Shown piece by piece: positions 1-61,396 of a stretch of DNA of 61,396 nt (within the stretch, counting starts at the first letter, position 1; every line of letters starts with the position of its first letter). Under the pieces are notes generated by a model. That model had not been told where the DNA came from, searched no databases, and worked only from the letters and a program-made list of their open reading frames with translations. The translations under genes were made by a program, and so were the position numbers. The stretch is from Mobula birostris (taxonomy: Eukaryota): the NCBI RefSeq assembly GCF_030028105.1, contig NC_092376.1:29310009-29371404 (forward strand), read 5' to 3'.

Positions 1-879
1 CTCAAACCTCCGGATTGGTAATGAAACATACGGTATATACCTTGATTATAAATTTACTTTGAACTTTGAAGTTAAGAGTTTTCTTGACACCTCCTCTGAG
101 TCAGGAATTGGCTAAGAGTAGACAAAAATTTGTAATACATATTTGAAATCATTTCTTTAAGAGTTTAGTTTATTCGTAACATCAGGTGCAATAACATAAG
201 TAAGACATTTGAAGTATATTTTATATGATATTCGCCTTTAAATTCCAGCTTAAGTTTAAAACTGCTCTCTGATATTCTAGATTCTTGTTAGGATCTGTTG
301 CTTTTCCACAAATGATTTCCTTGCTTCAATATTCCTAGGCTAAGAGCAACGTAAGAATGCCATGACACGGAAAGAAAGAGAAGTGTCTTTCTTCAGTCAC
401 AGAGAAATGGATGCACGTTAGTAAACCGCGAGAAGACACAGAGGAAATGTGAGCCTTAACCCTCTGAAAGCATTGTTGTCAGTATTGGGGTGAAGAGATG
501 GGTGCATGAAAGTTCATTTTTGGAGGATCAGAAAATTTGAGAAATTCAGTGGGGTTGGTGGGTATTGGTTCTTGTGTTAAAGTCTCAGAAGTTTGCAATA
601 CTGGGTGAAAAGGTACTTTTGCATTGGAATTAAAATTTATAAGTTGCTGTTACTCTCCTTATGCCTTTATTGTACTTCAAGACTTGCTGCACAATAGAAT
701 ACAGACAGCAACAGTTGGACTCAGTTAAAATTCACAATGGGCCAACTGGGAGAATATGAAATAGCCACGTCTAGCAGTGATAAAAGCTTTGAGGGAGGTT
801 TCAAGAGCTTCTGGGCTTGAGCAGGTCGGATACAGGCACTATTAAATGGATGGAAGCAAGAAATCTTTGTGAAAAAAAA

Positions 880-1525
880 TCAGTGCACTCGATGCCACCT
901 CCTCTACTTTGGTGAGATCCGTCATAAATTGGGGGACCGCTTCATCGATCACCTCCGCTCCATCCACCACAAGCAGGGTTTTTGGTGGCCAAACATTTTA
1001 ATTCTGGCTTCCATTCTGTTCCAACTTGTCAATCCATGGCTTCCTCTTTTACCAGGATTAAGCCACCATCAGGGTGGAGGTGCAACACCTTATAGTCCGT
1101 CTGAGTAGCCTTCACCTGTTGCATTAATAGCGATTTCTCCTTCCAGAGAACAAATTCACCCCTCCTTCCTCTATTCCCCATTTTGACCTTTTACTTCTCG
1201 CCTGCCTATAACTACACCCTGAATCCCCTCCTCCTTCCCTTTCTCCTATTACTCACTCTCTTCTCCTATCAGATTCACTCTTCTCCAGCCCTTGATCTTT
1301 CCCACTCACCTGGCTTCACATATCACCCTCCAGCTAGCCTCTTTCCTCTCCCCCCATCTTTTTATTCTGACAGCTTTCCCCTTCCTCCTCAGTCCTGAAG
1401 AAGGGTCTTGGCCTGAAACAATGACTGTTTACTCTTTTCTATAGATGCTGCCTGACTTGTTGAGTTTCTCCACCATCTTGAGTGTGTTGCTTTGGATTTC
1501 CAGCATCTATAGACTTTCTCATGTT
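880..1525 (+). mobile_element. Penelope-like element 3' fragment (GIY-YIG endonuclease remnant plus terminal repeat with hammerhead-like motif)
   Basis: ORF 869..1108 contains CTRCHLLYFGEIRHKLGDRFIDHLRSI (GIY-YIG Y-x-G-E...R..EH pattern). A pyrimidine-rich tail follows, then CAGTCCTGAAGAAGGGTCTTGGCCTGAAAC at 1390. Confidence 0.85.
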
Positions 1526-1807
1526 GGTGAAAAATAACCAGATGTTGTTTAGAAGCTCAATCCAGAGTAATTTAATCAATTGCTATCGAAAATTGTCCTA
1601 TTTACTCTGATGTAATAGCTTGGGAGGACTTTCAACGGCGTTGCAGTTAAAATTCGTGACACTAGTCAAAGACAATGTGTTCAGTTTTCCTAATGTTTAA
1701 GGGAATAAACAATCTCATCTGGAATGGAATTGCAAACACAGAGGAGTGAATGAAAGTGGTAGAGAAATTGAACTTGATTTCTTCAACACAGCTGGCAAGA
1801 AGATGAT

Positions 1808-2230
1808 TTCAAAGTTCAAAAATTTATTATCAGAATACATACATATCACCACATACAACCCTGAGATTCCTTTTCTGTGAGCATTCTTAACAAATCTATA
1901 GAATAGTAACCATCAGGAACTGTTAACCATAAACAAATGGTGCAAATGCAGATACAAATAAATAGCAATAAATAACAAGCATGGAATAACAATATAAGAG
2001 TCCTTAAATGAGTGTAGTTATCCTCTTTTGTTCAACAGCCTGATGGTTGAGGGGCAGTAACTGTTCTTGAAACTGGTGGTGTGAGTCCTGAGGTTCTTGT
2101 ACCTTCTATTTCTACCTGATGGCAGCAGTAAGAAAAGAGCATGGACTGGGTGGTGAGGATCTTTGATGATGGATGCTGCTTTTCTACGGCAATGTTTCAT
2201 GTAGATATGCTCAGTGTTTGGGAGGGTTCA
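1808..2230 (-). mobile_element. Rex1/Babar-type LINE 3' end
   Basis: ORF 2018..2200 reads KAASIIKDPHHPVHALFLLLPSGR..RTHTTSFKNS..TIRLLN, the C-terminal motif also seen in ORF 27064..28026. Tail TTTGAACTTTGAA on the minus strand. Confidence 0.85.
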
Positions 2231-2499
2231 TGATTTCATGTCACTGAATGATTTATTAAGGGGTACATGTTGATGAAGAAGTGAAGTGGATAGGCACAAA
2301 TATAAAGGCCCAAGGATCTGATGGATGTAAATGAGATTAATATAGACATGGTGGCCTGAAGTGTCTACTTCCATGCTGTATGACTCTTTTGTTTCTATGG
2401 GCTACAGGAAGATCTGTAGGAGACCTTGGAGGTAACTGTATTGAGAACCAACTGTCATGTTCTGGCCACATTTGAATTGAGAAGTAGTTGTCCATACAG

Positions 2500-2622
2500 G
2501 AGCAGATTGCCAGGCCTTTCTTCCATGCAGATACTACTGCCGACAAGGTTGGGACCCAGCCGGATTTGAACTCAGGACCATCCACCTCAAAGTCTAGTGC
2601 TGATGCCACTACACCACCGGCC
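2500..2622 (-). mobile_element. tRNA-derived SINE head
   Basis: Minus strand reads GGCCGGTGGTGTAGTGG (A box) ... GAGTTCAAATCC (B box). A related copy lies at 36930-37141. Confidence 0.7.
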
Positions 2623-3009
2623 AGTCCACTAAACCATACGATGGTGATAAAGGAGGCATGAGGTGGTAAAGCATTCAAGGAAGGGGCCAGAAAGGGAGGT
2701 GTCAGTAAAGGGAATGAAGATTCAAATATTAAGGAGGAATTATGGATTGCATGTGATACTGAAGATATTTCTGAGGAGAAGTAGAGATCATAGATCATGC
2801 TGGCTACCAGAGATTATGCTGGTATTTGAGATTGTAGCTTCCTTATTAGGTGTACATGTTAACACCACAATATTTTGATGGATGTGAAAGTTGTCAGAGT
2901 TGTAACCATTCATAAACGTTATCAATGGGAAAGAGAGAAGCTAACATTTCCTCTAACTAATGGATGAATCATGCTACCACAGGTAGCAAATTATTTTGCA
3001 AGCAGTCAA

Positions 3010-3550
3010 ATCCCAGGACACTTTACCCCAGGAAAGACTACCATGACCATGAAGCCTTGCGTGGGCACCTGTGTGCGCATGTGCATACGTGCCAATTTTC
3101 TTCGGTTTTGCCTTCGTCTTCCCGACTACACTGTACATACATTATTTCTACTTTATATAGGCTGTGTATTTATCATATCATTCCTGCTTTTACTATATGT
3201 TAGTGTTATTTTTGGTTTTATGTGTTATTTGGTATGATACGGTAGGTTGTTTTTTTGAGTCTGGGAACGCTCAAAAATTTTTCCCATATAAATTAATGGT
3301 AATTGCTTCTTCGCTTTACGCCATTTCAGCACACAAGGTTTCATAGGAATGCTCTACCTTAGCGTGGGAAATACGGGACAAGGGCGGTTCCATATGGGAC
3401 AAACCAATTTAGCCCAATATACGGGATGTCCCGGCAAATACGGGACAGTTGGCAACCCTATGTTCAAGTTCAACAGTGCGTGACAGGGAACGAGGAAAGG
3501 TGCAGCTGACTCATATCGTTTCCTCGCGGCCCAGTGGTTGGGGACCGCTG
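3010..3550 (-). mobile_element. Composite non-autonomous DNA transposon (hAT-Charlie-like end + hAT-Blackjack-like end + Tigger end)
   Basis: Minus strand begins CAGCGGTCCCCAACC at 3550 and contains TAGGGTTGCCAACTGTCCCG at 3460. The 3125-3370 segment matches the terminal region of the Tigger element at 40999. Confidence 0.7.
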
Positions 3551-3706
3551 TCCTTGAGGACAGTTACTGCATTCATAACCACACTCATCTTTATCTTCCT
3601 CAAATATCAGATCTAATCTATTTTTTAAAATTCTTCTAACACTAGATAAAACTTGTTTTTATAAATGTCAGGACATGGGTCTAAATATCACATTCCATAA
3701 CTCCTA

Positions 3707-3940
3707 CACAAGAGATTCTGCTGATGCAGGAAATCCAGAATAACACACACAAAATGGTGGAGGAACTCAGCAGGTCAGGCAGCATTTATGGAAGGGTAAT
3801 GATTCGGGCCAAGACCTTGCATCAGGGCTGAAACGGAAGAGGGAAAGAAGCCAGAATAAGAAGGTGGTGGGAGGAGAAGGAGTACAAGCTGGCAGGTGAT
3901 AGGTGAAGCCAGGTGAGGGGGAATGTGGTGAGTGGGAGGC
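3707..3940 (-). mobile_element. Penelope-derived terminal repeat fragment
   Basis: Reverse complement of the 1290-1525 tail, with a degenerate CTGATG..GGCCCGAA motif. Confidence 0.75.
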
Positions 3941-4319
3941 TCCATAATTTCTGATGTTGAACGATGGTAAGCTGTAATTTTTACATAGTCACTAAAGACA
4001 GCATGAGAGGGAAGGAATATTGTCTATTATTAAATGTGTAGCAATACTATTAGTGTCAGAAATGATATATAATAACAGAGGTTATGTCATATAGTCAAGG
4101 AGAAAGCTATGATGTTTGGAATAGTTTACACTGAGCTTAGAGAACATTAAAGTGGGAAAAATCCCTTTGTTCTCATTTGAGACACCTATCTGTACCAGGA
4201 AACCAAACCTCAGAGTTTGCAATAATTAAAAGATTTAGTTCTGGCTTATTGCAGCTGTAGTATTTTGCTTTGATATTGTTTCTGGTTGTCTTCTTTCGGA
4301 GTTCATTTTTCTTTCATTT

Positions 4320-4930
4320 ACTCATTCACCGATTGTGGACATTATTGGCAATGCTGACGTCCATTATTCAACCTCAGCTGCCTCTGAGGCAGTTCAGAGT
4401 TCGCCACATTGGTGGGCCTAAAGTCACATATTGTATCTCATGTCTTATATTAACACACAAGAAGGCTATTTAGTCCATCAGGTCTATGCTAGCTCACAGG
4501 CAAACAATTCCTTCACTCCCATTCCCAGTCTTTCTATTCTCTCCTGCAGAAGACCATCGATCCCCCTTTTCATTAAAGTAGTCTATTAACCAACTAACGT
4601 GATTTTGGGATGTGGGAGGAAACTGGAGCATCCAGAAAAAATACACGTGGCTCATGGAAAGAATCTATAAACTCCACACCTATGGCGCATGTTGTCAGAT
4701 CAAACCCATGTCCTTGGGGCTGTGAGACACTATATCAGACCAGTATAGAAAAAAGATATTAATGCACCAAATGGGGTTTTATGATAATCCAGTAGTTTCA
4801 TGAATAACACATTGTGACAAGCCATCTTACTCCACAATTTTAAATTTCCCAGACCCTGCAGGTGAGATTTGAAACATCTATGAATGAATGGTATGAACCT
4901 TTAGCTGCTGGTTTAGGAACAAACTATGCT
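4320..4930 (-). mobile_element. Old SINE remnants (Deu/SacSINE-like, interrupted by an HE1/V-type SINE fragment at about 4455-4730)
   Basis: GGATGTGGGAGGAAACTGGAGCATCC is the reverse of the SINE core at 20650 and 22320. The flanks resemble chondrichthyan SINE tail and core sequence (from recall). Confidence 0.5.
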
Positions 4931-5244
4931 ACGTAACTAAGAAAAAAAATGCACCATTCAAAGCAACAGATTTGAGTTGAAAGAATTTGCATACAGTAGA
5001 TTAATGATCTTTGATTAATCATGTTAATAAATGTTTGCTGTTTCCCTCCTGAGCAGATGATAATCTTAATTTAAATTGTGAAAATGAAATTATTCCACTT
5101 AGCTAACTGCCATCTTTGAGTCAACCTTTTCAGTAATAATTTAATGCACAATAGTGCTTCCTAAAAATAACCCATTTAACTTCCACTCAAAAGACTATTA
5201 GATAACCTCAGGATGTCTGTTGGAAGAGCCCCTTGAGCCATTTT

Positions 5245-6145
5245 GCCAATAAAAGGCAGCTGTGGGGCTGGGGCCCATCACCAACAACGACGAGACACCT
5301 ACAGAGAGAAGGTGGAAGGGCTCGAGGCCTGGTGCCAGGCGAATAACCTCTTCCACACGTCAGCAAGCCAAGAAACTTGCACCGCTCATGCCCCTCTTTA
5401 AATCGAAAGCATAGCAGTGGAAACTGCAAGCAGTTTCTAAACTCCTGGGAGTGCACATCTTTCACAAGTTCTCATTGTCCCTGAACACATTCTTCACAGG
5501 CAGAAAAGCTCACCAAAGATTTTACTTTCTGAAGAGAGTTGGACATTGAACAACAATACTCATGACTTTCTACAGATAGGCATTTGAGAGCATCCTAATA
5601 TGCTGCATCACTGTGTGGTACAGAAAACTGCACTGCAACACACAGGAGGGCTCTAAAACAGGTAGTTAAAACTGCCCGATGTATCACTGACACAAGCCTA
5701 CCTGCCATCAAAGACTTATACAGAGAGAAAGGTGCCATATCACGAAGGATCCCACCCACCCTGCTCTGTTTGTCCCACTCCCATCAGCGAGGAGGCTACG
5801 CAGCATCCGCGCCAGGACCACCAGGATCAAAAACAATTACTTTCCCCAAGCTGTCGGGCTGATCAACACTTCGACACATTAGCCCACCCCACCAACAGTA
5901 CTTTATCTTTTCCTGTCAGTCACTTTATGTTCAGATACTCCTGCACCTAGCATCACTTTATGTACATACAGTCAGTTTATGCATATAAGCTAATCTTATG
6001 TATTTATATTTAATGTGTTTTTGATTGTGTCTTTATGCTTATTGTGTTTTTTTAATGCTGCATCAGATCCGGAGTAACGATCATTTGGTTTCTCCTTTAC
6101 ACTTGTGTACTGAAGAATAACAATAAACGATCCTGAATCTTGAAT
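5245..6145 (+). mobile_element. Degenerate Rex1/Babar-type LINE 3' part
   Basis: Frameshifted RT C-terminal motifs (ESIL..CITVWY; LPS.RR.RSIRARTTRIKNNYFP). Ends with AATAAA and a TCTTGAA-type tail. Confidence 0.75.
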
Positions 6146-7249
6146 GCTGGGGTGGGAACTGCCAAATAGGTGTTTCAGACAGGTATTGGAGCTATGAGTG
6201 TTCAAATCTACGTCAGTGACTTGAATTCAGATATGAAAGGTAAGTTGGTCAAATCAGCAAGGAACAGCAAACTAAGAGAGCTATGATACTGCAGGAGGTG
6301 CCTCAGAATCTACGGAATGAATTAGACTAAATATTTAAGTGCCATATAAACTTAAGAACAGACAACGTGGCCACATTGAACTACTTTGATCAAATTGAAT
6401 CTTGAATATTGTGGCTAGATTTATTAGTTGAGCATCAAAAGTGTCCTTCAAGCATCGAGATTAACTCTGTCCTCTTGGGCCACATATCTGATCACGAAGA
6501 AATAACAAGGTCTAGAAATTCTTCTGCACCTGGAAGGTTCCTGTTAACGTAGCAACGTGAGACGGTCCAAATGGAGTCTGTCTGGATGACATGCTGCTCC
6601 AAATGTCTCCAGCGCCCAAGGAATTTGGTGATGGAGAGTAGACTTTGTTTGCTTTTCTTTGCATATGCTATCATTGCAGAGTCTACGTGATAACAGGAAT
6701 GGCTCTCAGCCACATTGCTGAGGGGAGAGTGGGAAGAGATGTCTAGGTAATAGGAAAAGAGTGATGATTGAGGTTTAAGTTGAAAGGCAAACAGAGCCTC
6801 AAAGTCTGGATTGTGTCATTGGACTCCATCACAATTTGCTATTCATGTAGTCCATGTAGCCTTGGGTAGTGAATTGTACCTTCAGAGTCAGCTGGGGGTT
6901 AGCAATCAGAAAAGTGGATAAGATTGGACTAGTGAACAGAGGTGAGGGTTCATGTGGCAAGCAATAACTAGCTTTCAGATTGGAATAGGAAATGTTACAA
7001 ATACATTGTGCTGTTGCACAGAAGAAAATGTATGGCTTAGATTTTTCATCCCTTGAGCAAGAGTTAGATGCTGAATTTTGGGGCTAAGATATTTTTAGAT
7101 GGTTGAGTTAGTAAGTGATAATTGTCCCTTGTGAAACATTCAGCTAGAGCATGCTACCAGCAGTGACCTGCTTGTGCTCACTAATGTATGGACGTTTGGT
7201 ACTAACTTGCTGCCTGAGGTTGTCCCAATTCTCAGCGGCGAGGCTCTGT

Positions 7250-8335
7250 GTAGTCATAGTCATAGTCATACTTTATTGATCCCAGAGGGAAATTGGTTTT
7301 CATTGCAGTTGAACCATAAATAATAAATAGCCATAGAACCATAAATAGTTAAATAGTAATATGTAAATTATGCCAGTAAATTATGAAATAAGTCCAGGAC
7401 CAGCCTATTGGCTCAGGGTGTATGACCCTCCAAGGGAGGAGTTGTAATGTTTGATGGCCACAGGCAGGAATGACATCCTATGACGCTCTGTGCTGCATCT
7501 TGGAGGAATGAGTCTCTGGCTGAATGTACTCCTGTGCCCACCCAGTACATTATGTAGTGGATGGGAGACATTGTCCAAGATGGCATGCAACTTAGACAGC
7601 ATCCTCTTTTCAGACACCACCGTGAGAGAGTCCAGTTCCATCCCCACAACATCGCTGGCCTTACGAATAAGTTTGTCGATTCTGTTGGTGTCTGCTACCC
7701 TCAGCCTGCTGCCCCAGTACACAACAGCAAACATGATAGCACTGGCCACCACAGACTCGTAGAACATCCTCAGCATCGTCCGGCAGATGTTAAAGGACCT
7801 CAGTCTCCTCAGGAAGTAGAGACGGCTCTGACCCTTCTTGTAGACAGCCTCAGTGTTCTTTGACCAGTCCAGTTTATTGTCAATTCGTATCCCCAGGTAT
7901 TTGTAATCCTCCCACCAGCTCCTTAGTCTTTTTCACATTAAGCTGCAGATAGTTCTGCTCACACCATGTGACAAAGTTTCCTACCGTAGCCCTGTACTCA
8001 GCCTCATCTCCCTTGCTGATGCCTCCAACTATGGTAGAGTCATCCGAAAACTTCTGAAGATGACAAGACTCTGTGCAGGAGTTGAAGTCCGAGGTGTAAA
8101 TGGTGAAGAGAAAGGGAGACAAGACAGTCCCTTGTGGAGCTCCAGTGCTGCTGATCACTCTGTCGGGCACACAGTGTTGCAAGCACACGTACTGTGGTCT
8201 GCCAGTCAGGTAATCAGGAATCCATGACACCAGGGGAGCATCCACCTGCATCGCTGTCAGCTTCTCCCCCAGCAGAGCAGGGCGGATGGTGTTGAACGCA
8301 CTGGAGAAGTCAAAAAACATGACCCTCACAGCAGA
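7250..8335 (-). mobile_element. Rex1/Babar-type LINE, 5'-truncated, RT domain
   Basis: ORF 7880..8383 has [28 protein letters not shown] and KFSDD. ORF 7405..7776 is the C-terminus. (ACTATG)n tail at 7250-7270. Confidence 0.92.
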
Positions 8336-9284
8336 ACAGGCTACTTCCACAAGATACCTGAACAAAATCCAATTAAATCGCAATCTTGGTTTGGTCAGCT
8401 GTCAGATATATTAATGATTAAGAACACCTTTGAACTTTCCTGACTTTTAGAAATATTTAAAAGCTATTAATCTCAATGAAGCAATTAAATAATTTTAGAA
8501 ATATTAAAGATTTCCAAAGTCAAATTTAAAATATTTAACACTACTATGAAATAATTCAAAATGTTTAGTTAAACTCAATTAACTTGAAAGATGTATATTC
8601 CCTTACACTTTTTTAACTCACACTCATTCCTCTCCATTGAATCGAATAGGCACAATACCCTAATACCAGGTAATGTCTGACTTGGTCCTTGCATGGATAC
8701 CCAAGCAGAAGTGCTTGGGAATTGCACAATGCTTCCGTTCCATGACTGAAATGGATGTTCTCAGGCTGGGGCATGAATGTCATCTCCAGCAAAATCCATG
8801 GGTCACCACTGACCATAAGCCCAACTGCACCAGCCACAGTGCCTTTGAGAGCAGGTTGGAATCTTTGTGACCATCCAGAGCCTTCGACCATTTATATGGC
8901 ACATTATGGAATATCCTGTACTTTCCTGAATAGATGCAACTCCAACAACTTCCATGAAGGTTAAAACTGCCCACCAGAATGGTATCTATCTACCAGCTGA
9001 AAGAACGATTTGATATCAAGATGCAAATACAGCTGCACAATCTATGAAATGCACTTTAATTATTTGTCTTAGCTATGCCAGCATCACCTTCCAAACCACC
9101 CGTACCTGTCATCGAGAAGTGAAGGGCTTTCAAACACATTCCAATTCATATATTGTCCTGATTTAGAAATATCAAAGTCAAGAGTAAATTATATGTCACC
9201 ATAATCATCTAAGGTTAATTTTCTTGCATGCATTCATAGTTGAATAAATAAATACAATAGAAAAAACTACATTCAATAAGAACA

Positions 9285-9489
9285 TTCAATATCTACAACT
9301 GGTATCATTCCAAAGGCACTACACAATAGCATTAAACAATTAGGGTTACACAGTAATATCTATGTAAATCTCCAGAAAGCAACAATACTAAACACCACTA
9401 GAAAAGTCTGGAAGTTCCTAGCGATTGTCAAATGAGTGTGCTTGGCTATGCCTGTACCTCAGGTTTTACCAGCTTGAGCTGAAAAAAAA
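9285..9489 (+). mobile_element. R4/Dong-clade retrotransposon 3' end (first, short copy)
   Basis: Closely parallels 12175-12370 (ATATCTACAACT...AAATCTCCAGAAAGC...CCTCAGGTTTTACCAGCTT.AGCTGA). Confidence 0.8.
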
Positions 9490-12410
9490 CTCAATATATT
9501 TACAGAAGAGCAGAAAGGATGCCATAAGGGTATGGAAGGATGTAAAAAAACAACTGATAATAGACTTTGTAATTCTAAATCAAGCCCAGCAGAAAAGTAG
9601 AAATCTTTTATGTTGTTATATTGATGACTAAAACACATTTAATTCTGTCCCACGTTCATGGTTAATATAAGTTCTTAATATATATATAAACTACACCCGA
9701 CACCTGTGAAATTACTTCAGCATCTGATGAAGCATTTGCATACTGTAATCACCCTATTTATTAATAACCACCATTATCAAAATAAACAGACACATTTTTC
9801 AGGGCGACTCTTTTAAGCCCACTGTGGTTTTGTCTAGCTTTAAACTCACTATCTAATTTACTGCATTGGATGAAAATTGGGTAGCAAATCAGAAATCACC
9901 AAACTGCAGATGATATGAAGAAAGGTGGAGGAGCAGGTGGTTTTGAAGAATTAGAGAGGCTACAGAAGGACTTAGGCAGGTTAGGAGAATGGGCAAAGAA
10001 ATGGCAGATGGAATACAGTGTCGGGAAGTGTATGGTCATGCACTTTGGTAGAAGAAAAGAAAAGGTTGAGTATTTTCTAAATGGAAAGAAAATACAAAAA
10101 TCTGAGATGCAAAGAAACTTGGGAGACCTTGTGCAGGATTTCTGAAAAGTTGAATTGCAGGTTGAGTCTGTGGTGACGAAGGCAAATGCAATGTTAGCAT
10201 TCATTTCAAGAGGACTGGAAATTAAAAAGCAAAGATGTATTGTTGAGACTTTATAAAGCACTAGTGAGGCCTCACTTGGAGTATTGTGAGCAGTTTTGGG
10301 TCCCTTATCTTAGAAAGGATGTGCTGAAATTGGAGAGGGTTCAAAGGATGTTCACGAATATGATGTTAGGTTTGAATGGCTTGTCATATGAAAGTGTTCA
10401 ATGACTCAGGGCCTGTATTCTCTGGCATTCAGAAGAATGAGGGGTGACCTAATTGAAGCCTATCAAATGGTGAAAGGCCTTGATACAGAGGATGCGGAGA
10501 GGATGGTTCCCATGGTGGGACAGTCTAAGACACAGAGGACACAGCTTCAGAATAGAGGGCTGTCCTTTTAGAATGGAGATGAGGAGGAATTTCTTTAGCC
10601 ACAGATGGAGAATCTATGGAATTCACTGCCACAGGCAGCTGTGGAGGCCAAGTCTTTATGTATATTTAAGTCAAAGATTGATAGATTATTGATTGGTTAG
10701 GGTATGAAGTGATACAGGGAGGTGGGGGAAGGCAGGAGATTACAGCTGAGGAAAATAGATCAGCCATGTTGAAATGGTGGAGCAGTCTTGATGGGCCAAA
10801 TGGCCTAATTCTGCTCCTATATCTTATGGACTGATGGTTTTATGGAATTATACCTTGACACTCCTATATATGGATGACTTGAAATTATATGCTCCTTCAT
10901 CAGTAAAGCTAAAATAGTTAATTCAAAAGTAGAACTATTTTCTAAAGATATATACATGAACTTTGGACTAGATAAATGTAGAATATTAATCATCAAGAAA
11001 GGTGTAATGGAGCTAATAGAGTACAAAACAGTGCAGCAGGATACAATACAACCAATGGGTGAATATGAAACATATAGGCATTTGGAATATCAGCAAAGAA
11101 AATAGTTCATAATGTGATAAGGGAAAACCTTTAACAGATTTTACTTCAAGAGCTAAGAAAATCTGCTAAACAGAGCTCAATAGTAAAAATATAACAAAGG
11201 CAATAAGCACTTTTGGTATACTCATATTAACATATTCTTTCGGTGTAATATCTTGGTCCAAAACTAATTTGAAAATTTATGAAGGAAAATAAGAACTGAA
11301 AATGATAACTTTTAGGAAACACTATATACACTCAAACACTCTTAGATTAACATGACTTAGCACAGAAGAATGAAGAGGAATAACAGACATAAAAAATTTA
11401 CACAACAATCAGATAAAACTTCTAAGGATATATTTTTAACACGTGAGTATATGCAATTCTGATAAGAAGTTCACACTACTACACTTAAATGATCGCATAA
11501 CACAGAAAAATGAAGACATTATCACTAAAGAAGCAAAAGTTGACCAATGGAAGAGCATGACCCTCCATGGAAGACATCCCCACGATTTGAGCAGATTCGA
11601 TGTTGACAAGGAAGCATTGAATGCCTGGCTCGAATTTGGAGACCTCTTCCCAGAAACAGAGAGGTTCCTTGCAGCAATACAGGACCAGGCGGTTAACACA
11701 AAAAATTATTATAAGACAAACAAATTCAAGACAATAAATGCAGAAAATGCCAAAAACAAGCAGAAATAATCCAACACATTACAGGATCCTGCAGCAGTTT
11801 AATGCAATCTGATTAGTTACACAGTCACAATCAAGTGGCAGACATTATCCACAAATATCTGGCTTTAAAATGTAAACTCTTAAAAGAACCATACCTTACC
11901 ATACATACAAGCCTGATCCAGTTTTAGAGTCAGAGTTCCACAGATTATATTATAGCCGATCAATTATTACAGATAGGACAATCCACAATTACTGTCTGGA
12001 TATAATAATACAGGATAAACAAGCAGGAACAACTTACTTAATAGATATAGCTATCTCAATCACACCCATAACACACAGAAATCAATAAGTGAAAAACACC
12101 AGAAATATGCTGAATCAAAAGAGGAAATTGAAAGAATATGGAACATGAACAAGGTATACATTGTCCTGATAGTAATATCTACAACTCGTGTCTTCCCAAA
12201 GTTACTACACAATAGCACTAAACAATTGGGCCACACAGCAATATTTACGTAAATCTCCAGAAAGCCTCAAAACTAGACACCACTAGAATAGTTCAAAAGT
12301 TCATAGCAATTGAGAAATGGGCGTGCTTGCCTATGCCCGGACCTCAGGTTTTACCAGCTTCAGCTGAGAAGGAAATAAAAATACAACAGTAATCATAATA
12401 ATAATAATAA
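9490..12410 (+). mobile_element. R4/Dong-clade non-LTR retrotransposon (RT + CCHC + restriction-like endonuclease), degraded and split by a CR1
   Basis: Manual translation gives EEQKGC..KQLIID, IFQGDS.SPLWFCLALN, LLYMDDLKLYA, FGLDKC, PETERFLAAIQDQ, CRKC..QHITGSC, HNQVA.IIH, DRTIHN..DII and LIDIAI. Ends in a (TAA)n run at about 12395-12410. Confidence 0.88.
9900..10840 (+). mobile_element. CR1 LINE 3' fragment inserted in the R4 element
   Basis: ORF 9915..10145 has LQKDLGRLGEWAKKWQMEYSVGKCMVMHFG. Also LVRPHLEYC and the 3' UTR GATGGGCCAAATGGCCTAATTCTGCTCCTAT. Confidence 0.92.
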
Positions 12411-12496
12411 GCAAGTAAGTAAATAATACTGAGAATATGGAGATTTAGAGTCCTTGGAAGTGAGTCCATAGGTTGCGGAATCAATCCAGTGTTGAT

Positions 12497-12655
12497 ATAA
12501 TCACAGGATCTAAATCCTAGAACATTCTCTTCACAAAGAAGGACTGCAGTGATTCAAGAAGATACCTAACCATTAACTTCTCAACGGCGTTCAGAGATGG
12601 GGAACAAATGCTGGCCTTACCAATAGTAACGAGATCCTACTAAGTTAATTAAAAT
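12497..12655 (+). mobile_element. HER1-like LINE 3' tail, right half (left half at about 9070-9172)
   Basis: GGACTGCAGTGATTCAAGAAG...CTTCTCAA...GATGGGGAACAAATGCTGGCC resembles the chondrichthyan HER1/HE1 3' tail (from recall). Confidence 0.55.
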
Positions 12656-13639
12656 AGTGTCAAGTGCATTCAGCAAAACTCCCAACAAAGTGCATGGATC
12701 ATCCATATCTGTATAGAAGTACTTACAGGAGATGGCGTGTGGTGGGGAGAGGCTAGCACTTGGCTATAGAATAGCTGACGCTTTCTTATGCTTGTTAGAA
12801 TGGAGGAGAGGAGTTTACAAAGTCACTTCCTGTTGGATGAAGTATCAAGTGTGATACCTCAAAAGGTGATATCAATTCAGGCATAAAACTCTTAGTTAAT
12901 CATGTTCCAATTATTTATACATTGCAGGATATAGTTATTCTTTTTTGTTTAGGATTGGGCATCATTGGCCAACATTTATCTCTAAAACCTAATTTCTCGA
13001 GAAGATTTATTTTCATTTTTCCCTCTGAGTCTTTTGCCTATCACGTTTGTGCCGTATTACCAGAACATTACACTAACTACTCTTCTTTCTATTTACCCTG
13101 TCTTTATACATTGTGATTTTGTGAGTCCCTAGCAAATCTTTGTTTCTTCTTTGCTGCACTGATAAAGTGTTCTTACCTTTATAACAAGCGCCTCATACCT
13201 CGAGTAATTCTAATAAATCTTCCCTGCGCCCTCGTGAGGAAAGTCACAACCCTCTTCTTTGCCTGGTTCTTGAGTTGGCATCAGGCTCATCTCATCTACA
13301 TGTTTTTAACAGCAGATGGCAGAGTAGAGCAGAGTTTGCAGAATCCAAAAACATTACTTTCTACAAAAATATGAAATATTTTAATCTCCAATTCTGTTGT
13401 GTTTCTTTAGCTGAACACTTAAAATCTAGTTGCCAAAAACATCTTTAGTTTTATCTGCTATACCTTAATTTTGTCTCCATTCTATTTATTAGAAAGATAA
13501 AGATTTATGCAGTTCGCTGTGTTTGTTTTGTATTCCTCATGTAAAACATTTGCTACAGTTCTCCAAAACAATTGAATATCATCATTTTATTTATTGCTAC
13601 TATCACAATGACACCGACACCACTCATTATATCAAGCAC

Positions 13640-13885
13640 CATTACCTAGATTACTACCATCAGGGAGGAAGTGCAGGAGCCTGAAGATGCACAGTCAGCA
13701 GTTTAAGAACAGCGTCTACCCCTCCACCATCAGATTTCTGAATGGTTCATGAGCTCATAAACACTACTTCACTATTTTAATCTCTTTTACAGTATTTATT
13801 TATTTTTTTATGTTTTCTTATTGTAATTTATAATATTTTTATGTCTTACACTGCACTGCTGTTGCAAAACACCAATTTTCACAAC
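13640..13885 (+). mobile_element. Rex1/Babar-type LINE 3' fragment
   Basis: LLPSGRKCRSLKMHSQQFKNSVYPSTIRFLN motif followed by an AT-rich 3' UTR. Confidence 0.7.
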
Positions 13886-13887
13886 AA

Positions 13888-14142
13888 ACATTTAGTGGCC
13901 ACTTTATTAGGTACAGGAGGAATGTTGTGTGTAAAAACCCCAGGGAATCAGCAGTTTCTGAGATACTCAAACCACCTTGTCCGGCACCAACAATCATTCC
14001 ATGGACAAAGTCATTTAGATCACATTTTTTCCCCATTCTGATGTTTGGTCTGAACCTCTTGACCATGTCTGCATGCTTTTATACACTGAGTTGCTGCCAC
14101 ATAATTTGCTGATTAGATATTAGATATTTACATTAATGAACA
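13888..14142 (-). mobile_element. Tc1-family non-autonomous element fragment
   Basis: TIR-like AGTGGCCACTTTATTAGGTACA. ORF reads MGKKCDLNDFVHGMIVGAGQGGLSISETAD (Tc1 paired-like HTH). Confidence 0.85.
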
Positions 14143-15429
14143 AGTCACTCATCCGGCTGCTGGTCAAGTGCTGGCAGCTGCTGTTAGTTGGCACTGAAGT
14201 ATATATCAATGCTCTGAAACTCCTGGTGTCTCCCAGAGATTACTACAGAAAGTGCTTCGCAGTCCATTCCAAGTCCTTCTCTCAGATTGCTTTCTAATGC
14301 ACCACAGTCCTTTTACCAGAAGAAATGTAGCCAGATTTTTCCTCCATTTTGTACATTATTTCATTTACCATTGCAGACCTCTTCAAATACCAATCAGGTT
14401 CTATAATTCTTCTTGGCCTTTCAGTGAAATATAGCTAGCCACTCCTATTACCAGCCTATTTCTCCACCACTTCCACTAGCGCTGATATAGTCACCCTCTA
14501 TTAAACGACGTATTCTCCTTGAGTTGGAGTTAAATTACATTGGTAGAAAAGCAAAGGAGATTCATTTTGCAAACCAACTTATCCGCTGTCTGGCTTGTGA
14601 TAGCAAGCCCTGATATTGAAAATAGAAATAAACCATCGTTCTCTTCATATCTTCAGCTTATTGATAAGGACAAGAATCAAACGAGAAAGAAAAACTTGTT
14701 CAGCAGAAGTTTGCATTGATGTAATTGAAAGTTATATGTGATTTAGCACTTCATGTTCTATCTGCTGAAGTTCAGGATCCCTATAGAGCTCCAGCTGCAC
14801 TCTAGCCTGCCTAACTCTTCTGAAAATCTCCATTGATGCTGATAGAACATTTTCTGTGGTTTGACGTTAATACCTTCTTCCTGTAATATCTCAGATTTGT
14901 CTTGATGGCATCTCAAATGCTGAAACTTCTTTGTGCTTCAAGCAATACGAGGTCAAACTGTTGAGACTTGAATGAACCTGATCATGGTCATAATGTTAAT
15001 TTTCTTATGAGGGGAAGTCTATGTTCCGGGTGGCTGACTTTTTGCTTGCCGTGTACTATTATAACGTGCTTTACTTCTTGTCCTCAGTGTTTTATGAAAG
15101 AGTTAATTAGTTGTTCCCGCAGGCTCTTGTTTCAGACTTTTATAATTAGCTACTTATTGACGGCAACAAAGCTCCTGCCTTAAAGCTATTTTAGCTGACT
15201 TTGCAACTTATTGTATTCTGTTTTGATCTGTCGATATGTGATTGCTTAAGTCTATATTAGAGCGAAGATGCTAAATGTCAGCATACCTCTCAGGATATCC
15301 CCAGCTAGTTTTTGTAGCAAATTCTATATGATAAAGTAACTCTTGCCATTTAACTGAAGTTTTTTTAAACTGTTTTATGGAAGCAGTTATGTTGGCCAGG
15401 AAGTCATCTTTAGTTAGTGTTTCAAGACA

Positions 15430-15875
15430 CCAGTGCTGTCTTTGTAAGATCTTGCCTTGGCAGGGTAAGTGAACCATCACTGGTGCTCTTTCCCAGAGAA
15501 ATACTCTCAAAACTAAGGCTCTAATACAACTAATTCTGGTAGGGAAAGCACATCATTCATCTGCCCAGCACCAGACTCCTGAAGCAGATGTTTGAGATCT
15601 GCCAAGCCAAGAGACTACCAGGTGGACAAAAGAAATGACATAAGGTCATCCTCAAAGCCTCTTGAAAAAATGCAACATTCTCACCAACTCATGGGAAGAG
15701 TTGAAATAAGATATAAGATGAAATAAGAATCTTATGTTTCTTTGTTGGGAACATTCTTGGCATCACTTTCCATACTAACTATCCACACCCTGACAAGCAC
15801 CACCTGATCTACCGGAGCCTATGGATTTTACTTACAATGGTTCAAGCACTGCAGAACCAACAGAATGGAGAGTGA
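15430..15875 (+). mobile_element. RTE (BovB-like) LINE 3' fragment
   Basis: Degenerate H.I.LPSTRLLKQ...RLPGGQKK..KVILKAS.KKCNI motif. Similar to 57322-57680. Confidence 0.65.
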
Positions 15876-15879
15876 GTTC

Positions 15880-16580
15880 AAATACGGAAGGAGGAAAAGG
15901 ACTTGAGAAGTCCTTGTGCAGGATTTCCAAAAGGTTAACTTGCAGATTGAATTGATAGCAAGGAAAGCAAATACAATGATAGCATTCATTTCGAGAGGAC
16001 TAGAATATAAAAGCAAGGATGTAATGCTGAGACTTTATAAGATATTAGTCAGATTGCACTAGGAGCATTGTGAGCAATTTTGCGCCCCTTATATAAGAAA
16101 GAATGTGCTGGCATTGGAGAGTGTCAAGAGGAGATTCACTTGAGTGATCCTGGGAATGAAAGGGATAATGCTTGAGGAGGGTTTCATGGCTCTAGATCAA
16201 TACTTGCTGGAGTTTAGAAGAATGGGGGAGGAGGGGCGGATCGCACTGAAACCTACTGAATATTGAAAGATCTGGATAGAGTGGATGTCAAGAGAATGTT
16301 TCCAATAGTGCGGGGGTCTAGGACCAGAGGATGCAGTCTCAGAATACCCTTTAGAACAGAAATAAGGCAGAATTTCTTTAGTAGGAGGGTGGTGAATCCG
16401 TGGAATTAATTGCTGCTATGGAGGCCAAGCCATTGGGTATATTTAAAGCAGAGGTTGATAGGTTCTGGATTAGTCAGGACATCAAAGGTTACAGGTAGAA
16501 GGCAGGAGAATGGAGGGAAAATAAATCAACCATGATTAAGTGTGCTGAATGGCCTGATTCTGCTCTTCTGTCTTCCACTC
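15880..16580 (+). mobile_element. CR1 LINE 3' fragment
   Basis: Paralogous to 10090-10840 (LAFISRGLEYKSKDVMLRLYK and the 3' UTR). Confidence 0.88.
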
Positions 16581-18013
16581 TTAAGTAACTCATCTTCGAC
16601 TCCAAATGACTGCATGAAAACAAAGTGTCTAAGTGATACAAGATCTTCAAAGGAACCTTGAACACACTGAAATCTATTCCAACTTCTTCACCTCAACAAT
16701 GTGATAAAAGAGCAGAACACCTTGGTATCGGTCTGAAATCTTACTCCAGATTATGTGCTTAAGTCCTGGTGATGCTACCAGGTTGAGTTTATGGAACAAA
16801 TTTCTGCACCGGCAGAGACCACGTTGTGGTAAGTTGCAGACAGGCTATTGTGATTTAAAAGTGGTGTGTTATTTTTGGTGCTCTATGATTGTTAATTGCT
16901 TAGTGTACCAGCAGCCTTGGATGTTACTGATCCATGTGCTCCATGGTTCATGAAAGATGGTGCAACATCTGAGCCAGAAGCCAAACTGTGGAGGAGTGAG
17001 CAAAGGCGGAGTTGGAGAAGTAAGGGTTAAAGGCACAGAAGGAGGTGATCAGAAGATCAGCGGCTGGGATTGGTGGAGCGCAGCCGGCAGCATTCTGAAG
17101 ACTAGGGACAGATGTGGTAGGGAACAGAGGTCAAGAAGCAACAAGGAGACTGGAGCCTCCATTGGGAGAAATAGTTCTATGATGAGAAAAATCACTATTT
17201 TAAAAATATGTAGCTAAGGATTAGAAACATCATGGTCACATTTCTCCAAAGAGCTCAAATATATCTCATTGTACTCATAGCAATAATGCTTCCCAACTTC
17301 CTAAATTACTTTTGGAGTTGCTAAAAGTGCCTTGGAGATGCATGGAGAAATTAGCATGCTCTTGATCATATGTTTTTATGCAAAATGACAGAATTATTAT
17401 TTTCCTGTGTGCTAACTAATGACTATTCTGGATTATACTGCTTTAAACTGGTGAAGTTTGTTTAATCAGTAATGTATCGTGACTTTGTAAGAGAATAAGT
17501 TTGCCTATAACCTTTAACAGGTAAATTCAAGTGTGCACTCTAAGTTTCATTATTTATTGGAGATTTATATTTAATACTTGGTTTGCATAAATATAGCTTA
17601 GTATATTTGTTATACAAGTCTTCAGTGACTGTTTGCATACTGGTAAACTTTGAAGTTGAAATTATTAATGACAAAGGAAAGATTTGTTTCAAAGTATATT
17701 TAAAATTAACCATGTTCTCCCAAACATCTATCTATCAATGCTGCCTAAGTGCCTGAAATAATTGTTCTGCCTATCTTCAAATCAAGTTTCCAGATAACCT
17801 TCAGCATGTTGATTTAATTAATAGTCGTTGTAGAATTTCTGATTTGAATATAATTGACAATGCAGGTGTAAATTATATTTAAAACTGCCTTCATTTGCAA
17901 GGTTCAATTTTTGGTTCAGGTTTTGACTCATTTATATTACCTAACATCCTTCATAAACCAATGCAATCAGGTAGTATTTCACTGTTATGTTTTCCTGTGC
18001 ATTACAAATAATA

Positions 18014-18262
18014 CCTTCTTCCTCCTCTTCCCTTCTTCTTCTTATTCTTCTTCCTCTTCAAGAATGACCTTCTTCTTCTTCCACTTCTTCCTCTTCTTGT
18101 TCTTCCTCTTCAACCTTTTCTTCTTCCTTTACTTCTACTTCTTCTTCTTCTTCGCCCTCTTCCTCTTCTTTCTCCTCCTTCTTCTTCCTCCTCCTCTTCT
18201 TCTTTTTCTCTTCTTCCTTTTCTTCTTCTGCTTCTTTCTCTTCCCTTTCTTCTTTTTTCCTA
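18014..18262. repeat. Degenerate (CTT/CCT)n polypyrimidine microsatellite
   Basis: About 250 bp of almost pure C/T on the + strand. It generates the poly-F and poly-E/K ORFs. Confidence 0.95.
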
Positions 18263-18339
18263 TGGAATTGAGTATAATTTATCTTCACTCCAATTGTGTG
18301 TATTCTGAGATGGCTATTGAGGCCAACACAAATTCTTTC

Positions 18340-18780
18340 ATAGGTTAAGTGGATAGTTTGTGAGACAGTGCACTCTTTCCAACTGCTTATGCATGGTTTC
18401 TGTGTAATCCCAATGCATGCCCTCAAAATTCTTAATGCTATCCCAAATGGTCCATAGTGGGAGACTCGCAGATGTCAGTGCAGATGTTGCATTTCCCTCA
18501 GGAATCTTTGAATACATCCTTGAAGGTTTTTCTCTGGACATCTGGTAATCTCCTCTCACTATACAGTTTGGAATAGAATAAATGCAAGAAATTCTGCAGC
18601 TGCTGGAAATCCACAGCTAACAAGCACAAAATGCTGGAGAAACTCAAACAGGTCAAGCAACATCTGTGGAGAGGAATAAACAGTCGACTTTCAGAGGACT
18701 GCAATAGAATATCTACTTTGGGAATTTGGTGTTAGATATGTGAATGATGCAGCCAGTCCAATGTAACTGACTGAGACTAG
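18340..18780 (-). mobile_element. RTE LINE fragment interrupted by a Penelope terminal repeat (about 18585-18700)
   Basis: Minus-strand LYSERRLPDVQRKTFKDVFKDS.RKCNI, with an inserted TGCTGGAGAAACTCAAACAGGTCAAGCAACATC block. Confidence 0.65.
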
Positions 18781-19014
18781 CAAGATATTATCAATTTGAG
18801 AGGATGGCCTTAGAATCAGTACCAGAAAGACCAAATTCCTCTAAAAAGCTGTCTCTGCTGCACCACTCAAGACCCTGACAATGAAAATTCATGGTAATAT
18901 CCTGGAAAATGTGGACCACTTAGAGGTGATATCTCAGCAAAGGCTTTGACGGTGAAATTCACCACCACCTTCAGTAAGCCTGCACAGTCTTTGGTTACTT
19001 GTGGAGTCCTGGAA

Positions 19015-20310
19015 CATAGGACAGTGAAGATGCATATATCAAGATGCTCTTCATTGACTACAGTTCTGCATTCAATACTATCATCCCCTCAAAACTCATC
19101 AATAAGCTTCAAGACCTTAGCCTCAATACCTCCTTGTGCATCTGGATCCTCAATTTCCTCACTGGCAGACCCCACTCAGTTTGGATTGGCAACAACATCT
19201 CCTCCACAATCTCCATCAAGATAGGTGCATAACAAGACTGTGTGCTTAGCCCCTGTTTTTCTTGCTTTATACTTATGATTACAAGGCTAAACACAGTTCC
19301 AATGCTGTATTTAAGTTTGCTGACAACACCGCTGTCGTTGGCCGAATCAAAGATGGTGACAAGTCAACATATAGGAGGGAAATTGAAAATCTGGCTGTGG
19401 TGCCATAACAAGAACCTTTCAATGTCAGTAAGATCAAGGAGCTGATTAGTGACTTTAGGAGGAGGAAACTGGAGGTCCATGAGCTAGTCCTCATCGGGGG
19501 ATCAGGTGGAGAGGGTCAGCAACTTTAAATTCCTCCATGTTATCATTTCAGAGGATCTATACCGGATGCAGAACATAAGTGTCATTACAAATAAGTATGG
19601 CAGTGCCTCTACTTTCTCAGAAGTTTGTGGAGATTTGTCATGACATCTAAAACTTTCACAGACTTCTATAGGTGTGCGGTAGAGAGTAAATGGATGGTTG
19701 CATCATAGCCTGCTACGGAAAAAAACAATCCCCTTGAACAGAAAAGCTTACAAAATTCAGTGGATACAGCCCAATCCATCATATGTAAAGCCCCCCTCAC
19801 CATTGAGCACATCTGCATGGAGTGCTGTTGCAGGAAAACAGCATCCATCACGGATCCCCACCATTCAGGTCATGCTCTCTCCCTACCGCTCCACTGGGAA
19901 GAAGGTGCAGGAGCCTCAGCACCCACAACACCGGGTTCAGGAAAAGTTACTTCCCCACAGCAATCAGCTCTTTAAAAAGAGGGGATAGCTTCACTTGCTC
20001 CATCACTGAACAGTTCCCATAACCTATGAATTCACTTTCAAGGACGCTACAACTCATTTTCTAAAGATTTATTGCTTATTTATTTATTTTAATAATCTGT
20101 GTTTCTTTTCCTTCTTTTGTATTTACAGTTTGTTGTCTTTTACACATTGGTTGTTGTCTGTCCCATTTGGGGGGTCGGGGTGGTCTTTCATTGATTCTAT
20201 CGCGTTTCTTGTATCTACTATGAATGCCCACAAGAAAATGAATCCCAGGGTGGTATATGGTGACATATATGTACCTTGATAACAAATTTACTTTAGACTT
20301 TGAACTTCAA
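19015..20310 (+). mobile_element. Rex1/Babar-type LINE, 5'-truncated and frameshifted
   Basis: [32 protein letters not shown] and KFADNT, plus the C-terminal motif. Tail AAATTTACTTTAGACTTTGAACTT. Confidence 0.92.
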
Positions 20311-20532
20311 AAATTTGAAATGTTTGTATTTGAAGTTCAAATCCTCGACCTGGGAACTGTTCAAACACATACTTGATTCCCATGTTTTTCCAGCAATTGT
20401 TGAAATACTTGTTATACCATGATACTGGATTGGCTTTCAATGTTCCCTTTTAACTGCCTCTCCCAGTCAAGTATTTTCAAAATGGGGAAATTATTTCTAT
20501 ATATTGTGAAGACCATCATCTATATACTTCAA

Positions 20533-20855
20533 TGGCAGTACAGTAGCATAGCTGTTAGTGCAATGCCTTATGCATGCCAGCTGTAAGATTGGGATTCGAT
20601 TCCTGCCACTGCCTGTAAGGAGTTTGTACAATCTCCCCATGTCCATGTGGGTTTCCTCCAGATGCTACCATTTCCTCCCACATTCCAAAGATGTACCGAT
20701 TGGGGTTAGTATGTTGCAGGCGTTTTATGTTCACACAGAAGCGTGGCGACACTTCTGGGGTGCCCAGCTCTATCCTCACTAAATTAATTTAAGGCAGTGA
20801 ATGCATTTTACTGTCTGCCTTGATGTTTCAACGTAATGTGACAAATGAAGCTTAT
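20533..20855 (+). mobile_element. HE1/V-type tRNA-derived SINE
   Basis: B-box-like GATTCGATTCC, core GGAGTTTGTAC..TCTCCCC..GTGGGTTTCCTCC..TTTCCTCCCACATTCCAAAGA, and tail TGTGACAAATGAAGCT. Confidence 0.8.
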
Positions 20856-21369
20856 ATAAAAAAATAGATGCCCAAAGTGAGGTAAAAATATCTTTGTTTC
20901 TACATTATATCATTAGTGAAGCCTGGATTGATCTGTGTTGTTATGTTGGGCCATTACCAATGCTTTTTTGTGTGCTACTGTGGTTTATTATTTCTTGATC
21001 ATTATGAGATGCATGAGCACAGTGTGCAGCCATGCCGATGACCTAGAACAAGACACCATGTCCCTAACACAACGGACAATCCAATGAGTTTGTAAGAGCT
21101 CGGATTGTAGCGGTGCAAGGGGGCAGGAAGTAAATTGTAATTTTGGAAGAGGAGCAATCCAGATGGCCTCATTACTGCCGTCAGTGATTTATTGTGATGT
21201 GGGAAAGGTAGCAAAGTGATGAGATCAGGCAGAAATCTTATGCTTCATTTGGTCCTGGTAAACACTATAACATCATGCAGCAGTTTCTTATATGATATAG
21301 ATCTAGGGAGTATCTCCATTTCAGTACAGACGGAGTCAGATATCTGGCACAGTGATGCAGAGATGAATG

Positions 21370-21890
21370 GAAAAGCCTACAAAATATAGTTGATACAGCC
21401 CAGTCCATCATGCTTAAAGCCCTCCCCACTATTGAGCACATCTACAAGCAGGGCTGTTACAGGAAAGCAGCATCCATCATCAAAGACCCCCACCAAGCTT
21501 CCTTCTTGTGCTACCATCAGGTAGGAGGTACAGGAGCCTCAGGACCCACACTACCAGGTTCAGGAGCAGTTATTGCCCCTCAACCAGAGGGAATAACTTC
21601 ACAAACCCCAACACTGAACTGGTCCCACAACCTATGGACTCACTTTCAAGGACTCTTCATCTCACCTTCTCGATATTTATTGCTTATTTATTAGAATTAT
21701 TTTATTCTCTTCTTGTTGTATCTGCACAGTTTGTTGCATGGGTTGTTTGCTCTTCTTGTTGTGTGTGGTCTTTCACTGATCTTTTGGTATTTCTTTGTAG
21801 TTACTGTGAATGCCCACGAGAAAATGAATCTCAAGGTTGTATATGGTGACATACACGTACTTTGACAATAAATTTACTTTGAGCTTTGAG
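21370..21890 (+). mobile_element. Rex1/Babar-type LINE 3' end
   Basis: LPTIEHIY..RKAASIIKDPH and LPSGRRYRSLRTHTTRFRSSY. Tail AATAAATTTACTTTGAGCTTTGAG. Confidence 0.88.
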
Positions 21891-22540
21891 CTGGTAGGGC
21901 TGTTGCCTCACGCACCATGGACCTGGGTTCAATCCCGACTTCCAGTACCGTCCATGTGGTGTTTGCATTCCCCCTGTTGCCTTATGGGTGGCCTCTTGCT
22001 TCCTCCCACATCACAAAGACGTGTGGGGTGGTAGGTTAGTTAGCCACTGTAAATGATCTCTCGTGTGTAGGTGAGTGGTAGAAATTGGGGAGCAGGGTGG
22101 AGTTGAGGAGTGTAAAATATGGGGTTAATGTTGAGTTAATATAAATGTGTAGTTGATGGTCATTGTGGGCTCAATGGGCTGAATTTGTGTCACTCTGTGA
22201 CTCTTTGGGCAGCATGGTAGCCTAGCGGCTGGAGTAATGCTTTACAATGTTAGCGATGGGGGTTCAATTCCCACTGCTATCTGTGAGGGGCTTGTGGATT
22301 CTCACTGTGACCACATGAACTTCCTCTGGGTGCTCCAGTTTCATTGCATGTTCAATGACGTGTGGGTTAGTGACGGTTAGTAAGTTGTGGGAGTGCTACG
22401 TTGGCGTCAGAAGCATGGCGACACTTACGGGCTGCCCAGAGCACAATCTCAGACTACGTCAGTTGTTGAAGCAAGCAACATATTTCACCGTATATTCCTA
22501 TGTTTTGATGCTCCGATGTACATGTGACAAATAATGCTAA
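21891..22540 (+). mobile_element. Two adjacent HE1/V-type SINEs (about 21891-22200 and 22207-22540)
   Basis: Each has a GGTTCAATCCC/GGTTCAATTCC B box and the same core as the 20533 copy. Confidence 0.75.
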
Positions 22541-22624
22541 CCTACCCGAATCTCTCTTACACTTGAAGGCAGTGTTAATCTTAACTCTACAGTACATTTC
22601 ATGCTACGTGGTCCAGTTTTGTAG

Positions 22625-23160
22625 ATCAAAGCTCAAAGTAAATTTATTATCAAAGTACATCTCCAGGTATGTCACCATATACAATCATGAGGCTCATTTT
22701 CTTGCAGGCATACTCAATAAATCCATAGTAGTATAATAACCAGAGGAGAATCAGTGAAAGACTGCACCAGCGTGGGTGTTCTACCAGAGTGCGAAAGACA
22801 ACAAACAGCACAAATACAAAATGAAAATAATAATAATAATAAATAAATAAGCAATAAATATTAAGAACATGAGATGAAGAGTCCTTGAAAGTGAGTTTAT
22901 GGGTTGTGGGAACGTTTCAATGATAAGGCAAGTGAAGTTAGAGGAAGAGAGCATGACCTGGGTGGTGGAATCCCTTATGATGGATGCTGCTTTCCTGTGA
23001 CAACGCTTCCTGTAGATGTTTTAAGTGGTGGGGAGGGCTTTATCCATGAGGGACCAGGTTGTCTCCACTACTTTTTGCAGGATTTTCCATTCTGGGGCAT
23101 TGGTGTTTCCGTACCAGGCTGTGATGCAGCCAGTCAACATACTCTGTACTACACGTCCAG
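22625..23160 (-). mobile_element. Rex1/Babar-type LINE 3' end
   Basis: Reverse complement of the family at 19640-20310. Confidence 0.85.
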
Positions 23161-23344
23161 AGAAGTTCATTCCTTCCAAACTTTCTAGCACAATCTATCT
23201 CTCCAGTATCACTGCTCTTCCCCTTACCCCGTCCACTGATCTGCTCAATCCTCTGTTCATATCTTGCTGTTTTATTGAAATCTTCTGAGTACTAAAATTA
23301 CAGTTGGATACTTGTGACTTTGTAGTTGAATTAGGCCCTACAAT

Positions 23345-23825
23345 GTAGGAATGCAATTAGGCCATTCAGCCCATTGAGTCTTCTTGTTATTCCATCATGG
23401 TTGATTTATTATTCCTCACAACTCCGCTCTCCTACCTTCTCCCTATAGCCTTTGATGCTCTTACTAATCAAGGACCTATCAAACTTTGCGTTAAGAACAC
23501 CCAATAGCTTGACCTCCACAATCTGTGGCAATGAGTTCCACAGATTCACAACCCCCTGGCTAAAGAAATTCTTCCTCATCTCTGTTCTAAAGGGATGTCC
23601 TTCTGTTCTGACACTATGCCCTCTAGTCCTGGACTCACCTACTAAAGGAAACATCCTCTCCATATCCACCCTATCTAGTCCTTTCAATATTCAATAGGTT
23701 TCACTGAGATTCTAAACTCCAGTGAGTACAGGGTCAGAGTAATCAAACACTCCTCATATGTAACCCTCTCATTTCCAGAATTGTTCTTGTGAACCTTCTC
23801 TGGACCCTCTCCAATGCCAGCACAT
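23345..23825 (-). mobile_element. CR1 LINE 3' fragment
   Basis: ORF 23409..23687 reads KGLDRVDMERMFPLVGESRTRGHS...RKNFFSQGVVNLWNSLP. Confidence 0.9.
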
Positions 23826-24626
23826 AAAGTTGCTTTTGATTTCAAATGAACATCCACAACATGTTCTGCTGACAAATGAACTGAAAAGGAAAACAGGAGC
23901 AAGATTAAAAAAAAAATCAACAACACAAGACGGTAGCAAAATGGCAATAAGTCCACCATTTAATGCTAGGCAAATTGCTTTATACTGCGAAAGAAGAAAT
24001 GCACATTACTTCCTGGTCCTGACTCTTAAAAAGATCTATTTTTCCATCTAACAAAGTCAGATTCACATAACTGAGGGCGAGAGATTTTCAGTCAGGAACT
24101 CTGTTCCCTCACTCAGGATGAAGAGGACTATAATAAACAAGATGCCCTTACTACCTTAAATATAAAAGTCATTGGTTAGCTACTGGGCTTAGCCAGATAC
24201 TTAAATGTGATCACTCTTTGGAGGGTTACTTTAGATAGAGTAATATCATGCAGGTACATTATTGGAAGTCCATAATGTGCCAAAGGATTCCCGAGAAGCC
24301 TGAGATCATACTGAGACATTTTATTCATACCAAGGATTGTGGTGGTAGTCAGTACGTTATTCCACTGCACCTTTAAATGACTAATAGTCCCTGCTCAAAC
24401 AACAGCCACCTAATTTCCTACTGTGGGAGGGTGGGGAGCTGTGTATTGCTAGCACAGTTAAAGTACTCCACAGTAATTTTCATCGTAATCCTAATGCAAT
24501 GCCCTTTGCTGATTTGTTAAGGTATGACCTGGCAGAAAAATAATTACATTCGGCATGCTTAGCAGCTAATTACTAAATATTTACTGGAATATAGCTTATG
24601 GATCAAGGCTAATATTACAAGTTTGC

Positions 24627-24802
24627 GTGGGCACGTGGCCAAGTGGTTAAGGCATTGGACTAGCGACCTGAAGGTTGTGAGTTCGAGCCCCAGCCTAGGG
24701 AACGTGTTGTGTCCTTGAGCAAGGCACTTAATCACACATTGCTCTGCGACGACACTGGTGCCAAGCTGTATGGGTCCTAATGCCCTTCCCTTGGACAACA
24801 TC
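24627..24802 (+). mobile_element. Young tRNA-derived SINE with a CORE-like segment, 3'-truncated
   Basis: A box TGGCCAAGTGG and B box GAGTTCGAGCC, then TGTGTCCTTGAGCAAGGCACTTAA (resembles the CORE block TGTGACCTTGGGCAAGTCACTTAA). CpGs are retained. Confidence 0.8.
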
Positions 24803-24827
24803 AGTTTTCCAGTAAATTATTTATTAT

Positions 24828-24986
24828 TTATTTAATATTAAAAGTTTATAGATAGCTGTTGAAAGAAAATCATCTACACTTTATTTAATATTAAAAGTTT
24901 ATAGATAGCTGTTGAAAGATAATCATCTACACTTTATTTAATATTAAAAGTTTATAGATAGCTGTTGAAAGATAATCATCTACACT
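24828..24986. repeat. Tandem repeat, 3 x 53 bp
   Basis: TTATTTAATATTAAAAGTTTATAGATAGCTGTTGAAAGA(A/T)AATCATCTACACT starts at 24828, 24881 and 24934, with one mismatch. Confidence 0.97.
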
Positions 24987-25206
24987 GTAAACAGTTTCTG
25001 AGCCAAATGTCAAGAGATGTCGTCTGTGTGAAGCGGCTACCCAAGAAAGAAAAAGCATCTGGGAAATTAATTTATTATTGATACATAGGCAGGCATTTTA
25101 TCCCAACCAGCAAATAATTCTTTTGAACATCACCACTACAGGTATCTTACTGAGTCCCATGAATCCACAGTTGAACTGCCAAGAAAACCAGTAAAATGCT
25201 CCTATC

Positions 25207-25325
25207 AACGCACACAAAATGCTGGAGGAATTCAGCAGGTCAGGCAGCATCTATGGAAAACAGTAAGCAGTTGACATTTCAGGCCGAGACCCTTCTTCAG
25301 GACTGAGAAGGAACGGGGGAGATGC
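25207..25325 (-). mobile_element. Solo Penelope-derived terminal repeat with hammerhead-like motif
   Basis: Minus strand reads CAGTCCTGAAGAAGGGTCTCGGCCTGAAATGTCAACTG...ATAGATGCTGCCTGACCTGCTGAATTCCTCCAGC. Confidence 0.8.
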
Positions 25326-26639
25326 CCTCCTAGTATAGTTTACGTCAAGATCTGGGTTCATACAATCCAACAAGCAGCATGATTTATCCTCTGGAATATG
25401 ATAATTAACCACTCAATTGCAAACTGTTGTTGTATGTGAGTAACAGAAATCTCAATAATTGCTTTAATGAGCACTAATTTGTATTCCTAAAATATAAATA
25501 TACTTCTGCAAACTGTACTTGACTGAAGAATAATATTGTAATATAAGTTATGTGATATTCTTCCAAGGTTAAACAGAAAAACGCCTAAAACGTGAAAAGC
25601 CATAAGTATGAAACAAAAAGAACTCAGGCTAAACATGTTCCACAATGTTAATTAGGCTTCAGTGTTCCTTGTGTAATTTAGATTCAGGAGAAAGTTATAC
25701 AGAGGTTACAGAAGAGATTTATTAACCTGATACAAGGATTGCAAATCTTTGGTAAAGAAAAGAAAAACTAAAGAAAATAGGCCTTTTCATGAGCAAGAGG
25801 TGATTAAAGAGAAGTATGTTAGAGGGAGTTTCATACACTAAAAACTATTTCCACTGGTTAGTCATTAAACAGTTGTTGGTAAATTAAAAGTGATAATCGA
25901 ATGGCTTAGAGAATACTGTTCACACTGAGGATTGTTAGGGCATTGTATTTCCTATTGAAAACACTGGTGCAAGATAATTTGAAATGGCTTTAGCCAATGA
26001 AGAAAATGGTAAAGAATTTGGAAAAGGCGTAATGCTTAATCAATTATTACGCTGTAGCACTCTGACTTTTGTCATTAAGGATCACATGTCCATATCAGGG
26101 CCCACCTGGCTTTCCTTCTATCAAATAAATGGGAAGATAATTGGCAGATCTCTGTTGTGGGGACAAGAAATCTGCCCAGTTTTCTTTTTGAAGTCCCACC
26201 CAGCAGCGAGACAGCGGCCTTTTGCTATATGATGCCAAACACATTGTGATAGAGTAGCTTTCTGTTGCTCTGGTTAACTACATTATGCCATATTAAACTG
26301 TCCACAAGAACATCACATTCAGGCACAGTTCTATTCATTATTTTGTTTATCAAATGGAGGTTTTCTTAAGTGTCTGTGGATGCAAACAGTGTAAGTCGAA
26401 GTTTCGGGTCAAGACGGGGGAAAGACTGCCAGTATGCAGGAGAGTCATAGCACACCAGAGCATAGAAACAGGCCCTTCGACCCATCTAGTCTATGCCGAC
26501 CTCGTCTTCTGCCTAGTCCCATCTACCAGTGCAAGAGGAATGGTAGGACAGTGTTTAGCAGAACAAGTTGGAGAAGGGATGACAGGCAGATGAAACTACC
26601 TGTGGAGAGGTGGTCAGGACGATGAACAGGTCCAAATGA

Positions 26640-28255
26640 CCAGGTGCTGTCTCTTATCGTGTCTGATGTGAGGAGAACCCTGTGCAGGGTCAACCAATGA
26701 AAGGCTATTGGACCGGACAATATTCCTGGCAGAGTGCTTAGAGGATGTGCAGACCAGCTAGCAGATATTCTCACTGACATCTTCAACATCTCCCTGAGCA
26801 GCGCCGTCGTTCCTACGTGCTTCAAGGCTGCCACCATCGTCCCCGTGCCGAAGAAGTCTTCAGTGTCCTGCCTCAACGAGTACCGTCCCGTTGCTCTCAC
26901 ATCCATCATCATGAAGTGTTTTGAGAGGCTTGTCATGAGGCACCTCAAGACCCTGCTCTCCCCCTCACTGGACCCCCCGTAGTTTGCGTACCGTCCCAAC
27001 TGTTCAACAGGCGACGCCATTGCCATCACCCTCCACCTGGACAAAAAAGACACATATGTTCGAATGCTGTTCATAGACTTCAGTTCAGCATTCAACACAA
27101 TCATTCCTCAGAAACTGATTGGAAAGCTGAGCCTACTGGGCCTGAACACCTCCCTCTGCAACTGGATCCTAGACTTCCTGACTGGGAGACCTCAGTCAGT
27201 CCAGATCGGGAGCAGCATCTCCAACACCATCACACTGAGCACGGGGTCCCCCCAGGGCTGTGTGTTCAGTCCACTGCTGTTCACTCTGCTGACCCACGAC
27301 GGTGCTGCGACACACAGCTCGAACCACATCATCAAGTTAACCGATGACACGACCGTGGTGGGTCTCATCAGCAAGAATGATGAGTCGGCATACAGTGAGG
27401 AGGTGCAGCGGCTAATGGACTGGTGCAGAGCCAGCAACCTGTCTCTGAATGTGAACAAAACAAAAGAGATGGTTGTTGACTTCAGAAGGACACGGGACGA
27501 CCACTCTCTGCTGAACATTGACAACTCCTCCGTTGAGATCGTTAACAGCACCAAATTTCTTGGTGTTCACCTGGCGAAGAATCTCACCTGGTCCCTCAAC
27601 ACCAGCTCCATAGCAAAGAAAGCCCAGCAGTGTCTCTACTTTCTGCGAAGGCTGAGAAAAGTCCATCTCCCACCTCCCATCCTCATCACATTCTACAGAG
27701 CTCATATTGAGAGCATCCTGAGCAGCTGCATTACGGTCTGGTTCGGAAATTGCACCATCTCAGATTGCAAGACCCTGCAGCGGATAGTGAGGTCAGCTGA
27801 GAAAATCATCGGGGTCTCTCTTCCCGCTATTACAGACATTAACACCACATGTTGCATCCGTAAAGCAAACAGCATTATGAAGGACCCCATGCACCCCTCA
27901 TACAAACTCTTCTCCCTCCTGCCATCTGGCAAAAGGCACCAAAGCATTCGGGCTCTCACGACCAGACTGTGTAACAGTTTCTTCCCCCAAGCCATCAGAC
28001 TCCACAATACCCAGAGCCTGGACTGACACCAACCTACTGTCCTCTACTGTGCCTATTGTTTTGTTTATTATTTATTGTAATGCCTGCACTGTTTTGTGCA
28101 CTTTATGCAGTCCTGGGTAGGTCTGTAGTCTAGTGTAGTTTTTGTATTGTTTCATGTAGCACCATGGTCCTGAAAAACATTGTCTCATTTTTACTGTGTA
28201 CTGTACCAGCAATTATGGTCGAAATGACAATAAAAAGTGACTTGACTTGACTTGA
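26640..28255 (+). mobile_element. Rex1/Babar-type LINE, 5'-truncated, relatively young
   Basis: ORFs 26734..26982 ([30 protein letters not shown]) and 27064..28026. Ends with AATAAAAAG and a (TGACT)n tail. Confidence 0.95.
27064..28026 (+). pseudogene. Reverse transcriptase ORF remnant (320 aa) of a Rex1/Babar-type LINE
   Basis: Contains [31 protein letters not shown] and KFLGVHL. The upstream part is separated by a stop codon, so this is not a full-length ORF2. Confidence 0.9.
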
Positions 28256-28299
28256 ACAAAGGGAAAATAAAATGAGGTGGACAGGTGAGTGTGTGTGGG

Positions 28300-29135
28300 A
28301 TGAGAGCACCAAGGATGTGGTTACTTTAAACTGGAAAATTCAATGTTCACACTATTGGATTTTAAGCTACCCAAATGGCATATTAGATGTTGTTCTTCCA
28401 GTTTGTGATTGGTCTCTTTGTAGAAATGGATGAGATAGAAGACACTCAGGTCAGCTGGGAATGAAAAGAGTTAAAATGACCAGCACCTGGAAGTGAGAGA
28501 GGGCCGTTATAGGCAGTGTGTGGGGGGGGGGTTCTGCAACACAGTCACCTAGCCTATGCTTGATATCACTCATGTAGAAAAGACCACATTGTGAACACCA
28601 AATGCAATAGCTCAGGCAGCAGTAGTCTGCTTCACTTGCAGGGGCTGTTAAGTTCCCTGGATGGTGGAAGTGAAGAGCCAGGTTTTGTTGCTTCTTCATA
28701 TGCAGGGAAAATGATGGGGACAGGAATTGACAGGGTTGAAGGGTTGGGTCAACTAAGGAATTTTAAACAGAAATTCACCAGTCTCCCCATTCAACACACC
28801 AACTTCTGCCATTTGGCCAGATGCAGCATGATCTCCTCACCAGTCATATCTTCCCATGTCCCCAACTTTCTGGCTTCAACCATCACCTCCCAGCCTTTGT
28901 CCCAACACAATTCCTCACCTGATTCCATCTTCCCATCATTCCCATCACTTCCTGCTATCACTAGGCCCAGTCACACTCCCTTCACACTGCTGCATACTTG
29001 TAGTTCCTCCTGTTCCTTCCCAGTCCTGATACAGGTTTTCTGCCCAAAATGTCGACTTACATGTTTTGTGTTTACTGGTGCTGCTTGACTGTTGTGTTCT
29101 TCCACTGTTCTCTGTTTCTGTTCCTGATTCCTGAA
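28300..29135. mobile_element. Penelope fragments in opposite orientations (GIY-YIG on the minus strand; tail and terminal repeat on the plus strand)
   Basis: ORF 28451..28699 has YCIWCSQCGLFYMSDIKHRLGD. The plus strand has CAGTCCTGATACAGG..GCCCAAAATGTCGACT at about 29021. Confidence 0.7.
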
Positions 29136-29691
29136 TGTTTAACTTTTCTTAGCTCTTCCAGCAATTTAAAAATTAATTGAAGACGTAGAATGAATGAGGA
29201 TTTTCTTTTATCTTTTAACATCCCTGTTTATTATTTGTGAGAGATAGTTGGTGATGGTAGTTGAGCAGGGGGAGGTGGGGAGTGGGGAGGTTATTTGAAT
29301 ATCAGGCTGGCTGGAGATGAGAGATGATGGTCTACCAGCTAGTGCTGACATGCTATGATAAACCTGACAGGCCATGATTAGGAGGTGATCATTTCGCAAT
29401 CATTAATAAAACCACTGTACAAATTCAAAAGTAATTAAGTTGAATTCTGATGAATTATATTTGGCTTATTGTTATGTGTTAGTAATTTCCATATTGTGTA
29501 TATTGTGAGCCCTGCTCAGTAATTCAAACACTTTCTGCTTAATAACAGGGAGCAAAGCCAAAGGAGAATGAAAAGTATTCCTTAAGGCTACAAAAATTAT
29601 TCAGTAAAGGGAGTCACTGAATGTAGAGGGTGAAGTGGGATGATGAATCATCTGACCTCTGCAAGAACTTATGTCCTATGATCAATTTTGA

Positions 29692-30261
29692 TTCACAATT
29701 GACCACTTTATTTTAAACCTGTACGCCTGTTCATTAACGAAAATATCTAAGGAGCCAATTATGTGGCGGCAACTCAATACATAAAAGCATAAAGACATGG
29801 TCAAGAAGTTCAGTTGTTGTTTAGACCAAACCTCAGAATGGGGAAGAAATGTGATCTAAATGACTTTGACCGTCGAACGATCGTTGGTGCCAGACAGGAT
29901 GTTTTGAATATCTCAAAAAATACTGATCTCCCGGGATGTTCATGCACAACGGCCTTTAGAGTTTATAGAGAGTGGTGTGAAACAGGAAAAACATCCAGTG
30001 AGCAGCAGTTCTGTTAGTGAAAACACCTTGTTAATGAGACAGGTCAGAGGAGACTGCTCAGACTTGTCTAAGCTGTCAGGAAGGCGACAGTAACTCAGAT
30101 AACTACATGTTACAACAGTGGTGCGCAGAAGAGCATCTCTGAACACACAACATGCCGCACTTTGAAATGGATGGGCTATAGCAGCAGAAGATGACAAACA
30201 TACTGGACTATACTGTACGCAGGGGCCAATTTATTAGCTACAGAATATGCCTAATAAAGTC
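29692..30261 (+). mobile_element. Tc1-family non-autonomous element
   Basis: MGKKCDLNDFDRRTIVGARQ..RVYREWCE..KTSSEQQFC, with degenerate TIRs (GACCACTTTATT / AATAAAGT). Confidence 0.88.
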
Positions 30262-32340
30262 CTGAAACAGCTGGGTACTGGAATGGTCAAATGAAGCCGT
30301 GCAGTGGTGCTTCGGTGATGTAGTCTCGGGATGGGGGGAGCGAGGCAGATGAGTTTGGGGAGGGGTGGTGCTCGGGAGGAGGTTGATCACGCATTTGCGT
30401 GGTCTGTGAGGTGGTAGCATGCTGGCTTCCCTTTTACAGAAGGCAAAGGCTAGGTCATGGTATTCCAGTGGGAGCTTGGTGAGGTCAAGGATTTGCTTCC
30501 TCTCCATGGATTTATGGGGTGAAGTCAACTGGGCAGCAGGCAGGTGGCCTTAGCAGTGAACTGGCTGACCAGGTGAAGCGAGGGTTGTGAGTGGAGAGCC
30601 GGGGTAACTCAAGATGAGAGGAATGTTGGGCGAGTCAATGAGGAGGAAATGGATGGTGCTCTCAAATGCTCATGAGCACGGGCTGTTTGTGTGCTCCGAC
30701 CATCCCAGACCCTAAGGGCGTCATCGATGGCCGCGATGCAGAAGGGGTGAGAGACAGGCTCGGTAGGAAGTCCCAGCTCTATCTGGTGGCTGTGGTTCTC
30801 AGATGCGGTGTGCATTTGAGGTGGCGGTGGTCAGCTGCTCCACAGTAGGTGCACAGGAGAGTTGGTGGGAGAGTAGGAGAGTTGGTGGTTTCTCACACTC
30901 TTGGGTCGCTGAGGGAGCTCTCCCTAGCTACGTGCGTTCTGGAAGCATGGTCGATGAGGGTCCTGCGGCCTGGAGCTGTTCTGCTGACAGAACCGCGGTT
31001 CCAGCTGACAACCTGTAGGGTCGTTCCATAAGATGCTTGTCAATACAGAAGGCCGGAGCGATGAGGCCTCGTGATGGGTGGGTACCTCCCAGGTTGACAG
31101 CTCAGCTTTCAAACGCTGCAAGAGGCCATGATGGTAATGGGCCAGCAGTGTTTCTGCATTCCAGCTGCACTCCGCCATGCGGGTCCTGAATTCAACGGTA
31201 TAATCCAGCACTGAGTATCTGATCTGGTGCCTCCCTTCTAATTCCCGCATGGCTAAAACCCAGCACATCTCAGCGCTGAAATCCTCATAGCTGTTGCAAA
31301 TGAGGGTCTTAATGTCCCAGTTAGCAGTGGCTCTCACCTAGTCAAGAGAGAGATGACGAAAGCAGTCTTGGCTCAGTCCATAGAATACAGAGACGGATGG
31401 AGCTCGAAGCGTAAGATGCACTGAGACAGGAAGTTGCGTAGAGGGTTGGGGAACTGTCAAAGGGTTCAGGCACCAGAATTCGGGTTTCCAAAGGAGGAGG
31501 TTGACTGGTTGGTGCTGGGTTGCTGTATTGAGATGGAGAGTTGGTTGAGAGTGGAGAGCAGATGGTCAAGGGTTTCCTGCTGCTTCTGGATCATGTGCTC
31601 ATGTCGATGGATGACTTCCATTTGACGAGCAAATCTGCTGCATCAGTTGAAGGTTCACTCATCCTGTCTGGAAATGTAGAGGAGGCTTAACTCAAAATGT
31701 TTCCTATGGTGCAAGTGTCTAAGACCAGAGGACACAGCCGCAGAATAGAGGGGTGTCATTTTAGAACGGAGGTGAAGAGGAATTTCTTTAGCCAGAGTGG
31801 TGAACCTGTGGAATTCATTGCTACAGGCAGCTGTGAAGTCCAAGTCTTAATGTATATTTAAGGCAGAGGTAGATAGGTTTTTGATTTGTCAGGGCATGAA
31901 GGGATACAGGGGTAGGGGGGAAGGCTGGAGATTGGGGCTGAGAGGAAAAGTGGTTCAGCCATGATGAAATGGCAGAACAGACTCGATGGGCCAAATGGCC
32001 TAATTCTGCTCCTATATCTTATGGCCTTATGATCTTAAAAGCAGAGAAGTGGAGACAACTTAGTGGTGAGTGATTACTAATAATAAACTTCAAAATAATA
32101 AGCTATGAGGGGCCATTAATAAGAGAGAACAGGTACTAAACACTACAGGCATCAAGGTAATTGAAGGCTAGAAGCAGCTGATTGAGGCTGGGTGGTTCGA
32201 TGGGTGAACATGGACTGTTGATGAGAGCTAGGTGATGAACAGGTTTGAACAGGCTGCAGATGATGAGCTGGAAATGAATGATAGATGACACCTGTTAGCT
32301 AGATGGAGACTGGGAGGTGCCTGCCTGTGCTGACCTGACA
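30262..32340 (-). mobile_element. Ty3/Gypsy (sushi/Tf-like) LTR retrotransposon remnant: LTR, gag with CCHC knuckle, start of pol
   Basis: Gag-like SVLDYTVEFRT..AECSWNAETL..YHHGL..RLKAEL, zinc knuckle CTYCGAADHRHLKC at about 30810-30855, and pol-like PLEYHDL..F.K..A..LPPHRP..CVINLLP. A putative LTR at about 31666-32340 starts TGTCA on the minus strand and contains a CR1 insertion. Confidence 0.82.
31697..32036 (+). mobile_element. CR1 3' end inserted in the putative Gypsy LTR
   Basis: Paralogous to 10505-10840. Confidence 0.9.
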
Positions 32341-32827
32341 CAATTTGCCCCAAACCAAGTCATGCTGACTATCCCTAATACTGTTCCAAAGAACCTTCTT
32401 CAATAACTTAAACTGATATCTGCATATTTAACTATCGGCAATGATTAAGAAATGTTTTTACGTTATGAATTGCTACATGTTTATCATTTATTTAAAATAT
32501 TGAAGTTTTTTACAGTTTGGGCGATGATCTTTGCACTCTCACAGGCTCCAGGTGTAGCACCAGATGACTGGAGGGTGGCAAGTGCTATCCCTTTGTTTAA
32601 GAAAGGAAGTAGGGACAACCCAGAGAATACTATACCAGTGACTCTTATTTCAGTAATGGGCAAACTATTGGAGAAGATTTTTAAAGACAGCATTCATGAG
32701 CATTTGCAGAAGCATGGTCTGATTAGGGATAGTCAGCCCGGCTTTGTGAGTGGCAAGTCAGGTCTCTTGGACCTGATGAAATTTCTTCAGGATGTGACAA
32801 AGCACATTGATGAAGGCAGAACAGTGG

Positions 32828-33640
32828 AATCAGAATCAGAATCAGGTTTATTATCACCGGCATGTGTCATGAAATTTGTTAACTTAGCAGCAGCAGTTCA
32901 ATGCCATACGTGATACAGAAGAAGAAGAAAATAATAATAAATAAATAAATTACAGTATACATATATTGAATAGATGAAAAATCATGCAAAAACAGAAATT
33001 ATATATATTAAGAAAGTGAGGTAGTGTTCACAGGTTCAATGTCCATTTAGGAATCAGATGGCAGAGGGGAAGACGTTTTCCTGAATTGCTGTGAGACCAA
33101 TTGCTGAATTGCTGATCCGCTCCTTGAAGATGGCCTGGGTACTTTGTAGGCTGGTACCCAAGATGGAGCTGACTAAATTTAGGGCCTTCTGCAGCTGCTT
33201 TCGGTCCTGTGCAGTAGCAATCCCCCCCCACCCCCACACCAGACAGTGATGCAGCCTGTCAGAATGCTCTCCATGGTACAACTATAGAAGTTTTTGAGTG
33301 TATTTGTTGACATGCCCAATCTCTTCAAACTCCTAATGAAGTGTAGCCACTGTCCTGCCTTCTTTATAACTACATCGATATGTTGGGACCAGGTTAGATC
33401 CTCAGAGATCTTGACACCCAAGAACTTGCAACTGCACACTCTCTCCACTTCTGATCCCTCTATGAGGATTGGTATGTGTTCCTTCATCTTACCCTTCCTG
33501 AAGTCCACAATCAGCTCTTTCGTCTTACTGATGATTGAGTGGAAGGTTGTTGCTGTGACACCACTCCACTAGTTGGCATATCTCACGCCCTCTCGTCTCC
33601 ATCTGAGATTCTACCAACAATGGTTGTATCATCAGTAAAC
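32828..33640 (-). mobile_element. Rex1/Babar-type LINE 3' part nested in CR1
   Basis: ORF 33179..33508 has DFRK..VERV..KFLGVKISEDLTWSQH. (TGATTC)n tail at 32828-32845. Confidence 0.9.
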
Positions 33641-34272
33641 GTGGTGTACTAGTAAAGCATCTGATAAGATTTCCCACGGCAGGCTCATTCAGAAGGTCAG
33701 GAAGCATGGGATCCAGGGAAACTTGGCTGTGCGGATTCAGAATTGGCTTGTGCAGAGAAGGCAGAGAGTGGTTGCATTCTGCCTGGAGATCGGTGATCAA
33801 TGATGTTCTGCAGGGGTGTATTCTGGGACTCCTGCTCCTCGTGATTTTTTTGTAAAGGATTTGGAAAAGAACGTGAATGTAGTTATTAAGTGTGCAGATA
33901 ACGTGAAGGTTGGTGGAGATTTGGACAGTGCAGAAGGTTGTCATGGGATATTGACAGGATACAGAGTTGGGCTGAGAAGTGGTAGATATGGTTCAACCTG
34001 GAGAAGTGCGAAAGTGATTCACTTTGGAAGGTTGGACTTGAAAGCAGAACTACAGGGTTAGTGACATGATTCTTGGTAGCGTGGAGGAACAGGGGGATTT
34101 TGCAGTTCACATCCACAGATCCCTCAAAGTTGCTGCGTGAGTTGATAGGGTGGTTAAGAATGCAGATAGTATTTTGTCCTTCATTAGTTGGGAAAATTTA
34201 GTTCAAAAATCACAAGGTAACTTTGCAGCTCTGGTTACTGGTTACACCACACTTGGAATATTGTGTTCAGTT

Positions 34273-35086
34273 AGCGGAGGCGGTGCGGAGGGATAATGGC
34301 GCTAAACAGCAACTCCTTTGCTTGCATCTTCAGAAACAGCTCTATTTCCATCTTTAATATCTCTACTTTTCCCTTTCAGGGTTTTTTTGAAGACCCTGAC
34401 CTGGAGTGACACACAGACTTTGGTTCTTTGCCAGAATGGGATCCACTCTCGGGGTTTCATGACTGGCTATGGTTCGGCACCCCGAGGGCTCAGCCTAAGA
34501 GTCCGGCTCGGCTTTGGAGGCCTGGGCTCTCGGAGCTCTGGAGATGGGCGTATCGAGGGTCAGTGTCACGGCAGAGGACCCGTGTGTCATTGGGGGAGTC
34601 GGAGTATCTGTGGCTGTGTGCCCAGACACTCGAGGTCTTTGGGCACGGAGCTCGAGAAAAGCTATGTAACGGACTTTTAACATCGTAAATCAGCGAGTTG
34701 TTTGTTATATCTTCCCTTTCGCTGTGAGGATGGAGACACCTCTTTCTCTCTTATTAGGAAGAGAGCGAGCCAGTGGTATGTCGAATACCGGGTGAACAAT
34801 GTAGTCTTTGGGGGTCTGTGTCTTTGCTGTTGCTTTGCTCACACTTGAGTGCTCAGTGGCAGTGCGGATGCTTTTTTTTGCCGGTGGGGGAGGGGGGATC
34901 GTTGCTTGCTGCTGTTTATGCGCGGGAGGGAGGGGAGCTTGGGGGGACTTTGGGCTTCTAACATTTAACTCTCGTTCATTCTTTGCGGCACTCCTCTGTT
35001 TTCATGGATGGATGTGAAGAAAAAGAATTTCAGGATGTATATTGTATACTTTTCTCTGACATTAAATGTACCTTTGAAACCTTTGA
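34273..35086 (+). mobile_element. About 810 bp non-coding non-autonomous retroelement with a Rex-like tail, nested in CR1
   Basis: Interrupts the CR1 sequence TGTGTTCAGTT|CTG with an apparent AGTT duplication. CpG-rich 5' end; tail ATTAAATGTACCTTTGAAACCTTTGA. A partial copy lies at 56958-57310 (-). Confidence 0.75.
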
Positions 35087-35988
35087 GTTCTGATCGCCTC
35101 ATTGTAGGGAGGATATAGAGGGTGCAGAGGAGATTTACCAGGATGCTTCCTGGATTAGAAAGCAAGGTTGAGTGAGCTAGGGCTTTTCTATTCGGAACAA
35201 ACAGGATTAGGGGTGACTGAACAGTGGTGTATAAGACGACAAGAAGCATCGATTGAGTGGACATCCAGAGACTCTTTCCCAGGATGGAAGTGGCTAATAG
35301 GAGGGGGCATATCAGAGGTAAGTTCTTTTCTCTGCTTGGTAGAGGCAGATACATTATGGGCTTAAAAGAAACTCATAGTTAAGTACATGAATATCAAAAA
35401 ATGGAGGACTATATAGGAGGGAAGGGTTAGATTGATCTTCGAGTAGGTTAAATTGTCCACACAACATGGTGGGCTGAAGGGCCTGTGCTGTGTAGTAGTA
35501 TTCTATGTTCTATGTTTTAGCTTTCAGATCTAAATTCTATTCTTTAATTGTAGATTTCTGGAGTAATAATGTCTTATTTCTATCCCCTTCCCCTTATCTT
35601 CCCAGTTTCTAGGCTGAGCTATTTTTTCTACTGATTATGGATGAATAAAACTGCAGTTGTTGGAAGGTTTAGCAGTTGGGTAACTTGAATTTCTCTTCCG
35701 CTTCTCATTGCCAAATCTAATCTCTAACACTGGAATGATTCTGTCTTGAGTGAAATGACAGGTGCTTTAGGATACATCACTGTGCAGAGCACCTACCGAT
35801 CTAGCTGTGGGCAACATGCTGTTTGGCTGAGGACCAGACATTGCATCATAATTATGGTCCATTATGCATTAAGGTTATAAATGGCAGCATCGCTTCTAAT
35901 CAGTCAAGTAATAAAGGCAGGTGACAAAAAAATCTAAATTTCAAATAAAGAGAAATCACAACTTTAGCATAATTTAGCTGCATATTTT

Positions 35989-36001
35989 GTTGCTTAGCAA
36001 C
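35989..36001. promoter_or_regulatory. RFX X-box-like palindrome
   Basis: GTTGCTTAGCAAC, located in a repeat-free island. Confidence 0.3.
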
Positions 36002-36048
36002 CTGGAGCTCCTGGCTGCAGATTTGAAATGTTTGTTTTTTTTACCCAG

Positions 36049-36117
36049 GGGCTGGTTTAGACTGATGGTGATTATCCTCCTTTTCTCTACTGCAGGGTAT
36101 TTAATAGATGGTATGAG
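36049..36117 (+). other. Candidate short exon (69 nt, or 22 nt from 36096)
   Basis: Acceptors TTTGTTTTTTTTACCCAG and TCCTCCTTTTCTCTACTGCAG; donor GAG|GTAAGC. One open frame, GWFRLMVIILLFSTAGYLIDGM. No homology recognised. Confidence 0.3.
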
Positions 36118-36134
36118 GTAAGCAATCTCAGTCT

Positions 36135-36275
36135 TACACAAAACGCCTTGCAAAATACTCAGCAGATCATGCTGAATCAGTGGAACAGATACAGTGTTAG
36201 TGTTTCAGATTGAAGACCCTTCATCAGAACGATTTCCAGTATTTTCTATTTTAATTTTTAATTTCAAGCTTCTGG
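36135..36275 (-). mobile_element. Degenerate Penelope-type terminal repeat
   Basis: Minus strand reads GTTCTGATGAAGGGTCTTCAATCTGAAACACTAAC. Confidence 0.6.
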
Positions 36276-36929
36276 ATTTTGTTTTAATTTTCACTTTCTG
36301 AGAGTTATTTGATTTTTGAGAACTTAGTGATTCCACCACACACAAATGACTTGAGCTGAACAATTCATATACTCATAGGGAGTTACCACACAGAGGAGGC
36401 AATTTGGGCAATTGTAATTGAGCCAGTCAAGGAAGACACTTTCAGTCCAATCAACTTCTCATATCTTGATCAGTGCACTTAATACTCACTTAAAAGCACA
36501 TCCAAGTATTTTTTACATCTGATGTCTTTGTTTCCCCTTTCAAAATGTTGGTTATAAATACCACTATTCTTTGGATGAAAAGAATCTCTACAGTTTCCCT
36601 TTAATCCTTCAATAAATTACAATAATTTCTAAGCAATATCTCCCTGTTAAGGAAAATAGATTCTTTCTATCCATTCTATCACATCCTACCTACAAAGATG
36701 AGAACTATAAGTACTACGAGAGCGTTCCGTGTGAGAATCAAGAAAAAATAAATCTTTATTAACCAAATAATTTTACATAGGTACAGAATATCAGAGAAAG
36801 TGCATTTTCTTCTCCAACTTTTTGCCTTTAAAATTTCTTTCAGTAATACTAATATAAAGTGACATAGTACATACACATAGTTCCTCAGACACCTTCAGCC
36901 CTCAGATATCTAAGTCTCAGTATGAATAT

Positions 36930-37141
36930 GCTGTTGTTGTTCCTTTTTGTGCCTTGAGGCACTTTGGGTGGCAATTTTTTGCCGTTTCCTTAGGATTTGG
37001 ATGTTTTTTTTTATGAGGCCAAGTTGCTAACTTGGTGCTCAAACCAGCATGGATGGAAAGCATGCAAGGGGCCGGCTGGATTCAAACCTGGGACCATTGG
37101 CCTCGAAGTCCAGTGCTGATGCCACTACACCACCAGCTGGC
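36930..37141 (-). mobile_element. tRNA-derived SINE with (CAA)n tail
   Basis: Same head as 2500-2622 (TGGTGTAGTGGCATCAGCAC..GGTTTGAATCC). Confidence 0.72.
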
Positions 37142-38339
37142 AGTTAGTTTGAATATGTAAACACTTCAATGATTAGAGATGAGCATATACTTAATTATGT
37201 TAAAAGTGGACTCAATAATAATAATAAAAATGAAAATGATAGGGATATAACTATTCTAGTAATATCCATTTTTGCTACCATTTTGGATGCTCCCTCAAAT
37301 CTTTCCGCTTTGCAGAAACAAGAATTTTCTTTCTCAGCTTGGATGGCAGTACACAAAGAATTGTGACTGAAATAGAGAAAGTTCTTAATTTTAACAAGGT
37401 TTTAACAAGAGATTAAATAATTTAACTCTGATTTTAACAAGAGATTGAAAGAACAATACAAATAAATTAGCAGCCATTTTCTTTTCCTCAGAATACTCTG
37501 GATATTTCTTTCAGCACATAATGCTGTACAGGCCTTCCCTGAGTTATGATTGCTGGAATTATGGACACCCGCATATAACAACAAACTTCCGTAACTGTTT
37601 AATTCAAAAGTCCAACATACGTACATATGTGCATTCCTACAAACAGCAAAACTAGTTTCCTCACTCTTTTTCCACTTTTAATAATTGTAATTGTTCTTTC
37701 TTATCAGTCATGTGATTTTGATGCCATTCTTTGCAATACTGTGGGGGTAAATTGTTACCATATTGAGTGATTTTTAATGTATTTTCTGACTTACAAATAA
37801 AATCACTTGTATAAATAAAACTTGTTCATATATATAGCAATATTTTGTAACTAGAAAAGGGAGAAAAATATCATTTTTTCTGGATTCCACCCACCCCACA
37901 AAATCTAGGAAACACCATGCATCAAAGTTTGATCTGTAGTAATAGACTCGGAATTATTGATTCTTATGTTGCTTTTGTGTATACTGAAAGGTTATAACAA
38001 TATCAAGGATGAAAAATTTCAGTTATACAGAGAGTTTCACTGAAACAAAGCAACCTAGGAGGAAACTTAATTATGGTTATTAAAATTACTATCTAAAATA
38101 AATTACAAGGGTTATTGTTGTCTCGTCTGGGAGTAAGTGGTGAAGAATCAGTTAAAGTAGTCACTAGGAGAGTAAATCCAGTAAATAAAATAAGAATAAC
38201 TAACTTCTGGAGGACTTAAGTTAACAAGTTTATTGTAGAAATGTGTGTAGAAATTTTGGTAGGATAAGGATAAGGGAATGCAATATTAACAAAATGATAC
38301 AATTTTAAAGGAAATACGTCAAGCAGAGAGAATAATATA

Positions 38340-38962
38340 CACTCAGTGGCCACTTTATTAGGTACACCTGCTCGTTAATGCAAATATCTAATCAGCCAGT
38401 CACCTGGGAGCAACTCAATGCGTAAAAGCATGCAGACGTGGTCAAGAGGTTCATTTGTTATTCAAATCAAATATCAGAATGGGGAAGAAATGTGATGTAA
38501 GTAATTGGACAGTGAAATGATTGCTGGTGCCAGATGGGGTAGTTTGAGTGCCTCAGAAACTAATGATCTCCTGGGATTTTCACACAGGAGCAGGGGTTCC
38601 CAACTTTTTTTTATGCCACGGAGCCTTACCATTAACCGAGGGGTTCGTGGACCCCCTGTTCCAGGTTTCGCAGAGAATGGGGCAAAAAACAAGCAACATT
38701 CAGTGAGCAGGAGATCTGTTGGAAAAACGCCTTGTTTATGAGAGAGGTCAGAGGAGAACGGCCGGACTGATTCAAACTGACAAGAAGGGTACAGTAACTC
38801 AAACAACCACACATTAAAACAGTAGTGTGTAGCAGAGCATCTCTGAACACACAACACGTTGATACTTGAAGTGAATGGCTACAGCATCAGAAAGCCATGA
38901 ACATGCAATCTGTGACCACTTTATCAGGTATAAAAAGGTACCCAATAAAGTATTCACTGAGC
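38340..38962 (+). mobile_element. Tc1-family non-autonomous element with both ends
   Basis: TA|CACTCAGTGGCCACTTTATTAGGTAC ... GTACCCAATAAAGTATTCACTGAG. The interior is the N-terminal transposase remnant only, with no DDE domain. Confidence 0.9.
38591..38658. mobile_element. Tiny hAT-like MITE inserted in the Tc1 element
   Basis: CAGGGGTTCC ... GGACCCCCTG termini. The segment is absent from the paralogous Tc1 copies at 29.9 kb and 48.8 kb. Confidence 0.7.
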
Positions 38963-39589
38963 ATTTTACTCTTTTTTGGACTGAGATTACGTGCGCATGT
39001 TACATTGTGTTAATCTTGGTAACCAATCACTATATTATCAACGCCATTACAGCGCACAGTTTATTATTAATATCCACCATGAGGTGTCCTTTCATTCACA
39101 TCCTTACACGGAATATAGTGTGTGGTTGCTTGCACCAGCGATCAAGCCTTTTAACATCGCTAGTATCCTGTTTGCAGGAAGACTGAGAAAGTCACAAGCA
39201 AAACATTACATTAATGCCTAAGGATTAATAACCCTAACCCTAATGTACAGACACCACAGTTAAGAACAGCATGCTCCATCTGAATAACATAAACCTCTCA
39301 CCGAGCTGCCACCGGCTCCTCCCTGTACTGCCCTCATACAGCTAAGAGCCATTGCATTGCAAATTCCTTTCCCTACAGTGACTACACTTGGGACCGTTTT
39401 CCTCATTCGGTGGAGAGTCAAGTGACCCTTACAGGAGAGCCCCAGCCATGATTCCCAATGGAAGTAACTTGTCTGCATTGATAGACATATACTGCGGGGT
39501 CCACAGAATGATATCGTGTGCTGGCAGGGATTATTTAGGGTTAAGATAGAAGTGAGGGAAGGCATGGAGTAGCAGAGACTCTGGGCAGT

Positions 39590-40530
39590 TGGGACAATTG
39601 TTTTGGGGCAAGATGGCGGACTGACGTCATCATGTTCAGGTGGCCACCAAAAGCTCATTACAGCAGCTTACATATTGAAATATTAAAAATGATTCATTCC
39701 TCTCTCGTGTATTTACCGAATTTCTCCTGACACGCATCCGTGCTAACCAGTTTATCAACAGCAAGTTCCATATTCTCTCTGCTCTGAGTAGAATAGACTG
39801 AACATCGATACTTATACAGAAGTATTGTACGGAGACCGACCAAGAAATCAGCCACGTCTGGCTGCACTGTCAACTTCTGCAAATCGATTTGAAATTATTT
39901 CTATTGCTTTTAAAGTAGAATGCATTTCTTACGAATTTACAAAACAATTCCTGGAAACAGAGATTACGAGTTCGGTGCACACACCCCACTGTGTATAAAA
40001 ACTAGTCCCGCATGTATTTGCAATGGGTTGCTGAGAACAGCATTCTAATCCACCGTGGCACATCAACCTTGAACTCCGCCAGTATCCCAGAGGTTAATGC
40101 TCCCAAACGCAGTATTCACCGGGGAGAGAAGGGAAAACGGCCAGATATTGTTATAGGTATCTGAAGTCCTGCCCACTGCCATAGTAACAGATTTAGATAC
40201 CACTCTAAAAGACAGCTCGAGATCACGGGTCGCCCACCAATCCCCCCAAACCGAAAGAGCACAATCTCCAAAGCAATGCGGAAGATTATTCACCGACTGC
40301 GCCCCCGCCAGCAAACGGAACCGGATGAACAGCGGCCAGTACTTTGGATTCGTACAGAGTAAGTACTCAAATCAATTCTCCGATCTTTCCCAACTTCTTT
40401 GTACGCATTTTGGATTTTGTTTTGTTTGCAGTTGCGAGTTGTCGACATCTATAAGAGCGCAGCACAAGAAGTTGAAAGATTGATTGTTGCCGCTAACTCC
40501 AAAGAACTAAAATTGCTGGCGCAGCACTTT
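39590..40530. promoter_or_regulatory. CpG-enriched, repeat-free region, candidate promoter or first exon
   Basis: YY1-like AAGATGGCGG (39610-39619) abuts a CRE TGACGTCA (39622-39629). CpG is visibly retained. Donor AGA|GTAAGT follows 40358. Confidence 0.35.
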
Positions 40531-40817
40531 GCATAAAACACTTAAATGATGTGTAGAGCATTGAGTTTTGGGATAATTGGGAGAAAGCTAACCAGAAGGC
40601 TGACGAGGAAGGAATTTGAGGAGATGATAATATGGAATGGGATTGTTCCGTGCGCCAGCATTGACTCGATGGGATGAATGGCCTCCTCTTCAGTAAGGGA
40701 ATAGGAAATAAGCAGGTTAGCTAACTCATTATCTGCACTCCAGAAACAGCAATACTATTAATGACACGTCCGAAACTTTAGACCGTAAATAGAATCACAG
40801 GAATCATAATCATGTTT

Positions 40818-42800
40818 ATAAGACCACAAGAGACCATAAGATGCAGGAGCAGGATTAGGCCATTTGGCCCGTCGAGTCTGCTCTCCCATTCAATCATGAC
40901 TGATCCTTCTTCCCCTCCTCAGTCCCACTCCCCAGTCTTCTCCCCATAACCTTTGATGCAGAGCCCACTCAAGAACCCGTCAAGCTCTGCCTTAAATACA
41001 GGTTTCCCCCGCCATCCGAAGGTAGAGCGTTCTTGTGAAACGGTTCGTAAGCCGGAATGTCGTAAAGCGAAGAGGCAATTACCATTTATTTATATGGGAA
41101 AAATTTGTGAGCGTTCGCAGACCCAAAAATAACCTACCAAATCATGCCAAATAACACATAAAACCTAAAATAACAGTAACATATAGTAAAAGCAGGAATG
41201 ATATGATGAATACTCAGCCTATATAAAGTAGAAATACTTTTCCACAATAATTGCCTGCACTGTTCTCTGTAGCGAAAATCTCACACAAGCGCTCTTGGCA
41301 AAAACACGTGCAAGCGCTCTCCAGTAACCTTTTAGGCTATGAAGCCGCCAAATCATACCAAATAACATGTAAAAAGTACACGGCCTATATAAAGTAGAAA
41401 TAATGTATGCACAGTGTAGTGTCACTTACCGGAATTGGGACAGCGCCGAGCACACTGAAAATGGTGTGTTAGGCTGAGTCGTCGGAGGTTAGGGTGGTGC
41501 AGTGGCCCCCACCCTCCAGGCAGCGAACCGATACATTGCCGCGGAGAATGCAGGGGTCCAGCAGTGGCTGGGACGCACCCAGCACATCTTTAAGAAAAAA
41601 AGCCAAAATAAACAAGCTGATTAATTAGGTGCCGCCCGGCACGTAAATGTTGGCCCAGATCAGAGGCGACGCAATTGGCAATCATTTCTGATCTGGGCCG
41701 ACATTTATGTGCCGGGCGGCACCTAATTAATTAGCTTGTTTATTTCGGCTTTTTTTCTTCAGGATGTACTGGGTGCCTCTCGTCTACTGCTGCATTCTCC
41801 ACGGATCGGTATCAGCGGCCCGGGGTTTGGGGTGGTGGGACACTGGGGTGTCATCTCATCGTCTATTTCCATGAGCGTAGGCAGGTCATCTTCTATGTCT
41901 GCCTGCCTCGATTTCGAAGGTCGAGGTTTGTCGTTTGCCATGGCTGATGTGGAAGGCTTGAAAAATGACAGTATGCTTGACTGCTGAGCCTCGCGCATTT
42001 TTCCATCATACGGTTCTTTGTAAGCACTCAAACCATCCTGCAACTATGCCCTAAACCGACGTACCCTTTCAAAATTGAAGTCATACTTTATCATTGCAGT
42101 GAAAATCTCACGTAGTTGCCTCACGTTCAGTTCCTGGACGACTTCACATTTGGTCTGTTCGCTACTGCATTCAGTTTTGATTGTTTTCCTTTCCTCTTGC
42201 AATTGCATCAGCTCTTCATCTATCAGTTCTTGGTCATGGGATGCCAAAACCTCTTCAACATCATCCTCATCAACTTCCACAAGCCAAACTCACTTTGTCC
42301 TTACTTCGTTCACCACGATCGAAACGCTTAATTATGTCTAGTTTTACGCTGTGTAACACCCTTACGAGCTCTTTTAAGCTTTTCCAATACCTTAGAACTC
42401 ATCTTGCTAACGGATGCTCACAGGCACATGATTAAGCAATGCTGGCGAGAATGCCGTTCCGAATCCGGGGGAGAGCGGCTGCTCGGGGCGTGCGCTGCCT
42501 TTTTTTTCGCGCGCTGCTTTTTTTCGTAACAGTGAAAACACCTTCTGTTAGCGAAAATAGGTAACTAATGTAGATCTTTCGTAACAGTGAGGTTTCGTAA
42601 AGCGAACGTTCGAAAAGCGGGGGACACCTGTACCCTAACGACCTGGCCTCCACAACTGCCTGTGATAATAAATTCCGCAAATTCACCACCCTGTCTGTTT
42701 TAAATGGACGCTCTTCTATTCTGGACTCTCCCACCACGGGAAACATCCTTTCCCCACCTACTCTGTCTAGGCATTCAGAAGATTTGAATGAGATCCCCCC
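40818..42800 (-). mobile_element. CR1 3' end split by the Tigger insertion
   Basis: Removing 40999-42630 and one TA restores GCCTTAAATA|CCCTAACGACCTGGCCTCCAC, the reverse of the CR1 3' region. Confidence 0.85.
40999..42630 (-). mobile_element. Tigger/pogo-like DNA transposon, internally deleted
   Basis: TA target-site duplication (40997-98 and 42631-32); TIRs CAGGTTTCCCCCGC / GCGGGGGACACCTG. ORFs 42044..42280 (EVDEDDVEEVLASHDQELIDEELMQL..DFNFERVRRF) and 41759..42043 (YKEPYD.K..AQQSSILSFFK) resemble the Tigger transposase C-terminus. Confidence 0.9.
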
Positions 42801-42819
42801 CCTCCCCATCCTTCTAAAA

Positions 42820-43070
42820 TTTTATTACAGACATTTGTCTAGAAATTTGTTGTTTCGTGACACCAATACAGCGCAAGACATAAATAGTCACTATAAGTTA
42901 CAATAGGAAATAAAACAAAAAGTGCAACAACAGAACAGCGAGGCAGTAGTCATGGGTTCATGGACAGTTCAGAAGTCTGGCGGCAGAGGGGAAGAAGCTG
43001 TTCCTAAAACGCTGAGTGTGAGTCTTCAGTCTCCTGTACCTCCTCTCTGATGGTGGTAATGGGAAGTGTT
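42820..43070 (-). mobile_element. Rex1/Babar-type LINE 3' end
   Basis: Minus-strand LPPSERRYRRLKTHTQRFRNSFFPSAARLLN. Confidence 0.8.
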
Positions 43071-43589
43071 CGTTCAATCTGCAGTTGTTCACTCTGCAGG
43101 TTTTGCGACTCGAATGGGAAACATTTCAGAAGTGTGCAAGTACAGTACACTGGATAATTAAACGGTAGGAGAATTGTTGGATTGACAGGTTTACTGTCTG
43201 GGTTAGACGAAGGTGAGCAGGGCTTTGCCGCAGACTATTCTGCACGAAAGTGATTTCACGTTTCTCATTGCTGCGGAACGATTCAAGGGACCCCGTCCTT
43301 TGTTGATTCACCTCGGTGGGTAGCAAGTCTCACCAGGACTGAATATGAATTATGCGATGATGAACCTTAGGCAAGTGAAATTGGAACATCGCTGTCATGG
43401 CAACAGCATAATCAAAGATTGTTCTTGGAAGATATTGGAACAAATCTCTCAAACCGCAGTAGAGGTCCTCTAGGACGCGGTTTCACCGTGCTGATTTCTC
43501 AGTGGTTATGACAGAAGGGAACGTAACATCCTGGCAAGTACCTTAATGATCATCTAATTCTGGGAATGTAAAATAGACTGCTTATTATC

Positions 43590-44945
43590 GAGGATCAAGG
43601 ATCATCTTTATTCACCATATACATTTACATGCATTAGGAATTTGCTGTGCTGTGCAGGAGAGTTTTTAAAGCTGCAGCACTGGGACTGTTCCACTCTCTT
43701 GATCTTGGAAGTCCAAGTCCAGTGATACAAGTAGTTGTCACAAATTGGGGTCTTCCTTGGTTGCAGTGGATGACCATGACTTTTTCAGTACCTTGTCGTG
43801 CCTTTCGCTCTCCACAAAGTGTTGCAGAACCACCTGCCTGGCCGTGGGGTCTCATTCGCCCAGTCTGCCAGGGATGACTTCACATGCTAGCACAGGCATG
43901 GCCCTAGCTCACCGGAGCATGAGGCCAGCTGGCTAAGCCTGCCTGTCACAGTGGTGTAACCAGGTGTGTCCGCTGTCATAAGCAAACAGCTACTTGGAGC
44001 CACAGGTGAGAGCAGTGTCCGGTAGGGCCCAAAAGTGAGTGAGCTGCCCCTGAGTGGACACGACAAGCCCCTTCACCAGACTTGCTACCCCTCCCTGGAC
44101 ACTCCATATATCCCTCACCAATGATAAAGAACAAAGAATTGTATGAAAGAAAGTTAGAAGTACGGATATAGAATAAAATGTGCATGAAAACTTAAATATC
44201 AGCATGTATTTAAGACATAACCAACATTATGAAAAGTCATTCGAAATATTTACAGTGCAGTGACTGAGGTAATAGAGGGGGATGGGAGGCAAACTAGAAT
44301 AGTTGATTAGATTAACTGCCTGGGAGAAAAAAACTTTTAAGCTGGCATGAAGTTTTTGTTTTAATAGCCCTATAGTGCTTTCCAGAAGGAAGCTTTTGGA
44401 AAAGGCAGTTTGCTGGGTGGGTTGTGTCTGCAATGATTTTCCTGCCCACTTCATGTCCTGGGCACATACAAGCCCTGCAGTGATGGTAGACTCCAGCCAA
44501 TGACCTTTTCTGCTCTGGCAGTTTGCTCTATTATGAGAGGATGCTGCACTAAACCAGACAGTGATGGCTAATGTGAGGATGCTCTCTACGATGGCAGTGC
44601 AGGATTGCACCACTATGTTCTGGGGAAGATGGAGTTTTACCAGCTGCTGCATGGAGTATATCTTCTGCTGAGCCTTTTTGTCAGTGGTTCTCTCAAATGA
44701 GGTCATGTGAAATAATGATGCCCAGTACACTGAATGCTGAGAAACGGTGCTAACCATAGACTTGATGGGCAGGTGTACAGGAGAGGTGTTTCTCCCCAAG
44801 TTGATATGCATCTCTGTGGTTTTGAGGGCATTCAGCTCCAAGTTGTTGTGTTGCTGCAGCACACCCGCTCGTTTACTTCCAGTTGGTACTTGGATTTGTT
44901 GGCTCTAGTAATTAGTCTTATGACTGTGGCATCATCTGCAAACTC
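43590..44945 (-). mobile_element. Rex1/Babar-type LINE 3' part, with its 3' UTR interrupted at about 43655-44105
   Basis: ORF 44227..44862 has NNLELNALKTTEM..KKAQQ..AIVESILTLAITVWF. ORF 44312..44500 has IADTTHPANCLFQKLPSGKHYRAIKTKT. Confidence 0.85.
43655..44105 (-). mobile_element. Probable RTE-type 5' region or RTE-derived non-autonomous element
   Basis: GC-rich insert in a Rex 3' UTR. Near its minus-strand 5' end is TCTGGTGAAGGGGCTTGTCGTGTCC, resembling RTE 5' ends (from recall). Confidence 0.45.
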
Positions 44946-45355
44946 TAAATATACCTCTCACTGCATCCATAAAGCAGCCCAGATAATCAAAGACACAGGC
45001 CGTCCTGCATATTCCCTCTTCTTCCCCTCCCAATGGGCAGAAGGTACACAAGCCTGAATGCATATACCACCAGGCTCAAGGACAGCTGCTATTTAGTTAT
45101 TATGTGACTATTAGATAGTTCCCTAGTATGATAAATTGGACTCCTGACCTCACACTCCACCTCGTTACCTTTCACCTTATTGTCTACCTGCACTGCACTT
45201 TCTCAGAAGCTGTTACATTTTATTCTGTGTTGTTACTGTTTTCCCTTGGTGTACCTCAGTGGACTGTGTAATGATCAGATCTATATGAGCAATAGGCAAT
45301 ACAAGTTTTTCATTGTATCTTGGTACATTTGACAATATTAAACCAACTCCAATTT
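44946..45355 (+). mobile_element. Rex1/Babar-type LINE 3' end, head-to-head with the previous copy
   Basis: YTSHCIHKAAQIIKD.GRPAYSLF motif plus 3' UTR. Confidence 0.75.
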
Positions 45356-45607
45356 GAATTTGAGGAAGAGATGTACCAGTTAATTCAACAAGTAAGTGAA
45401 TTTTAAAACAAGATAAAAGATTAGCTTTATTTGCCATGTCTACATTGAAACATACAGTGAGAAGTGTCATTTAATCGAATCAAATAAGCAAGGATAATCC
45501 TGGGCTAAATGTCGCCAAGCTTTCAACACCAACGTAGCATGGCCACAATTCACTAAGCATAGCCATATGTCTTTGGGATTGGGAGGAAGCTCGAGCACCT
45601 GTAGGAA

Positions 45608-48040
45608 ATAGAACATAGAATAGTACAGCACAGTACAGGCCCTTCGGCCCACATTGTTGTGCCGACCATCAAACCCTGCCTCCCATATAACCCCCCCCAC
45701 CTTAAATCCCTCCATATACCTGTCTAGTAGTCTCTAAATTTCACTAGTGTATCTGCCTCCGTCATAGACTCAGGCAGTGCATTCCATGCACCAACTACTC
45801 TCTGAGTAAAAAAACCTTCCTCTAATATCCCCCTTGAACTTCCCACCCCTTACCTTAAAGCCATGTCCTCTTGTATTGAGCAGTGGTGGCCTGGGGAAGA
45901 GGCGCTGGCTATCCACTCTATTTATTCCTCTTAATATCTTGTACACCTCTATCATGTCTCCTCTCATCCTCCTTCTCTCCAAAGAGTAAAGCCCTAGCTC
46001 CCTTAATCTCTGATTATAATGCATACTCTCTAAACCAGGCAGCATCCTGGTAAATCTCCTCTGTACCCTTTCCAATGCTTCCACATCCTTCCTATAGTGA
46101 GGTGACCAGAACTGGACACAATACTCCAAGTGTGGCCTAACCAGAGTTTTATAGAGCTGCATCATTACCTCGTGACTCTTAAACTCTATCTCTTGACTTA
46201 TGACAGCTAACTTAATTAACTAACTTAACTAACTTAAGCTTTCTTAACTACCCTATCTACCTGCGAGGCAACTTTCAGGGATCTGTGGACATGTACTCGA
46301 AGATCCCTCTGCTCCTCCACACTACCAAGTATCCTGCCATTTACTTTGTACTCTGCCTTGGAGTTTGTCCTTCCAAAGTGTACCACCTCACACCCGGAAG
46401 TCTACCACCTCACACTTCTCCGGGTTGAACTCCATCTGCCACTTCTCAGCCCACTTCTGCAACCTATCAATGTCTCTCTGCATTGATAGGTTGCAGAAGT
46501 GGCAGAAGTGCTCGACAATCCTCTACACTATCTACAACACCACCAACCTTTGTGTCATCTGCAAACCTGCCAACCCATCCTTCTACCCCCCCCATCCAGG
46601 TCATTAATAAAAATCACGAAAAGTAGAGGTCCCAGAACCGATCCTTGTGGGACACCACTAGTCATAACCCTTCAATCCAAATGTACTCCCTCTACCACGA
46701 CCCTCTGCCTTCTGCAGACAAGCCAATTCTGAATCCACCTGGCCAAACTTCCCTGAATCCCATACCTTCTGATTTTCTGAATAAGCCTACCGTGTGGAAC
46801 CTTGTCAAATGCCTTACTAAAATCCATGTAGATCACATCCACTGCACTACCCTCATCTATATGCCTGGTCACCTCCTCAAAGAATTCTATCAGGCTTGTT
46901 AGACATGATCTGCCCTGCACGAAGCCATGCTGACTGTCCCTGATCAGACCATGATTCTCTAAATGCCCATAGATCCCATCTCTAAGAATCTTTTCCAACA
47001 GCTTTCCCACCACAGACATAAGGCTCACTGGTCTATAATTACCCGGACTATCCCTACTACCTTTTTTGAACAAGGGGACAACATTCGCCTCCCTCCAATC
47101 CTCTGATATCATTCCCATAGACAACAAGGACATAAAGATTCTAACCAGAGGCTCAGCAATCTCTTCCCTCGCCTTGTGGAACAGCCTGGGGAATATTCCG
47201 TCAGGCCCCGGGGACTTACCCGTCCTAATGTATTTTAACAACTCCAACACCTCCTCTCCCTTAATATCAGCATGCTCCAGAACATCAACCTCACTCATAT
47301 TGTCCTCACCGTCATCAAGTTCCCTCTCATTGGTGAATACGGAAGAGAAGTATTCATTGAGGACCTCGCTCACTTCCACAGCCTCCAGGCACATCTTCCC
47401 ACCTTTATCTCTAATTGGTCTTACCTTCACTCCTGTCATCCTTTTGTTCTTCACATAATTGAAGAATGCCTTGGGGTTTTCCTTTACCCTACTCGCCAAG
47501 GTCTTCTCATGCCCCCTTCTTGCTCTTCTCAGCCCCTTCTTAAGCTCCTTTCTTGCTCCCCTATATTCCTCAATAGTCCCATCTGATCCTTGATTCCTAA
47601 ACTTCATGTATGCTGCCTTCTTCCACCTGACTAGATTTTCCACCTCACTTGTCATCCATGGTTCCTTCACCCTCCCATTCTTTATCTTCCTCTCCAGGAC
47701 AAATTTATCCCTAACATCCTGCAAGAGATCTCCAAACATTGACCACATGTCCATAGTACATTTCCCTGCAAAAACATCATCCCAATTCACACCTGCAAGT
47801 TCTAGCCTTACAGCCTCATAATTTGCCCTTCCCCAATTACAAATTTTCCTGCCCTCTCTGATTCTATCCTTTTCCATGATAATGCTGAAGGCCAGGGAGC
47901 AGTAATCACTGTCCCCCAGATGCTCACCCACTGAGAGATCTGTGACCTGACCCAGTTCATTACCTAGTACTAGATCTAGTATGGCATTCCCCCTAGTCGG
48001 CCTGTCAACATACCGTGACAGGAATCCGTTCTGGACACTG
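45608..48040 (-). mobile_element. CR1 LINE, about 2.4 kb, 5'-truncated
   Basis: ORF 46672..48066 has PTRGNAILDLVL, KSPGPDGI, NYRPVSL, QHGFVQGRSCLTSL and YMDFSKAFDKVPH. ORF 45770..46165 has LVRPHLEYCVQFWSP. TTCTATGTTCTAT tail. Confidence 0.96.
46672..48040 (-). pseudogene. CR1 ORF2 remnant (end of endonuclease, tether, N-terminal RT)
   Basis: About 455 open codons. The annotated Met lies in flanking SINE sequence and the downstream RT is disrupted. Confidence 0.85.
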
Positions 48041-48529
48041 TCTGTGGTCACGGGGAGAATGTACAAACTCCTTACAGACAGCAGCGGGAAAAGAACCCAA
48101 ATTAACTTTTGCAGCTGCTTGTCGGGATGGGATAGTGCTGTGATTGTATTATATAGTGTGCTATAGGATAGAGTAAAGGATATGTCATGGATAGAGCCCT
48201 GGTTGATGAATTCTTTGAAGTGTTGCTTATGGTGGCACTAATTGGATCTCCTTGATAAGCTGTTTGTCCTTGGCTCTCGCAAGGATGGAGTCTCTGGGGT
48301 TTCCTGTTTGACTAAGCTCTTTGCAAGATCTATTGAAGAGCATCATTAAATTCTGATGGGATATGCCCAACAACCATCACCCCAACCCCATCCCAATTGA
48401 ATGAACATAATATTTCAATAGGCACTAGTCAAACAGTTATCTAATTGGCCAAGCCAACATTTTACATTGATCTATCTCCCAAAGTTAACACTTTGTCAGA
48501 TTGGTTCCATTTCACACTAGTTAAATGGT

Positions 48530-49050
48530 ATACACTCAGTGACCAGTTTATTAGGTACAGGAGTGGAACCCGGTGTAGCCTTCTGCTGCTGTAGCCCATT
48601 CACTTCAAGGTTTGATGTGCTGTGCATTCAGAGAAGTTCTTCTGCACACCACTGATGTAATGTATTGTTACTTGAGTTACTGTCACCTTCCTGTTAGCTT
48701 GAACCAGCCTGGCCATTTCCACTGTGCTGTCTCAATAACAAGGCACTTATGCCCACAGAACTGCTGCTCACTGGCTACATATTGTTTTTTTTGTACCATC
48801 CTTTGAAAATTCTAGAGAGTGTTGTGTGTGAAAATCTCAGGGTACCAGCAGTTTTTGAAATACTCAAACCACCCTGTCTGGCACCGGCAACCATTAAATG
48901 GTCACAGTCACCTATGCTGCATTGCTTCCCCATTCTGATGTTCAGTCTGAACCACAACTGAACCTCATGGCCATGTCTGAATGCTTTTATGCATTGAGTT
49001 GCTACCACATAATTGGCTGATTAGATATTTGTGTGAACAAACAGGTGTAT
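48530..49050 (-). mobile_element. Tc1-family non-autonomous element
   Basis: TA|CACTCAGTGACCAGTTTATTAGGTACA. Minus-strand ORF MGKQCSIGDCDHLMVAGARQGGLSISKTA. Confidence 0.88.
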
Positions 49051-49059
49051 AAGTGTAAT

Positions 49060-49580
49060 CCACACAACATGCTGGAGGATCTCAGCAGGTCAGACAGCAT
49101 CTATGGATGGGAATAAACAGTCGATGTTTTGGGCCAAGAACCTTCTTCAGGACTGGAAAGGAAGGGGAAAGAAGTCAGAATAAGAAGGTGGGGAGGGAGG
49201 AGGAAGACATACAAGGTGACAGGTGATTGGTGAAACCAGGAGGGGTGAAGTAAAGAGCTGGGAAGTTGATTGGTGGGAGAGATAAAGGGCTGGAGACGGG
49301 GGAATCTGACAGAGGAGGACAGGAGACCATGGAAGAGAGGGAAGGGGGGAGGAGCACCACAGGGAAGTGGTGGGCAGGTAGGGAGATAAGGTAAGAGAGG
49401 GAAACAGAAATAGGGAATGGTGAAGGAGGCAATTACTGAAAGTTCGAGAAATCGATATTTGTGCCATCAGGGTGGAGGTTCTGACTTCTCCCTTCTCACT
49501 CAGCCCGAAGCGTCAGCTGTTTATTCCCATCTATAGATGATGCCTGACTGCTGAGCTCCTCCAGCACATTGTGTGCATCT
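49060..49580. mobile_element. Penelope tail with inverted terminal repeats
   Basis: 49060-49130 is the reverse complement of 49505-49575. Hammerhead-like motif on the minus strand at 49118-49155. Confidence 0.8.
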
Positions 49581-49686
49581 GTGTAACTGCACCCTTCCTT
49601 GAACTTTGCCATGCACATCCTCCCGTGTCCCTTCCGGTTTGTAAATGTAGGGAGCATACTGGACTATTCTGGGAGCAGAAGTTCCA

Positions 49687-50770
49687 ACATAGAATCATAG
49701 AAAACATACAGCACAATACAGGCCCTTCGGCCCACAAAGCTGCGCTGAACATTTCCCTACCTTAGAACTACCTAGGCTTTACTCATAGCCCTCGATTTTT
49801 CTAAGCTCCATGTACCCATCCAGGAGTCTCTTAAAAGACCCTATCGTTTCCACCTCCACCACCGCTGCCGGCAGCCCATTCAACGCACTCACCACTCTCT
49901 GTGCAAGAAACTTACCCCTAACATCTCCTCTGTACCTACTTCCAAGCACCTTAAAACTATGCCCTCTTGTGCTAGCCATTTCAGCCCTGAGGAAAAGCCT
50001 CTGATTATCCACGCGATTAATGCCTCTCATTATGTTATACACCTCTATCAGGTCACCTCTCATCCTCCGTCGCTCCAAAGAGAAAAGGCCAAGTTCACTC
50101 AACCTATTCTCATAAGGCATGCTCCCCAATCCAGGCAACATCTTTGTAAATCTCCTCTGCACCCTTTCTATAGTTTCCACATCCTTCCTATAGTGAAGCG
50201 ACCAGAATTGAGCACAGTACTCCAAGTGGGGTCTGAACAGGGTCCTATATAGCTGCAACATTACCTCTTGGCTCTTAAACTCAGTGCCACAATTGATGAA
50301 GGCCAGTGCACCATATGCCTTCTTAACCACAGAGTCAACCTGCGTAGCAGCTTTGAGTGTCCTATGGACTCAGACCCCAAGATCCCTCTGATCCTCCACA
50401 CTGCCAAGAGTCTTACCATTAATACTATATTCTGCCATCATATTTGACCTACCAACATGAACCACCTCAAACTTATCTGGGTTGAACTCCATCTGCCACT
50501 TCTCAGCCCAGTTTTGCATCCTATCAATGTCCCGCTGTAACCTCTGACAGCCCTCCACACTATCCACAACACCCCCAACCTTTGTGTCATCAGCAAATTT
50601 ACTAACCCATCCCTCCACTTCCTCATCCAGGTCATTTATAAAAATCACAAAGAGTAGGGGTCCCAGAACAGATCCCTGAGGCACTCCACTGGTGACTGAC
50701 CTCCATGCAGAATATGACCTGTCTACAACCACTCTTTGCCTTCTGTGGGCAAGCCAGTTCTGGATCCACA
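49687..50770 (-). mobile_element. CR1 LINE 3' 1.1 kb
   Basis: ORF 50370..50771 has [30 protein letters not shown] 49779..50330 is the C-terminus. Confidence 0.96.
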
Positions 50771-50789
50771 TCTCTGCAGATTTTAAAAG

Positions 50790-51250
50790 GCTGACGTTAG
50801 GAAGATAAGTGGGTGCGAAAGGGTGAAGGAGAGGGAATGCTGTGAGAACTGGAAGGTGATAGGTGGAAGTGGTAAAGGGCTAAAGTAGAAGAAATCTGAT
50901 TGGAGAAGATTGTAGATCGTAGAATAAAAGGAAGGACTTGGGGAACCAAAGAGGGATGTCATGGTCATGTCCTGAGCACGGGAAGGGAAGGGAATCAGTG
51001 AGAGGGCCACCAGAAATAGGAAAACAAAGAGGGGGGAAGTGGGAAAGCAAGGAAAATAGAGGGCTACCTTTCCCCTCACCTAGAAACACCCTTTTCCTGC
51101 CAGCTTGTGCTCTTACCTCTCCTCCCACATTTATTCTGGCTTCTAACCACTTCCTAATGAAATGTTTTGGCCCAAATGTCGACTGTTCATTTCCGTCCAT
51201 AGATGCTGCCTAATCTGCTGAATTTCTCCATCATTTTGTGTGAGTTGTTC
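50790..51250. mobile_element. Penelope tails in inverted arrangement
   Basis: Purine-rich minus-strand tail followed by a pyrimidine-rich plus-strand tail ending GGCCCAAATGTCGACTG..ATAGATGCTGCC. Confidence 0.7.
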
Positions 51251-51516
51251 TGCTTCATAGACTTTTTCTACACCTCTTGCTGCCTTGCTAAAGCAGCCAG
51301 CGTAATGAAAGATCCTACCTTCCTGGACACTCTCTGTTTTCTCCCTCCTACCGGGTAGAAGATACACAACCCTGAACGTACGTACTAACATTTTCCAAGA
51401 CAGCTTCTGCCCAGCTGATACAAGAATAAACAAAGGTGCCCTAGTATCATAAGATGGACTGTTGACCTCACAATCTACCTCTTGCATCTCATTGTCTGCC
51501 AGCACTGTACCTTATT

Positions 51517-51860
51517 TTAGAGGCGTACATTGTGTGGATAGTCAGAGGCTTTTTCCCAGGGCTGAAATGACTGCCACAAGAGGGCACAGGTTTAAGGTGC
51601 TTGGGAGAAGATACAGAGGAGATGTCAGGGTTAAGTTTTTTATGCAGAGAGTGGTGAGTGCGTGGAATGGGCTGCCGGCAATGGTGGTGGAGGGGGATAC
51701 GATAGGATCTTTTAAGAGACTTTTGGATAGGTACATGGAGCTTAGAAAAATAGATGGGTATGGGTAAGCCTAGTGATTTCTAAGGTGGGATATGTTCAGC
51801 ACAACTTTGTGGGCTGAAGGGCCTGTATTGTGCTGTAGATTTTCTATGTTCCTATGTTTC
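51517..51860 (+). mobile_element. CR1 3' end, inserted in a Rex 3' fragment (about 51260-51910)
   Basis: [31 protein letters not shown]. Same subfamily as 49687-50030. Confidence 0.92.
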
Positions 51861-51911
51861 TACTCTGTTAATTGTTTTACCTTATACTACCTCAATACCA
51901 CTGACTTAACT

Positions 51912-52350
51912 TACAGGTTAATCTTTAGGGAATCCTGCGTTCAGACTCCCAAGTCTCTTTGCACTTCTGATTTCTGAATTTGCTCTTTGTTTAGAAAATA
52001 GACTATGCCTTTATTCTTTCTACCAAAGTGCATGACCATACACTTCCTGACACTGTATTCCATCTGCCACTTCCTTGCCCTTTCTCCTAATGTGTCCAAG
52101 TCCTTCTCTAGTCTCCCTACCCCTTCAACACTACCTGCCCCTCATTCTATCTTATATCACCCACAAAATTAGCCACAAAACCATCAATTTCATCATCATT
52201 AGCATATAATGTAAAAAGTAGTGGACCCAACACTGAGCCTTGTGAACTCCCACTAGTCACTGGCAGGTGACCAGAAAAGGCTCTCTTTATTCCCACTCTT
52301 TGCCCTCTGCCTGTCAGCCTATCTTCTGTCTATGTTAGTATCTTTGCCAA
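51912..52350 (-). mobile_element. CR1 internal RT fragment
   Basis: Reverse complement of 9900-10160, plus [14 protein letters not shown]-like sequence. Confidence 0.8.
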
Positions 52351-52585
52351 CATCTCTAAGTACTAAATTTTGAATAATAGTCAGTTCTTTCAGTTCCTCA
52401 GTCTTACTAGACCCTTTCTTCTCTAAAATACCTTGTAGATACCTTCTGCCTCTTCGTGATGACAGGAGCAAAGTAATTATTAATTCCACTTCCATTTCCT
52501 CATTTCCTATTATAATTTCTCCTGTCCTTTCTTTAAGAGCCCAGATTTGCCCTCGCTAGTCTTTTCCTATAAAAGTATCAATAAA

Positions 52586-52957
52586 ATTCATTCATTCATT
52601 ATGTGCTTTGTTGTATGACATGAGCGATCGTGGCCTTGACCATGATTGTTCTAGGCAAATTTTTCTGCAGAGGTGGTTCGCCATTGCCTTCTTCTGAGTC
52701 GTGTCTTTGCAAGACGGGTGACCCTAGCCATTATCAATACTCTTCAGAGACTGTCTGCCTGGCATTAGTAGTCACATAACCAGGACTTGTGATAGGCACC
52801 AGCTGCTCATATGACCATTCACCACCTGCTTCTGTTGCTTCACGTGACCCTGATCAGGGAGTGCCATACCTTGCCCAAGGATGTCCTGCGGGCTAGCAGA
52901 GGGAAGGAGTGCCTTTTACACCTCCTTTGTTAGAGACGTATCTCCATCCTGCCACCC
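52586..52957 (-). mobile_element. RTE-related SINE or bipartite non-autonomous element with (TGAA)n tail
   Basis: Contains GAGGTGGTTCGCCATTGCCTTC, the reverse of the GAAGGCAATGGC.AACCAC motif of RTE/BovB-derived SINEs. Confidence 0.6.
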
Positions 52958-53148
52958 AAACCAAATATATATGTTTTTTTTGTGTGACTGTATGTTTATT
53001 GCAATTTTATATGTGTTATATGTGCCTTGTGGTGTGTGCGATTGTTGGTACTGTGTTTTGCGTCTTGGCTTTGGAGTAATGCTGCTTCATTTGGCTGTAT
53101 TCGTGTATGATTGAATGATAAACTTGAAATTGAAAATCTGTTACCATC

Positions 53149-53280
53149 TGAGTCCTGACGAAGGGTCTCGGCCCAAAACGTCGACTGTACCTCTTCCTAT
53201 AGATGCTGCCTGGCCTGCTGCGTTCACCAGCATTTTTTGTGGGTGTTGCTTGAATTTCCAGCATCTGCAGATTTCCTCGC
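53149..53280 (+). mobile_element. Solo Penelope-derived terminal repeat
   Basis: About 130 bp, starting at the hammerhead motif, with no coding remnant. Confidence 0.82.
53151..53186 (+). ncRNA. Minimal type I hammerhead ribozyme-like motif (best-preserved copy; G12 appears mutated to A)
   Basis: AGTC-CTGACGA-A-GGGT-CTCG-GCCC-AAAAC-GTC-GACT. Stem I is AGTC/GACT, stem II is GGGT/GCCC, and a palindromic ACGT replaces stem III. Confidence 0.65.
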
Positions 53281-53934
53281 ATTACCATCTGTTTTTATGT
53301 TTCCTGGCATTCTACACTATCTTCATTTTCTTTATCTATTTTTGAATCCAAGATGCTCTGTATCCTTATGTTAATACCATTTCTAGAAATACTGTGAAAC
53401 GTCTTCCTTTTGAAACTACCTTTAATATTTTTTCTGTTCTGCCAAAGATGAATAAATTTCCTTTTGGGTTTTAGTGATGTCAAATAGTCTTCCTTTTGTA
53501 ACTTGCTTCATTTCTTAAACTCTAGCTAATTCCTGTGCATCCTCATTAACTTGTAATATATTTTTCACTCGACTGGAGTCGACTGTCATTTTATACCCTT
53601 GTTCTTTTTTGTTTAACACCCTAGTTTCACATCAAATTATATCATGTTCAAATCCAATGTAAAATTCTATCATCTCCCACAAAAGCTCCTTAACCCCAAG
53701 ACATTCCATGAATTAATATTCCGTGTTATGATGTAAAATCAGAATCAGGTTTATTATCACCGGCATGTGACGTGAAATTTGACCAGTCCAAATATTAGGT
53801 TAAAATCTCCCATAATTATCCTACTACCCCAGTTACTCATCTTGCTATGCCACATTAATATTAAAATTACTATTTGGTATCCTATAAAAACACTTCCACC
53901 AATGTTTTCAGCTCTATATTATCTGTGTAACTGT

Positions 53935-54140
53935 GTAACAGGCAGCTGTGGAGGCCAAGTCTTTAGGTATATTTAAGGCAGAGGTTGAACTGTTCTTAAT
54001 TGGTCAGGGTATGAAGAGATACGAGGAGAAGGCAGAAAATTGGGGCTGAGAGGAAAATTGGATCAGCCATGATGAAATTGTGGAGCATACTCGACGAGCC
54101 CGGCATAATTCTGCTCCTATATCTTATGGTATTATGGTTA
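53935..54140 (+). mobile_element. CR1 3' end
   Basis: Paralogous to 10630-10840. Confidence 0.85.
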
Positions 54141-54652
54141 TTTTTTAGCTCAATATAAATTGATTTCTATTCAACATCATTATCTTGCATGATAATATTA
54201 TTTTGCACCAATCTTTTCCTTTGTTTATCGTACTGCATCACCTGGTAAGTTTAAAAGGAGTGTGGGAAAGATCACCTGGTCACTCTGATGTTGAATTGGG
54301 GGGAGATTTCCAAATAGTCACTGGACTAGACATGCCAAGGCATCATCCCTGAAAAGGATGGCAGAGTGTTAGAGTGAGTTTTTTTTGGGTAGATGATTTG
54401 TTTACACTTAAATGACTTCTATTCCACCAGACTTCTATTTGACAAGGTACTGTGCATTGAGTCCACCACAATGGGCTTCCAAAAAGGTGTGAATAGCAGA
54501 TGCTTCTGGCACCATAGTTTGACCAGATGCTGTAGTTTCAAAGACAGTATTATCTATACATTATAAATATTAATTGTCTTCTATGTTAGCACGTAAAATG
54601 CCAAATAAGTGTATTGTGGTTGAGCTAGAGGCTGTGGATACCAACCCAGACA

Positions 54653-54929
54653 TGTTGGCGTCGGAAGGAAAGGATGAAATCCGAAGTTGTGATGTTTGTA
54701 TGTAGCTTCAAAAGGAAGCATTGTCTTAGCATTGTCTATAACTTTTTAAGTAGCGATTACCTTTGTATTTAGCGTATAAATATCGAGCCCACATGGAACT
54801 AGCAGACCTTTCTGCAGAAAGCGTCTCCGTCTGTAAGATGCCTGCTGTACCTTGTTGTGTCGAATAAAGAAGCTGCTTTGTATCTACCAGTGACTCTGTC
54901 TCTCCGGTAATTTCATCCATGCTACAACA
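54653..54929 (+). mobile_element. Probable solo LTR
   Basis: TGTTG...CAACA termini, TATAAA at 54775 and AATAAA at 54863. No clear TSD, and the left edge could extend to about 54612. Confidence 0.55.
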
Positions 54930-55249
54930 CAGAGTTTGCCATCAAAACGTCAATTATAATCGATACCTGTACCCGGCTGGAAGCCTGAGAAGAGTTTACT
55001 CCAAATTTACACTTGTAGGACTTTGTTATAACACTCTATGACTCTAACCTATGGACAGGATTCACCTTAACCCTAGTGTTGTAGGCAAGTAAGTAATTTC
55101 TGTATGGAAGCCTAATTTGTCAAGACCAACAGCAAATTCTGATGTGCCTAGATGAAAGTTCTGTTACTGTGATGGATGCAGTCAGACAAATAATGGGTTT
55201 GGGTTCACATATTGGCAGATTTTACAGTGATAAGTGAAATATGAGATGG

Positions 55250-55525
55250 GTGGTAAATCTGGGAATTCATTGTCACAGATGGCTGTGGAGGCAAAGTCGC
55301 TGTGTATATGTATATATGTATGTGTATATATATATATGTGTGTGTGTATATATAAAGCAGAGGTTGATAGGTCTTTAATAAATAAGAATGTCGAAGGTCA
55401 CAGGGAAAAGGAAGGAGAATGGGTTTGAGAAGGATAATACATCAGCCATGATGGAATGGTGCAGCAGGCTCAATGGGCCAAGTGGCCTAATTTGGCTCTT
55501 CTGTCTTATGATCTCGCAGTCTTAT
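55250..55525 (+). mobile_element. CR1 3' end with an internal (TA/TG)n expansion
   Basis: CR1 3' UTR motifs. A microsatellite at about 55301-55353 replaces the short TGTATATTTAA segment. Confidence 0.85.
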
Positions 55526-56957
55526 TTGAATTAAATTATCTTAAAGGCAGTCTAATCTAAGGGGTTATAGCCTTTAATGGCTGATGACATGATAGAAAAA
55601 TAATTGAATCTGGATTTACTGGTCTGCGTGTCTTTATTGTCGAAAGAAAAACTGACCGTATTCATAGTGTTGGAAAATTAACAGCATAATCGCCATTAAG
55701 CAGGTAATTACACTTCTGGCAGTGAGACTATGAGCAGTTTTACTGCTTGTTGCATGCTTAAAATCGGTTTGTCGGATCAGCAAATGATCGCCTCCAGTAT
55801 ATAGCAATTATTAGGTGCTAAGTTTAATTAATAAGTGCTTTTTCTGAAATCTCAAAGGCTTTATGATACCAGCAGTATGTCAGAATTGAAGCTGATTTAA
55901 TTGGACTGGTAGGCTGGCGCTGTTGCTCTCTGTGTACGTATTTCTCAGGCATTAAGCTGGGGAAGAGGAGCAGACTTGTTATGCTGAGGCTTTGCCTGAT
56001 TTCTCCATTACTGTGGATGGACATAGGAGATGAGCCTACAGATTTAGCAAAACTATCTAGAACAAAAGGTGCATTCTTCTGCAACATCAACCTTCTTTCA
56101 ACATAGAATTGTACTCTTTACATGTACTGCAAGAAAAAGCAGAGAAAAAAGTTAAGTTGGAAATTCACCAGGCTGGAAAACTTGTTTGGTTACATCCACT
56201 AAGATGCAGTAAACCGCTTTCCCAGTCTTGTTGCCCCAGGTAGAATTGAGTGTATAATCGAAACCTGCCAAGTATTGATGTGATAAATCAATCACATCAA
56301 TGCTGACATTCCCCAGACCTTTGAGAGGTTGCTATAAAATTTGATGTATTTTGGGGCAGTGCATGGCTTCATCTACAGACATATGATCACGATCAGACGG
56401 TTCCAATATCCTGGTGAGAAACATCTCCTTATACATTACCTGGATGCTTTTCACCAGATAGTTGTGGACATATGTGTCTGATGTAACACTTGATTTAGTA
56501 TTTGTTTGCTAGAGCACACACAACTTCTGCAAGACGTAGGTCCTCTATCAGCCTGTCCCTGCTGTACAACAGTGAAGATTCACGGAGAACGTGATCCACT
56601 TTTCACATATCGCAAGCCACCTCTGTGATGGCAGACACTCATAATGAGATTAAAATCACCTTCAATGGACCAATACAGCTTTTAGCTGTGTGAGGAAAAA
56701 GGTATTTGAAGATAAAGATCTCAGACCTGGTCCAAAGCTCATGACCGACAAGGCAGTAGGGATTCTTTCCTTATCCATGCTTCTGAGACCTGAACTACCT
56801 ATAATGGACATGTCATGGCACTAGAACACTACCATGAGGGCTGTCTTTGTAAAATGCTCCAAATTTACTAGATTGGTGAGCAGGTCTAGGTCATTGCCCT
56901 TTCCTAGGCCAACATACCTAACAATGAGGCCTAGTGTTACATCCAGTCAGCTATAGT

Positions 56958-57310
56958 ATGTTCAAAGGTACACTGAATGTCAGGGAAATGTATACAATAT
57001 ACATAATGAAATGCTTTTTCTTTGCAACCATCCACGAAAACAGAGGAGTGCCCCAAAGAATGTATAACAGTTAAATGTTAAAACCCCAAAGCCACCCCAG
57101 CTTCCTCCTCCCACGCATAAGCAGCAGCAAGGCAATGGTCCTCCCTCCCCCACCAGCAAAAAAGCATCGGCACCCCTCACTGAGCACTCAAGTGTGCAGC
57201 AAAGCATCAATAAAGACACAGACTTGCAGTACCCCAAAGACTACTCGCTCACCTGGTATCCAACACGCCACAGGCTCTCTCTCTCTCTCCCTAATAAGGG
57301 AAAAAGAGGT
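56958..57310 (-). mobile_element. 3' part of the non-autonomous element seen at 34273-35086
   Basis: Reverse complement of about 34735-35080. Confidence 0.8.
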
Positions 57311-57321
57311 GGCTACGTGTT

Positions 57322-57680
57322 TCCTTTGGGAGGTCACATTGTTTGCATGCCTGGCACCAGCCTTCGGAAATGGAAACAGGAAGAGATTACAGGCACACAG
57401 AGGAAAAGGCTTAAGGATGTGTGCAAAGCCTCTTGAGAAAACATCCCCATTGACTCCTGGGAATCCCTGACCCATGACTGCTCAAAATGGCACAGCAACA
57501 CTGCAGATGGCACACAGAAATTTGCTTGACTACCTCACCAACAGGCACTTGCTGTCCCATCCGTGGAAGCATACATAGTTCTCACATTGGCCTCATCAGA
57601 CATCTCAGAACCCACAAAAAATCAAAGCGGAGCCAAGATATTCTTGAAATTGATTGGCTGCTCATGAAGAAGAAGAATAT
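57322..57680 (+). mobile_element. RTE (BovB-like) LINE 3' end
   Basis: GHIVCMP..GKRL..QRKRLKDVCKAS and SHIGLIRHLRTH. (GAA)n tail. Confidence 0.75.
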
Positions 57681-58704
57681 GTAATATTGAACAATACTAT
57701 TTTTCAAATGGAGTCATCCTTTAAGTGTTGTTCCACGTGAGGAAGTACTGACTAGAGGTGCCATGGGACTTAGTTTAAGAGAGTCCCAAAATGAAGTAGT
57801 GCAAAAGAAAGCAGGCTTAAAGATAAAAGGAGAAAAAAAAGGTGCTGGAAAGCTGAAATAAGAATAAATAATACTTAAAATGATCAGCAGGTCAGGCAGC
57901 AGGTGTGGAGGGGGAAGGAGTTAATGTTTCAGGTCAAGAAACTCGAGCATGTATGACAGAAATGGTTTTTGGACATGTCAAAGTAAGTAGATTGTAAGTA
58001 ACTGTTTGTGTAGATGGTTGAGAATCTATTGAGAGCAAATACTTAATAGCCGGGTACAAAACTCATGGTTCATTAGGCAGTATTGATTCCTGCCTTGTAC
58101 ATGCTTTTGAGACCTGAACTGCCTACAATAGATGTGTCAAGGCATTGGAAAGCTGATGAGTGGTCCCTGGTCTCCAGTCCCCAGTCCCCAGTCCCCAGTC
58201 CCCTCAAACTGTTTTCCTCTCTCCTGTCTTCCCATGAGTTCCCTCAGCCTGTGCGAATAATCATTCAATTTTTCATTATTCAGATCAAGGCCACAGAATG
58301 AATGTCCAGATATGGTCTTTGATGCGGAGTGGATATAGCCATTGGACTTTGTTGCCTCTAGTCGCCACAGTCTTTGAAGACCCCACATGACCTTTGATGT
58401 TCCAGTAGGTCAACACTTCATGTTAGTTTGCCCATTATATACCATCATCTCCCTCACACAGATCAATCTTCCTGAAGATCTCTTTCTGACAATTGATAAT
58501 ATCACCTCGTCTCCTCCAGATTAATGATTGTACAGACATGGCTTGGCTTATCTTTATTTGCCATCCTTCAAAGCAACAACCAACTCATTGTGTGCAGAGC
58601 AGCCACACAATAGTGAAAGCCGCTTTGGCCATGAGAATCACAGATTTATTTCCACTGACTTAGCTAATGTGAAATTTGGTTTTTGGTGGCACCAGTACAT
58701 TGCA

Positions 58705-58960
58705 AAGACGTAAAAGGGTTCAATTACAACCACTGTCGTAATGGAGCTTGTATGCTCTCCCCATGACCGGATAGATTTTCTCTTGGTGCCTGACATTCCA
58801 AAGACGTATGGGTGAGGGATAGTGAGCCGTGGGCACGCTATGTTAGCGTGTGAAGCGTGGTGACACTTGTGGACTGCCCAGCGCAATTCTTGCTGGTTTG
58901 ATTTGGTGCAATTGATGCATTTCACTGTATATTTCGATGTACATGTGACAAATAAGGCCG
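58705..58960 (+). mobile_element. HE1/V-type SINE
   Basis: Same core and TGTACATGTGACAAATAA tail as the 20533 and 22207 copies. Confidence 0.7.
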
Positions 58961-58984
58961 ATCTCTTTAAAGTTACTACGAATT

Positions 58985-59260
58985 ACAAAAAAGTACGAAC
59001 AAAAGGAATAATGAGTTCATGGATCATTCAGAAATCGAATGGAGGGGAATGAGCTCTTTCTGAATCACTGAGTGTAGGTGTTCAGGTCCTTGTTCCCTCC
59101 TTCCCAATGGTAGTAGTGAGCAGAGGGCATGCCCTGCACGGTGAGGGTGATCGATGCAGCCTTTTGTGGCACATCCTCTTGGAGAAGTCCTCGATGGTGG
59201 TGAGGTTTGTTCCCATGAGTGGGCGGGCTGCATCGACAACCCTCTGCAGCCCATTATGAT
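58985..59260 (-). mobile_element. Rex1/Babar-type LINE 3' fragment
   Basis: IDHPHRAGHALCSLLPLGRR motif. Confidence 0.7.
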
Positions 59261-59701
59261 TCTGTTTTTTACTTATTTATTTTACATTTCACCTCAGTTC
59301 TGCAGAATTTCCTCAGGTCAGTACAATCTTTATCACATTGTTTACAGATAAGGTACACAATTCTTTAACCTTTAAATCCTCCATCAAGTTCCTCATCATG
59401 CCCTTTGAATTAAAATTTAAAAATTATTCACAGCTGGGAGATCAGCGGACATAGCGGGGTGAGGGATTGAGGAGGAGGAGGAGGAGGAGGGTAAGTGGGT
59501 TTGATATTTATAAAGCTGTCAGTTGGCTTGTTAAGCTGCAGAAACCCCCTTTTACTGGGCGTCTCTGGAAATGTGCCCCACTAGCGGCCACTGGATTCCG
59601 CGGCGAGAAACCCACCTTTCCCCGGCTTCGTACATCGAGGGTGTATGTGACTTTGATCCTGCCAAATCCGTGAGGTCGGGATGTCTTGCCTAGCCCTGAT
59701 T

Positions 59702-60303
59702 TGTGTGAATGCTGTGTGATTTATTGCCCCCAGCAATCAATTGTTGGCCAGAAATAACAGTTTGTACACTGTATAATCAGAAATATATTTAAGAGTGTTA
59801 ACTTACGCCAACAGTTATTAGAGGAAAGAAAGAAAAAAACAAAAAAGGCCCATTATACTTCATGGTGGAGCTAAAAATCTTGAAGTTGTTTGTAACTCAT
59901 GTGCAGGACCCTCGGTCTGTGTGAAAGCACACTCCACTTTCTGAAGGTTGCTCGAAATCTATCTTGAACGAAAAGGCTCTCCCATGGGAGTATTGGCCCT
60001 TCCTCCTCAAAGCCATTCATCTGCACAAAGCACTTTGTGCAACAGGGACGGCATCCTCAGCCATCTTCCCTCCTGTCTTCTTCCAGCTCCTGCCAACAAA
60101 GACCTCTCCATCCAGCATTCTCTAGAACCTTCTCCCAATTCCACCATTCTGATTGAGTGACACCACATTCCCAAGTGGAACAACAAAGCCTCTTATCTCA
60201 GCTCAAACCCAAACAGGCTGAAAGCAGAACAGACTGCTCTTACAGAACTGCTAAGATGAAATACCTACAGCATAGCAGTAAGAATCTTAACCAGGGCATT
60301 ACA
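59702..60303 (-). mobile_element. Possible solo LTR
   Basis: Minus strand starts TGTAATGCCC at 60303 and ends ..TTCACA(CA). About 600 bp, non-coding, no TSD resolved. Confidence 0.4.
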
Positions 60304-60707
60304 GCTGTTTGATGAATAAAATATCCAAGATGATAACTTAAACTAGGAACTATTTCTGGTATCTTAGAGAGTTCATAAAGAAAGATGCTGAGACAATGCT
60401 TCTAGCAAACAAATTCTCAATTCCCTTATCACATTTGAAAATGTTTCCTATTTGGTGAGAGGGCTTCTATTTCTTTTAACAGGCTTTGCAGGGCAGGTTT
60501 CAGGGAATAAGCCTTTTAAGCACTGATGAAGAATATGTGGCTATTGAGGACAATTCCAGTGAGAATAAGGTATTGGTCACTGATTCAATAGAAGGTGGAA
60601 TTTTGAATGAATGTCAAGTTATTATGTGGGCAGTCTCTTGAGGATTATTTCTATGGTAGATAAATAACTCTAGGTATACATGCATCAGAAAAGCAAATTT
60701 GTTTGAA

Positions 60708-60880
60708 TAAACACAAAAGATCCCGCAGATGCAGGAAATCCAGAGTAACTCACACAAAATGCTGAAGGAACTCAGCAGGTCAGGCAGCAGCTATGGAGGG
60801 GAATAAACAGTTTAAGGGTCTCGGCCTGTAATGTCGACTGTAAATTCCTCTCCTTAGATGATGCCTGAACTGCTGAGTTT
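60708..60880. mobile_element. Palindromic pair of Penelope terminal repeats
   Basis: AACTCAGCAGGTCAGGCAGCAGCTATGGAGGGGAAT ... ATTCCTCTCCTTAGATGATGCCTGAACTGCTGAGTT around a partial hammerhead motif. Confidence 0.78.
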
Positions 60881-61004
60881 ATTGGATAAATTATTTGGTG
60901 TCTGGCCAGATATAGAAACAGGAGAGTGACGTTAAATTTTAATAAAATCAGCAAACTTGCAATGGAGACACAATGTACTGCAGATAATGGAATCTGTAAT
61001 TCCG

Positions 61005-61330
61005 TTCTCAGACATCTGATATGTCTGCCTTTTTCAGGAAGGGTGGTTCCCCTCTACAGTGGTTGAAGGAGCCCTCACTTACATTCCCCCTATTTCCCAC
61101 ACTTCTGCTCTCATGCTCATTTTGTGGAACTTGTAATTGTTATCACATTTTTTTTTCGAACTTTCACCCTGCCCTCTAATTCACTTGGCGTATTTCTAAC
61201 ACCTCCCTCCCTTTTCAGGAACTCCGTCTCCATCTCAAGAGGCAAACTCGCCACTGACTTTACTATAAACCCATGCATCCCAGGGTGACCTCAGTTACAC
61301 CTACTCTCACCCAGTCTCTTGTAAGAATGG
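61005..61330 (+). mobile_element. Penelope RT C-terminal fragments
   Basis: Degenerate FHPAL.FTW..S.TSLPF..LS.SI...YYKP...SYT.SHPVSCKN and FFRKGGSP..VVE.AL. Confidence 0.7.
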
Positions 61331-61396
61331 CAGCATTTTGCCTCAGTAAGACCATAAAAAGATAAAATACATGAACAGAATTAAGCGATTTGGCCC

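Follow-up and report, generated by a model that had tools for sequence, protein, structure and literature searches.

Short Penelope-derived repeats of Mobula birostris and the edge of a predicted hammerhead ribozyme

Hammerhead-bearing repeats in the window and their parent element

The window, a stretch of 61,396 nucleotides from contig NC_092376.1 of Mobula birostris, carries dispersed copies of a repeat with a hammerhead motif; several subfamilies are represented among them, and their ends differ. Signed position numbers below are nucleotides relative to the predicted GUC cut. Blastn and tblastn identified a 5'-truncated Penelope copy at 881..1528 (+), in which a GIY-YIG remnant (881-1094, tblastn E 7e-12) is followed by the 3' UTR, a decayed hammerhead motif (1390-1427, +) and a long tail. 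A 5'-truncated copy at 3706..3941 (-) consists of 3' UTR, a decayed motif at about 3794-3830 and a long tail. The short copy at 25206..25326 (-; motif 25268-25305) starts about 55 nt before the cut and ends in a short tail, and an old short copy at 36157..36230 (-) starts at about -31. The latter is preceded by an apparent short inverted tail piece. An old copy at 29004..29100 (+) retains a decayed motif at 29021-29058, and a GIY-YIG C-terminal remnant at 28324..28609 (-; tblastn E 4e-12) is possibly its inverted arm. A young short unit at 53151..53281 (+) extends from -32 to +99, with its motif at 53151-53187, a predicted cut after 53182 and a 10-bp target-site duplication (53141..53150 on the left, 53282-53291 on the right; +).

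Three loci have a head-to-head arrangement. The insertion at 49061..49578 (-) combines an inverted arm (49499-49578) with a direct copy (-) running from the end of the ORF (49478) through the motif at 49118-49155, and the one at 50821..51255 (+) has an inverted 3' UTR arm followed by a direct copy (51066-51255) with a decayed motif at about 51150-51186 (+). The third, a pair at 60705..60879 to which no single strand is assigned, joins an inverted arm (60705-60811, from the tail to about +2) to a direct arm (60814-60879) that begins at about -22. All nine motif copies listed in a first-pass annotation of this DNA were recognisable at their places, and three further fragments were found: the inverted arm at 49499-49578, a short copy at 18576..18700 (-) that starts near -33, has an internally deleted core and is flanked by a 9-bp target-site duplication, and an old fragment at 57884..57943 (-) made of the 3' part of the motif and the following repeat. 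The description of several copies as solo units without coding remnants had to be amended, since the copies at 1390 and 49118 have coding remnants upstream.

Judged by their sequence, the repeats are dead 3'-end fragments of a very abundant EN+ Penelope-like retrotransposon of probable Neptune type. The repeat lies after an ORF for RT and GIY-YIG, as the ORF and its motifs are found upstream of it in L057, L078 and L101: L057 has one 403-aa frame from the end of RT to GIY-YIG, and L078/L101 have DKG and the RT core. Pfam matches were weak and below the curated cut-offs (RVT_1 E 4e-5, GIY-YIG E 0.004), and a PDB sequence search with the RT gave nothing useful. A CX4CxxC linker separates RT and EN in L057, L064 and L078; a CX2-5CxxC linker is common to Neptune and Nematis (PMC8557442). 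The pLTR is also present before the ORF, as L282 and L299 run from repeat through 5' UTR to ATG; the ATG follows the cut at a distance of about 140 nt. An inverted 5' arm was present in 35 of 95 copies.

Sequence and predicted fold of the motif

The consensus 34-nt centre of the motif has 6,283 exact copies in the genome, compared with 0 for the control, and the full 38-nt form is present in the natural copy L049, so the consensus that had been proposed from the window is correct. With up to 6 substitutions allowed in the 28-nt core, six of the nine listed copies match, whereas none of 30 shuffled windows gave a single match. The best window copy (53151-53187) is still one core base off, a CpG-type change at G12 of GAAA, which bears out the earlier statement that no copy here is intact. 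Column counts showed that the conserved core, helices I and II and the palindromic helix III are all present. Core bases and helix spacing are constant across three subfamilies with differing flanks, partly through selection on the motif. These results support, at the level of the motif, the earlier assignment of a predicted minimal type I hammerhead with a palindromic stem III to a Penelope-like terminal repeat. Minimal hammerheads in Penelope pLTRs are already published, and the ribozyme family is not new.

A hammerhead dimer can be drawn without a pseudoknot; dimer cleavage is the reported subject of a paper by Lunse et al. The motif might instead only resemble a hammerhead, be maintained for promoter function or protein binding and never cleave, which would be compatible with the explanation of the copy ends that we prefer below. 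In the predicted lowest-energy folds the core is paired with the GUC strand and the hammerhead dimer lies 14-17 kcal/mol above the best predicted dimer, an Rfam scan with hits admitted to E=5 contained no hammerhead, and the three subfamilies differ only by one-sided changes, G-C having become G-U at -33 and at -9, with no two-sided compensatory change among them. Against this stand the retention of every conserved core base and of the helix spacing in all three subfamilies, and the cleavage of related minimal motifs as dimers or with protein (PMC4209133, PMC11167929). We regard a motif that never cleaves as highly improbable. A second hammerhead cut at -32 was rejected on inspection, as its 3' side is unable to pair as helix I.

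Ends of the copies and the origin of the short units

The 5' ends were read in 95 copies chosen by sequence downstream of the cut; the 5' alignment set comprised 185 copies, with L037, L070, L094 and L107 left out for having no 5' alignment, and sampling was largely confined to the opening megabases of a single contig and to the young subfamily. The ends are widely spread, with 36/95 at least 300 nt upstream, but pile up at -32/-31, where the copy is directly adjoined by either target DNA or an inverted arm. Ends at -35..-28 account for 22/95 (P=6e-16), so the boundaries are not random truncations, the outcome that the first-pass annotation had named as fatal to its proposal. At the cut itself (-3..+4) there are 3/95 (P=0.32, background level), and in the older subfamily the two intervals hold 11/54 and 4/54 ends, respectively. 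The pile-up covers -33..-29, with -31 as common as -32. Across the genome, a foreign base stands just before -32 in 3,770 matches versus a native base in 39,759, and before -31 in 3,850; of the matches sampled, 27/30 and 25/30, respectively, were read as true junctions. At the cut, a purine was counted in 1,083 versus 59,359, and only 7/30 sampled were junctions, all to inverted arms. Consistent with its position 32 nt before the cut, the unit given earlier as 53149-53280 does begin at the 5' edge of the ribozyme, as had been noted, but not at the cut. The copy ends suggest, as far as sequence can tell, that the ribozyme had left most templates uncut. None of the four near-full copies starts at -32 (the starts of L282 and L299 lie more than 120 nt upstream of the cut, those of L284 and L307 about 20 nt beyond it). 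At the other end, 78/181 copies finish at +62..75 and 73/181 at +95..108, so that 151/181 fall in two Penelope tail zones, at about +67 and +102 and about 35 nt apart.

The first-pass annotation had proposed a non-autonomous family of retrozyme or SINE-like kind that is processed by its ribozyme and mobilised through Penelope. Many units of 100-140 bp do have a fixed start and target-site duplications, and retrozymes have been argued to derive from pLTRs (bioRxiv 10.64898/2026.07.22.740005). However, the unit ends lie off the cut, as the 3/95 ends and the exclusively inverted joins there indicate, no tandem units each with a ribozyme were found in the window, and the window copies differ in subfamily and ends. 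Neither do the short copies have private variants or an age of their own: over the 78 nt compared, 92 short and 186 long copies carry the same variants and diverge by 2.7% and 2.6%, which gives no sign of a SINE-like lineage distinct from partner ends. Position -9 differed between short and long copies in a pooled sample (P=0.004), but this pool was partly selected on that base and the difference was gone in an unbiased sample (P=1.0), so a link of the -9 base to short copies was dropped; six other variable columns showed no short/long difference. We consider such a family quite unlikely.

A possible, though somewhat doubtful, reading keeps the same element and takes the -32/-31 pile-up as a stop of reverse transcription or RNA decay on a longer RNA, at the end of stem I or at proteins on the upstream pyrimidine tract and AG. 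The pile-up falls on the 5' strand of stem I (-33..-29), just after a pyrimidine tract ending in AG, and long and near-full copies read through the site. A hairpin usually stalls a polymerase on its entry side, but no pile-up was seen at +5, the entry side here, and the starts include the AG itself. The Drosophila virilis Penelope has an intron that ends at helix I (PMC4209133), but no shared upstream sequence or spliced 5' exon was found among 33 direct flanks. Exon trapping or a spliced 5' exon was rejected on this basis, with 3/92 flanks matching the element forward and none recurrent. Among 100 matches listed, the base before A(-32) was G in 34 versus A in 20 (P=0.002, one position compared); the excess is modest, and in direct joins C was as common as G (6 and 6). 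This G excess counts for an RNA start rather than a stop because a cap-templated G would give such an excess.

We prefer, with moderate confidence, the explanation that these are dead Neptune-type 3' fragments carrying a minimal hammerhead motif and that the short units, which begin 30-33 nt ahead of the predicted cut, probably arose as by-products when an uncut RNA with its likely start at that point was copied. The pile-up lies at an initiator-like site on the 5' edge of the ribozyme, and -32, with a minor site at -36, would mark a putative start of transcription at an initiator of the upstream pLTR; an internal promoter in the pLTR is published (PMC2377424). By analogy with an Anolis element, for which two internal reverse-transcription starts and an uncut template are published (PMC11167929), the two 3' zones may be internal start sites of reverse transcription. 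Priming at the first tail of an RNA from -32 would yield a 100-140 bp unit, and priming at the second tail ordinary truncated copies. Upstream-tail priming is unsupported by the 3' extensions because extension past the tail is alike in short and long copies (3/87 versus 4/109). The ribozyme would cut weakly or late, needing a dimer or protein, without setting the copy ends.

Tandem joins with a period under about 60 nt number only 172 genome-wide, and the rare ones ending exactly at GUC (-1) may record cleavage in the animal, with microhomology as an alternative; a script tally of such joins (84 rows) was enriched for -1 through the choice of loci, and the hand tally is preferred. More tentatively, the 5' RNA end could lie exactly at the ribozyme edge, with promoter and ribozyme overlapping and the helix III palindrome occupying +28..31 relative to the start, the site of the downstream element in Drosophila LINE promoters. 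Thousands of short units would then be primed in the first tail, and the tandem joins at GUC would arise when the enzyme switches to the 32-nt 5' product of cleavage. If true, these joins would be the first sign of a Penelope hammerhead cutting in the germ line.

Comparison with known systems

The role of the hammerhead in the Penelope cycle is viewed differently: in one model it cuts the RNA and closes it into a circle, and in vitro it was found to be dispensable. With tens of thousands of young copies in this genome, copy ends can serve as a footprint, and they point to one exact position (-32) and to one exact candidate small RNA, 32 nt long with GUC at its end. The motif resembles the minimal type I hammerheads in pLTRs of metazoan Penelope-like elements (Cervera and de la Pena 2014, PMC4209133) in its CUGANGA and GAAA cores, an additional base ahead of helix II, G-C at the helix II base, palindromic ACGU for helix III, 5-bp helix I and single copies that are dispersed in their thousands and associated with truncated elements, but it has a short 4-bp helix II and a much higher copy number; in the parts of that paper considered here, no 5' start fixed at the ribozyme edge is reported. 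Like Neptune-clade elements (Craig et al. 2021, PMC8557442), the parent has RT, a CX2-5CxxC linker, a C-terminal GIY-YIG with CCHH, extensive 5' truncation, inverted 5' arms and an optional 30-40 bp tail, although no microsatellite targeting is evident in the printed flanks. Non-LTR retrozymes (PMC7229834; bioRxiv 10.64898/2026.07.22.740005) are likewise short, non-coding, pLTR-related and equipped with a type I hammerhead, but their tandem arrays are processed cut-to-cut into circles, in contrast to the single or head-to-head units from -32 found here. The Anolis Poseidon element PAc (Frangieh et al. 2024, PMC11167929) shares an apparently uncut template and 3' ends that fall into two zones shortly after the hammerhead; it belongs to a different clade, and its ORF starts inside the ribozyme, whereas the ATG of the Mobula element lies well downstream of the cut.

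Hammerhead motifs on Penelope-like repeats

The minimal hammerhead motif described in the first-pass annotation was present at all nine sites claimed for it in the window and, as that annotation had stated, no copy there is fully intact. The 28-nt core was matched with at most six substitutions at six window sites and in none of 30 shuffles; an Rfam search of the window gave no hammerhead match. Additional fragments of the motif or repeat lie at 18576-18700, 49499-49578 and 57884-57943. Across the 4.0-Gb genome the exact 34-nt motif occurs in 6,283 copies. Downstream of the predicted cut, which follows GUC (C is -1, the next base +1), the repeat exists as a young subfamily A, whose 31-mer has 62,354 genomic copies, and an older subfamily B, whose corresponding 29-mer has 14,166; reversed controls gave 0. 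The window copies are mostly of B type, and the 53151 copy is of A type. At position -9, where T was counted 141 times and C 185 times, a large sublineage of subfamily A has G-U at the base of helix II instead of the conserved G-C; T is too frequent there to be explained by CpG decay. A third subfamily, seen in six sampled genomic copies (L405, L406, L407, L418, L424, L428), differs in loop II and the 3' flank with an identical core.

The proposed origin of the repeat from Penelope termini was borne out. Long frames 5' of intact motifs contain a DKG motif, an RT core, a CX4CxxC linker and a GIY-YIG domain, with weak, below-cut-off matches to Pfam RVT_1 and GIY-YIG. This type of linker is attributed to Neptune and Nematis (PMC8557442), of which Neptune is the clade reported in vertebrates (bioRxiv 10.64898/2026.07.22.740005). 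In genomic copies L282 and L299 the repeat continues into a 5' UTR and then an ATG about 140 nt past the cut; because it also precedes the 5' UTR and ATG, the repeat is a true pseudo-LTR (pLTR). Penelope coding remnants in the window lie at 881-1094, 28324-28609 and 61126-61332 (+; RT part, same family, 250 bp past the 60705-60879 pair), and a Penelope ORF ends at 49478.

Other repeats share the window. Long LINE reverse transcriptase frames at 46672-48237 (-), 49779-50879 (-), 26983-28026 (+) and 7405-8401 (-) are presumably CR1/L2-like and Rex-like. A near-perfect, MITE-like palindrome at 41559-41792 (106-nt arms, 89% complementary) adjoins a repeat 88% like 3143-3360, with related stretches at 3143-3360 and 41019-41420. 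Copies of a further dispersed family, about 480 bp long and with similar ends, lie at 13920-14121, 29713-30190, 38362-38895 and 48578-49058; this family resembles a Tc1-type non-autonomous element. A tRNA-like stretch, sub-threshold in Rfam and possibly a SINE head, precedes three 53-nt tandem copies that are 99% alike (24629-24691, 24827-24986).

Ends of the copies

The sole criterion for choosing copies was their sequence on the 3' side of the cut; the sample comprises 95 of the first 100 matches listed on contig C1, plus-or-minus arms from the same loci. A ribozyme-processed family had been proposed, but only 3/95 copies start around the cut, at -3..+4 (P=0.32), whereas 22/95 start at -35..-28 (P=6e-16 against a background of 0.25 per base). 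At least 300 nt of upstream sequence is retained by 36/95, and 35/95 carry an inverted arm on the 5' side. Subfamily B, in which age adds noise, gave 11/54 and 4/54 for the upstream and cut intervals, respectively. In genome counts, the base preceding A(-32) is non-native in 3,770 copies versus native in 39,759, and that preceding G(-31) is non-native in 3,850; read by eye, 27/30 and 25/30 of sampled copies were true junctions, not point changes, and such junctions account, at either position, for about 7% of copies. A purine at -1 occurs in 1,083 copies versus 59,359; 7/30 sampled were junctions, every one to an inverted arm and mostly via a shared GAC, and junctions at the cut make up <1% of copies.

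Target-site duplications, roughly 8-15 bp long, commonly flank the copies. Many -32/-31 starts, among them those of L144, L181, L199, L326, L358 and the window copy at 53151, adjoin the duplicated target directly, which means that no exon from further upstream was copied. The 33 direct flanks have nothing in common apart from two explained pairs. The 3' ends fall at +62..75 (78/181) or +95..108 (73/181); these zones are the optional tail of PLEs, traced in PMC11167929 to two internal RT start sites.

The suggestion of a separate non-autonomous family was not supported. Short (n = 92) and long (n = 186) copies are equal in divergence. Of seven variable columns, six show equal variant ratios in the two classes, and the difference at the seventh (-9) is confounded by sampling and null in an unbiased set.

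A candidate transcription start

In both subfamilies A(-32) lies in a pyrimidine-pyrimidine-A-G-T-pyrimidine context, and subfamily A has a second at -36, where about 15/70 tandem joins also start; this context fits the initiator consensus. G exceeds A before A(-32), 34 versus 20 among the matches listed, as expected if the cap templates one base. In Drosophila, the Penelope pLTR holds an internal promoter that lacks a TATA box and has ACGT within a downstream element (PMC2377424); ACGT is also present here, at +28..31 from A(-32). From the initiator-like context, the G excess and this ACGT, we infer that the transcript would start at the ribozyme edge, A(-32). Priming at its first tail would then give the short units (100-140 bp), whose templates would have been uncut because these units retain the whole ribozyme. 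Against a start at -32, the ends are scattered over five bases and 0/4 near-full copies begin there; against first-tail priming, 3' extension fails to distinguish the short class from the long one. A fair rival reads the -32/-31 pile-up as a stop point within a longer RNA.

Cleavage and known systems

Folding prediction favours pairing the core to the GUC strand, an inactive arrangement, and places the hammerhead dimer 14-17 kcal/mol above the best dimer. These predicted energetics are in line with the weak or protein-assisted cleavage reported for minimal motifs of this kind in PMC4209133 and PMC11167929. Tandem joins are rare; in 21/70 of them, A(-32) is fused to a unit whose last base is precisely -1. 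A wider search gave 172 matches, and among the 100 listed, tallied by hand, 17 end at -1, 15 at +7 (including two clusters of repeats) and 10 at +3. R2 junctions mark ribozyme cut sites (PMC3774820) and are a precedent for reading junctions as cut records. The core can pair with -4..-1, so fold-back with 4-nt microhomology could also produce 10/17 of the joins at -1; a few blunt joins at -1 (L484, L487, L491, L495) are not explicable in this way. Joins at -1 are only suggestive of ribozyme cleavage. In L401, L426, L461, L493 and L496, a single insertion contains a head-to-tail run of two to four ribozyme units of 32-40 nt each, with identical joins in some.

Minimal hammerheads in pLTRs, occurring singly and in their thousands, are already published. 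Retrozymes, by comparison, consist of tandem units running from cut to cut (PMC7229834; bioRxiv 10.64898/2026.07.22.740005), and the families of one cartilaginous fish in the latter may overlap the family here. A fixed 5' start at the ribozyme edge was not found in the openly accessible literature searched. The novel twist of the first-pass annotation fails, and what is left is a smaller, testable mechanistic point.
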